Part shown: piece by piece, positions 1-64,000 of the stretch
How positions within the stretch are numbered: the first letter of the stretch is position 1
How the letters are laid out: the number at the start of each line of letters is the position of its first letter
Assembly: GCA_014905635.1 (NCBI GenBank)
Contig: CM026547.1
Span: 1,302,001 to 1,366,000 of the forward strand
Length of the DNA: 64,000 bases
Reading direction: 5' to 3'
Source: Scenedesmus sp. PABB004
Taxonomy: Eukaryota
Notes under the pieces: model-generated
Seen by the model: the letters and a program-made list of their open reading frames with translations, nothing else
Told to the model about the DNA's origin: nothing
Database searches by the model: none
Program-made: the position numbers and the translations under genes

Positions 1-17
1 GCCCCGCCGCGCGGCAG

Positions 18-328
18 GCGGCGCCGCGGCGCTGCGGGCGGCTGCCGCGCTGGGCCGCCGCGTCGCGGCGGTCGTCGTGCGCGGCGGGCGGCCCGACCTC
101 GCCGGCGACGCGCTGCCCGCGGTGGCCGCGCCGACGCTGCTGGTCGTGGGCGGCGAGGACGCGCGCGTGCTGGACCTCAACCGCGCGGCGCTGGAGCGGC
201 TCACCAGCGCGGCCGCTCGCGAGCTGCGCGTCGTGCCCGGGGCGGGGCACCTGTTCGAGGGGCCCGGCGAGCTCCAGGCGGTCGCGGCCGCGGCGGCCGA
301 CTGGTTCGGCGCGCACATGCCGCGCTGA
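18..328 (+). CDS. Dienelactone hydrolase-like alpha/beta hydrolase, last exon (5' part lies outside the window)
   Basis: After a GCAG acceptor (pos 14-17): GAAALRAAAALGRRVAAVVVRGGRPDLAGDALPAVAAPTLLVVGGED...VVPGAGHLFEGPGEL. The RGGRPDL / TLLxVGGxD / PGAxHLFE motifs are typical of this family; TGA at 326-328. Confidence 0.8.
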
Positions 329-359
329 GGGCGTGCGAGCGGTGTGGTTTTGTGCCAGG

Positions 360-480
360 GAGTTGAGCGTTGACGCGGTGCGCACCGCGTGAGGTGATGT
401 GCAGAGAGTTGAGTGCTGGCGGTGCGCACCGCGTGAGGTGGTGTGCAGAGGGTTGAATGTGGCGGTGCGCACTGCGTTGC
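360..480. repeat. Three imperfect ~44-bp tandem units, each with a GCGGTGCGCACCGC-type palindrome
   Basis: G(A/G)GTTGA...GCGGTGCGCAC(C/T)GCGT repeated three times; perfect 18-bp palindrome ACGCGGTGCGCACCGCGT at 373-390. Confidence 0.8.
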
Positions 481-797
481 CGGCGGTTGCCGTGGCGGTT
501 GTGCGTTGACGCCGCGAGCTGAAACCTTGGCGTCTGGGCCGCGGTCGCCGCTCACCAGCCGGCTCGTGCCTGCTGCAGACCACGCTCTCTCTCACCAGAC
601 CCCGCGCCCCCTGCTCTGCAGCTCGCACCGCCGACAGCGCCGACAGCAGCACCGACCGCCCGCCGCCTCACCGCGCCTCCGCCGCACGCCAGCCGCTGCT
701 GCGAGCGAGTCGGGCGGCTGGGTCCGGTACTGTCAGTCGCTGCAGCTCACCTCAGCGCGGGGGGCGGAGGCGGCAGCGCACCAAGCCCGGGGGCGGC

Positions 798-1830
798 ATG
801 TCTGCGCCGGCGGCCCCCGCGGCCCCAGCAGTGGGCATCGGGTCCGCCCCGCCCGCGCCCAAGCACCCCATCGCCTTCATCTTCCACTTCGCCTTCAAGG
901 TGCGCTCCCGCAGCAGCGACAGCGACGGTGCCGCGCATGCGCCGCGGCGGCGCTGCTGTTGGCGCGCCGCGGCCAAGCGCGCGGCCCCGCGCTCCCAGGT
1001 CGCCGCGATGGTGTTTTACATCCTCTGCGAGAGCTTCAACAAGAACAAGTTCGTGCTAAACTTTGTGGTGTGCATAGTGCTGCTCGCGATGGACTTTTGG
1101 ACGGTGCGCAGCGCGGGGGCGGCGCAACCTCCGAGCACGCGGCGCGGCGGCGGCCGCGGCAGCGGCAGCCTCCCACCGCCGCCGCGGCCCCGGCGCGCAG
1201 GTCAAAAACGTGACGGGGCGGCTGCTGGTCGGCCTGCGCTGGTGGAACGAGGGCAACAGCGAGACGGGCAACGCGTGGCGGTTCGAGAGCCTAGCAGAGG
1301 CGCGGCGCGGCGCGGCGGCAGGCCAGGCGGCGCGCGGCAGCGCGGCAGCGCGGCAGCGCCAGAGACGGCGGCTGCGGCGCCCGCCCCCGCTGCGGCGCGC
1401 AGGGTCAGCGCGTGATCAACCCGTACGAGGCGCGCTGGTTCTGGATCGTGCTGGTCGCCAACCCCGCGGTCTGGGCGCTCCTCTGCCTCTCCGCGCTGCT
1501 GGGCCTCGACTGGGGTGCGCGCCGCCGCGCCCGCCGCTGGCCGCCCGCCGTGCCGCTGGCCGCCCGCCGGCAGCAGCAGCGTGGCCGCCCCTCCCCCCGC
1601 GGCGCGCGCGCTGACCTGCGCCGCGCGCGCCGCCCGCCGCCGCCGCGCCGGCAGGCTACCTGCTGATTCCCATCACGGGCGTCGTGCTGGGCGGCAGCAA
1701 CCTGGCGGGCTACTTCAAGTGCAGCAAGGACGCAAAGCGCCAGCTGCAGAGCATGACCGCGAGCATGGCGACGAGCGCGATGACCAGCGCCGTCACGGGG
1801 CGCCTGCAGGCCGCGATCGCGCGCGTGTGA
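798..1830 (+). CDS. TVP23: Golgi membrane protein TVP23/ECHIDNA family (5 exons)
   Basis: Exons ~798-899, 999-1103, 1201-1299, 1403-1514, 1655-1830 give KHPIAFIFHFAFK...[25 protein letters not shown]...WRFES...FW...GSNLAGYFKC. Intron 3 has a GC donor at 1300. Confidence 0.93.
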
Positions 1831-1844
1831 CCACCACGCCCGGC

Positions 1845-1849
1845 TGTAA
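1845..1849 (+). terminator. Chlorophyte poly(A) signal TGTAA for TVP23
   Basis: TGTAA 15 nt after the stop codon. Confidence 0.65.
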
Positions 1850-2094
1850 CGGCGGCGGGCGCGAGCCGAGCCGGCGCGGCGCGGCGCAGTTACCCGCGCG
1901 CGTGGAGGGAGGGAATCAATGACGACGCGACCAAAACTGCGGCAGCAGCAGATGCACCCCGCACACACACATGCGCGCCCCCCGTGCGCGGCTCAAAAGG
2001 AGCTCACGCTATATCGTACACGTGCCAGCGGCGGCGCCAGCCGCCGCGCAGGCGCCGAGGGGCGCCGCCCCGCCCCGCCCCGCCCCCGCCGCGC

Positions 2095-3168
2095 TCACGA
2101 CGAGGCCGGCCCGCCCGCGTGCTGCTGCTGCTCCTGCTGCTGCGCAAACTTGACGAGCGCGTAGTGGTCGTCCGCGGAGGGCCGCACGGTGAGGCTGAAC
2201 GTCTCGTGCTTGCCGCCGCGCTGCACCGCGACGAGCAGGTCGGTGTGCGCGCTGCCGTCGTTCGCGGGCGTCGCGGCGAGCACGTCGACGAGGGCGTAGG
2301 GGAACAGCGAGTTGGAGCGCTGGTTGAGCTGCGCGACGCCCTGCTGCGCCGCCTTGGTCCAGCGCTCGTTGGCCTACTGTCGCGGGCGCGGCGGCGGCGG
2401 TGGTCAGCGCTGCTGCGCCCGCGCGCAACGCGCGCAGCACGGCGCCCCGGCGCGGCGCTCTCACCTCGGCCACGGGGCCCACGAGCTTGAAGTTGGTCAG
2501 CTCCATGGGCAGGTCGTTGGCCTTGACGTTGCACGGCAGCTTCTCCCAAACCGTCACCTCCACGGTCTTGGGCCCCGCGTCGTCGGACGCCTCGATCACC
2601 AGGATGTGGTTCGTGCCCGACACCACCTGGCGCGCGCGCGCGCGCGAGCGGCGGTGGCGGCGCGGCGGCGGCGCCGCGTCGCTGACAGCAGCGTCGCCGC
2701 TGCTGCGCCCCCGCGCTCGCGGCCCCGCGCCGCGCCCGCCGCGGCCCGCCGGCGCGCCGCCCTCCGCCAGGCGAGGCCCCGGGCGCTCGGCCGCCCCGGG
2801 GCGGGCCGGGACGGCCGCGGGGCGGCGCGGGGGGAGAGAGCGAGGGCCGGGATGCCACGGCGCCTGCCCCGGCCGTTGCCGCGGACCGCCCGCGCGCCCG
2901 CGTGGCCACGCGGCCGCTCCCCGCGGCAGCGCGCCCGGCTGCGCACCTGGGTGCGCGCGGAGACGACCTTGCCGAAGCGCAGCGCGCCGGCCTTGGGAAA
3001 GTTGGCCTTGGCGTTGAGCTGCTCCACCGCAAACTCGCCTACCTCGTTGGTGCGCGCCGTGATCGGCGCCTTGGCGGGACCGCCCAGCATCGTGCCGCCG
3101 CCGCTCACGAGCAGAGCGCAGAGGGCGCCCGCGAGCGCGAGCAGGGCCAGGGACTGCGCGGCGCGCAT
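2095..3168 (-). CDS. Secreted cystatin with C-terminal extension (two-domain phytocystatin type)
   Basis: Signal peptide MRAAQSLALLALAGALCALL; MLGG; VGEFAVEQLN (LARFAV-like helix); Q|VVSG (QxVxG split by an intron); VWEK; third exon carries QRSNSLFPY. Exons 3168-2947, 2626-2465, 2373-2095. Confidence 0.88.
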
Positions 3169-3537
3169 CGAGGGACGGGTGGGCGGTGGGCGTGGGCTGG
3201 GGCCGCACCGAGGGGGTCTGGCGGCAGCACCAGCGCGCCGTGCGCGCCACCTGGCGCTACTGACACTGTTCATTGCCCGTCCTCCGCGCTCCTCTGCCCT
3301 CGCCCCGCCCCCGCTCTCCCACACGCCACCCCAGTCCGCCCGCCCTCCCGCCGCGCCCGCGCACCAGCCCATCCAGCCGCCCCTCGCCGCACGCGCGCTC
3401 CGCCGCTGCCGCCGCTGCTGCCGCCGCTGCTGCCGCCGCCGCCGCCGCCACTGCACGCCGCCGGTCTCTTCTCCTGCCTGCGTGCCGGACGCCCGCCCGC
3501 AGCGGAGGGGGAGCCGGCAGCAGAGCGCGCGCGCGGC

Positions 3538-3999
3538 ATGGTGCTGTTCAGCGCCGCCGCGGGCGTGGTCTTCAAGGCGACGGGCGGGCGCATCTGGAAC
3601 AAGCGCTGGGGCCTCCCGCGCCTCTCGCGCAGCCGCAAGGAGAACCGCAAGACCGACGTGGCGCTGTACAACCGCAACATGGAGGTCCTCAAGGCCGCCG
3701 CCGCGGCGCAGCCCGACCCGCCCGTGCGGCTCACCAAGCCGCTGCCGGCGTGGCAGGCGGGCCTCATGGCGCGGCGGCTCGCGGCGGCGCAGCGGCTGCT
3801 CAACGCGCGGGGGCCGCTGCTGCCCGCGGCCGCGGCGGAGGCGGTGATGCAGCAGATGCTGCGCCCGCCGCGCGGCGGCGGCGACGGCGAGCCGGCGGAG
3901 CTGCTCGAGCTGCAGTCGCCCCCGGGCCCGCCGCGCGACCCGCAGTCGCAGCAGCACCACCTCTCGCGCCGCGTGCCCGCGCCGCGGCGGACGCAGTGA
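3538..3999 (+). CDS. Small basic protein, possibly mitochondrial ribosomal protein mL60-like; intronless
   Basis: MVLFSAAAGVVFKATGGRIWNKRWGLPRLSRSRKENRK...; the GG-x-x-W...W..RL...K..R pattern recalls mL60/MrpL31. Coding-like codon usage; GGTAA follows at 4043. Confidence 0.5.
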   Translation: MVLFSAAAGVVFKATGGRIWNKRWGLPRLSRSRKENRKTDVALYNRNMEVLKAAAAAQPDPPVRLTKPLPAWQAGLMARRLAAAQRLLNARGPLLPAAAAEAVMQQMLRPPRGGGDGEPAELLELQSPPGPPRDPQSQQHHLSRRVPAPRRTQ

Positions 4000-4137
4000 G
4001 CGCGGCGATCCGGACGGCGGCCGCTGCGAGCGCGGCCGCCGGGGTAACGGGTGCACCGGCCGAGCCGCGCGCGGGGGGTCGCCGGTTGCCGCCGCGCACC
4101 GCTGGACACTGGGCACCGCCGCGTGCGCCACCACGCA

Positions 4138-6028
4138 CTACCACGCGCCGCCGCGCTCCCAGTCGTAGCAGTCGCCCCGCGGGCGCCGGCCGGCCGCGCG
4201 CGCGGCGTCGATCGCCGCCAGGTCGTCCGCGTCGAGCTCAAACGTGAACAGGCGCCGGTGGTCGCCGACATGGCTGGCGTTGCGCGCGCCGACGATGACG
4301 GCGGGCACGCCGGGGCGCTGCAGCACCCACCGCGCCGCGACGTTGGCGATCGACGTGCCGTGCTTGTCCGCGGCACCGCGCAGCGCGCGCAGCAGCCCCT
4401 GCAGCCACTCCCAGCCGCCGACCTGGCCCAGCACGGCGGCGTACTTGCCCTTGGAGTAGGTGTTGACGTCGGCCGTCGCCGCACCGAGGTAGCGGTCCGA
4501 CAGCAGGCCGCCCGCGACGACGCCGTACGGCAGCAGGCTCAGCCCGCGCGCGGCGCAGAGCGCGGCCATGCCGTTCTCCGGCCGCGCGTCCAGCAGGCTG
4601 TACTGCACCTGCGACCGCGGCGGGCGGCGGGCGGCGGGCGGCGGGCGGCGGCGGGCGGCGGCGGCCGCGTGGGCCCCCCGCGGCGCTGCTGGCCGCGAGC
4701 GAGCGCGGGGCACGCGTGCGGCCGCCGGCTGCCTGCCGCGCGGGCGGCGGGCAGCGCGCCTGGTTGCTGGCGAGGCGCGCGCCCGCGTCGAGCATGCGCT
4801 CGAGGCGGGGCACGTCAAAGTTGGTCACGCCGACCGCACCGATCACGCCCGCGGCCGCGAGGTCGGTCAGGTGGAGCGCGGCGTCGACGTACCTGCGGCG
4901 CGGCGCGTGCGGCGCGTGGGCTGGCGCGCGCGCGCCACGGCGGCGCCGCGGCGGCCCGCATGGGCTGGCCAGCCGGCCGGCCACCCCGGTCGCGCCTGGG
5001 CTGGCTGTAGTCTCCCCAATACAGCTGCAGGAGGTCGATCCGGTCGACGCCGAGGCGCTTGCGGCTGCGCTCCACCGCCGCGCGCACCGCCGCGCCGTCG
5101 AGGGCCGCCATCTCGGCGCGGCTGAAGACGCAGTACTTGGTCGCGACCTGCGCATGACCGCGCGTGGCGCGTGGCGCGGCGCGGCGCGTGGCGCGCAGGG
5201 CGCGGCGCGTGGCGCGCGGGGCGAGGCGCGGACGGCGGCGAGGCAGGGCCGCGGCGGCGCGGCGGCGCCCGGGGCGCGCCTGCACGCGCGGCCGCGCGTC
5301 CGGGTGCTCCGCCAGCCAGCGCCCGATCAGCAGCTCCGCGGGGCCGTAGTGGTCTGCGCGGGCGCGGGCGGGCGGGCGGCCAGGGTCAGGCTGGGCGGCG
5401 GCCGCGCGGGCGGGCCCGCGGCGGCGCAGCCGCGCGGCGGGGCGGCGCACAGCGCGCGGCGCGCGCGCCTGCGGCGTCCCAGGTGGTGATGCCGGCCTGG
5501 TCAAATGCAGTGAAGTCATCGACCGCCGCCTTGCCGCCCGTGCGGTCCGTGTCGCGCTGCGGCGGCGGGCGTGGCAGCGTGCGGCGGCGGCACATATCGC
5601 AGACGGGCCTGCCGGGTAACGCGCGGGCGCCCCCCAGCAGCGCGCACCTCCCCCCGGTGGCCTCCCGAGAGCTGCCAGCAACCCTTGATGACGCGGCTGA
5701 CGCGGAGGTCGGGCGCGGCGGGCGAGAGCGGGATGCTCGGCACCAGCGGCAGCGTCGCCTCCGCCGCCGCCGCCGCCGCTACCGCCGGCGGCACGCCAGG
5801 GCGCCACGCTGCCGCTGCGCTCGCCGCCGCCGCCGCCGCTGCGAGCTGCCGGCGGCCGAGCCGCAGCGCGGCGGCGGGCCCGCCGCTGCTGCCGCTGCCG
5901 CTGCCGCCGTCGCCGCCGCCGCTGATGCTGCCGCTGCTGCTGTGGGCGCGAACGATCAATGCATGTCGGCGCTCGACAATGGGGGCCCGGCACGCCGCGC
6001 CAGGCTGCACGCGCACGCCGAGCGCCAT
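4138..6028 (-). CDS. Aldo/keto reductase, probably plastid-targeted (6 exons)
   Basis: SRVIKGCWQLSGGH, GITTWDAADHYGPAELLIG, VATKY, RLGVDRIDLLQLYWGDY, AVGVTNFD, SNQVQYSLLDARP, YGVVAGGLLSDRY, VIVGARN. Four of its five introns have GC donors. Confidence 0.93.
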
Positions 6029-6396
6029 CGCTGCGGGCCGCTGCGCCGGCACGCTCCGGAGCAGGATCCTGCGGCGGTGCGGTCGATCGTCCACTGCGAA
6101 ACACGAGCTGGCCAACTCTAGGAGAGCGACGCAGGGGCAGGGCGTGGCCGCCGCCACGCCCCGCGCGCCCGAGCCCTCCGTGTGGTTCAGAGCGTCGGCT
6201 CCGCGCGCCCGGCCGCGCCGCCGGCAGCGCGGTTACCCAGCACCGGCCCCACGCGAGCCAGCCGCCGCCAGCGCGTGCCGCACGCCCGCCCCGTGCGCGT
6301 GCGCGCGCGCCGGCCGCCCCCGCCGCCGCCGCGCCTCCCTCGGCGCCCTCCCTCGGCGCGCGCGCGCGCCGCTGACGCTCTCTCCCTCGCCCCGCC

Positions 6397-9385
<2,989 letters not shown>

Positions 9386-9842
9386 CGCGCCGCAGCGGAT
9401 GCCGGGACGCGTGCGCTGCTGCTGCCTGCGTCAGTCTCTCTCTCAAGGCCCCGCGCCGACCGCCATGACCTGCTGCGCGCCCTGGTGATGCGCCGAGCGC
9501 TGCGCGGCGGCGGGGCATCGGCGGCGGGGCTCGCGCGCGACAGCAGCGGCAGGAGCGGCGCCCGCGCCGCCGCCCCGCGCGCCCCCGAGCGCGCCGCCCG
9601 CCACCACACCTGCGCACGGTGGAGGTGCTTGAGCGTCCCCGTGATCTCGGGGCGGCCACTGCGGCGCCGCGCGGCGATCTGGGGGCGCTGCGCGGCAAGC
9701 GCTGGCGCGGAGTGCGGTGTGGCGAGCGAGCGCGGTGGAGTGAGCCGCGAGTGCGTGCGCTGCGTGCGGTGGTGGCGCGGCACTTGTAGCCCCGGGAGGC
9801 TGCGGCAGGACACGCGTCCGCTCGCGCGCCGCCGCGCCCTGA

Positions 9843-12812
<2,970 letters not shown>

Positions 12813-13275
12813 GGCCGCGCGACCCGGGTCTGGCGGTGCCGCCGCGCGAGCCCCCGCGGCCCCTGTACCTTCCTGCGGCCCCACGGCGCCTGTACCATAG
12901 CTCGCCGGGCCGGGGGCGGCTGCCGTCTGTTGCCTCGGTTGAGGCTGCCAAAGCGTTTAAAAGAACAGATCCTCCCGTCAGTCAGTCAGGGCCCGCACCA
13001 CCGCGCGGGAGCGCTTGCTTTTGCTTTCTTCTTCTTCGTGCGCGTCGGCCAGCTTGCAGGAGCGACAGTCAGTCCACACAGCGCAGTGCTCTCCCCCCTC
13101 CCCGCGGTCGTGGGTCGCCGCCGCCAGCGCTGCACCGCGTCCGCGTCGTCTCAGCGGCGCGGCGCCCCGTCTCCCACCTCCTCCCCCCCCCCCCCCCGCG
13201 GTTGCGCCCCCAGACAGATCTGCCCATCACCCCCCCCCCCCCCCCGCGCGTTTTGCCCCGCCCGCCGCCGTCGCG

Positions 13276-14001
13276 TCACGCGCTCAGCACGGGCACGAAC
13301 AGCCGCGGCCCCGGCTGCCGCGTGGCTGAGGCCTTGCTCGGGCCCGGCTCCTGCGGCGGCGCGTAGGACTGCAGCAGCACGACACGCACCGTGCCGCCCG
13401 CGCCGCAGCAGCCGCCCCAGCGCGCCGTGAATGCAAGGAGCCAGCCGGGCAGCGTGATGGTGTACTCCACCAGCGAGCAGGTCCCACCCGGCGGCAGCAC
13501 GTGCGTGAGCAGGAACCGCACGAGCGGCAGGTGCCCGACAGCGGCGCCGGGCGCCCCGCCTGCGCGCGCGCGCGTGCGGCGGCGCGCCAGCGTGGGCGCA
13601 AGCGTACGCGCCGCGGCGGCGCGCGCGCCCGCAGCGCGACGCGGGCGGCGCGCACGCGGCGCACCGTGGCAGCCGCTGAAGCTGCGCCAGAGCGACTCGG
13701 CGGGCTGCGCGGTGAAGGCGTGGTAGCCGCGCAGCGCCGACGAGAGCCTATGAAAGTGCTCGCCCAGGCAGACGTTGAGCTCCGCAAACGCCCGCCACCC
13801 CGCCGGCGAGAGCCCCGTCGCGGCGAGCAGCGCGTCGGCGGACGGCACCGCCGCCAGCGCGGGGTGCAGGCTGTGCATGAACGCCGCCACGTCGTCGTCG
13901 CTGAGCGCGCCGACGCCTGCGCCGCCGCGCCGCTTGCCGCCGCCGAGGACGTCCAGCGGCTGCTGCAGGAGCACCTCGCCGCCCCTTTTGCGGCAGGCCA
14001 T
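13276..14001 (-). CDS. Hypothetical protein (probably 2 exons; 3' end uncertain)
   Basis: MACRKRGGEVLLQQPLDVLGG...FAELNVCLGEHFHRLSSALRGYHAF...LVRFLLTHVL...SLVEYTITLPGW; coding-like composition and a GT..AG intron at ~13560-13665. No family recognised. Confidence 0.55.
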   Translation of the reverse strand: MACRKRGGEVLLQQPLDVLGGGKRRGGAGVGALSDDDVAAFMHSLHPALAAVPSADALLAATGLSPAGWRAFAELNVCLGEHFHRLSSALRGYHAFTAQPAESLWRSFSGCHGAPRARRPRRAAGARAAAARTLAPTLARRRTRARAGGAPGAAVGHLPLVRFLLTHVLPPGGTCSLVEYTITLPGWLLAFTARWGGCCGAGGTVRVVLLQSYAPPQEPGPSKASATRQPGPRLFVPVLSA

Positions 14002-14773
14002 GTCGGGCTGCGGGCGCGACGGAGCAGCGCGCACTGCTTTCGCCGCCGCCGCCGCCGCCGCCAGCGCTTCCGCGCGCGCTCCCCGGCATGCGCGGGCAGA
14101 TCAGAGAGCACGTGGCGCGCTCTGGCCAAGGCCGCGGCACGCGGCGGCGGCGTGGCAGCGCGCACCAAGCTGTAGATGGCGGCCTCAACAACGGCGAGCT
14201 TGTTGTGGCCGCTGCTGTCGCCGGTGGCTGGGCGCGCTGCGCGGTGGGTCGTGGGCGCGGCGATCTGCTGCCGGGCGCGAGGGCGGAGCGCAAGCAGGTG
14301 CGTCGGCGGCGGTGCGAGCGTTGTCGCGCGGGGTTTGCGCTTCAGCGGGCGTCGAGTGTGCTTGCCTGCGCCGTCCGAGCCCGCCACCACACGCGAACAA
14401 CACACTACTGCCCTGCGACCACAAACACAAACAAACCACCACGACACAGATCCGACGACCCACCACCACCACCACGAGCGCGGCGCCCCGCGCGGCCGAG
14501 CGGCCGACGCCGGCGCGCCGGCCGCGCGCAGGGGCCGAGTCCTGCCGCGCCAATCGAGACGCGATACCCGCCGCCGCCCTGCCCCTGCCCCGACCCTGCC
14601 CGTGCCCAGCCGGGCCCGACCCAGGGAGGCGGCGGCCAGCGCCGAGCCGCCGCCGCCCCGGCAAGCATGTGCCATGCTCGCAGAATGAAAGAAAACGCCT
14701 GCCTCCTACCCCCACCCCACCCTCTGCCCCCCCCCCCTCGCCCGCCCCTCGCCCGCCGGGCCGGGGCAGAGCG

Positions 14774-20085
<5,312 letters not shown>

Positions 20086-20820
20086 CAACGCTCGCGGGCG
20101 TCGGCGCCGCTGCCGCGCGCCGCGCTGCCGCTGCGCTGCTCGCCGGTGGAGTGGTCACGGCGAGCGCAGGGGCAGCGTGCAGCAGATCCTGCGGGGCGGC
20201 CGGGCAGGACGGGGCGTGAGGGGCCGGGGTGGGGGGCGAGGCAGTGCGTGGGCGATGGGCCCGGCCAGCGCGCTCCGGCTGGGGCCCAGGTGGGCCGGCA
20301 CGTAGGCTGCAGGTGGGCACGCGCCACTGCCACTTTTCCCGGTGCGGCACCGTTCATGCGTGCCCACAGCGCGCGGGGGCGTCATGGGTGATGCCCCAGC
20401 CCCCTCTCCCGCCGCAGAGCGACCACTGCCCGGGCCCGCCGGCGCGCGATGACGCAGCTGACTCTGATGCCGGCCTCTGAGGCAGGCAGGGAGCTGCCCG
20501 GGGGCCTCCGCTCGCGCGCGCTGCGCACCGCAGTGGCGACACGAGCTCCGCTCCACTCGCCGAGGCCGCGCGCGTCGCGCCCGGCTCGATCAGCGCGGCA
20601 GTGCGCGGGTGCTACACACGCGCGTGTGCCAGAGCGCGTGCGCTGGGCTGTGCGCCGCTCGAACGCCAGCGCTGCCGAGGCCTCCCTCGCGCGGGCGTGC
20701 CGGGGCCGGACGCTGGAGCGGGTGTTGCTGCCACACGAGCAGGGGGAGCGCGGCAGCGGCGGCGGCGGCGGCGGTTCCGGGCGCACGCGCGCGTGACGCC
20801 GCACGCTCGCCCACGCGCGC

Positions 20821-23271
20821 TCACATGCGCCCGCCGCTCCAGCCGCCCTTCACGGCGCTCCCCTGCCGCACCTCGGCCAGGCAGCCGTCGGCGTCGTACG
20901 CGCGCTCCACGAAGAGGCAGCTCCCGCTGTCGAGCAGCCAGTGCAGCCCCACCTGCAGCCCGCGCGCCGCAGGCGGCCCGCCGCCGTCGCCGCCGCCAGC
21001 GCCGTCGCCGCCGACGCCCCCGGTGGCGGCGGCACCATGCGGAACGTCGCCACCGCGCCGCCCGGCAGCCAGAACGAGCCGCCCGAGCCGTCGTCGTCCA
21101 GCTCCTCCGCCGCCGCTGCCGCCGGCGCGCCGGCGCCGTCGCTGCCGCCGCCGGCGCCGGCGCCGTTGGTCGCGGGCGCGCCGGGCGCGGGGGCGCGGCG
21201 CCGAGCGCGGCGCTGGGCGTGATGCCGGGCACGTGCCACTGCTGCCGCTCCTCGCGGCTGCTGTACACATACACCTCCTCCTCCTGCGCCGCCCCGCACA
21301 GCGCGCGCAGCGTCGGCACGGCGCGCGGCGGCGCGGACGCCCCGCCCTGCCCCGCCCCGCCCCGCCCCGGGCCCGGCGCGCGGCCCCGCGCGCCGCCGCT
21401 GCCGCGCCTGCAGGGTGTCGGGGTTCTCCTCCAGCACCGGGTTGACGGACACGACAAACACGTTCCAGCTGCCGCCCAGCGCCACGGGGCTGGGGCGCGG
21501 CAGGCCCGTGACGGGGAGGTCGAACTGGTGCGCCGGCAGCAGCTGCAGCACCTGCCCCGCGCCGCCCGCCGCGGCCGGCTGCGGCGCCGCGGCCGGCTGC
21601 GCCGCCGCCGCGGGCTGCAGCAGGCTCTCGCGGCGGCGCAGGCTGCCGCTCGTGCTCTCGGCCGTGCCGTACCAGTGCTCCTTGTACAGCAGCAGCCGCG
21701 CGACCTCGACGTCCAGCTCGGCCTCGCCCGGCGGCCGGCGCAGCTTGAGCGTGGCGACGAGGCGCAGCCGCGCGTCGCCGCCGGCCACGAGCGCCTGCTC
21801 GATGACCACCGTGCTGCACGGCAGCGACGCGACCGGGTCGGCGCCGCCCTCGTCGCCCTCGCCGCCCTCGTCGTCGTCGCCGGCCGCGGCCGCCAGAAAG
21901 GCCTCCGCGTCGTCGTCGTCCAGCTCAGGCGCGCCTGGCGCGCGGTCGGGCGGGCGGGCGCGGCGCGCGGCGGGCGCGGCGGGGCGCTCGGGCCGAGGCG
22001 GCGGCGCTCGGGCCGAGGCGGCGGCGCGCGGACGCGCGGCGCGGCCCGCGCACCCACGAACTCCGGCCCCGCCGAGTAGGACCCGCCGTTGAAGACCACG
22101 ACGCCGCCGCTGTTGTACGCGAGCGCCTCGCGCTCATCGTCCGCCGCGGCCGCCGGCGCCGCGTCGGCGTCGGCGCTGCCGCCGCCCGCCGCCGCCGCCG
22201 CCGCCGCTGCTGCCGCGGCCTTGGGCGCCGTGCCGCCGATGAGGCTCGCGACCGACGCGCTGCGCAGCGTGGTGCGCACGAGCGCGTCGGCGCCGCCGGG
22301 CTCGTCCGGCACCGCGCCGCGCGCCTCGCTCACGCGGCTGTAGGCGTGCAGCAGGTACGCGCCCGACGCGTCGGCCCACACGGGCTCGGGGTCGCCTGCG
22401 GCGCGGGCAGCGCGCCGCGCGGCGCGGCACGGCGGCGCGGCGCTCGGCGCGGCCCGGCGCGCTCCACGACGCGGGCGCGCGTGCCCGCGTGCGCGCGCGC
22501 GGACCTCCAAAGGGCGTGTAAGCGGCGTACTGCCCGAGCCACTCGCCCTCGCAGTGCCCCGCAAACGTGCCCCACAGCGGCGCCGGTACGACCTCCCAGC
22601 CCGACAGCTCGTCCTGCGGCGGCGGGCGCGGCACGTGGGCGGGCGCGGTGCGTGGGTGGGCGGACGACCTCCCCCCACGCTGGCGCCGCCGCTGCGGCGG
22701 CGACGCGCCGCCGCCGCTGGCAGCCGCTGCGCCGCGCCGCGCCGCGCCGCGCCGCGCCGCGCCGCGCCGCGCCGCGCCGCGCCCACCAGCAGCTGCGGCG
22801 TGAGCGGCGGCGTCAGCTTGTACTCGGGCGCCCGGGGGCGAGGCTTGGGCGCGAAGCCCTGCCCGCTTGGCGTGGAGGCTTTGACCGCGCCGCCCTTGCC
22901 CCCGCCGCCCCCCTTTGCAGGCTTGGCGCCGCCCTTGCCCTTGGCGCCGCCGTTGCCGGCGCCCTTGCTCTTGGCGCCGCTGTCACCGCCGCCACCGCGG
23001 CGTGCGTCGGGCCCGGCCGCCCAGGGGCTGTCGCCCTTCTTGGCAGCGGCCACTGCGGGCGACGGCGGGCACGCGTCGGCGGCGCGACGCCAGGCTCCTC
23101 CGCTGCTCGACGGGGCTTGCTGGCCCTGGCGTGTCGGGCCGCGTCAGCGCGGTCAGAGCACGTGACCGCACCTGAGGCGACGCGTGGGTGGCTGGCGGTG
23201 CGTGCCGCGGCCAGCTGCGCGCCCTGCCGCCGGCCAGCAGCCGCCGCTGCTGCCGGTCCGCCGCGCTGCAT
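20821..23271 (-). CDS. Putative plastid protein, DUF3598/calycin-like beta-barrel (5 exons)
   Basis: Transit-peptide-like N-terminus; WGTFAGHCEGEWLGQYAAY, VVFNGGSYSAGP, VIEQALVAGGDARLRLV, FWLPGG, VERAYDADGCLAEVR. Confidence 0.65.
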
Positions 23272-23549
23272 GCTGCAGCTCCGGCCGCGCCCGCGGCTCG
23301 CCGACCAAGTGATGCGCGTCTGTGGGAAGCGCGACGCAGGCTGTGACGATGCTGCCGCCGTGGGCTGCGCGTCTGGCTGCCGTGGTCGCCGCTCGCGCGT
23401 GCCGCAGTCCGACCCCCTGGTGTGCGCCGCCGCATGCGCGTGTGGGCATTCCACTGCGGGCGAGCGCTGAGCTCAGCACGAGCGCTGGCGGCCCGGCCAG
23501 GGCTTACACGCGCTGTGCCCTCGCGCCCCGAGCCCCACGCCGCCCGCGC

Positions 23550-25661
23550 TCACGCGGCCTCGCGCAGCGCCTCGGCGGCGTCGCGAACGGCGGACAGCAC
23601 GAGCCACAGCAGCCCCGGGTCATCCCTCGCGTAGACCAGCACCGCCTCCGCCCCGCCCGCCGCCGCGTCCCACGGCTCGTGCCGGTCGACAAAGCCCGCC
23701 AGCAGCAGCAGCTCTCGCGCAGCGGGCAGCGCGCCGAAGCGCCGCTGGAAGGCGGGCTTCGCCACGCGCAGCCGCCGGAAGCGGGCCTCCTGGGACTGCG
23801 CGAGCGCGGCGAGGACGCCCGCCACGTCCTCGCACGCCGCGAGATGGGCGCGCGGCGAGCCCGCCTGCTGGCCCAGCTCGGCCAGCAGCGTGCGCGCGCG
23901 CGCCAGCTTGAGCGCGGCGACGTCGCCGTCCCCGCCGCCGCCCACGGCAGCGACGTCCGCGTCGGGGGGCAGCCCGAGCTGAGGCCCCGACGGCGGCCGC
24001 GCTGGCGCCTGCGGCTGCGACGCCGCCCGCGTCGCCGGCTGCGGCGCCTGCGTCGGCTCTGCTCGCTGCGGCGGCTGCTGCACCTGCTGCGCAGCTGCCT
24101 GCTGTGCAACTGGCGCCGGCTGCTGGGGCCCCAGCTGCTGCCCCTGCTCGCCCTCGTCGTCCTGGCTGCCCAGGCGCCGCATCGCCTCCTCGGCCGCCGC
24201 CGTGCTCTCGTCCACGTCGCTGACCTCGCCGCTGCTGCTGACGTCGTCGCCGCCGCCGCCGCCGCCGCCGGCGTCGACATCGTCCGCGGGCTGCACCTGC
24301 GTGCCCTGCGCCTGCTGCCGCTCGCCGCCCAGCTGCCAGCGCGCCAGCGCGGCGGCGGCGGCCGACTCGCGCGCGCCCAGCGCGCCGCCGACCGCCGCCG
24401 TGCCGCCCGCGCCCGCGAGCGTGCGGCCTGCAGGTGGCGGCGCGGCGCCCAGCTGCTGCTGCTCGTCGCCGTCGTCGCCCAGCCACGCACCGCTGAACAC
24501 GTCGCCGCCCGCGAGCGTGCGCCCCGCGCCGGCGGCCGCCTCGTGCGCCGCGACCTCGCGCAGCAGCTCGCTGTTGAGCGCCTTGAACCGCGCGTCGTGC
24601 TCGTCGTGCTCCTGCGACGCCGGCGCGGGTCGGACGCGCGGGTCAGACGCGCCCGCCGCGGCGCGGCGCTCGGGTGTGCGTGGGCCGCTGTCACGCGCGC
24701 GCGCGCAGGCCCGCGCCTCGGAGCGCGAGCCGCGGCCGCACCATGTGCGCGAGCTCGTGCACCAGCGTCTCGCGGATACGCAGGTACTTGCGGAAGCCGC
24801 GGAGGTCGTCGGTGCGCAGGCGCAGCGCGATGACCTGGCCGCGGTTCACGTTGTAGCCCAGCACGCAGACCGCGCTGATGCCGACGCGGCCCGCCGGCGG
24901 CATCTCCTCGAGCACGCCCACGCGCCAGCGCCGCGACGCCATCACCGCGGCGACCGCGGGGTCGGCCCCCAGCCGCGCGAGCAGCGCCGCCGCCGCCGCC
25001 GCGCTGGGCGCGCCGCGCGGCGCGCCGGGCGGCAGCGGCAGCGCCCGGAAGCCGCCGAAGCAGTGCGGGCCCGGCGGCGCCGCGCCGCCCGCCGCGCCGC
25101 GCCGCCGGCGCGCCGCGGCCGCCTCGTGCTCGAAGCTGGGCAGGCGCAGCGCCGCCGCCGCGGCGCCGCCCGCCTCCACCGCCGCGAGCTCGGACGCGAG
25201 GCTGCCCAGCAGCAGCAGCCGCGCCCCCGGCTGCGCGCCTGCGCGAGGGCGGCGGGCGCGAGGGCGGCGGGCGCGAGGGCGGCGGGCGTTTCATGTCGTG
25301 CCGCGCATGACATGAAGTGCCGCGCGGGAGCGGCGCGCTGTCCATGCGCGGCGCTCGCTCAGCCGCGGCGCGCGGCGGCACGCGCCGTTCCGTCCGCATC
25401 GCTAAGCTCACCTGCGTCCGCGAGGCGCGCCTCGGGCTCCGACGCGAGCGCGAGCGGGCGGCGGCGGCCGGGCAGCAGCATTTGCACCGTGCGCGCTGCG
25501 ACGCCCTGCGGCAGCGCGGCGAGCACGTCCCCGGCGCGGGCGGCGGCATCGAACGGGCCCAGTTCCTTTCCGCGAAAAACGACGGTGAACGTCGACGAGG
25601 CGTCCCGCGGCGACGCCGCTGCGAGCGGCGCTGCCGCGGCCTCTTGCGCAGGGCACGTCAT
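23550..25661 (-). CDS. Ubiquitin-like + WLM (Wss1-like metalloprotease) + PUB domain protein
   Basis: RWRVGVLEEMPP, CVLGYNVNRGQVIALRLRTDDLRGFRKY..IRETLVHELAHM (HExxH); C-terminal EARFRRLRVAKPAFQRRFG...ELLLLAGF (PUB); N-terminal UBL-like FTVVFRGKE. Confidence 0.9.
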
Positions 25662-25939
25662 GAGGGGTTTCCCCGACGTCAAGTCGTGTCGCGCGCACCC
25701 CGGTTGTGGGGCGGCGGGCAGGGAGCGGCGAGTTGGCGGCGGCGGGCGAGCGGCCCGTCACGACGGCGGCGGTGCACCGCCGCCGCCCGGCGCGCGCTGA
25801 GGCGCTCTGGCTGTCCGGTTGCAGCCAGACGCGACGGGCCCTGGTCCGCACGGAGCCGCGCAGGGCTCCCGGCGCGGCCGCAGCGAGCCCGCAGCACCGA
25901 TCGGGCGCGCGGCGCCGGCGCGCTGCCAAGGCTCTCGCG

Positions 25940-26874
25940 ATGGCGCGGCTGGTGGCACTGGCGCTGCTGCTGGCGGGCTTCCTCAGCGGCACGGCCGCTC
26001 GCGAGGTAGCAGCGCAACCTTCGGGCTCGCCGCGCGCGCGCAGGCGCGGGGAGCAGCGCCTGCAGGTGCTCCCGGGAGCGCAAGTAGGTCGCGGGGCACC
26101 TTCTCGCGCCGCGCGGCGCTGCACGGGCGCACGGGGCCAGCGGCGGGGGGCGTCCTTGGCTGCCGCGCTGCCGCCGACGCCGCGGCGCCCGCCGCCACGC
26201 GGCGCCCAGGATCGCGACGACGCGTCGGCACAGGAGCTGATTGACGTCACCGGCCGCTGGACGGGTGCGGCGGCGGGCGGCGGGCGGCGGGCGCGGCGCG
26301 GCCGCGCCAGGCGTGCGCCGCGCCGCCAGCGCAGCGCCCAACCCTGGACGAGCGCGCGACGCCGCCGCGGCCGCCTGCGCGCGCGCCCGCCTCCCAGGCA
26401 CCTGGACCCGCCTGCCGGCGCCGCACGCGGGCGAGCCGTGGCCGGCCCTGGGGCACGCGGCGTGGCAGCCCGGCGGCGCGCGCGCCACGGTGCTGGTTGA
26501 GGCGCTGTCGGGCCGGCTGCTGATGGAGCTCAGCGCCGGGCCGAACGACGGCGTGCAGCTCGCCGGCGTCGAGGTGGGCCGCGCGAGCTGTGCCGCGCGC
26601 GCCAGCCGCGCCGCGCCCAGCCGCCGCGCCCGGTCGCCGCGCCCACCCACGCGCCCGGTCGCCGCGCCCACCCACCCGCCCGCCGCCGCGCCGCCCCCGC
26701 CGCCTCGCCCGCGCAGGGCGTGCTGCACCTGTCGGAGGGCGCGCTGGTGCTGGGCCCGGGGCTGAAGCGCCTGGGGCTGTCGGGCATCACGCGCGTCGGG
26801 CCCACGGGCAGCCAGGCGCTGCATGCAGTGCTGCAGCCCAATGAGCCGGTGACCGCACCCTCGCGCAACGGCAG

Positions 26875-26906
<32 letters not shown>

Positions 26907-29768
26907 GCGGCAGCCGGCAGGCGCCCCAGAAGCGCGGCAAGGCCAAGGCGCTGGCAGTCGCGGGCGGCCGGCCGCGCGCGCACCGGCAGAAGGCCGCGCG
27001 CGGCCAGCCGGCGGCGGCGGCCACAGCGGCGCCGACGGCGGCGACGGCGGCGGCCGCGGCAGCGGCGCAGCAGCTGGCCAAGCGCCCGCTGCGCGGCCGC
27101 GTCGCGCCCGCCGTCGGGGGCAGGCGCGGCGGCGGCCAGGAACCTGCCGGCGGCAGCGCTGCCAGCTCGGCAGGCGAGGCCACCATGGTCCGATGCCACT
27201 TCAGGCTCGAGCTCGCCATCAGCGCCAGCGCCGACACGGGCGGCGGCGCGCCCGACGCCGGCGCCGGCGCCGGCGCCGGCGCCGGCGCCGGCGCGGGCGC
27301 AGGCACCGGCGCGCGGTCGATCAAGGCGCTGGACGCCGAGGCGCCGGAGCCGGGGGCGGCGGCGGCGGCGGCGAACAGCGACGACGCGGAGCACCGGCTC
27401 GCGGCGGCCGAGGCCGCGGCCGTGGCGGCGGTGGAGGCGGCCGGTGCGGCGGCGGCCGCCGCCGCCGAGGCGGCCGTGGCCGCGGCCGCGGCGATCGACG
27501 CGGCCGAGGCGGCCGCGGCGGGCATCGACGGCCACCGCACCATGATGCGCTCGCTGCTGGCGCGCGGCGGCCTGCCCGGCCTGCAGCGCATCGGGCTCGC
27601 GCCCGACGGCCCGCCGCTCGACGGCGGCGCGGCGGGCGCCGAGGCCGCGGCGGGCGCGGAGCGCGTGCTCGCGCAGCGGGCGCTCGGGGGCGGGGACGGC
27701 GCACCCGGCGGCGGCCGCCGCCAGCGCGGCGGCGGCGCGCCGCCGGCGCCGGGGCCGCTGTCGCTGATCGACCACTTGCTGCTGCCCTGCAGCCACCCGC
27801 TGCAGCGCGCCGCGCCGCGCTGCGCGGCGGCGACCGCGGCGCGCGCGCAGCAGCGGCTCGTGCTGCACGGGCTGCTGCTCAGTGACAATTGCCACGCGGG
27901 CTGGGCGCTCACCGCGGTCGCGCTGCCCCGGGCGGCAGCGAGCGCGAGGCGCTCGCGTACGCGGTCGTCGCCCTCGCGCTCTGCCTGGCCCAGGTCGTCA
28001 CGCTGCGCCGCCAGGCGCGCGCGGTCGCCGCGAGCCCCGCTGCGGCGCTTCGCGTGTCGCTCGTCGGCGTGTGGTGCGTCCGCGCGGCGCGGCGCGGCGC
28101 GGGGTGCCGCCGCGCCGCAGCGCGCGCGGGCCCGCAGCGCTGCGCCGCTCACGCCCCCGCCGCCGCCCCGCCGCCGCTCGGCGCGCACGCGCACAGCGCG
28201 GGCTCGCAGCTCGACGCCTTCCTGAGCATGGCCCATCTCGCGGCGGCGCTCGCGGTGCCCAACTGCAGCCTCCCGCTGCTCGTGGTGGCCGCGGCGCAGT
28301 TTGCGCTCTTCGTGGGCGCCGACCTCACGCTGCTCGTGCACGTCTGGCGCGCGCACAACAGCAGCCAGCACGCGCAGCGCGTGGCGGCGGCGCAGTCTGC
28401 CGCGGCCGCGGCCGCGGCGGCGGCCGCCGGCCTCGGCGACCGCAGCGGCGGCGCGCCCGAACCGCCGCGCGCGCCCCGCCCGAGCTGGCCGCTGCTCTCC
28501 GCGGCGGCGGCCGCTGCCGCGCGCCAGCTGCAGGCGCAGGCCGAGGGCTGGCGCGCGCTCGCCGGCGGCGGCGGCCCGGGCGCCGGCGGCGCCGCCGCCG
28601 GCGCCGCCGCGTCGCTGCCGGTGGTGGACGCGCTCGTCGCGGGCGTGCTGCAGCTCGCCACCGCGCGCAGCCTGGTTGCGCTGTACGCGCGCTTCTACCT
28701 GGTGCTGCTCGCGGGTGCGCGCGGTGTCACGCGGGTGCTGGCCGGCGCGCGGCGGCGTGCGCCGCGCGGCAGGGGCAGCAAGGGCGGCGGGAGCGCGCGC
28801 GGCCGCGCCGACCGACCCCCGCCAACCCGCGCCGACCCGCCGACGCGCGCGCAGCCGCGGCGCTCTCCATGTGCCTCGCGGCGCAGGTGCCGCTGCTGCT
28901 GGCAGCGGTCTTTTCGTTCTGGGTGCCGCAGATCCTGCACAGCGTGGCGCACAGCGCGCGGCAGCCGCTGTCGCCGGCGCACGTGCTCGCCGCGAGCGCG
29001 GCGCGGCTGCTGCTGCCCGTGTATCTCACCGCCTGGCCCGGCAACGTGCTGCAGCTGCCCGCGCATCCGCTGCTCGCGCGCGTGCTGCTGGCCTGGGTGG
29101 GGCTGCAGGCCGCGGCGCTGCTCGGGCAGCACTTCTTTGGGCCCCACGCCTGGGTGCCGGCGGGCCTGCGCCCGGCCGCGTACAACTGGCACAGGCCCGA
29201 GCTGCCCTGGAAGTTCCGGGCGGCCGCGGCGGCGGCCAAGGCGGCGGCGTGCGCCAGCAGCGGCGAGCTGCTGGCGCTGGGCCGCGCCGGCGCGCCGCGC
29301 GGCGGCGGCTGCTGCAGCAGCAGCTCCAGCAGCAGCAGCCTGGCGCGCAGCGTCGGCGATGAGAGTGCGGGCCTCGCGTGGCCCGCGCCCGCGGCGGGCC
29401 TGGACGTCGGCGCCGCCGGCGGCGCCGACGGCGCGGGGGCGTGGCTGCACGCCGCCGCCGCGCGCCCGGCCGCGGCGGCGGCGCGCGGCTGCTGCGCCGG
29501 CGGCGGCTGCGGCGGCTGGGGCTGCGCGCGCTGCGGCGGCGGCGGCGGCGGCGGCGGGTGGCTGCACGACGTCGTCGAGAGCTACGACGCCGCCACGGGC
29601 GCGGGCGCGGTCGAGTGCTGCGTCTGCATGGACGCCGTGCCGCTGCTCCCCCTGCGCGCGCGCCTTGTCACGCCCTGCGGGCACTTCTTCCACGCGGCCT
29701 GCCTCGCGAGCTGGATGGACGTCAAGGCCCAGTGCCCCACCTGCCGCGGCCCGCTGCCGCCGCTGTGA
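25940..29768 (+). CDS. Transmembrane RING-H2 E3 ubiquitin ligase, Tul1/FLY1 family; one apparent frameshift near 27929
   Basis: Signal peptide; LLSDNC; RVSLVGV; LDAFLSMAHL; SFWVPQI; RLLLPVY; QHFFGPHAWVP; C-terminal CCVCM...LVTPCGHFFHAACLASWMDVKAQCPTCRGPLPPL. Confidence 0.9.
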
Positions 29769-30119
29769 ACGCGGCCGCGCGCGGGCGCGCGCGCGGGGGG
29801 CGCTGGGCCGCGCGACGGAGCGTGCCTGCGCGGGAGAGCGAGCGAGTGCTAGCGGCGCTTGGAGTTGGTCGCCCCCTCTCGAGGCGGCGGCGCGCGCGCC
29901 TGTGCGCCCGCCCCACCCTCGGCGCGCGGGCGCATCGGCGGACGAATGACTGTACATAGCATGGAGGTGGAGGCGCGTGGCGCTGGCTGCAGCAGCAGCG
30001 CGGGACCTGTGTCCCTCGGCGGTGTACCAACAGGCAGAGGCTGTACTTGAGTAATTGGTTAGGGGTTGGCCGGTGCCGCCCTCACCCGGCACGCACGTTG
30101 CGGGCGGTGTGCTCACGCA

Positions 30120-30737
30120 GGGCCAGGCGCGCAGACGGCCGCTCGCAGCGCGTTCGTGTGCCTGCGGCGCCACGCCAGGCCGCGTGCGCGGGGCGCGCAA
30201 AGTTCAAAGCAGTTCGCCCTCGCTGCTGGGCGCCTTGCTCGGCCGGCGCCGGCCGCCGCGCAGCGCACGCGCTACTGCGGCGTGGCCGTGGTCGTGGCGG
30301 GCGCCCGCCGCCGCAGCAGCGGCGCCGCACGGCGCCCGCGCTCCAGGCCGGGCGCCAGCGCAGCACCAGCCAGGGGCACTGGGCTGCTCATGCCTGCCCC
30401 GACCAGGGGGCCTGGCCCGCGCCCGGCCACCCGGTGCAGAGCGCGGCGGCGTCGGCGGCGTCGGCGGCGGCGCCAGCAGCGCCCGCGGCCGCGGCTGCGG
30501 CGGAGCGGCACGGCGCGCGGCCAGCACGCCTTCAGCGAGCCCAGAGAACAGCCAGCTTGAGAGGGTTTGAGCTCGCCGCGGTTTAGCCTTGGCAGAGGAG
30601 CCTGGATCTGCGCCCTTTTCGGCGCGCGCGCCCGCCCCGACGCCAGCTGCGCCCCCGAGCCTCCATCCCCCGCCCCTCCGCCCGCGCAACTCACGCCCAG
30701 CCCGGCACCATGAACACCCTCGCGTCCCGCTGCGCCC
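30120..30737 (+). repeat. Left arm of a ~620-bp inverted duplication (psbW upstream region plus first 9 codons)
   Basis: Near-identical to the reverse complement of 32383-32995, e.g. AAGTTCAAAGCAGTTCGCCC and GAGGGTTTGAGCTCGCCGCGGTTTAGCCTTGGCAGAGGAG. Confidence 0.95.
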
Positions 30738-31763
30738 AGCGCTCGGTGGTGAAGGCCACCCCGGGTGCGCGGCGCTGGCGGCTGGAGGGCGAGGCCATGC
30801 GCGCAATTCGGGCGCCGCCGCTGACGCGCGCCCGCCCCGCCCGCAGCCCGCGCCCAGAAGGCGATGGTCGTGCGCGGTGAGCCCCCGCGCCGCGCCGGGG
30901 GGCCGTCGGGCGTGATCCGCCGGTCCCCGCGCTCACGGGCCCTCCGCCCACCCCTCCGCGCCCGCCGCGCAGGCGCCGTGAAGGCGCAGGCCGCCAAGTC
31001 CGAGATGGCCAAGAAGGCCGCTGCTGCTGTCGCCGGCCTGCCCGCCCTCGTGGCCGCCAGCCCCGCGTTCGCGCTGGTGCGTGCCGCGCGCGCGCGCCGG
31101 GCGCGCCGAGGCGGCGTGCGCGCGCTCGCGCCGGCAGCGGCGGTGGCAGCAGCAGCGGCAGCGCAGCGTGGCCCGCCTGCGCCCGCGCGCCATGCGCGCG
31201 AGCGAGGGGCCCGCCAGCGCGCCGACCGGCCGCGGGCCAGCCAGGGCGCGCACCAGGCCGCGGCGCCGTCAGCCGCGGGCCACGCTGGCGCAGCAGCAGC
31301 CACGGCCGCGCGCGCGCGCGTGCGCGCCTGCCCTCGGGCCGCCCGCGCCAGATCGCGGCAGCTGCTGGCGCGCCCGCCACGGCCGCGTCGCGCGCCGCCG
31401 ATCCTCTCTGACCCGGCCCGCGCCGCGCGCCACGCCGCGTCCCCGCGCGCCGCAGGTGGACGACCGCCTCAACGGCGACGGCGTCGGCTACGCGCTGGGC
31501 GTGAACGAGCCCGTGCTCGGCTGGGTGATCGGCGGCGTGGCGAGCCTCATCTGGATCGTCTACTTCATCGCCCAGCGCGACTTTGGTGCGCGCAGCACGC
31601 TCGCGCACTGCACAGCACAGCGCGCGCGGCGGCGCGCGCGCGCGCGCGCGCGCCGCGTCGCCCGCGCGCCCGCGTAGACGCCTCCCCCTCGCCCGCCCGC
31701 GCCCGCGCGCGCGCGCGCGCGCCAGGCGACTTCGAGGACAAGGACAGCGGCGTGGGCCTGTGA
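30710..31763 (+). CDS. PSBW: Photosystem II reaction centre protein PsbW (5 exons)
   Basis: MNTLASRCAQRSVVK..., thylakoid signal ending AASPAFA, mature LVDDRLNGDGVGYALGVNEPVLGWVIGGVASLIWIVYF...GDFEDKDSGVGL. Confidence 0.93.
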
Positions 31764-32382
31764 AGCGCGCGCGGGCGGCAGCAGCAGTGGTTGGGCTAGG
31801 ATGAGGCGTCGGTAGGCCGAGCAGCGCGGCCGCGCCGCCGCCGTGCCGCGGGGCGCTGGAGCAGCGGGGTGCCGGCGCCCCCTGCAGCGCCTGCCGACCC
31901 GGCGCGGCGCGCGGCCGGCTGCTCAGGGTGGAGGGCGCGAGGCTCGCGGTGGGCCGGCACGCGCGCGCGCGCTCGCGGGGCCGGGCGCGCCGACGTGGTC
32001 GGCCGCCCGTGCTGTACCCACTGCCCGCGGCGCGCGCGAGCGCCGCCGTCCCGGCGGGGCCTGGCTGCTCGCGGCCGCCGCACGCGGCGCGTCTGCCGCG
32101 GCGGCGGCCGCGAGGCAGCAAACTGGGGGGCGGTGCGGGCGCACGCCGCTCGGTAAACAACCCCTCACTCAGTCCGCGGGGCCGCCGAGGCGTCGCGCGT
32201 GGGGCGGGGCATGGGCGCGCGCGCGCCTTGGCTCTCTCCGCGACGCCGCCCGCCGCACGCGCGGCGCGGCCGACGCTGCCTGCGATGCAGCTCTGCCGCG
32301 CGGCCCATCGCGAGCAGCTCGCCGCGCTGGCGGCGCGCGCCGCCGCCTCGGCCGCCGCCGCGGGCGCGCGCCCTCCAGCCGC

Positions 32383-32995
32383 GGGCGCAGCGGGACGCGA
32401 GGGTGTTCATGGTGCCGGGCTGGGCGTGCGCGGGCGGAGGGGCGGGGGATGGAGGCTCGGGGGCGCAGCTGGCCGCGGGGCGGGCGCGCGCACCGAAAAG
32501 GGCGCAGATCCAGGCTCCTCTGCCAAGGCTAAACCGCGGCGAGCTCAAACCCTCTCAAGCTGGCTGTTCTCTGGGCTCTCTGAAGGCGTGCTGGCCGCGC
32601 GCCGTGCCGCTCCGCCGCAGCCGCGGCCGCGGGCGCTGCTGGCGCCGCCGCCGACGCCGCCGACGCCGCCGCGCTCTGCACCGGGTGGCCGGGCGCGGGC
32701 CAGGCCCCCTGGTCGGGGCAGGCATGAGCAGCCCAGTGCCCCTGGCTGGTGCTGCGCTGGCGCCCGGCCTGGAGCGCGGGCGCCGTGCGGCGCCGCTGCT
32801 GCGGCGGCGGGCGCCCGCCACGACCACGGCCACGCCGCAGTAGCGCGTGCGCTGCGCGGCGGCCGGCGCCGGCCGAGCAAGGCGCCCAGCAGCGAGGGCG
32901 AACTGCTTTGAACTTTGCGCGCCCCGCGCACGCGGCCCGGCGTGGCGCCGCAGGCACGCGAACGCACTGCGAGCGGCCGTCTGCGCGCCTGGCCC
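32383..32995 (-). repeat. Right arm of the inverted duplication, containing a truncated psbW 5' fragment (MNTLASRCA)
   Basis: Reverse complement of 30120-30737 with scattered substitutions; homology resumes briefly (GCGGCTGGAGGGC) after a ~40-bp deletion. Confidence 0.95.
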
Positions 32996-33308
32996 GCCGC
33001 CCGAGCCCGAAGGCGCCGCGCCGGGCCCCGCACGCCGCCCGCACGTTGTCACAATGACAGGGGGCGCGCCCCGCGCTGCTGGCCCTCGCAGCCCGCGGCG
33101 CCTGCCGGACGCGACTCCAGCCGTGCGCCCCCATCCAGCCTCGCTTCCCACGCTTTCCGCGCCAGCCGTCGCCGCCTCGTGCCCCTCGCGGCGCCGCTGC
33201 CTCCTCGAGCCGGCCAGGGACGGGCACGCGGTGTCCTTGTCGTCACCGGCGGCGTGCGAACTGAGCGCTGCAGCAGCAGCCGCCAGCAGCGTCGCCGCGG
33301 CCGCAGAG

Positions 33309-35346
33309 ATGGCCTGGAGCACGCAGCAGCAGCAGGCCCTCGCGGGCGGCCGCCCCGGCGGCTGGCGGGCCTGCTCCAGCCTGGCTCGTGGCCAGGGCAA
33401 GCCGGGTGCGGAGCCGCGGGACCCGCAGACGCGCCTGGGCGCGGCGCGGGCGCCGCTGACAGCGGGGCCTTCACGCCCCTGCCGCTCGCCGCGCGCCGCA
33501 GGCCCCCGGTCGCTGGCGCGCCCGTCGGCCGGCCCCAAGCTGCCTGCGGCGGTGAGGCCCGCGCCGCGGCGCGGGGTTGCCCGCGCGCGCCGCGTCGGCG
33601 GAGGCGTGCTCGGGGTGTGCGGGCGGCGTGCGCGCCTCACTCCGCCCCGCGGCGCGCCGCGGCCGCGCAGGCGCCGTCTGGTGGGCCGGGCAGCTCGGCC
33701 AGCGCCCTGCGCGCCACGCTGAAGGAGAGCCTGGTGCTGGACCAGCACCTGCCCTTCGCCGGCACCGCCAACGGCTTTGTGCCCGGCCGCGCCGTGCTGG
33801 AGGTCCCCGGCTGGCGCGAGCGCGTCCAGCCCGCGGCATCCGGCAGCAGCAGCGCCCACGCGCTCAGCCGGCTGCGCATCTTCAGCGGCACGTCCAACCC
33901 GGTGCGCACCGGCGCGCGTCCGCGCCGCGCCGCCGCGCTGCGTCCGCGCTGTGCGCCGGCAGCGCCCACGGCCCCCCGCGCGCAAGCAGCACGCGCCGCC
34001 AGCGCGCGCGGGGCGTCGCGGTGGCCGCCGCCGCCGCCGCCGCCGCGCCGGCCGACGCGCGCGCGCCCGCGCGCCCGCGCGCCCAGGTGCTGTCTGCCGA
34101 GGTCGCGTCGTACCTGGGGCTCGAGCTGGGCAAGATCAAGATCAAGCGCTTTGCCGACGGCGAGATCTACGTCCAGGTCCAGGTGCGCCGGCCAGCACGG
34201 CAGCCGCGCGGGCGCGGGCGCGTGCAGCTCGCACGGCAGCTGGCGCGGGCAGCTGGAGCGGGCAGCTGGCGCCGCTGGTGCCAGCAGCTCGCGCAGGCGA
34301 GCCCGCGGCTGCCCGCCGCGCGCCCGACGCCCCCCAACCCTGCTCGCCCTGCGCCCTCCGCCCGTGCGCCGCGCAGGAGTCGATCCGCGGCTGCGACGTC
34401 TTCCTCATTCAGCCGACCTGCCCCTCGGTGAACGACAACCTCATGGAGCTGCTGGTCACGATCGACGCCTGCCGCCGCGCGAGCGCGCGCAGCATCACGG
34501 CCGTCCTGCCGTACTACGGCTACGCGCGCGCCGACCGCAAGACGCAGGTGCGGCGCGCGGCGCAGCACGGCAGCGGGCAGCGGCGGGCAGCAGCGGCAAC
34601 AGCGGCGGGGAGCAGCGGGGAGCAGCAGCGGGCGCCGCCGCGGCCCGCGCGCCGCCCGCCGCCCGCCGCCCACGCGCCCACGCCGCCCACGCCGCCCGCC
34701 CGCGCAGGGCCGCGAGTCGATCGCGGCCAAGCTGACGGCCAACCTCATCACCGAGGCGGGCGCGGACCGCGTGCTCGCGATGGACCTGCACAGCGGGCAG
34801 TGCGTGGGCTACTTTGACATCCCCGTGGACCACGTGTACGGCGAGACGGTCATCCTCGACTACCTCGCGTCCAAGCGCCTCGCGACGGGCGACCTCGTGG
34901 TCGTGTCGCCCGACGTCGGCGGCGTCGCGCGCGCGCGCGCGTTTGCCAAGAAGCTCAACGACGCGCCGCTCGCGATCATCGACAAGCGCCGCTCCGCGCA
35001 CAACGTGAGCGAGGTGATGCACCTCATTGGCGACGTGCGCGGCAAGGTCGCGGTGCTCGTGGACGACATGATCGACACCGCGGGCACCATCACCAACGCC
35101 GGCCGCGCGCTGCTCGCGGAGGGCGCGCGCGAGGTCTACGCCTGCACCAGCCACGCCGTGTTCAGCCCGCCCGCGATCGAGCGCCTCAGCAGCGGCGTGT
35201 TCAGCGAGGTCATCGTGACAAACACCATCCCCGTGGCGCGCGAGAACGTGTTCCCCCAGCTCACCATCCTCTCGGTCGCTAACCTGCTCGGCGAGACCAT
35301 CTGGCGCGTCTACAACGCGTCCAGCGTGCAGGCGCTGCGCGACTGA
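33309..35346 (+). CDS. PRS: Ribose-phosphate pyrophosphokinase (class I PRPP synthetase), plastid-targeted (5 exons)
   Basis: [92 protein letters not shown]. Confidence 0.97.
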
Positions 35347-36392
35347 GCGGCGCCCCGGCCGCGGCGGCGCCCCGACGCGCGGCGCGGCCGCGCGGCGCGG
35401 CCGCGAGCCGCGGGTGCAGCAACGGCTGCCCGCGCGCCCGGCCGTGCAGGCGCGCGCGCGCGCGCGCGAGAGGGTGCACTACGCTCACGCGCTGCGCGCG
35501 GCGCCGGCGGCGCGCGCGGCGCGCGCGGGCCGGAGCGGCGCGGCGCCAGTGACTGTCGCTGCGGGAGGCTGGGCTGGGGCGGTGGGGGAGGAGGGCGCTC
35601 GTCGTTTGCCGGCGGCTGGGTTCTGGAGCGGAGCGTCTGTTGCGCACGCGCGTGGGGCGCCTGCTGCGCCCGCCCGCTGCGTCCGTGTCTGCCCCTTGTG
35701 CGGCGAGCCCTTAGGCGCGGCTCCCACTTGCGGCGACGGTGGTCGGGCCTGGTTTTTTTGCGGGAGGGCGGGGGAGATTTAGGGAGGCTTGTCTGCCCGC
35801 CTCCCTCGCAGCAGCGATAGCGGGGGCAAGGCCCGCGGCGCGCCCTCGAGCGCCGCGGCCGCGCCGCCCCGCGTGTACTTTGTTTCTCCCGACGGCACGC
35901 TTAGAAACCTCGACGCTCAGAGCCTGCAGGCTGTGGCATTGCAGCGCGGCCGGGCGGGGCTGCGCGCGCGGCCGGGCGGCGGCGCGCTGAGACGCGCGCG
36001 CTGCGCCCGCGCCGCGGCACGGCGCCCCCGCCCCCGCCGCCGCACACGCACTGCTGGGCTGCTGCTGCCCGCCGCGCGCCGCGGCGCCCGCGGGGCCACA
36101 TGAAGTGCTCGCGGGCGCCCGCGCGCGCCGCGGCGCCGCGCGCGGGCGGTAAGCTCATGGCGGAGCGGACTGCCGGTCGCGCGGCTGCCAGACCCCGAGC
36201 CAATCGATCCCGCGGGCAGCAGCAGCTTCGGACGTTGCCCACGCGCCGCCGCCGCGGCTCCAGCTGCTGCTGCTACTCACTACTCGCTCGCGCGCCGCCG
36301 ACCAACCGAACCTCGCGCTGCTGCATCAGCCGGCCCTGCAGCTGCTCGCCGCCCCCCGCCCCAAAAAAACTGCCCCTCCCGCGCGCGCTCGC

Positions 36393-37494
36393 TCAGCGCG
36401 GCGCGGCCACGTGGTGCAGCTCGGGCAGCTGGCCGGCCGCGATCTGCTCCAGCACCGCCTTGGCGGGGTTGGCGCCGACGTGCGCGTCGGCGGGGATCGA
36501 CGGCGCGCTCGCGTCGTGCACGGCGGCGGGGTCGACGTGCCGCAGCTCGTGCGGCGCCGCGACCTCGCTGAGGAAGCCCTCCTTGTCCCACTGCACCGGC
36601 GGGTGGGGGGGGGGGGGGGCGGCGGGCGCCGTCGGCGGGCGCCGCCGGCGGGCGCGCGGCGCGGCGAGCAGCTGCAGGGGCGCGCAGCGCGCGCGCGCGT
36701 GGCGGGGCCGCGCCTTTTGCACGTGCGTGCTGGGGTCGAGCGCGGGCTTGGCCTTGTCGGCGGTCTCCACGTGGTGCAGCTGGGCCACGAGCGGGCTGGC
36801 CTCCAGGTCCTCGTCGCAGTCGCCCGCGCCCGCTGCGGCGCCGACGGCGCCGACCTCGCGCACCACCGCCGCGTGCGCCGCCGCGGCGCGCACCTCCTGG
36901 AGCAGCTCCGCGCGGTTGCTGGGCTGCACGTGCACGTCGGCTGCGGCGCGGCGGAGCGCCGGGCGGAGCGTCGGGCGGAGCGTCGAGCGGAGCGTCGCGC
37001 GGCGCTGGCGACCGCCGCGCGTGCGCGAGGGCAGCGCAGGCGCCGCTGGCTCACGCTCAATCACGGGCTTGGCCTTGTCCACCGTCTCCACGTGCTTCAG
37101 CGGCACGCCTGCGGGCGGCCGCAGCGACAGCAGCGACAGCAGCGCGTCGGCAGCGGCACCAGCGGCGGCGGCACGCAGCGCGTCGCAGCAGCGCCGGCAG
37201 GCCGGCGGCACGCCTTCCCCTGCCATCCGTGCCCTGGCGCGGCCGCCCGGGGTGCCGCTGCTCGGTGCCTCGGTTTCGGAGCTGTCGGAAAGCAGCCCCT
37301 ACAGCCGCACCGGCCTCGATGCCCGCGAGCAGGCCCTCCTTGTCCCACGTCTTGAGGCTCGCATCACTCTCGATGGCTGGCGCGCTGCGGTCCGACGTCT
37401 CCACGTGGCGCAGCGGGCACCCGCCCGGGATGGCCGCGACGACAGCTGCTGCAGCCGCAGGCGCTGCAGCTGCTGCAGCCGCAGGCGTCGCCAT
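36393..37494 (-). CDS. Actobindin-like (beta-thymosin/WH2 repeat) actin-monomer-binding protein, ~220 aa (4 exons)
   Basis: Exons 37494-37311, 37108-37055, 36940-36714, 36590-36393. Repeats: LRHVETSDRSAPAIE, LKHVETVDKAKPVIEPDVHV, LHHVETADKAKPALD, FLSEVAAPHELRHV..HDASAPSIPADAHV, VLEQIAAG..ELHHV. Confidence 0.82.
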
Positions 37495-37915
37495 GTTGTT
37501 GTTCTGTGCGAGCGTGACAGCGGCGTGCACGGGAGAAGCGCACACACGTCGGCCAGCGCCACCTGCGGGCGGCGGCGCGCGACAGCGGCGGGGCGCGTCT
37601 CAGGCTGCCGCGCGGCTCGAGCGCCAGAGGGCGGCGCCGCACAGTCAGAGCCTCCGCTGCACAGCAGAAGCTACCGCGGCCCCACCACGGCTCCCGGCCG
37701 CCACGCACACGCACCGCGCGCCGTCGGCGGCGTACGAACGTTGAACGCGCAGCGCGCGTTCGAGCCGCTCCCTGCCTGCTCGATCCCTGCCTGCAACCCC
37801 TCTAGACGGCGCTGCAGAGGCGCGGGCAGCGGCAGCGGCAGCAGCGCCGTAGGCGGGCGGCGGCAGGGGGGCGGCAGCAGCGGCAGCGGCAGCGAGCGCC
37901 GGCCGCGCCGGTGCC

Positions 37916-38338
37916 ATGCGCAGCGTGGGCAGCGGCGACCTGCGGCGGGCGAGCAGCCGGCTGGTGCTGCAGGTCGGCGGCGACGAGGCCGGCGCGCGGC
38001 GCGGCGGCAAGGCCGCGTCGTGGGTCGCGCGGCACGACTCGCTCTTCGTCGTGCTCGGCCTCGTGGTCTTTCTTAGCCTCTTTGGCGTGGTCTACGTGCA
38101 GCGCTTCATGCTCGAGTCGGTCACGGTCGGCGACCAGCTGCCCTCGGGCGACGCGGCGGCGCGCGCGGCGCTGCGCAGCGGCGCCACGGCGCAGCGCGGC
38201 GGCGCCGCGGCGCAGTCGCCTGGCGGCGGCGCGGCGGCGCAGCGCGGCGCTGGCGCGGCGGATCTGCGCGGCAAGCCGGTCGAACAGCAGCAGCACGCCG
38301 GCGTGGCGGCGCCCTCGCCGCCGCCGCCGCCGCCGTAG
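37916..38338 (+). CDS. Hypothetical single-pass membrane protein, intronless
   Basis: 140-aa ORF with a clear transmembrane helix LFVVLGLVVFLSLFGVVYV; GGTAA follows at 38437. Confidence 0.7.
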   Translation: MRSVGSGDLRRASSRLVLQVGGDEAGARRGGKAASWVARHDSLFVVLGLVVFLSLFGVVYVQRFMLESVTVGDQLPSGDAAARAALRSGATAQRGGAAAQSPGGGAAAQRGAGAADLRGKPVEQQQHAGVAAPSPPPPPP

Positions 38339-38530
38339 CTGCGGCCGGCTGCAGCTGCAGCTGCCGGCGCGGCGCCTGGCGGCGCGCGCGAGCGTGCGCG
38401 CAGCGGCGTGCATGCGCCGGCGCCGCCGCCGGCGGGGGTAACCAGGGCGGGGCGCTCGATTACCGACGCCCGGCCAAGGAATGCAGCGCGGCGCCAGGCA
38501 CAGGCGCCGGCGCGCCGCGGGCCCCGGGGT

Positions 38531-39685
38531 TTAGTCGTCGCCGCACGTGACGTCGTGCACCTGCGCGAGCAGCGTGCGCAGGTCGCGCCCCTCCGCCGCG
38601 GCGGCGTCGATCATCTCCTTCTTCACCAGCACCGCGTCGGCGCCCGACGCGCGCGCCGCGCGCGCGCCCTCCACGTCCTTGACGCCCACGATGCTGACCG
38701 CGCCGAACGGGAGCTCGCCGAGCAGGCCGTGCGCCATGTCGGCGGCAAACCCCGGCACCGCGACGCTGAGGCCGACGCTGAGGTTGATCCCGTAGAAGAC
38801 CACCCCCGCGCGCGACAGGCCCTCCACCTCGCGCGCGTTGACCACCTCGACCGGCGCGTCGAGGCCGAGCGCCGCGCCAAAGCTGCTCATCACGGCGGTG
38901 CCGCGCCCGTTGACCTGCCCGATCACGCCCAGCACCCCCGCCGCGCCGGCCTCCTTGGCCTCGACCAGCTGCAGCGGGTGGATGACCCAGTCACGCGCCA
39001 GCACGGGCGTGCGCCGCGCCGCCTGCACGACGGCGAACAGGTCCTGCGTCCCGCTCGGCGTGTCCTCGCTGTCGAGGCGCACGCACAGCGCATCGGCGCC
39101 GCACGCGATCGCCTGCGTCGCGAGCGCCGCGAGCTGCTGCGGCGTCGTCGACGGGCTGGGCCGCGTGACCTCCACCACGATCACCGCGCGGCCCTGCATC
39201 TGCCCGACCTCCGCGATCATGCGCGAGAGCCGGTACGCGGGGCTGGCGGGGTTGGCCGTCGCGCTGCTCAGCCGCTCCTCAAGGCCCTCCATGCCCAGCT
39301 CCAGCAGCGCCGCCTCGACCTGCTTGCTCTTGCGCTTGATGGTGATCTCGAGGCTGCTCTGGTAGCTCGTGGACGGCGTGTCCTCGTCGTCGGCGGCGCG
39401 GCAGGCCGGCGAGCCGCGCTCGCGCCGCGGCGGGCGCGGCAGCAGCGCCGCCGCCGCGCCGCGCCGGCGCTGCGCCGCGGGGGTGCTGCAGGCCGCGGCG
39501 GGCGCGGCAGCAGCGCTCGGCGGGCGCGGCAGCAGCGCCGCCGCCGCGCCGCGCCGCCGCCGCGCCGCGGGGGTGCAGGCCGCGCGGCAGGTCGAACAAG
39601 CACGAGTCCCTGGGCTGACGACACGGGCCCCTGTGAGGTGCTGCGCGGCCGCGCCGCGGCCCGCGGGCGCCTGCAGCAGCAGCAT
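38531..39685 (-). CDS. Indole-3-glycerol phosphate synthase-like TIM-barrel protein, divergent, probably plastid-targeted
   Basis: SLEITIKRKSKQVE, VIVVEVTRPSPS, GADALCVRLD, DLFAVVQA, PVLARDWVIHPLQLVEAKEAGAAGVL, LGLDAPVEVVN, YGIN, GADAVLV; single ORF. Confidence 0.85.
   Translation of the reverse strand: MLLLQAPAGRGAAAQHLTGARVVSPGTRACSTCRAACTPAARRRRGAAAALLPRPPSAAAAPAAACSTPAAQRRRGAAAALLPRPPRRERGSPACRAADDEDTPSTSYQSSLEITIKRKSKQVEAALLELGMEGLEERLSSATANPASPAYRLSRMIAEVGQMQGRAVIVVEVTRPSPSTTPQQLAALATQAIACGADALCVRLDSEDTPSGTQDLFAVVQAARRTPVLARDWVIHPLQLVEAKEAGAAGVLGVIGQVNGRGTAVMSSFGAALGLDAPVEVVNAREVEGLSRAGVVFYGINLSVGLSVAVPGFAADMAHGLLGELPFGAVSIVGVKDVEGARAARASGADAVLVKKEMIDAAAAEGRDLRTLLAQVHDVTCGDD
39428..39586. 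repeat. In-frame tandem duplication (~90-bp period) in the IGPS-like transit peptide
   Basis: CGGCGGGCGCGGCAGCAGCGCCGCCGCCGCGCCGCGCCG...GGGGGTG occurs twice and encodes AAC(S)TPAA(R/Q)RRRGAAAALLPRPP twice. Confidence 0.85.
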
Positions 39686-39823
39686 CCCGTTGGACGAGGC
39701 AGCGGCAGCGATCGAGCGAGCGACGGCAGCGGTTGAGGTTAAACGCAGCGACCGGGAATGTGCGAGAGCGCCGAGTTTTCCACCTGCCGCACGACGGTCA
39801 GGGCTTGGCTGCGCCGCCGCGTC

Positions 39824-41415
39824 TCACCGGCCTGCGCGCCCGGTGCCGTCCCGCCCCAGGCCCGCCGGCCCGCCCGCCCAGCGCGCCCACTGCTCCACGT
39901 CGGCGCCCTCGCTGAACGCACGGTCGACGTCCGCGAGCACGCGGCCCTCGAGCTGCTTCGTCGCGCGCGCGCGGCGGCGGGCCTCGTAGGCGTCGTAGCC
40001 CTCCGCGCTGCGCAGCGCCTCCACGGTCAGCGGGTTGCCGTGCGCGCTGAGCGTGGCGAGGGACGAGCAGCCGGCGAGCAGGCGCGCTGGCAGCGCGGCG
40101 AGGCGGTTGGCGTCGACCGCGAGCACCTGCAGCCGCGCCAGCGCCGCCGTGGCGTCGGGCAGCGCGCGCAGCGCGTTGCGCGACGCGTTGAGCGCAACGA
40201 GGCCGCTGCAGCGGCCTGCGGACGCGGCGGCGGCGGCGGCGGCGGCGGCAGGCCGCGCGGCGGGGTGTGGCGCGGCCACGGCGCGGCCACACGCGGCCAC
40301 GGCGCCGCGCTCCCACGGGCGACCGGTCACGGCTCGCGCGGCGCACCCAGGCCCTCCGGCAGCGCCTGCAGCGCGTTGTCCTGCAGCTGCAAGATTTCCA
40401 GCCGCGGCAGGCCCTCCAGCGCGCCCTCCTCGATGCTCGCCAGCCGGTTGGCCTCGAGCCCCAGCTGCACGAGCCCGCCCAGCTGCCCCAGGCATGCCGG
40501 CACGACGGTCAGCTGGTTGTGCCCCAGCAGCAGGCTCGTGAGGCCGCTGAGGCCGCTCGCGAGCGCGGGCCAGGGCACGCCGGCGTCGTCCAGGGCGTTG
40601 TGTGTGAGCTTGAGGCTGGCAAGCGTGCCCAGGCCGCAGAGCGAGTCCGGCAGCGCGGCCAGGCAGTTGTGGCTGAAGTCGGCCGCGCGCGGCGCGCCGC
40701 CGATGCCTGCGCGGCGGCGACGGCGCCGGCAGCGTCGCCGGCAGCGGCAGCCGCCGCGCGGCGCTGCGCGGCGCACAGCACAACGCACGCACCCTCGAGC
40801 CACTCGGGCTGCAGCGCGGCCAGCTGCATGTCGCGCAGCGCAATGACGCCCGTCTTGGCCCACGCGGCGCGGCGCTCCGGCAGGCTGAGCCCCGCCGCCG
40901 CCGCCGCGCCGCCCGCGCGCGCGGCCGCCATGCTGGCCAGCTTGTCGGCGAGCACGCTGCCGCCGCCGCCCGCGGCGCCACCCGCGGCGGCCGCCTTGCC
41001 CTTGGCTGCCGCCGCGGCCGCGGCGAGGCGCTGCTGCGCCAGGCTCGGGCGCGGCCCCGCGGGCTGGCCCTGCGGCGCGGCGCGGCCGGGGGGAGGGGTG
41101 GGCGGGCCGAGGCCCTGGCCGCCGGGCCGCGCGGCGGCGCGGGCGGCCCACCTTGACCGGCAGGCCCTGGCTCTGCATCAGCATGACCTTGGCGCCGCTG
41201 CTGAGCTTGCAGGACGCGAGCGTCGCGGCGTCGTCGAGCACCTTGCCCTTGAATATGAGCTTCTGGTGCCGCGCAAACACGCCCGTCGCGGCCTCGAGCT
41301 GCGCCTTCAGCGCCGCCACGGTCGAGCCCGGCGCCGCGGCGACCGCCAGCTCCGTGCCGCCCTGCTTCACGACCAGCTCCAGCGACGCCTCCTCAGCCCC
41401 CTCCGCCGCAGCCAT
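39824..41415 (-). CDS. Ubiquitin-like domain plus leucine-rich repeat protein (4 exons)
   Basis: UBL: STVAALKAQLEAATGVFARHQKLIFKGKVLDD; ERRAAWAKTGVIALRD; several LxxLxLxxNxL repeats; LSAHGNPLTVEALRSAEGYDAYEARRRARATKQL. Confidence 0.9.
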
Positions 41416-42138
41416 GGCGCGCGCTGCGCGGCGGCGGCGGGTGCGGCGGTTGGCTGCCGCAGCAGCAGAGCAGCGGCGGCGCCGTCGTTGGCTGCGGAGG
41501 CGGCTGGGCTGCCAGAGCCACTACCGCGACGGCTAGGAGCGGCCCTTGAGCGGCTGTACGGGCCCACGGCGGCGGCCGAGCAGCAGCGGCCGCCGAGCAG
41601 CGGCGCCGCCCATCCGCTGGCGCCGTCGGCGCTCACCGCTGCCGGCTGTGTTTGCGGAGGTAGCACGTGCCCTGCAGCGATGTTTCACGCTGAACTCCAC
41701 GTCGCCGCACGCACGCGTGGCTGCGGGCTGAGGCGGCGCTGGGGCGGCGGCAGACGCGGCGCGTGCGGCGGCAGGCAGCTGCTGGGCAAGGGCGTCGCTT
41801 GCTGTGTGCGTGCGTGGAATGGGGAAGCTTGCTTAGCGCTACGGGCCGCGCTCGGCGGCACAGAGCCCAGGGCTCAGCGCACACGTTGCAGACCGACGGT
41901 CACGACTCCCCCCCGCCTTCCTCCCGCCCCGCGCTGGGTTGGCCTGGCCGCCGCGCGGCGGCGCAGGCCATGCGAGCGCCCCCGGGCGCGCCGGCGGCGC
42001 GCCCCCGCCGCTCCGCCCCCGCCGCTCCGCTCCCCCGCTCCCCGCGGCTCCCTCGGCCACGCGGCGCGGCTAGGCGCAGCCGCGGGCGCGTGCGCGGGCG
42101 TGCCTGTATGTGTTGGCTGCGTGTCACCCGTGGTCTCT

Positions 42139-43307
42139 CTAGTACATGAATGGAATGAACTTGGCGACCTTGGCGCGGTAGTCGTCGTACAGCTTGCCGT
42201 ACCGCTCCTGCAGCAGCCGCTCCTCAAGGCCCACCTTGCGCTCGAGCACGGCCCACAGCAGCGCCGCCATGGCGAGCCGCGTCTCGTTGCGCGTGATGAC
42301 CGCCAGCCCAAACGCGGCCGCGAGCAGGCCCGCGTACATGGGGTGCCGCATGTAGCTGAACATGCCGGACGTGACGAGCTCGTGCCGCGCGCGCGGCGCG
42401 GGCAGCGGCGAGATGAAGCGCCCGAGGCTCACCACGCCGTACACCCTGGCAGCGCAGCGGCGGCGGCGGCGGCGGCGGCGGCGTGCCGGCGGGTCGGCGG
42501 ACGGCGTGCCAGCAGGTCGGCGCCCGCGCGCGCGCGCTCAAGTGAGCCCGCCGCCCGCTGCCGGCCGCTGGCGGCCGCTGGCGGCCGCTGCTCACATGAA
42601 GACGAGGCCCGACGTGATGAGCAGCGTGGCGAGGATGTCGACCAGGCCCTGCGCGCAGGCGCGGGAGGGCTGGGCCCCCAGCCGCGCGCGGCGCACAGGG
42701 GCGCCCGCTGCTGGCCGCGCGGCCGCGCGCGCCCACCGTGAGCTGGAACGGCGGCAGCAGCACGAGGACCATGACCGCGATCTGCGCGAGCGTCCACGCC
42801 TCGCCGCGCTTGCCAAACTGCGACTGGTCCTGCAGCTCGGTCAGCAGCTCCTGCGCGCGAGGGCGGGCGCGCGGCAGCGGCGGGTGAGGCGCGCGCCCGC
42901 AGCCGGCCGCCGCCGGCGCGTCTGCCGGCGCGTCCGCCGCGGCGACGCGAGCCGCGGGCGCCGCGCCTGCGCGGCCTCCTGGATGTCCGGCAGCGGGTGG
43001 CTGCCCACCACCGCCTGCTCCGCGGCGCTGCCCGGCTCCTCCACGGCGCTGGGCTCAACCACCGAGACCTTGGCCTCGGCGTCCTCGGCGGCGCTGCGCG
43101 GGCAGCAGCGGCGGCGGCGCTCGGCGGCCGCGCGGCGAGCGGGTGCGGGGCCCTGCGCTTGCGTGCCCTGGCTCACCTGGTCGCCCGCCTCACAAGGCGG
43201 CGCCGAGGCGGGGCGCCGAGCCGGCACGCGGCCGGCAGGCGCGGGGCCGGGCGCTGCAGCGCGCGCATCTGCGCGCCCCCACACGGCGCGGCCGCCAGCG
43301 CTGCCAT
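42139..43307 (-). CDS. ICMT/PEMT-family membrane methyltransferase, probably plastid-targeted (5 exons)
   Basis: FGKRGEAWTLAQ, SLGRFISPLPAPR, ELVTSGMFSYMRHPMYAGLL, KVGLEERLLQERYG..YDDYRAKVAKFIPFMY. Confidence 0.88.
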
Positions 43308-43738
43308 GGGCGGCGGGCTGAAGTTCACGGTGACGTCTGATGTCGACGTGCGTAGGGCGCGTGTGGGCGCGGCTGCAGCGGGCGGGGGGCAAGGCCGAGC
43401 GCAGCAGCAGCGCCTCCCGTGCGCTGCAGATCGGGGCAGTTGCGTCCGGGCAGGGACAGGCGACCGGCCAGGGCAAGCGCGCGCCGAAGCGCACGCATGC
43501 GGCGCCGCCGGCCGCCGCGCGCTGCACCCCGCCCCGACGCGACCGCGACCGGCGATCGGCCGGCGGCGGGCCGCTCCCAGCCGCCGCCATCCGAGCCCGC
43601 CCCACTGCATCGTGATCGGGGCTCGCACACAGCGCCGCCGCAGCCCGTGCCGCGGCGCCGAGCGTCGGCGGCGGTTGGCGCCCATCAACCGGCGCGCGCG
43701 CGGCCCTCCTCCCCCCCCCGTTCGCCCGGGACGCGGCC

Positions 43739-46103
43739 ATGGCGGCCTCCTGGTTCCGTGGCCGCGCCTCCACGCCCGGCGTGGACGCCGCCAACGCGGC
43801 GGCGGCGCGCGGGCGGCCGCTGCTGCTCATCGGCTTCAACGAGGCCGCTGGCGCGTGGGAGGTCGGCCGGGAGGCGCTCGACACGCTGGCCGGCATCAAG
43901 GGCCCGCTCTGCACGCTCTCCGTCTGCGGGCGCGCGCGGCAGGGCAAGTCGTTCCTGCTCAACACGCTGCTCACCAAGCTCACGGGCGTGCCGCAGCACG
44001 AGGGCTTCGTCGTCTCGCCGACGCACCAGTCCTGCACGCGCGGCATCTGGATCTGGTCCGCGCCCGTCGTCATGGCGGGGCCCGACGGCCGCAAGTGCAA
44101 CACCGTGCGTGGCGCGGCGCGCAGCGCGGCGGCATGGCGCGCAGCGTGGCGCGCGGCGGCGCCGCCCCGCCGACGCGCCGCCCCGCGCGCCGCCGCCGGC
44201 GGCCGCAGATCCTGATGGACTGCGAGGGCGTGGACGCCGTCGACCAGGCGCGCGGCGCGCGCTGGGAGGGGCGGCGGCCGCGGCCGCGCGCGCCCCGCCG
44301 GTGGCCGGCGCCGACGCCCCTCCCTCCCCTCCCCTCCCTCCCCCCTCCCCTCCCTCCCCTCCCCTCCCCTCCCTCCCTCCCCTCCCTCCCCTCCCTCCCT
44401 CCCCTCCCCTCCCCTCCCCTCCCCTCCCCTCCCCCTCCCCTCCCCTCCCCTCCCCCCTTTGTCCGTCCGCCGGTGCCGGCGCGCAGGGCCAGCAGCACAG
44501 CGCGCAGATCTTCAGCCTCGCGGTGCTGCTGTCGAGCATTTTCGTGTACAACCAGGTCGGCGCGATCGACGCCATCGCGGTCGAGCGCCTCGCGATGGTC
44601 TGCGAGCTCGCAAAGCGCATCAAGGACAAGAGCGTGCCCGGTGCGCGCCGCGCGCCGGCACCGCCAGACGCGCCAGCCGCCAGCGCGGCGGCGCGCGCCC
44701 ACCCACGCGCGCGCCGCCCGCAGGCGCGGCGTCCTCCAACGGCGCGCTCGGCGCGTCGTCGGCGACGGGGCAGACCGACTTCTCGCCCGCCTTCGTCTGG
44801 CTCCTGCGCGACTTCCAGCTGCGCCTGGAGAACACGCAGGGCGCCATCACGCCCGCCGAGTACCTGGAGGAGAGCCTCGCGCCCATCAAGGGCAACGAGG
44901 CAGACCTCGCCAACCGCAACCAGGCGCGCGGCGCCGCCCGCGCGCGCGAGCGGCCCGCTCAGGGCGGCGCGGCTGGCGCCGGCTGCGCGCGCCGGCGAGG
45001 TGCCGAGCGCGCGCGCGCCGCCGCCGCCGCGTCGCCGCCGCCGGCGCGCAGATGCGGTCGACCATCAAGGCGGTCTTCCCCGACCGCGACGTCGCGACGC
45101 TCGTGCGGCCGATGCTGACCGAGGCCGACCTGCAGCGCCTCGACAAGCTCAGCCTGGACAAGCTACGACCAGAGTTCCAAAAGGTGCGCGCGCCGCGCTT
45201 GGCTTGTCGAGGCGCGCCCGGCGCCCCGGCGAGCGGCACCGCGGCGCCGCGTCCGCGCCGCGCGCGCCGAGGCGCGACCGCCCCGCCCGCCGCGCGCCGC
45301 GGCGGCGCGCAGGACGTCGAGGCGCTGATGAAGACGCTGCGCGCCAAGGTGCGCCCGCTGGCGGTCGGCGGCACGCTCGTCAGCGGCACCGCGCTCGCCG
45401 GCCTCGCGGGCGCGTACGTTGACGCCGTCAACAAGGGTGCGCCGCGCCGTGGGCCGGCCCCTTGGGCACGCGGGCCGCGGGCGCAGCGACGCGCCGCACG
45501 GGGCGCGCGCAGCGCCGACGCTGCGCCCGCGCTCGCGCGCGCAGGCGCGGTGCCGCAGCTCGTGACGGCGTGGCAGGGCGTGTCGCGCGCGGAGTGCGCC
45601 AAGGCGTACGAGGCCGCCGCGGCGGCCTTTGACGCCGGCTTTGACCCGGCCGGCATCAACGACGAGCACGCGCTGTACGAGGCCTACGCGGCCGCGCTCA
45701 AGGCGCGCACGCGCGGCGCGCACGCACGCAGCACGGCACCCCGCCCCGCGCTCCGCACGGCGCACCGCCTGCTGCGTCGCACGCGCACGGCGCGCGCCCG
45801 CGCCCTGCCCCTCCCAGCGCGCGCTGTCCCCCCCCCCCCCCCCCCCCGTGTGCGCGCAGGCGTCGCTGGAGGTGTTCAAGCGCGGCGCGATGGGCGAGCC
45901 AGAGCTGCTGGGCGAGTACGAGGCCCGCCTGCGCGGCGCGCTCGAGGCGCGCTTCCTCGACGCCAAGCGCGCGCTCGCGGCGACGGGCGAGCGCCTCGCG
46001 AGCCAGATGCTCGCCGCCGAGGGCGACACGCTGCGCGCGCTCATGGCCGGCCCCGGCGCGAGCGTCGACGCGGTCGAGGCGGAGCTGCGCCGGTGCGGGA
46101 GGC

Positions 46104-46158
<55 letters not shown>

Positions 46159-46240
46159 GCATTGTTCGTCAGGCCGCCCGCCCCTCCCCGCCTCCCTGCC
46201 CCTGCCTCCCCGCCTCCCTGCCCCTGCCTCCATGCCTCCA

Positions 46241-46273
<33 letters not shown>

Positions 46274-48445
46274 CCGCCTCCCGCAGCTTCCTGGACGAGT
46301 ACGACCTCAAGGTCTCCAGCGGGCCCTACAAGTACAAGAAGGCGGCTGAGTTCCTCATGAACACGACCATCATCGGTGAACACGCCCCCGCACCGCGCAC
46401 GCGGGGGGGGGGGGGGGGCGGCGGGGCCCCCGCCGGCGGGCGCGGGCGCGGCGCAGGCTGGGCCGACCTGCGCCGCTCCCTTGCTGGTCTTGAACCTCCC
46501 CCCCCCCTCGGGCACACTGTCGCCCGCAGGCATCAAGGGCATCGTCCGTGACATCATCGCCGCGCGCGACGCGGCGGGCCAGCGCGCCGCCGCGGCAGAG
46601 GCGACCGTCGCGCAGGTGTGCGCCGCGGGCGGCCGGCCGGCCGGCCCGCGCCGCGTGCCGCGCCGCGCGCTGCCCCGCTGAGCGCGCCCCGCGCGGCGCG
46701 CCCGCAGCTGCGCAAGGAGGTGGCGCGCCTCGGCGAGGCAGAGGGCCGCTCCGCCGACGCGGCGGCGCAGCTGCTGGCGGCGCAGCAGGAGGCGGCGCGG
46801 CTCACGGGGCAGCTGGAGGCCAAGGCGCGCCACCTGTCCAGCCTGGAGGCGGAGCTGGCACAGGTGCGCGCGGCGGGAGAGGGAGTGCTCGCTGGCGGCC
46901 GCGCGGCGGCTGCCTGGGGGCAGCCCGGGCGCGCTCACGTGCCCGCCGCCGCGCACACGCTGCGGTCGTGCGCGCGCCACAGCTGCGCCAGGCAGAGGGC
47001 ACCGCGTCGGCGGCGCAGCACAAGCTGCAGCAGGAGCTGGCCGCCGCGCGCGCGGACGCGCGCGAGCTGCAGGGCCAGCTCGGCGAGGCGGAGCGGCTGC
47101 AGGGCGAGCTGGAGCGGCTGCAGGCGCAGCTGGGCGAGGCTAGGCAGCGTGCGGCGGCGGCGCAGCAGGAGGCGACGCGCCTGGCAGGGCAGGTGGGGCG
47201 CGCGCCGCGGCGGCTCCAGGTCGGAGCGCCCGTGCCTGGCCGGCGCCGCTGAGCCGTGCGCCGCCGTTGCCGCCGCCGCCGCGGCCGCTCGCAGCTGAGC
47301 GCCGCGCAGGCGCAGGCCAGCCGGCTGCAGTCGGAGGCGGCGTCGGGCCGCTCTGAGCTGGACGGCCTGCGCGGCACCATCGCCGACCTGAAGGCCCAGC
47401 TCGAGCGCGCGCAGGCGGCGCAGGTGGGCGCACACGCAGACAGGGGCGGGCGCGGGCGCTGCGCGCGCGCGCGCGCGCGTACGTGCGCGCAAGAGAGACA
47501 AGGCAGAGAGAGAGAGCGCCGGCGGCGGCCGACGCGCTGCGCCGTGCTCCGCCCCGCCCCGCCCCGCCCGCCCCGCGCGCGCAGGTGGAGGAGAGCCACC
47601 TGCAGGGGCAGCTGGACGAGGAGAGGAAGAAGGTCACGGAGCAGATGGAGGTGCGGCGCGCCCCGCCAGCCCGACGCTCGCTCAGCGGGGCGCCCGCGCC
47701 GACGCGCCTGCTGCGCCTGCTGCGCCCGCCCGCCCGCCCCCGCGGCGCGGACTGCAGGAGATCACCAGGCTGCGCGGCGAGCTGGTCAGGGAGCGCAACG
47801 GCCACGACGCCACGCGCGGCCAGCTCGCGGCCGCCAAGGCCGCCGCGCGCGCGGGCGGCGCGCCGCGCAGCCCCGCGGCGGCGGCCGCCGCCGCGCCCGA
47901 GGCGTCGCCCGAGGCAGCGCCTGCGCCCGCCGCGGCGGGCGGGCGGGCGGGGCGCAAGCGCGCGCGCGCGGCGGCGGCGGACGCCGCAGACGACGACATG
48001 CCTGGTGGGCCGGCGGCGGCGCGCCGCGCGGCGGCAGCGCGCCGGCGGGCAGCGCGCCGGCACCGCGCCAACGCTGCCCACGCCGCGCCCGCCCACGAGC
48101 AGACGCCGCGCCCGCCGAGGCGCCGGCGCCCGCGGCCGCGCCGGCGCCCGCCGCGGGGTCGGTGGACACGAGCATTGAGCCCGAGAAGATGACGGTGCGG
48201 CGGGACAGGCCCGGCTGGGCCGGGCCCCGCCAGGGGCGCTCGCGCGCCGCGGCTGCCCGCTCGGGCGGCCGGCGGCGCTGCCGACCGCCCGACCGGCGGC
48301 CCGCCGCGCGCAGGTGGCGGCGCTCAAGGCGTGGGTGACGGACGGCTCGCTGGAGGACGAGGAGTTTTACAAGCTCGCCCAGAGCAGCAAGACCAAGAAG
48401 GCGGACTGGGTCAAGTTTGTCCAGGCCAAGCTCGCGGCGCGCTGA
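43739..48445 (+). CDS. Guanylate-binding protein-like large GTPase (GBPL3-like) with coiled coil and C-terminal helical LEM/HeH-like module (~17 exons)
   Basis: G1 GRARQGKSFLLN, G2 SCTRGIWIWS, G3 LMDCEG, IFSLAVLLSSIFVYNQ, G4 FVWLLRDF, FPDRDVATLVRP, LRPEF, YVDAVNKGAVP; coiled-coil exons; GRKRAR; EPEKMTVAALKAW...KKADWVKFV. Confidence 0.92.
44320..44460. repeat. (CCCT/CCCCT)n homopyrimidine tract in a GBP intron
   Basis: ~140 bp composed only of C and T. Confidence 0.9.
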
Positions 48446-48894
48446 CGCTGACCGCGCTGACGCGCGGCGCCAACGCTGACGCGGGCGGGCGGGCCGCGGT
48501 AACGGATGAACGCGCGCGCTGTTGCTTTGCGCCCGGTCACGCGCGCACGAGGCGCGCGCGCGGCGGCCCGGCCGCCCACTCAGCAGGGCCTCTCTGAGGC
48601 GCGCCGCAAGGTTTGACGCTTGTGACAGTCAAATCCGCAGCGCCTGGCCGTGCCCACGGCTGCCGTATGTGCCCCAAACAAGGCGCTGCCGTGTGCCATG
48701 GGCGCGGCGGCCGCGGTCGCGGAGCAGGCGGCTGCCGAGGGTGCCGCCGCTGCCGCCGCTCGCTCGCGCGGCCCCGGGCGGCGCAGGTTCGCGCTGTTTC
48801 ACCAGCCGGCCACTGCGGCATGGCGCGATGGCGCAGCGGCCGCCGCGCCGCGCCTGCGCGGCACGGCGCGCCGCTGTGCCGGCCGGCACAGCGC

Positions 48895-51678
<2,784 letters not shown>

Positions 51679-52068
51679 GGCGTCCCGGCCGGCCGGAGGC
51701 CTCTCAGCAGCCCGGGCCGGCGCGCTCCGCGCGCGGTCGGCGCAGGCGCGCGCGCAGGGCGGCTGCGGGGACGTGCGTTGCCTGAGGACTGCGGTCACAG
51801 TGTCGGTGGGCGAGCGAATTGGCCGGGCGGGCGCGGGGCTTGGCACCTCGGCAGGCGATCGGGCAGTCGCGCCGCTGTCATGACTGCGGCCCTGGGCGAC
51901 GCCCCGTGCACCCCGACACGCGCCCCACACCGCGGGACGATCCAGGGAGGCCACACGGCCCCGGCTTGCGCCGCCGGAGCAGCGGCAGCGGCGGCGGCAG
52001 CAGCAGCGGCGCGGCGCCGCGAGCGGTTGTTGGCGGCATCGGCGGCGCGCCCCGGGCGGCCCAGCGCC

Positions 52069-55000
52069 ATGGACGCCGTCGTGAGGGCGCTCACCGACCT
52101 GCACCGCGCGGCGGGCGCGGTGTGCGCACAGCTGCAGGCGGGCCCGCCCTGGGCGGCCGGCGGCAGCGGCGGCGCCGGCGGGCGCGGCCGCGCGGGCGCG
52201 CCGCCGCCGCTGGCCGGCCTGGGCGGCGCGCAGCGCGGCGCCGGCGCCGGCGGCGCCGCGCGGCGCGTGCGCTTCGCGCCGCCGCTGGCGGCGATCGGCG
52301 CGTTCTCGGGCGGCGGCCGCGGCGGCGGCAAGGCCAAGGGCCGCAGCGGCAAGCCCGAGCCGGAGGAGGAGGAGGAGCGCGTGCTCATCAGCGAGGCGCG
52401 GCGCGCGCGGCGGCACGCGCTGCGGCATGCACGCGCTGCGGCACGCGCGGCGCCCGCCAGCCCGCATGCACACGCGCCGCGCCGCGCGGCGCGCGCAGGT
52501 CGAGGTCGTGGGCGTGAGCGAGGAGCTCAAGGCGATCGCGCTGTCCGCGCTCACGGCGCGGCCCAACTTTGCGTACACGCTCAAGGAGGTCGAGGCCGAC
52601 CTGCGGCGCGTCTTTGCGACCGGCTGGTTCTCCAGCTGCGTGCCCGACGCAGAGGACACGCGGGACGGGGTCAAGCTGGTCATACGGGTGGGCGCGGTGT
52701 GGCGCGCGGCCCCGTACTGGCGCCGGCGGCGGGGCGCTGCGCCCGGGTCGCCGCGCGCGTGACGCGCGCGTGGCGCGCCGCCGCAGGTGACGGCCAACCC
52801 GGAGCTGCGCGGCGTCGTCGCGCGCGGCGCCAACGCGCTGCCCACGCGCGTCGTGGCGCGGGCGTTTGCGCCGCTGTACGGCGGGCCGCTCAACTACGTG
52901 GCCTTTGGCCGCGCCGTGGAGAAGCTGGACGCCTGGTACCGCGAGCGCGGCATCCTCGGCCAGGCGCGCGCGGGGCGGGGGAGGTCGCGGGACGGGGCGC
53001 GCGCGCTGCGCGTGAGCCGCGGCTGGCGCCGTGCGCAGGGGCGGCGCCAGCAGCCCCCTCCCCTCTCGCGCAGGTCATCGACTTCAACTTTGAGGGCGGC
53101 GTCGTCGACCTCACGCTCGGCGAGGCGACCGTCGGCGCGGTGGCGCTCGCGTTTGTCGACCCCGCGACCTCCAGCCCCAAGCCGAGCGGCGCGACGCGCG
53201 AGCACGTCGTGCGCCGCCACCTCACGACGGCGCCGGGGCGCGTGTACAGCCTGCGCCAGGCCAAGGCCGACATCGACGCCATCTACTCGACGGGGCTCTT
53301 TGACGACGTCAACATCCTACCCCAGGAGGCCGAGGACTCGACCGAGACCGCACCCAAGGTACTGGGGCCGGGGCCGGGGGCTGGGGACCGGGGACCAGGG
53401 CCGGGGCGCCGCGCCGGCGGCGGCGCGCCGGCCGACCACGACGTCGCTGACCGCGCCCGCCGCTCGTCGCCTGGCTGTGCAGGTGGACCTGACGGTCAAC
53501 CTGGTGGAGCGCAAGACCGGCGGCCTGGGCGCGGGCACGGGCATCAGCGCGGCGGGGCGCGGCGCGGGCAGCATGCCCGGCTTTGTCGGCAACTTCACGT
53601 ACAGGCGCGCCGCGCCCGCCTGGCCCCGGCACAGGCACCGCACGGCCCCGGCACAGGCACCGCGGCGCGGCTGCCGCGGCGCCTCGCTCGGCCGCCCAGC
53701 GGCGGCCCGCCGGCTCCGCGGCGCCCTGCCGACGCGCGCTCCGCCGCGCCCGCCGCACGCGCTGCGCCCGGCGCAGCCAGCGCAACCTGTTTGGCCTCAA
53801 CCAGAAGCTCTCGGCGCTCGTGGAGCTGGGGCAGAGCGACAGCCTCTTCCGCGCGCAGTGGGTGGACCCCTGGATCCGGGGCGACCCCAAGCGCACGAGC
53901 ATGACGGTCAGCGTTATGAACACACGGTGCGGCAGGGCTTGGGCTTAGCATGGCCACCACGTGGGCCGCATGGGCCACGTGGCAGCGCCGGCAGGGTGTG
54001 GGCGGGCGCGCAGGCGCGCGGGCGCGCTGGGCGCGGCTCACACGCGTCGCCCGCGCCCCACGCCCCGCCCACCCGGCGCAGCACGTCGGCGGCGGCCATC
54101 CACGGCAAGGCGCTCGACGCCGACCCCGCCAGCCTCGACGACGCGGGCGACGCGCAGGCGGGCGGCGACGCGCGCGGCGCCGACGGCGTCACGCTGGGCC
54201 GCCTCGTCGCGGGCGCGGAGTGGCGGCGCCCGCTGGCGGCAAACTGGAGCGGCATCGCTGGTGGGCGCTGCGGCGGCCGCCCGCGGCGCGCGAGCCCGTG
54301 CGCCCCGCGCGGGCGCACCCCGACCCGGCCGCCGCCGCCGGCGCCGCCGGCGCGCAGGCCTGACGTGGCAGCGCAGCAGCTGCATGGACGCGCACGGCGC
54401 GCCGCTGCTGTCGGACGCGTACGGCGCGCCGCTGACGTTCAGCGGCAAGCCCAGCGACTCGATGCTGCTGGGCGTGATCAGCGGGTCATACAGGCGCGCG
54501 CGCCGCGCCGCGCCGTGCCGCGGGGCACGCGGCTCGCGGCGGGCCCGCCGCGCCGCCGCGCCTTGCGCCGCGCGCGCGGCAGCCGACGCGCGCCGTCGCG
54601 CGCCGCTGCGCAGCGGCCCCGGCGACGGCAGCCAGCTCGGCGTGTCGCTGGAGCAGGCGCTGCCGCTGCACCCGGCGTGGCTCAACTTCAACCGCCTGCG
54701 CCTGCGCCTGGAGCAGCCGGTCAGCCTGGGCCCGCTCACGCTGAGCCTGCGCGGCAAGGCAGGGTCGGTCTACGGCGACCTGCCCCCCTATGAGGCCTTC
54801 CCCCTGGGCGGCACCAACAGCGTGCGCGGCTACGCCGAGGGCGGCGTCGGCTCGGGGCGCCACTTTGTCGAGGGCACCGCCGAGCTGCGGTGCGCGGGGG
54901 GCCCGGGCGCGGCGGCGGGCGCGACGCGCCTTGGCCCGCTTGCGGCCCGCCTGCGTCGCCACGCGCGCGGGCTCAGGCCGCGCGCGCCGCCGCGGCCCGC

Positions 55001-55364
55001 CGCCGCGCGCGCAGCTGGCTGCTGATGGCGCCTGTGCACGGCACGCTGTTCGCCGACTACGGCAGCGACCTCGACTCCGGCGAGAGCGTCATTGGCGACC
55101 CAGCGGGCACGCGCGGCAAGCCCGGCAGGCGAGCGGGCCCGCGCCGCGCCGCCGCCCGCGCCGCGCCGCCGCCCGCGCCGCGCCGCCGCCCGCGCGCACG
55201 CATGCCCGCGCGCGCGCCCGCCTGACCCGCCCGCCGCGCCGCGCAGCGGGTATGGCTTTGGCGGCGGCATCCGCGTCGACTCGCCGCTCGGCCCCGTGCG
55301 GCTGGAGTACGCGTGGAACGACCAGCGCCGCGCGCGCTTCCACGTGGCGCTCGGCTACGACTGA
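52069..55364 (+). CDS. OEP80: Chloroplast outer envelope Omp85 protein OEP80/Toc75-V (11 exons)
   Basis: [141 protein letters not shown]. Confidence 0.95.
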
Positions 55365-55577
55365 CCGGCCGCGCGTGCGGCGCCGCGCGTGCGGCGCCGG
55401 GGGCCGAGCGGGCGGCCCTCCAGGTGGCGCTCTGAGACGCTGGCAGCGCGCGGCGGCGCGCGGGGGGCCGGCCGCCGCCAGGCTGGCGGGTGCGGGCGCG
55501 GGCGCGGCCGGTGCCGCGCATTACACGTGCGCGCGAGGGTAATCCAAGCAGTCTCACCAGCACCACCGCCCCGCCCG

Positions 55578-56320
55578 CTACGGCGAGCCGCACACCGCCG
55601 CCACGCCGCGGCAGAGCCAGCGTGGCAGCAGGGGCACCTGAAGCTGGGCCAGCTGCGGCGGCGCGAGGAAGAGCTGCAGCGCGGTGGGCAGGCTGGAGAG
55701 CACGCGCGACGCGACGAAGATCTGGGCGACGCCCGCGGTGGCGTTGCACGGCACGCGCAGGTGCAGCTTGGCGGCGGTCGCGCCCGCGGGCGTCGCCGCC
55801 GCCGCGCGCTGTGGGCAGGCCGCGTCGGGCGCCGTGGTGGCGTTGACGGCGAGCGCGCCGAGGCTCATGGTCGCGGTGTATTTGCGTCGCGTCAGCGCCG
55901 TGAGCTGGCGGCGGCGCGCGCGGGCGGCGAATGTCGGGTGCGCACGGCGAGCGCGCAGCAGGCGGCGCGCGTGGCGCCTGCGCCAGCGTCAGCGCCGCCG
56001 CTGGCAGCGCACCCTGAGGGTGACGTTGGCGCCGGGGCAGAGGGCGAACACCGGCGCGCCCGCGGTGCTCAGGAGCTCGACCTTGGTCTCCCTGCGGGCG
56101 GCGGCGGCCGCGAGTGAGGAGCGTGCACCGGCGAGGCCTCGCGGCGGCGGCGCGGCGGCGTTTGGCGCTTTGCGCTTTGCGTCGCTCACGAATCGACGCC
56201 AAAGGTCGCGGGCAGGCGGCAGGAGGCCGCGGTAGAGTTGTTGGCGCCGTGGGCGAGGCCTGACAGCAGGGCGAGGACCAGCGCGGCGCAGGCCAGGCGC
56301 GGCATCGTGCGGCGCGCCAT
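55578..56320 (-). CDS. Hypothetical secreted Cys-containing protein, possibly reeler-like (3 exons)
   Basis: Signal peptide MPRLACAALVLALLSGLAHG; spliced ...VFALCPGANVTLRL...TMSLGAL...ACPQR...LRVPCNAT; several N-x-T/S sequons; TGTAA on the minus strand at 55521-55525. Confidence 0.65.
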
Positions 56321-56475
56321 TGCTGCTGCACGTGCGGGAAAGGGCGGGAGGGCTGGCAGGGACTCGAAGGGGGTCGCGTTTACCGCCAGGCGCGGCAACG
56401 GCGGCCAATGAGCGCCGCGCCGCGCCGCCGCGAGGGCTTTGACCGCCCGCCTGCTCGCCCGCCCGCCCGCTTCGT

Positions 56476-59400
56476 TCACCGCCCCGCGTCCTGGGCCGCC
56501 TCAAAGCTGGCGGCGCGCAGCTCCGCGGCGCGGTCGGCGTCGCCGGCGTCGGCCTCGCGCTCCGCCCACGCCGCGTACAGCGGCGGGTGCTGGTAGCTCC
56601 GCGGCACGGCGGCGCCGGCGGCAAACAGCTCGCGCGCGCGCCCGGGGTTGCCGGCCGCGTCCCACTCCAGCATCGCCCACTCCATCCACAGCGGCGCGTT
56701 CCTGCGCGCGTGACGCCGGCGGCGGCAGCGTGAGCGCGCGCGCACATTGGTGTGAGGGCAGCCCACGCACGCGCCGGCGCCGCCGCGCGGCTCACCGCGG
56801 GCAGCAGGCGGTGGCCTGCTCGTAGAGGCGCCGCGCGGCGCGGTGGTCGCCCAGGTCGCGCCAGGTCATGGCCGCCCAGGCGTACCAGATGTGTGGGTTC
56901 CCGGGCGCGCACGCGGTGCCGCGCTGGAAGCAGCGCGCCGCGGCGCGGAAGTCGCCGCGGCGCCGCTCGAGCACCGCCCACTGCGCAGCGCGCGCGGCGG
57001 CGCGGGCGGCGCGGGCGTGTGTGGGCGCGTCCGGCGGCATCGGCATGGAGGCCGCACGCGGGCGCGGCGCGGCGCGGCGGGGCAGCCGCCGCGCGCCCGA
57101 CCGCGGGCGGCGCACCGCGAGCCAGCTCTTGTAGTCGCGCGGCGCGCGCGCCACCGCGCGCGCGAGCAGCCGCGCGGCCGCGTCGGCGTCGCCTAGCCGC
57201 CTCTCCAGCAGCGCCGCGGTGCGCAGGAAGCGCGCGGTCGGCCGCCGGCTGGCGAGGCCGTGCGCGAGCGCCGCGCGCGCCGCGCTGGCGTCGCCGAGGA
57301 AGGCGTGCAGCGCGGCCAGGGCCTCGCAGTTGACCAGGCTCGGCGCCGACCCTGCGGCGCGGCGCGGCGGGGGCGGGGCGTTTGGGCGCGGCCGGCTAGA
57401 CCACCGAGCAAGCGTGGCGAGCCGGCCGCGGCGGGCGGGGCGCGGCGGCTTGGCGTCCCGGGGCGCCGCGCCGCACCTGGCGCGCGCATGCCGCGCTCAA
57501 ACCACTCCCGCGCCGCGGCGAGCTCGCCCTCCTGCTGCGCGAGCAGCCCCCGCGTGTGGCAGAGGAAGCCGTTGCCGGGGTCGGCCGCCTCCAGCGCCGC
57601 CAGGCGCGCGTCCGCCGCGGCGCGGTCGCCCTGCTTGAGGTGCAGCTGCGCGAGCAGGTGCAGCAGCGCCGGGTTGGCGGGGTCGGCCTGCAGCGCTGCG
57701 CCGTAGAGTCGGAGCGCCTTGGCCGCGTTGCCCGCGCGGTGCTCCATGGCCGCGGCGCTGACCAGCGCCGGCACGTGCGCCAGCAGGCCCTGCGGGGGCA
57801 GCGCCACGCCGCGCGGGCCGCCGCCGCCGTCGGCGGCGCGGCCGCGCTGCGGCTGCGGCTGCGCCATCGGCTGCGGCTGCGGCTGCGGCTGCGGCTGCAG
57901 CTGGTGGGCGGCGCTGGCGGCAGGCGCTGCGCTGGACGCCCTGGCACCCTCTACAGCAGCCGCGTCGGGCGGCGGCGGCAGCGGCGCTGCCTGCCGCGCG
58001 GCCGCTGGCAAGTTGAGCGCTCCCACCAGCTGCTGCAGCTGCTGCTGCAGCTCCTCGTGCAGCGCCAGCGGGGCCTCCTGGTCGGCGCTGCCCGGCGGCG
58101 CCGCGCCGTCAGCCGCGCCTGACTGCTGGGGAGGCTGCTCGCCTTGCCGCTGCACCCTGACGCGCCGCTTTCTCCGGCTTGGCTGCTGCTGCTGCTGCTG
58201 CTGCTGCGCCGGCTGCTGCTGCTGCGCCTGCTGCTGCTGCCCTTGCACGTGCTGCTGGTGCACTGGCTGCAGCGCGGCGTCCGCGAAGCCGAGCACCGCC
58301 CGCGCCGCGGGGATGCGCTGCGCCTGCTGCTCCAGCGTGGCCCACTGATTGAGCAGCTCGCCGCGGGGGCCCAGCACCCCGACCGCCCGCTCGTACACGC
58401 GGCGCGCCGAGGCCGAGTCCCCCAGCGCCCAGTGCGCCTTGCCCAGCAGCTGCGGCGGCGGCGGGCAGCAGGCGGGGCTCAGGAGATGTAGCGAGCGCGC
58501 GCTGGCGCGGCAGGCGCCCCGCCGCAGGCCGCCGCCGCGCACCATCCAGGACGGCAGGTGCCGCCGGTCGGCCGCGAGCGCCTGCTCCGCCAGCTTGGCC
58601 GTGAGCAGCCACTGCCCCTCGCCGCTCTCCAGCTCGGCCCAGGCCTGCGGATGGTCGGCGCGCCGCGCGCTCGGGGCGCGGCGCTCGGGGCGCGGCGCGC
58701 GGCGCGCGGCGGCGGGCGCGGCGAGCGCGGCCGGGCGGCTCACGTGCAGGTTGGGCGCGTGCCGCGGGTCCGCCTCGTGCGCCTGCTGGTGCAGCGCGCG
58801 CGCCTGGCGCACGCGGCCGCGGCCGGCCTCGAGCCGCGCCCACGCGGCGAGCGCGGGCGCGTGCCGCGGGTCGGCCGCCGCCGCCGCCGCGAGCAGCCGC
58901 GCCGCCGCGTCCGCGTCGCCCGCCGCCGCCTCCGCGTTGCCCCACGCCGCCAGCACGACCGCGTTGGCCGGCGCCGCCGCCGCCGCGGCCTGGAAGCAGC
59001 GCCGCGCGGCGGGCCAGTCGCGCGCCGCGCCGTGCGCGCCGCCGGCCGCCGTCAGCAGGTGCACGCTGTGCGGCGCCGCCTGCAGCAGCGGCGCGAGCAG
59101 CGCGAGCGCCTCGCCGGGGCGGCCGAGCTTGGTCGCCGCGCCCGCCGCCGCCGCGGCGAGGTGCGCGTCGCCGGGGTGCTCCGCCAGGGCGGCGCGCAGG
59201 ATGGCGAGCGCCGCCGCCGGGTCGCCCGCCAGGCGCGCGGCCTTGGCCCGGCGCTTGGCCTGGACCGCGCCCGGCGGCGGCGGCGCGCGGGCCGCCGCGC
59301 GCCCGCCGCCAGGCTGCGCCGCTGCCGTCGCGGGCGCGGCAGCAGCGGCAGCGGCCGGCGCGGCGTCCGCGTGCGCCGCGGCGCGCGCCCGCCGGCCGCC

Positions 59401-59517
59401 GGGCGCGTTGATCGACCGGCGGGGGCCCTCCAGCGCCCGCCGCTGCGCCGCTCGAGCGGGCGCGGGGCCGGGCGCGGGGCGGCCCGCGCCCGCGCGCCAC
59501 TCCGCGCCGGCTCGCAT
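56476..59517 (-). CDS. HAT/TPR repeat protein, Mbb1/HCF107-like plastid RNA maturation factor (6 exons; start uncertain)
   Basis: Repeated HAT helices: VLAAWGNAEAAAGD, ALAAWARLEAGRGRVRQARAL, LLNQWATLEQ, WAVLERRRGDFRAAARCFQRG, IWYAWAAMTW, LWMEWAMLEWDAAGNPGRARELF, LYAAWAEREA. Confidence 0.8.
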
Positions 59518-59877
59518 GGCGCGACGGCGTCAGGGCACTGGAGGCGCCCAATGAGCGCGCTCAGGCGGGCCCCATGCGCGCGTTTGCCGAGTGCTGCTGC
59601 AGCAGCCGCGCGGACGACCGCCAAACGCGCTGCTCGCAGGCACAAACAAGGGATCTGGGGGGTGCTGGACGCGACGCCGCAGCGCGCGGGCGAAGTCGAC
59701 GGCGGCGGCGGCGGTGCAGCAGCGGCGCGTTTGTGACGGCAGAGGCTTGCTGCTGGCCCGCTCCATCGCACGGACTCTCATTCGCGCTTCCAGCTGCGCC
59801 GCGTCCCTCGCCTCCCCACGCCGACGACACCGCGCACCGCATGCGCCACCCGCTGCTCGCCGCACGCGCACGCGGCG

Positions 59878-61288
59878 ATGCAGCGCGCGCAGCTGCGTGC
59901 CGGCGCCAGTAGACCCAGCACGCCCGGCGCGCCGCAGCCGCCGCTGCGCCGCCGGCGCGCGGTGGCACGGCCGCCACGGGCGGCGGGCGAGCAGCGCCAG
60001 CCAGAGGACGGCGCCGCGCCAGCGACCGCGCCGCAGCCGCAGCAGCCGCCGGGCGGCGGCCTGCCCTCCAGCCCGACAGACGCGATTGTGTGGGGCGGGC
60101 GGCTGCCGAGCAGGCGGCGCGCCACCGTGGGCCTCGCGACTGCCGCGGGCATCGGTGCGCAGCGCGCGGCGCGCGGCGCGGCGCGCCGCCCAGAGCTGCA
60201 GGGGCCCCACGCCCGCCCGCGCCGCCCGCGCCGCCCGCGCCGCCCGCGCCGCCCGCGCCGCCCGCGCCGCCCGCGCCGCCGCGCCCCGCAGCGCTGGGCG
60301 GCAACCTCGGCGGCGTGACGAGCTGGCTGCTCGGCCTCGACGGCGGCCGCCTCGCGGCGCGGCTGCACGCCGACGTGCTGGTCCCCGTGCGCGGCTTCAA
60401 GCGCTGCCTCGACGCGGCCAACGGCTTCGGTGCGCGCGCCGCAGCCGCGCCCGCGCCGCAGCGCCCGCGCCGCAGCGCCCCGCCCACACGCCTCGCGCCC
60501 CGCCCTGTGGCCCCGCCGGCCCCGCCGCCCAGAGTTTGTCTACCCCGCCGCCTGGCTGGCCGACCAGACGCTGCTCTACCGCGCCGCGCAGCGCGCCGAG
60601 GCCGCGCGCAGCCTCGACCCGCAGCCGCTGCGGCGCCCGGCGCGGCGCGCGCGCGAGGTCGTGGAGCCGGTCGCCGCGTTTGGGCCGCCCGGGAGCAGCG
60701 GCGAGGAGAACGTGAGCGTCATCGTCGCGCCCATCTACGCCGGCTTTGAGCTGCAGTCGCTCGGCCCGCCCGCCGGCGCGGCGCAGGCGTTCCTCGACAC
60801 CATCGCCGCGCCGCCCCGCGGCGACAAGGCCGCCGCGCTGCTCGCCGCGGCGCAGCGGTGCGCGCGCGCGCGCCGGCGGCGGCGCGGCCGGCCGCCCTGC
60901 GCGGGGCGGCGCGGCGGCCGTGTCCCACCCGCGCGCCGCGCGCGCCCTGCGCCAGGCGCGACGCCAGCGGTGTGCTGTACTACACCTTTGAGTTCACGAT
61001 CGCCAAGGCCGGCGCGTTTGACCGCCACAACGTCGCGGTGCGGGGCGCGGCCGCGCGCCGCTGGCGGCTCGCCGGCGCCCGGGTCGCGCGCGCCGAGCCC
61101 ATCGCGCGCCGAGCCCGCCCCCGCGCGCCCGCCAGGTGCTGGCCAGCCGGGGCGACCTGCTGTACACGCTCACCGCGCAGTGCCCGGCGTCGCGCTGGGC
61201 GGCGGACGGACCGGCGCTGCGCGCGGCGGCGGAGAGCTTCGCCCTCACGCCCCGCACCCCGGGCGCGTTCCCGGCCGCCCTGGCGTAG
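59878..61288 (+). CDS. PPD7: PsbP domain-containing protein 7, thylakoid (5 exons)
   Basis: ALGGNLGGVTSWLLG, DVLVPVRGFKRC, FEFVYPAAWLADQTLLYR, VAAFGPPGSSGEENVSVIVAPI, YYTFEF, RHNVAV, LYTLTAQCP..RW. Confidence 0.9.
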
Positions 61289-61488
61289 CGGGCGGCCGAC
61301 GGGCGCCTGCGGTCGCGGCGGCGTGTGAGCGCTGCGCCCCGCCCGCTGCGCCCCGCCGCGCCGCGACCGCCGCCGCTCTCGGTCCGGCCTCCACCCGTGC
61401 GTCGCCCACTCTCGAGCCCGCCGCCCCACGCCCCTCGGCCGCGCGCCCCTCTCGCGTTTCGCAGCAGCAGCACATCGATCTCCACCCG

Positions 61489-63028
61489 ATGGCGCTCGCC
61501 TTCCGCGCCGTGCGCGCCTCCGGCAGCGCTTCCGTGGGCCGTCAGGCCTCCAGGTGCGCCCCGCGATTGCCGGCGCGGCGCCGCGGCCGCGCGGCAGCGA
61601 GGGCCCACCGCCACACGCCCGCAGGCCGCGCGTGAGCCGTGCCGCGGTGGTCGTGCGCGCCGCCAAGGTGCGCTGGGCGCCAATGTGGGGCGGCCGGGCG
61701 ACCCGGATCGGCGCGCCACGAACGCGCGGCAGCGGGCGCAGCAGGCGCCGGCCAGACCAGGTCGGCAGGCCGCGGAGCGCGGGGGCACGCTCATTGCCGG
61801 CGCCCCGGGCCCCCTGATCGCCCCGGGCCCGTGGCCGGCGGGCGGCAGCAGGGCGGCGCGGCGGGATCGGGGCGCGCGGTCGGCGCGGCAGCGGCAGCTG
61901 CGTGCCCACGCCCCGCCGCCGACGCGCGTGGCGCTTGCTGCCGCCGCCCCCGCAGCCCGACGCGACCGCCTCCCGCCGCGAGGCCGTGGCGGCGGCCGTG
62001 TTTGCCGGCGTCCTGGCGCAGGTCGCGCCCGCGCAGGCGTTCCTCGGGTGCGCGGCGCAGGCCGCGCGGGGCGCCCGCCGCGCCCGCCCGCGCGCGTACG
62101 GCTGCACCGCACGCGGCCGGCCCCGCCCACGCACCCGCCTGCGCCGCGCGCGCAGCTTCGGCGAGGGCAAGGCGCGCGAGGAGGCGTACGTGTCCGAGAC
62201 GGTGCGGCGACGGCGCCGCCGCAGGGGGCGCGTCGCGCGCTGTGGCCGCCCGCGGCGTCGCCACGCGTGCCCCGTCGCCGCCCGCGGCGCGGCGCGCCGG
62301 CCGGCCCACGCGCGCCCGCGCGCTGCCGCCGCCCGGGCGCCGCAGACCGCCATCCTGGGCAAGGTCAACACCGTGCTGGCGCTCGACAAGGACGACCCGA
62401 CCAAGGAGGAGAGCGTCAAGGCGGTGAGCGCCAGCGCCGCCGCCCCAGCGCCGCCCCCCGCCCCCCAAAGCGCCGCGCCGGGGGCAGCGCGCGGCGGCCC
62501 GCAGCCGCCGCCGCCGCCGACGCGCGTCCGCGTCCGCGTCCGCCGCGGGCGGCGCCGCCGCAGCTGCGCAAGGACATCAACGCCTGGGTCGCCCGGTACC
62601 GCCGCGACGCGAGCTTCTCGGGCAAGCCCTCGTACGGGTGGGCCGCGCGGCGCGCCGCGCGCCGCCCAGGGGCGGCGCCGGCAGGCGCGGCCGGCGCGCG
62701 CGCCGCCCGCGAGGCGCTGCGTCCGGCGCTCACGCCGCGCGCGGCCGCGCGCCCCGGCGCCGCTGCCGCAGCAACACCTACTCCGCGCTCAACGCGCTCG
62801 CGGGGCACTACAACAGCTTTGGCGCGACCGCGCCCATCCCCAAGAAGCGCCTCGACCGCCTCTCCAAGGCGCGCGGGCGCCGGGGGCGGGGCGGGCGGCG
62901 CGGCGCCGCCGCCCGCGCGGTCCGCCCGCCCGCCGGCGCGCGGCTCAGTGCGCCGCCCGCCGCGCGCCGCCCCGCCCGCCGCGCAGGAGCTGGGCGACGC
63001 CGAGCTGCTGCTGGCGCGCGGCCGCTGA
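61489..63028 (+). CDS. PSB27: Photosystem II repair/assembly protein Psb27 (8 exons)
   Basis: SRREAVAAAVF..APAQA Tat-type lumen signal; LRKDINAWVARYRR, GKPSYGNTYSALNALAGHYNSFGATAPIPKKRLDRL..EL..AELLLARGR. Confidence 0.94.
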
Positions 63029-63386
63029 GCGGCGGCGGCGCCGCGCGGGCGGCCCTGCCGGGGGGGCCGGGCGGGGCGGCGGCGACGCAGCGGACCGCGC
63101 GCGCGAATGCTGCAATCGATCGCATGACGCATGGCGCGGGGGCCCAAATTTTGGCGCCGGAGGCGAACAAGTCGTAAAGCAACCTGATCACCTCTCGCCG
63201 AGCGCGGCAGCAGAGGTTCTGGCACGCCGCGCGCCCTTGCCGCCGCTGCTGCTGCCGGCGCCGCCTGCACGGCCGCACACACCACAGCCGCAGCCCCCTC
63301 CACCGCGGCGCGCGCCGTGCGCACCAAGGGGCCCCCGTCGCGAGGCAGCAGCAGCCGCCCGCGGACCATCAGCAGCAGGCTGCGCG

Positions 63387-64000
63387 ATGGCGGAGGTGGC
63401 TGCGGCCCCCGCCGCGGCCTCGCGCAAGCGCATCTCGCTGCGCCTCGACGACGGCAGCCTCATCGGCAGCGTGGAGAGCCTGCTGGGCAACGGGGGCTGC
63501 GGGACCGTGCTGCTCGGCTTTGAGGCCGCCTGCCGCACCGGGCGGGCCGGCAAGGCCGACCTGGAGCGCCTGGACAAGCTCATCTCCGCGTTCCAGGCGC
63601 GCGTGTCTGGATTCCACGCCATCCCGCGCAGCGAGCTCAAGGCGCGCAACCCGTACACCCAGGACGTGCGTGCCCGCGCGCCGCGGGGGGCCCGGGGGGA
63701 CGTGCCGGGTCCGGGGCCGGCCGCGGACGGCGCCGCGGCGCCATGCGCGGCGCCGCGGCGGCGCGGCGGCCCGACGAGCCCGCGTGCGATGCTGCTGCCG
63801 CCGCGCACGGCCGCCGCCGCCGCGGCGCAGGTGCAACGCGCGATCAAGCGCCAGCGCTCGCTCGCCAACGGCGAGGTCCCGCCCTTTGCGTCGCCCGAGC
63901 ACCTCGCGACGCCCGGCGGCGGCGGCGGCGACTTTGGCGGCAAGTGCATGGAGGTCCTGCAGCGCGTGCTCGGCGCGTGCGGGAGCATCGGCATGGTGTA
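63387..64000 (+). CDS. Hypothetical protein, 5' part (runs off the window)
   Basis: MAEVAAAPAAASRKRISLRLDDGSLIGSVESLLG...RNPYTQD, then GTGCGT...GCAG intron (63666-63830), then VQRAIKRQRSLANGEVPPF...; no family recognised. Confidence 0.65.
   Translation, partial: MAEVAAAPAAASRKRISLRLDDGSLIGSVESLLGNGGCGTVLLGFEAACRTGRAGKADLERLDKLISAFQARVSGFHAIPRSELKARNPYTQDVRARAPRGARGDVPGPGPAADGAAAPCAAPRRRGGPTSPRAMLLPPRTAAAAAAQVQRAIKRQRSLANGEVPPFASPEHLATPGGGGGDFGGKCMEVLQRVLGACGSIGMV

Follow-up and report, generated by a model that had tools for sequence, protein, structure and literature searches.

Abundant GC-AG introns coupled to exonic AG in a GC-rich 64-kb window of the green alga Scenedesmus sp. PABB004

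The locus analyzed here raises the question of whether introns with a GC donor can be frequent in an algal nuclear genome and, if so, how their 5′ splice sites would be recognized. As a norm, GC-AG introns account for about 1% of introns. The window (i.e., the whole 64-kb stretch of DNA that was analyzed) has a GC content of 79.3% and belongs to Scenedesmus sp. PABB004, a chlorophycean green alga whose genome is listed with a size of 39.8 Mb and 78.5% GC. A preliminary description of the window listed 27 GC donors, and we found AG/GC on the strand of the gene at all of them (the slash marks the exon-intron boundary), with 26 reading AG/GCGCG and one (55129) reading AG/GCGAG. All 27 introns start with GC and end with AG, and they are distributed over 12 genes, on both strands and along the full window length (Table 1). 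The GC-donor share amounts to 27 of 101 introns when the claimed GC introns are combined with the GT introns of our parser, and to 36 of 110 when all confident parser introns are counted, so that the “one intron in four” proposed earlier becomes a range from a quarter to a third. The abundance of GC-AG introns in the window, as read from the DNA, is confirmed.

Over both strands of the whole window, we counted 99 copies of AGGCGCG and 9 of AGGCGAG. Since AGGCGCG is frequent in DNA of 79.3% GC, the motif by itself is no proof of a donor. Strong coding potential ends at 23 of the 99 AGGCGCG sites versus 17 of 798 sites for control words (ten words of equal composition), an approximately tenfold enrichment at exon ends; the proportion for GGTGCG is similar (31/144). 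We then relied on an unsupervised gene parser that carries no motif prior. Allowing GT and GC donors but using no flank information, it placed 23 of the 27 listed donors exactly, and with EM-trained site models it recovered all 27, flagging 26 as confident; the Psb27 donor (62869) was left unflagged because of its short last exon. Nine further GC donors proposed by the parser lack an exonic AG and, if real, would violate the AG rule described below. In a decoy control, the parser used any allowed second dinucleotide for 14 to 38 “confident” introns, and its GC-donor count is therefore no evidence by itself. The GC donors are set apart from the decoys only by their flanking information (6.3 bits versus 0.8 to 3.9 bits) and by the homology tests.

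Residue-level homology supports 20 of the 27 GC junctions, in that the reading frame becomes collinear with orthologs once the segment is removed. At donor 1300, the agreement is within one residue, and six donors (11667, 11887, 21407, 36713, 42966, and 62869) were placed by the parser, outside the homology tests. When junctions were scored against ortholog profiles, with all GT and GC donors up to 75 nt away admitted as candidates, the claimed GC donor was the best junction in 15 of 16 cases in four genes, those for OEP80, an aldo-keto reductase (AKR), a uridine kinase/UPRT (UKL), and a guanylate-binding protein (GBP). The margins over the best GT range from 6.5 to 98 bits, one intron having no GT option; AKR donor 5468 is followed after 18 nt, at 5450, by an in-frame GT resembling the consensus. 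In the 16th case (OEP80 54494), a second GC donor at 54500 scores almost equally, where the broad profile favors 54500 and the best GT scores 1.4 bits lower. By comparison, other introns of the same four genes were scored as GT in 16 of 17 cases. Four more GC donors, in PheRS and YAK1, have flanking exons that adjoin without a gap in Pfam or PDB coordinates, and a public protein model of this locus (P0001; 99% identity, last AKR exon) contains all eight AKR and UKL GC junctions. As the preliminary description pointed out, OEP80 intron 52396-52498 contains no GT at all, and six other GC introns share this property (7/27). Altogether, these results support the interpretation of the listed introns as real GC-AG introns, present far above the usual 1%.

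Table 1. GC-AG introns of the window, with the evidence bearing on each (slashes mark exon-intron boundaries or adjoining residues)
Feature	Position	Strand	Evidence
GC-AG intron, TVP23/DUF846, GAG/GCGCGG...GCAG, no internal GT	1300..1402	+	Pfam DUF846 continuous within 1 residue; parser
GC-AG intron, AKR	4609..4759	-	Ortholog profile, 51 bits above best GT; Pfam flush 161/162
GC-AG intron, AKR, split Arg codon AG/G	4893..4995	-	16.7 bits above best GT
GC-AG intron, AKR	5148..5279	-	8.5 bits above best GT
GC-AG intron, AKR	5354..5468	-	6.5 bits above GT at 5450; collinear with Tetradesmus ortholog P0002
GC-AG intron, UKL, split Arg codon AG/G	6987..7153	-	9.8 bits above best GT; GT counterpart in L048
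GC-AG intron, UKL	7575..7725	-	Best junction; no frame-keeping GT candidates within 75 nt
GC-AG intron, UKL	8347..8440	-	12.7 bits above best GT; Pfam PRK flush 105/106
GC-AG intron, UKL	8600..8725	-	56 bits above best GT
GC-AG intron, WDR26-like, no internal GT	11667..11769	+	Parser and coding frame only
GC-AG intron, WDR26-like, no internal GT, split Arg codon AG/G	11887..11979	+	Parser and coding frame only
GC-AG intron, YAK1/DYRK kinase, no internal GT	18324..18439	-	Flush in DYRK3 5y86_A 318/319, also DYRK2 and HIPK3 chains
GC-AG intron, gene without Pfam match	21284..21407	-	Parser only
Extra candidate GC-AG intron outside the earlier list, CAG/GCGCGCGC	28015..28209	+	Parser only; following exon begins at DUF2921 profile position 55
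GC-AG intron, WH2-repeat (actobindin-like) gene	36591..36713	-	Parser only
GC-AG intron, ICMT/PEMT-family gene, unconserved N-terminal part	42851..42966	-	Parser only
GC-AG intron, GBP	44248..44486	+	18.7 bits above best GT
GC-AG intron, GBP	44924..45051	+	48 bits above best GT; Pfam GBP flush 202/203
GC-AG intron, GBP	45703..45859	+	37 bits above best GT
GC-AG intron, PheRS alpha	49355..49493	-	Pfam tRNA-synt_2d flush 147/148
GC-AG intron, PheRS alpha	50390..50541	-	Flush in three PDB chains, e.g., 3l4g_A 229/230
GC-AG intron, PheRS alpha	51113..51257	-	Pfam PheRS_DBD3 continuous 24/25
GC-AG intron, OEP80, no internal GT	52396..52498	+	16 bits above best GT; LISE/VEVV collinear with homologs
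GC-AG intron, OEP80	52964..53073	+	9.2 bits above best GT; homolog collinearity
GC-AG intron, OEP80, no internal GT	53605..53776	+	8.7 bits above best GT; homolog collinearity
GC-AG intron, OEP80, donor ambiguous with GC at 54500	54494..54613	+	Two closest homologs: 54494 collinear, gap-free
GC-AG intron, OEP80, sole GCGAG donor, no internal GT	55129..55246	+	98 bits above best GT
GC-AG intron, Psb27, ahead of 13-residue last exon	62869..62986	+	Parser; upstream exon ends at ~131 of 140, Psb27 profile

The two donor classes differ on the exon side. An exonic AG at -2/-1 precedes 27 of 27 GC donors versus 22 of 74 GT donors (p = 2e-11). Where sites were selected by motif, whether in the preliminary description or by the EM model, this comparison is in part circular; it is clean only for the 16 profile-tested sites. 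Arginine codons split by an intron read AG/G at 3 of 3 GC donors and CG/N at 7 of 7 GT donors; within exons, AGR makes up 11 of 674 Arg codons. The AG rule thus appears strong enough to keep rare AGG arginine codons at junctions, and the proposed reliance of GC donors on exonic AG is borne out by both comparisons. The companion claim that GT donors need no upstream AG holds for A-2 but not for G-1, which is kept in 66 of the 74.

Beyond the exon, the GC and GT classes agree at donor positions +3 (G), +4 (C), and +5 (G) as well as in acceptor and intron length, with median lengths of 123 (GC) versus 125.5 (GT) nt and a shared GCAG/ acceptor whose C at -3 is found in 27/27 GC and 73/74 GT introns. 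The match to CAG/GTRAGT is 5.74 (GC) versus 5.92 (GT) of 9 positions (p = 0.34). Given this equal match to the canonical U1-complementary consensus, the exonic A-2 would simply replace the lost +2 pair. The earlier statement that compensation is absent here was therefore too strong, since it is present on the exon side, in line with what is established for GC-AG introns (PMC1557818). On the intron side, C occupies +4 in 26/27 GC donors and, as previously described, in most GT donors (47/74), versus 47% C in intron interiors, while G at +4 is found in 0/27 GC and 11/74 GT donors versus 40%. At +6, C is found in 19/27 GC and 52/74 GT donors, so that C exceeds the intron background at both positions in both classes; among GT donors, A at +4 also remains above background (14/74 versus 6%). 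The canonical U1 end offers no complementarity to C at +4 or +6, and pairing to it does not explain this enrichment. As for U12-type introns, the donor RTATCCTT or its GCATCC form (PMC1557818) is found at 0 of the 27 sites, all of which read GCGCG or GCGAG from +1 to +5.

We consider it probable that these GC-AG introns are of the ordinary U2 type, with GC pressure behind their high frequency and with compensation on the exon side. According to this explanation, T at intron +2 would have been replaced by C in these introns of a chlorophycean alga, driven by extreme GC-biased mutation or gene conversion, and selection would permit C at +2 solely in AG context, with 25-33% GC donors in the window as the outcome. 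The A-2 and G-1 contacts would substitute for the pairing lost at +2, thereby leaving total complementarity to the canonical U1 5′ end unchanged. That the same machinery reads GC and GT introns is suggested by the shared G+3, mostly C+4, G+5, GCAG/ acceptor, and length of ~125 nt. The intron orthologous to that of UKL donor 7153 in a 72.9% GC relative (metagenome contig L048) has a GT donor, CG/GTGAGG, at the same position and phase, and the proposed GT-to-GC direction is taken from this one intron. Together with the 78.5% GC of the genome and the precedent of the alga Emiliania huxleyi, this GT ortholog makes GC pressure plausible as the driver; a correlation between genome GC and splice-site GC has been described (PMC7072748).

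If the GC donors were instead chance motif matches with misplaced boundaries, the true donors would be nearby GT sites. The 99 copies of AGGCGCG, the behavior of the parser toward decoys, and an in-frame GT within 45 nt at 14 of the 27 GC introns all speak for this reading. However, such a GT is absent at 13 of the 27 and GTGNG-like at only 3, and the profiles that prefer the claimed GC donors prefer GT for nearly all other introns of those genes. Also against it are the four junctions flush in Pfam or PDB coordinates, the introns devoid of GT, and the enrichment of the motif at exon ends. We regard this reading as largely refuted and as very improbable. Practically no credence is due to an assembly or base-calling error in which a T at +2 was read as C: miscalled GT donors should show the context of the GT class, yet every listed GC donor follows AG, the rare AG/G Arg codons are located exactly at GC donors, and the AKR and UKL GC junctions recur in the public protein model. 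The window could also be unusually rich in GC donors, with a much lower genome average, given that 64 kb of a 39.8-Mb genome were seen and that Ostreococcus splice signals vary by genomic region (PMC2483917). We find this quite unlikely, since the donors are dispersed over genes, strands, and the whole window, and the match between window and listed genome GC counts against a feature of this region only.

The preferences at +4 and +6 bear on a further reading, in which an altered spliceosome (e.g., in the U1 5′ end, U6 ACAGAGA box, U5 loop 1, or Prp8/U1-C) would have GYGCGC as its cognate donor, leaving +2 nearly free. The preference for C at +4 and +6 and the avoidance of G at +4, relative to intron interiors, are consistent with it, and Irimia and Roy also considered such a change for the GTGCGTG consensus of Ostreococcus (PMC2483917). 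Nevertheless, altered snRNA or protein factors are unneeded, as the GC donors equal the GT donors in complementarity to the canonical consensus. Moreover, dependence on AG is the classical form of compensation, GT donors retain an excess of A at +4, and GTGCG donors in another green alga make C+4 unspecial to this lineage. We therefore consider an altered spliceosome unlikely. There is, likewise, a small chance that the donor code is G-Y-G-C-G-C, with C over G at +4 and +6 in both classes and +2 almost free after exonic AG, by way of co-evolved spliceosomal RNA or protein. If true, this code would mean that 5′ splice-site recognition was re-tuned in this lineage, beyond the tolerance of a weak variant. 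The co-evolved component could be, for example, Prp8/U1-C, the U1 5′ end, or the U6 ACAGAGA box (the sequence itself or its modification). A search for snRNA genes gave no Rfam match in the 64-kb window.

Returning to ordinary U2-type introns with exon-side compensation, the window, if representative, would provide a second, independent natural experiment on extreme GC pressure reshaping a core RNA-recognition signal, and it offers a clean rule, namely C at +2 only after exonic AG. Gene finders restricted to GT would mis-model at least a quarter of introns in such genomes; the first E. huxleyi annotation mis-modelled introns by assuming GT donors (PMC4028052). Our full-text searches, together with a survey, mostly by title and abstract, of papers mentioning PABB004, returned no report of a GC-AG share in the tens of percent besides E. 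huxleyi, and none for green algae.

The closest known system is E. huxleyi, a haptophyte with 65% GC in which 56-65% of donors are GC, a share attributed to its GC-rich genome and verified by RT-PCR and RNA-seq (Feldmesser et al. 2014, PMC4028052). Both cases combine a GC-rich algal nuclear genome, a large GC share of U2-type introns (here among those of the window), and canonical AG acceptors. Unlike E. huxleyi, the present case is chlorophycean, with 78.5% GC and 25-33% GC donors in one window, and is known from sequence alone. Generic U2-type GC-AG introns, which make up 0.4-0.9% in human, mouse, fly, worm, and Arabidopsis (Sheth et al. 2006, PMC1557818), likewise pair a GC donor with an AG acceptor; they use the GT-AG spliceosome, as the window introns probably do, their +2 mismatch to U1 is compensated elsewhere in the 5′ splice site, and switching between GT and GC is described as common (PMC1557818). 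In the window, by contrast, the frequency is ~30-fold higher and compensation is exon-only (A-2, G-1), the intron side reading GCGCGC like the local GT donors and not shifting toward GCAAGT. The green alga Ostreococcus lucimarinus, with an intron-poor genome, has GT donors with an atypical GTGCGTG consensus (Irimia and Roy 2008, PMC2483917), sharing G+3, C+4, and G+5 with the GTGCGC found here; that consensus is described for GT donors, and the description mentions no excess of GC donors. Given E. huxleyi (PMC4028052) and the Ostreococcus consensus (PMC2483917), a “shifted code” unique to this lineage becomes less convincing.

Each of the 27 sites that the preliminary description had listed as GC donors carries the proposed motif on the strand of the gene named for it, 26 of them as AG|GCGCG and one, at 55129, as AG|GCGAG. 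Such a motif is cheap at the composition of this window (64,000 bases, 79.3% GC, zero N), where GC dinucleotides number 27,804 against 4,585 for GT, and where AGGCGCG occurs 99 times and AGGCGAG nine times when both strands are counted. Since chance picks are possible under these circumstances, we put the donor status of the sites to the test. The composition of the window is close to that reported for the Scenedesmus sp. PABB004 genome as a whole (39.8 Mb, 78.5% GC, 7,092 genes; PMC12571836). Coding exons can be distinguished by their third-position GC of 96.7%, as given by a codon model fitted to the window's own sequence, and confident introns have a GC content of 87-90%.

Using this codon model, we found that 23 of the 99 AGGCGCG occurrences lie at a transition from strongly coding sequence upstream to none downstream. 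Ten control words matched in composition do so in 17 of 798 occurrences, for example AGGCGGC in 1/64, AGGCGCC in 0/37, AGCCGCG in 0/74, and TGGCGCG in 1/88. The GT-type word GGTGCG marks the end of coding sequence in 31 of 144 occurrences.

To score the junctions by homology, we built ortholog profile HMMs for OEP80, the aldo-keto reductase (AKR), the uridine kinase/UPRT (UKL), and the guanylate-binding protein (GBP), with the alga's own proteins excluded. The search around every intron extended 75 nt for donors (GT or GC) and 75 nt for acceptors (AG), and all frame-preserving pairs were scored. The GC donor was best at all four AKR introns (margins of 6.5-51 bits), all four UKL introns (9.8-56 bits, with no GT candidate at all at 7725), and all three GBP introns (18.7-48 bits); the Tetradesmus ortholog of AKR, P0002, is collinear across all four GC junctions. 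Four OEP80 donors gave comparable results (table). For the fifth, claimed at 54494, a GC donor at 54500 scored highest with the best GT just 1.4 bits lower, and the junction at 54494 aligns without gaps to the two closest homologs. As a control, among the 17 other introns of these four genes the same procedure picked GT in 16, despite GC dinucleotides being six times commoner; the lone exception is in GBP (44632 versus 44641), where GC was picked by 1 bit. Outside the profiled genes, junctions in the PheRS alpha and YAK1/DYRK kinase genes are flush with Pfam or PDB coordinates (table), and at TVP23 1300 the family coordinates join up to within one residue. Altogether, comparison with profiles, Pfam, and PDB confirms 20 of the 27 claimed donors, a count that leaves out 1300 as well as 11667 and 11887 (WDR26-like), 21407 (a gene without a Pfam match), 36713 (actobindin-like), 42966 (ICMT/PEMT family), and 62869 (Psb27). 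When the WDR26 junctions were compared with PDB, WD40 repeats matched everywhere and only one exon matched a WDR26 chain. Three short homologs of the OEP80 exon (P0121-P0123) were dropped as junction evidence, being single-exon genomic ORF calls.

Junctions and parser donors with the support obtained for each (window coordinates)
Feature	Position	Strand	Support
OEP80 GC donor	52396		profile HMM, GC over best GT by 16 bits
OEP80 GC donor	52964		profile HMM, GC over best GT by 9.2 bits
OEP80 GC donor	53605		profile HMM, GC over best GT by 8.7 bits
OEP80 GC donor	55129		profile HMM, GC over best GT by 98 bits
PheRS GC donor	49493		junction flush, Pfam 147|148
PheRS GC donor	51257		junction flush, Pfam 24|25
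PheRS GC donor	50541		junction flush, PDB 3l4g_A 229|230 and two other chains
YAK1 GC donor	18439		junction flush, DYRK3 5y86_A 318|319; also DYRK2, HIPK3
GC donor without exonic AG	309	+	parser
GC donor without exonic AG	5883		parser
GC donor without exonic AG	14784		parser
GC donor without exonic AG	17791	-	parser
GC donor without exonic AG	21201		parser
GC donor without exonic AG	24116		parser
GC donor without exonic AG	27805	+	parser
GC donor without exonic AG	47139		parser
GC donor without exonic AG	58165	-	parser
Extra candidate GC-AG intron, absent from the preliminary description; DUF2921-like membrane protein gene	28015-28209	+	CAG|GCGCGCGC ... GCAG, full consensus

Two further observations concern donor choice in these genes. 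In OEP80 intron 2 (+), the broad profile favours a GT at 52670, and the parser and closest homologs fit a GT at 52688 (CGG|GTGGGC), leaving the exact donor ambiguous. In AKR, an in-frame, consensus-like GT (GCT|GTGCGC) lies at 5450 (-), 18 nt inside the GC intron starting at 5468; it is possible that this is an alternative 5' splice site, which would add six residues.

We also parsed the window by dynamic programming, with AG as the acceptor and either GT or GC as the donor. When run without flank information, the parser placed a donor exactly at 23 of the 27 claimed sites. In a second run, EM training from flat starts supplied the donor and acceptor matrices. This run found all 27 (26 flagged confident) and gave 110 confident introns in the window, 74 GT and 36 GC, and it learned CAG|GCGCGC for the GC class and G|GTGCGC for the GT class. 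As a decoy control, GC was replaced as the second permitted donor by GG, CG, CC, GA, TG, AG, CA, CT, TC, or AC. Each decoy still received 14-37 "confident" introns, and the total score with CG (5398.8) exceeded that with GC (5341.8). Some 30 introns lack a good GT site, and for these the parser takes whichever dinucleotide is permitted. Therefore, we treat the parser counts as a denominator and not as proof, and the total score was dropped as evidence. What we retain from the parser, beside the homology tests, is flank information content only, which is 6.3 bits for GC compared with 0.8-3.9 bits for the decoys; the best of these, CG and CA, both re-find the GC donor motif displaced by 3 nt (one codon).

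Could these introns be spliced at nearby GT sites, or could the C at +2 be a base-call error? Seven of the 27 GC introns, 11667 and 11887 among them, contain no GT; for 13, the nearest 45 nt hold no GT in frame, and an in-frame GTGNG-like alternative exists for only three. Miscalled GT donors would carry the upstream context of the GT class, but AG was observed upstream in 27/27; this internal difference from the GT class excludes base-call error. The parser GC donors that lack exonic AG, nine in number (table), would break the rule that GC always follows AG if they are real. One of them reads CAA|GCGCGC and lies in the YAK1 gene. Several look like artefacts that bridge gene ends or low-complexity stretches.

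Comparing the two donor classes, we found that they differ essentially at +2 and -2. All 27 GC donors have A-2, G-1, G+3, and G+5, and 26 have C+4; the counts for 74 GT donors are 25 (A-2), 66 (G-1), 72 (G+3), 70 (G+5), and 47 (C+4). An upstream AG precedes 27/27 GC donors versus 22/74 GT donors (p=2e-11). Both classes share the acceptor GCAG| and have similar median intron lengths (123 nt for GC versus 125.5 nt for GT). Of the GC donors, 19 fall between codons (phase 0), the preceding one being an AG-ending codon for Gln, Lys, or Glu; another seven are in phase 2 and one is in phase 1. Split arginine codons follow the same division, being AG|G at 3/3 GC donors and CG|N at 7/7 GT donors, compared with 11 AGR among 674 arginine codons within exons of the window (p=7e-6). 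Since two of the three AG|G sites, 4995 and 7153, were fixed by the profile test without knowledge of the motif, the AG requirement is not merely an artefact of site picking.

The consensus donor CAG|GTRAGT is fully complementary to the U1 5' end. GC donors match it at 5.74 and GT donors at 5.92 of nine positions (p=0.34), and this similarity suggests that the exonic A-2 compensates for the pair lost at +2. Where the exon ends in AG, C+2 occurs in 27/49 donors, compared with the 88% predicted by intron-interior composition if the position were free; therefore, +2 is relaxed after AG but not neutral. C+4 is found in 26/27 GC and 47/74 GT donors versus 47% expected from the intron background, and G+4 in 0/27 and 11/74 versus 40% expected. 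Position +6 behaves likewise, with C enriched and G avoided beyond intron composition in both classes. This C preference at +4 and +6 is not explained by pairing to the canonical U1 end. An Rfam scan of the 64-kb window gave 0 matches, snRNA genes included.

The evidence best supports the classical interpretation, that these are U2-type GC-AG introns. The same machinery would read GC and GT introns, the U1 mismatch at +2 being offset elsewhere in the site; compensation would be purely exonic, with the intron side remaining GCGCGC as in local GT donors, and the process was probably driven by GC-biased mutation or gene conversion. The unusual features are the frequency of GC donors and the purely exonic compensation.

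A metagenome scan with the UKL alignment yielded 80 loci, the majority of which lack introns. We compared four by tblastn (L048, L046, L043, and L026), reading the junctions of L048 fully and one boundary of L046; only L048 has an intron in common with the window. L048 (72.9% GC, at most 76% protein identity) has, at the codon and phase of GC intron 7153, the donor CG|GTGAGG within an arginine codon CG|C. This single case fits GT being the state in a relative of lower GC, with -2 and +2 having changed together. In L048 (6415-6680 and 7567-7940), the exons are GC-rich, but the introns, whose donors are GTGAG, are richer in AT than those of the window; tandem repeats and a long (CA)n microsatellite also occur. 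An introner or repeat test by all-against-all blastn of the window introns gave 4528 matches, which linked introns of both donor classes, lay on both strands, and fell in low-complexity GC-rich sequence. Intron sequence in the window is so GC-rich and simple that such a comparison produces thousands of spurious matches.

The deposited protein P0001, "UKL1 [Scenedesmus sp. PABB004]" (1141 residues, 99% identical to the last AKR exon), carries all eight AKR and UKL GC junctions when compared with the spliced translations; thus, GC introns are implicit in the deposited annotation. P0001 (2465-9415, -) fuses three neighbours, the uridine kinase/UPRT, the aldo-keto reductase, and a cystatin-like protein, bridged via low-complexity Gly/Ser/Ala stretches; the Tetradesmus orthologs of its parts are separate proteins (P0272, 557 aa; P0002, 330 aa). 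Judged by title and abstract, none of the papers mentioning PABB004 is about splicing, and among the matches listed in full-text searches, none described raised GC-AG usage for green algae. The abundance of GC-AG introns is real and uncommon, and in this lineage apparently undescribed.

It is also mechanistically conventional, with a published precedent in another alga. In model organisms, GC-AG introns are reported at 0.37-0.86%; other donor positions compensate for the U1 mismatch at +2, and GT/GC switching is common (PMC1557818). Across kingdoms, genome GC is reported to correlate with splice-site GC (PMC7072748). For E. huxleyi, at 65% GC, 56-65% GC donors are described, verified by RT-PCR and RNA-seq and credited by the authors to GC content (PMC4028052). 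The GTGCG-type GT donor of the window is likewise published for Ostreococcus lucimarinus, for which compensating snRNA changes were proposed as worth exploring (PMC2483917).

Follow-up and report, generated by a model that had tools for sequence, protein, structure and literature searches.

A five-repeat WH2/actobindin-type protein of green algae as a candidate actin-monomer binder

We analyzed a 64,000-nucleotide stretch of contig CM026547.1 from Scenedesmus sp. PABB004 (hereafter called the window) and found that one of its minus-strand genes probably encodes a disordered, multivalent actin-monomer binder of the long WH2/β-thymosin (actobindin) type, with buffering or sequestering of monomers as its likeliest role. 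As indicated by the end-to-end colinearity of their products, the gene is a member of a five-repeat family of the Chlorophyceae. It is an orthologue of proteins that have already been predicted and automatically named, and because of these existing predictions we give the finding moderate weight. As a regulator of algal actin it is a candidate that can be tested.

Gene structure

The gene extends from position 37494 to 36393, with the ATG and the stop codon as its exact limits. It consists of four exons, which together form a coding sequence of 663 nt for a protein of 220 amino acids (Table 1). Intron 1 splits the second WH2 repeat and leaves the helix on one side and the LKHV motif on the other. 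Introns 2 and 3 both have a length divisible by three and contain no stop codon; therefore, the raw open reading frame (ORF) at 36396-37298 reads through both of them and comprises 301 aa.

Table 1. Coordinates of the gene, its exons, introns, and repeat motifs, and the neighboring genes
Feature	Position	Strand	Details
Indole-3-glycerol-phosphate synthase	38534..39823	-	neighboring gene
Exon 1	37311..37494	-	ATG at 37494, context AACAACAACATGGCG (A-rich); Ala-rich N-terminus, WH2 repeat 1 (LRHVETSDRSAP), and helix of repeat 2 (WDKEGLLAGIEAG)
LRHV, repeat 1	37402..37413	-	
Intron 1	37109..37310	-	202 nt, GT..AG, phase 1
Exon 2	37055..37108	-	54 nt; part of repeat 2 (LKHVETVDKAKPVIE)
LKHV, repeat 2	37089..37100	-	
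Intron 2	36941..37054	-	114 nt, GT..AG (GTGAG..CAG), in frame, stop-free
Exon 3	36714..36940	-	long helix (LLQEVRAAAAHAAVVREV), acidic Gly/Ala/Asp insert, and repeat 3 (LHHVETADKAKP)
LHHV, repeat 3	36768..36779	-	
Intron 3	36591..36713	-	123 nt, GC..AG (AAG/GCGCGG ... GTGCAG/TGG), in frame, stop-free
Exon 4	36393..36590	-	TGA at 36395-36393; repeat 4 (WDKEGFLSEVAAPHELRHV...SAPSIPADAHV) and repeat 5 (AKAVLEQIAAGQLPELHHV)
LRHV, repeat 4	36534..36545	-	
LHHV, repeat 5	36408..36419	-	
PRPP synthetase	34432..35343	+	neighboring gene

Our splice model rests on colinearity with full-length relatives (196-239 aa), which match the spliced protein at all three junctions (GIEAG/VPLKHV, PVIEP/DVHVQP, and HVQK/WDKEGF), including the one that involves the GC donor. 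Against the profile of the algal family, the model with the GC donor gave a single continuous match of 243.7 bits (profile positions 18-201 of 211). An alternative GT donor located 9 nt upstream, which would end exon 3 at 36723 and shorten the protein by three residues, reached 229.3 bits. Retention of intron 3 lowered the score to 224.5 bits in two pieces, and retention of both introns 2 and 3 to 204.4 bits in three pieces. Moreover, the similarity of many single-exon ORFs from other assemblies breaks off exactly at the end of exon 3. The ORFs of relatives that correspond to exon 3 continue with a Val codon (GTx) directly after the same Lys, and in the ORFs of other relatives the match starts right after the Gln (CAG) that precedes WDK. 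This continuation suggests that the position of intron 3 is shared and that the relatives apparently use a GT donor, while intron 3 of the window gene likely uses a GC donor. An extra intron within exon 3, in its long linker, was also considered and rejected, since the linker, together with its acidic insert, is conserved in the eight full-length relatives that fall into the same well-supported clade as the window protein.

The GC content is uniformly high across the window (76-83% per 2 kb), and that of the gene (~79%) is the same as in its surroundings. Both neighbors are housekeeping genes. A TGTAA polyadenylation signal was not found in the region 35001-36393 on the gene strand, nor in 37401-39000 on the plus strand.

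Repeat architecture

The original prediction of a spliced protein of about 220 residues with five L[KRH]HV motifs was confirmed for this gene. The motifs are located at residues 28, 65, 134, 171, and 213, and the first three of them are followed by ETxD[KR]x[AK]P (LRHVETSDRSAP, LKHVETVDKAKP, and LHHVETADKAKP), again as predicted; the quoted segment WDKEGFLSEVAAPHELRHV...SAPSIPADAHV is found in exon 4. When the whole window is translated in six frames (127,996 residues), L[KRH]HV appears five times, always in the coding frames of this gene. Likewise, the algal family profile matches two of the 687 six-frame ORFs of at least 30 aa, and both are reading frames of the same gene. The window sequence shows short amphipathic helices that lead into LKKT/V-type motifs (LLAGIEAGVPLKHV, FLSEVAAPHELRHV, and VLEQIAAGQLPELHHV), and this combination of helix and LxHV is conserved in both the Sphaeropleales and the Volvocales.

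Successive motifs are spaced by 37, 69, 37, and 42 residues, so that a spacing of 37 occurs both between motifs 1 and 2 and between motifs 3 and 4. A second helix adds to the length of the third unit, whose spacing is 69 in the window protein and in the orthologue P0069, the one close relative measured, compared to 51 in Chromochloris. This unit also contains the acidic Gly/Ala/Asp insert, which the window protein shares with eight relatives of its clade.

Among the columns that at least 80% of 17 orthologues have in common, 42 out of 45 are kept in the window (counted for exons 1, 3, and 4, with exon 2 outside the count), and all three departures fall in repeat 1. The helix of this repeat is degenerate and largely consists of an Ala tract, which coincides with a 9-nt DNA repeat at 37445-37482; its hydrophobic VVAAI can still be aligned to AILAAV of Mayorella. 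Repeats 3 and 5 carry LHHV, in which the second residue is not basic, and repeats 4 and 5 do not possess the ETxDK extension. Because of these features, the functional actin sites may be fewer than five.

Distribution and descent

A phmmer search with the in-frame read-through of exons 2-4 returned 60 proteins at E ≤0.001 among 1.84 billion representatives. In BLASTP comparisons, the spliced protein showed 74% identity to P0069, which stands for a Tetradesmus obliquus cluster (193 aa, E 2e-104, residues 28-220), followed by P0073 (72%, 193 aa), P0071 (69%, 192 aa), P0067 (68%, 204 aa), P0018 (47%, 191 aa), and P0043 (36%, 194 aa). Among the relatives compared, the Tetradesmus obliquus proteins thus form the nearest cluster; taken singly, exon 3 is 79% and exon 4 75% identical to P0069.

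The five-repeat family is present in 12 named species, all of which belong to the Chlorophyceae. These are Tetradesmus obliquus (P0069 cluster), T. deserticola, Enallax costatus, Scenedesmus sp. NREL 46B-D3, Chromochloris zofingiensis, Monoraphidium neglectum, M. minutum, Chlamydomonas schloesseri, C. incerta, Volvox carteri, V. africanus, and Pleodorina starrii. UniRef names the members from Volvox carteri, V. africanus, Pleodorina, M. neglectum, and T. obliquus 'WH2 domain-containing protein', and at NCBI the family members are labeled hypothetical proteins. The gene had originally been called an expanded actobindin in a group with no known characterized member. This stands at the level of the family, as a tandem WH2/actobindin-type protein, but the gene is not a lone case: it is an orthologue within a five-repeat family of 12 chlorophycean species. 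Our literature search found no paper on the family, but it has already been predicted and automatically named in UniRef. According to the original prediction, wide annotation in chlorophytes would lower the novelty. With orthologues in 12 species, five of them annotated as WH2 domain-containing, novelty is indeed below what had been estimated, because the orthologues are widespread and automatically annotated in the Chlorophyceae.

In a maximum-likelihood tree of 18 full-length rows, from which partial Monoraphidium proteins and matches with other architectures were left out, the window protein groups with the Scenedesmaceae in one clade (support 97/98). A separate clade is formed by the Volvocales (95/91), and Chromochloris is placed on the sphaeroplealean side. 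Since the tree follows the split between Sphaeropleales and Volvocales, these data fit vertical descent within the Chlorophyceae, and horizontal transfer into this lineage, which had been left as an option, is unsupported. Neither GC content, introns, and neighbors nor the tree gave any sign of recent transfer or contamination. The earlier view that the gene has host-type introns and is not a contaminant agrees with its host-like GC content, its housekeeping neighbors, and its position in the Scenedesmaceae clade, and its assignment as a green-algal nuclear gene is supported.

WH2, β-thymosin, and structural comparisons

The gathering cut-offs of Pfam are 23.1 bits for WH2 (PF02205) and 24.8 bits for β-thymosin (PF01290). 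Scored singly, exon 1 of the window gene reached 19.4 bits for WH2 (E 8e-4), and the read-through ORF of exons 2-4 reached 14.7 bits, both under the cut-off; exons 3 and 4 scored alone gave no match. Close orthologues exceed the cut-off, with 37.1 bits for P0069, 39.5 for P0071, 60.2 for P0018, 40.1 for P0014, 35.5 for P0032, and 27.1 for P0001. Their best WH2 stretch is the second repeat (residues 41-61), which is cut by intron 1 in the window exons. Precomputed PF02205 annotations are found on 37 of the 61 matches of the family-profile search. For β-thymosin, no window exon gave a match, and the relatives P0003, P0021, and P0037 stayed under the cut-off (16.8, 14.5, and 14.6 bits), while relative P0087 carries a precomputed PF01290. 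A β-thymosin-like layout is present, in that tandem repeats of ~37 residues make up the whole protein and no other domain was found. The multi-repeat β-thymosins Ciboulot and tetrathymosin (PF01290) are built in the same way; the named members of this group are metazoan, and the window protein differs from them in having no PF01290 match.

When the PDB was searched with the family profile, N-WASP (3m3n_W) was matched with an E-value of 8e-6, followed by weaker matches to MIM (2d1k_C, 0.012), WIP (2a41_C, 0.024), and Spire (3mn7_S, 0.17). Every match at E ≤0.17 was a WH2 peptide solved with actin. The alignments to WIP and MIM pass through LLxxIxxGxxLK..T.DRSAP, the same pattern as in EGLLAGIEAGVPLKHVETVDKAKP of the window, and for WIP/verprolin, MIM (2a41, 2d1k), and the tandem WH2 of N-WASP (3m3n) this stretch and repeat 2 of the algal family align residue for residue. 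These peptides have been solved in complex with actin. WIP, MIM, and N-WASP carry one or two WH2s within large multidomain regulators that also contain proline-rich and other domains, whereas the algal protein consists of repeats alone, and the third residue of the motif is His in the algal family but Lys in their WH2s. PDB searches with single window exons returned no WH2 chain; the matches were Hel308 (E 1.4) and a lysyltransferase (E ~0.1).

An AlphaFold2 model of P0069, calculated from an alignment of 20 rows, showed no globular fold (mean pLDDT 62.4, pTM 0.19), and such low confidence is expected for a disordered protein. In this model, a short helix lies just before each LxHV (helices 2-8, 38-46, 75-101/115-118, 144-151, and 185-192), and the lengthened third unit contains one long helix. 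The look-alikes of relative P0001 in the ESM Atlas were multi-repeat thymosin clusters (0.89, 187 of 256 features), a value that lies below the 0.9 line and serves as a lead only; leaving out the thymosin clusters yielded just unnamed clusters at 0.78.

Relation to amoebozoan proteins

Actobindin has a total length of ~90 residues. In the available part of its description, the Acanthamoeba protein contains two LKHAET hexapeptides (residues 15-20 and 51-56), the lysines of which cross-link to actin (PMC2132640). The window protein contains the hexapeptide L[KRH]HVET three times, with Val at the position where actobindin has Ala. Its motif period of 37 (motifs 1-2 and 3-4) compares with 37-38 in the small amoebozoan-type proteins and 36 in actobindin, as far as the latter is described in the accessible text (PMC2132640). 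Period and LKH-x-ET hexapeptide agree with the earlier assignment to WH2/β-thymosin-type tandem repeats. Our comparison is based on the amoebozoan relatives and on the description in this paper rather than on a sequence named actobindin, since a search with P0055 for such a sequence returned just P0055 itself and P0117. In common with the actobindin-type proteins, the repeat unit of the window protein proceeds from a helix via LKH-x-ET to DKSxPxI, and no other domain is present. By analogy, the expected ligand would be G-actin, as for actobindin.

The predicted likeness to amoebozoan repeat proteins proved significant for Mayorella, Pyxidicula, and Nolandella. The phmmer search (1.84 billion proteins) identified relatives in Nolandella (P0017, 290 aa, E 6.6e-16) and Mayorella (P0052, E 1.5e-4). 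Mayorella belongs to the Amoebozoa according to a taxonomy look-up; Pyxidicula and Nolandella are likewise amoebozoan genera. The small relatives from Mayorella sp. (P0052, 91 aa) and Pyxidicula operculata (P0105, 110 aa) consist of two to three repeats. Exon 4 is 38% identical to P0052 over 60 aa (E 3e-10) and 43% identical over 53 aa to P0055, which has no taxon label (E 2e-14); exon 1 is 45% identical to P0052 over 31 aa. When hhalign was used to compare the algal family to a set of six small repeat proteins, of which just Mayorella and Pyxidicula are taxonomically labeled, the match had a probability of 99.75% and an E-value of 2.6e-27 over 106 columns, but short repeated motifs can inflate profile significance and part of this actobindin-type match stems from repetition.

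These comparisons support the view that the window protein and the amoebozoan actobindin-type proteins belong to the same repeat family; we do not call it an orthologue of actobindin. With five repeats and 220 aa it is larger than the small actobindin-type proteins (two to three repeats, ~90-110 aa), and this architecture, which is conserved in the algal family, does not fit the small two-repeat form of actobindin. Also unlike actobindin, its third repeat is lengthened by the second helix and the acidic insert (spacing 69), and its repeats 4 and 5 do not have the ETxDK extension.

Proposed function and alternative explanations

Each repeat comprises a short amphipathic helix (LLxxI-like), followed about five residues on by L[KRH]HV, and repeats 1-3 add an extended ETxD[KR]xxPxI strand. 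The placement of helix and extended part is seen in WH2-actin complexes. If the algal repeats behave like these solved complexes, the helix would occupy the barbed-face cleft of actin, and LxHV and the extension would run along the monomer surface. One actin monomer may be bound per repeat, and with three to five working sites one molecule could hold several G-actins and thereby buffer the pool. Such repeats can reportedly switch between inhibiting and promoting assembly (Hertzog et al. 2002 and 2004). The monomer pool would be buffered or sequestered, and possibly fed to barbed ends, as reported for amoebal actobindins, among which are the Acanthamoeba protein and abnA-C of Dictyostelium. In Dictyostelium, actobindins sequester G-actin and a triple knock-out results in more front actin, as stated in the accessible portion of that study (PMC12344061). 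From these analogies we infer actin binding, its stoichiometry, and sequestering rather than nucleating, while sequestration, barbed-end feeding, and nucleation are not distinguishable from sequence.

The protein could instead be a tandem-WH2 filament nucleator or severing factor that lines monomers up into a seed and does not act as a buffer, as in Spire, Cobl, or VopL. Several WH2s in a row are also found in Spire, Cobl, and VopL/VopF, and the window protein has five WH2-type repeats in this arrangement. The DDD tandem construct of Spire (3mn7_S) is matched by the family profile over ~85 residues (E 0.17) and by the small-protein profile A2 with an E-value of 2.5e-4. To our knowledge, few nucleators are known in green algae of the Chlamydomonas type, which leaves room for one. 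Tandem-WH2 nucleators, however, carry extra domains (KIND, FYVE, or dimerization) and do not have the ETxDKSxPxI extension. In the algal protein no dimerization or membrane-targeting domain was found, AlphaFold2 shows short helices only, and the family match to Spire is weak. In addition, the small actobindin-type proteins are its nearest relatives by sequence, and sequestering is the role given for the analogue in the accessible text (PMC12344061). We therefore regard a nucleating or severing function as unlikely. A WH2 look-alike motif with a partner other than actin, or a mere disordered spacer, seems less probable still. It would be in line with the sub-threshold WH2 scores of the window exons, with the Mayorella protein P0052, which has no Pfam WH2 match, and with P0055, which reaches just 15 bits; our literature search also turned up no experiment on any algal member. 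But the orthologues exceed the curated WH2 threshold, all PDB matches of the family profile at E ≤0.17 are WH2 peptides solved with actin, and helix-plus-LxHV is maintained from Sphaeropleales to Volvocales. Hexapeptide and spacing, moreover, match those that cross-link to actin in actobindin, as described in the available part of that paper (PMC2132640).

Two further explanations concern the origin of the gene. Horizontal transfer into green algae from an amoebozoan or another protist might be considered, because the named members outside the Chlorophyceae are Amoebozoa and no land-plant or other Viridiplantae name occurs among the 61 family-profile matches, most of which carry no taxon label. 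Such an origin appears very improbable, given the host GC content and host-type introns of the window gene, the housekeeping genes on its flanks, the five-repeat architecture common to 12 named chlorophycean species, and a tree that separates Volvocales from Sphaeropleales like the species tree; at most, it would have been an old event at the base of the Chlorophyceae. That the gene is merely a chance open frame or a pseudogene in very GC-rich DNA has a negligible probability. At 79% GC, long ORFs do occur in all frames, and introns 2 and 3 are open in frame, but four full-length relatives within the Scenedesmaceae clade, including two whose sequences come from transcriptome assemblies, are 68-74% identical over the full length, 42 of the 45 conserved columns are kept, and there is no frame break.

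Implications

Discussions of actin monomers in green algae usually center on profilin and cofilin. Conserved in Scenedesmaceae, Chromochloris, Monoraphidium, Chlamydomonas, and Volvox, the five-site WH2 protein is a ready candidate for the part of a monomer buffer or assembly factor that is missing from this picture, and the family is directly testable in the Chlamydomonas relatives. Our search of the openly accessible literature, exclusive of supplements, brought up no description of the family from green algae; searches aimed at these algae found no paper on a β-thymosin- or actobindin-type protein in them. The accessible parts of PMC12050087, PMC11853071, and a 2026 bioRxiv preprint contain no description of the family in these organisms.

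It is doubtful that the five-WH2 protein is a stand-alone actin assembly factor of walled green algae, acting as a nucleator or barbed-end feeder. If it were, it would provide a second, unrecognized route of filament formation beside formin and Arp2/3, possibly tuned to the unusual actin system of these algae, and an actobindin-type repeat protein would reach from the Amoebozoa into the Archaeplastida as an ancient eukaryotic module.

The locus also shows how DNA with 79% GC can mislead ORF callers, since a naive call runs through introns 2 and 3, both open in frame, and results in a 301-aa chimera. A 12-nt tandem repeat is located at 36950-37002 within intron 2, and a run of C at 36601-36619 within intron 3.

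Genomic context and reading frames of the WH2 gene

The four-exon WH2 gene lies in an ordinary nuclear housekeeping neighbourhood, whose members were identified by Pfam matches of ORF fragments. Upstream, a divergently oriented ORF encodes a hydrophobic stretch (LFVVLGLVVFLSLFGVVYV); a Pfam search of this ORF returned no match. This ORF and the WH2 gene may share a promoter region.

The DNA at this locus has a GC content of 79%, and both strands carry long open frames across the same stretch. Introns 2 and 3 of the WH2 gene are multiples of three in length and do not contain a single stop codon. Therefore, the raw ORF runs across both introns and encodes a chimera instead of the spliced product. 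Coding status at this locus cannot be judged from ORF length. Simple repeats are found in both of these introns as well as in exon 1, where translation of the 9-nt repeat gives rise to the N-terminal alanine tract, which supplants most of the first WH2 helix in the predicted protein.

Features in the neighbourhood of the WH2 gene and within it
Feature	Position	Strand	Remark
Uracil phosphoribosyltransferase	6400-7998	-	Pfam match of ORF fragment
WD40	12018-12809	+	Pfam match of ORF fragment
PUB domain	23553-24845	-	Pfam match of ORF fragment, sub-threshold
PRPP synthetase	34432-35343	+	Pfam match of ORF fragment
Long open frame (example)	35905-38076	+	723 aa, opposite WH2 gene
Raw ORF	36396-37298	-	301-aa chimera
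Single-nucleotide run, 19 bases	36601-36619		Intron 3; C on gene's strand
12-nt unit x4.4	36950-37002		Intron 2
9-nt GCTGCAGCC-type repeat	37445-37482		Exon 1
Divergent ORF	37917-38338	+	Starts ~420 bp upstream of WH2 gene's ATG
Indole-3-glycerol-phosphate synthase	38534-39823	-	Pfam match of ORF fragment
PEMT/ICMT-type methyltransferase	42142-42537	-	Pfam match of ORF fragment
Phenylalanyl-tRNA synthetase core	49268-50611	-	Pfam match of ORF fragment

Repeat units and architectures of related proteins

Short units of 37-38 aa alternate with long ones of at least 51 aa in exon 3 of the WH2 gene and in four related repeat proteins from our sequence searches (P0002, P0017, P0018, and P0023). In the long unit, LKHV is preceded by a second, AVLxEV....AHKxLxKEI-type helix. 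Since this alternation is common to the amoebozoan Nolandella protein (P0017) and the five-repeat proteins of the Chlorophyceae, it hints at an old two-unit module. The precomputed Pfam label of P0017 is PF26454, which was not reported in our local Pfam scan of this protein; this family may represent a more recent model for repeats of this kind.

LKHVET-DKSxPxI repeats like those of the algal family also occur fused to other domains, namely LIM (PF00412; P0086, P0092, P0098, P0100, P0103, P0104, P0106, P0109, P0111, P0112), Macro (P0036), PH (P0096), and CsbD-like (PF05532; P0093, P0114, P0115), and form giant arrays in P0003 and P0060 (929 and 1179 aa). Those fusion and giant-array proteins whose source was checked are unlabelled JGI/IMG metagenome records, with P0096 coming from Logan. 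These findings suggest that protists possess a far broader repertoire of this repeat, most of it as yet undescribed. The source names found among P0021, P0117, P0093, P0094, P0114, and P0115 (‘flavodoxin’, ‘predicted GIY-YIG superfamily endonuclease’, ‘YjbJ (UPF0337 family)’) are at odds with the sequences and look like automatic mis-annotations; the CsbD portion in P0093, P0114, and P0115 is the one exception.
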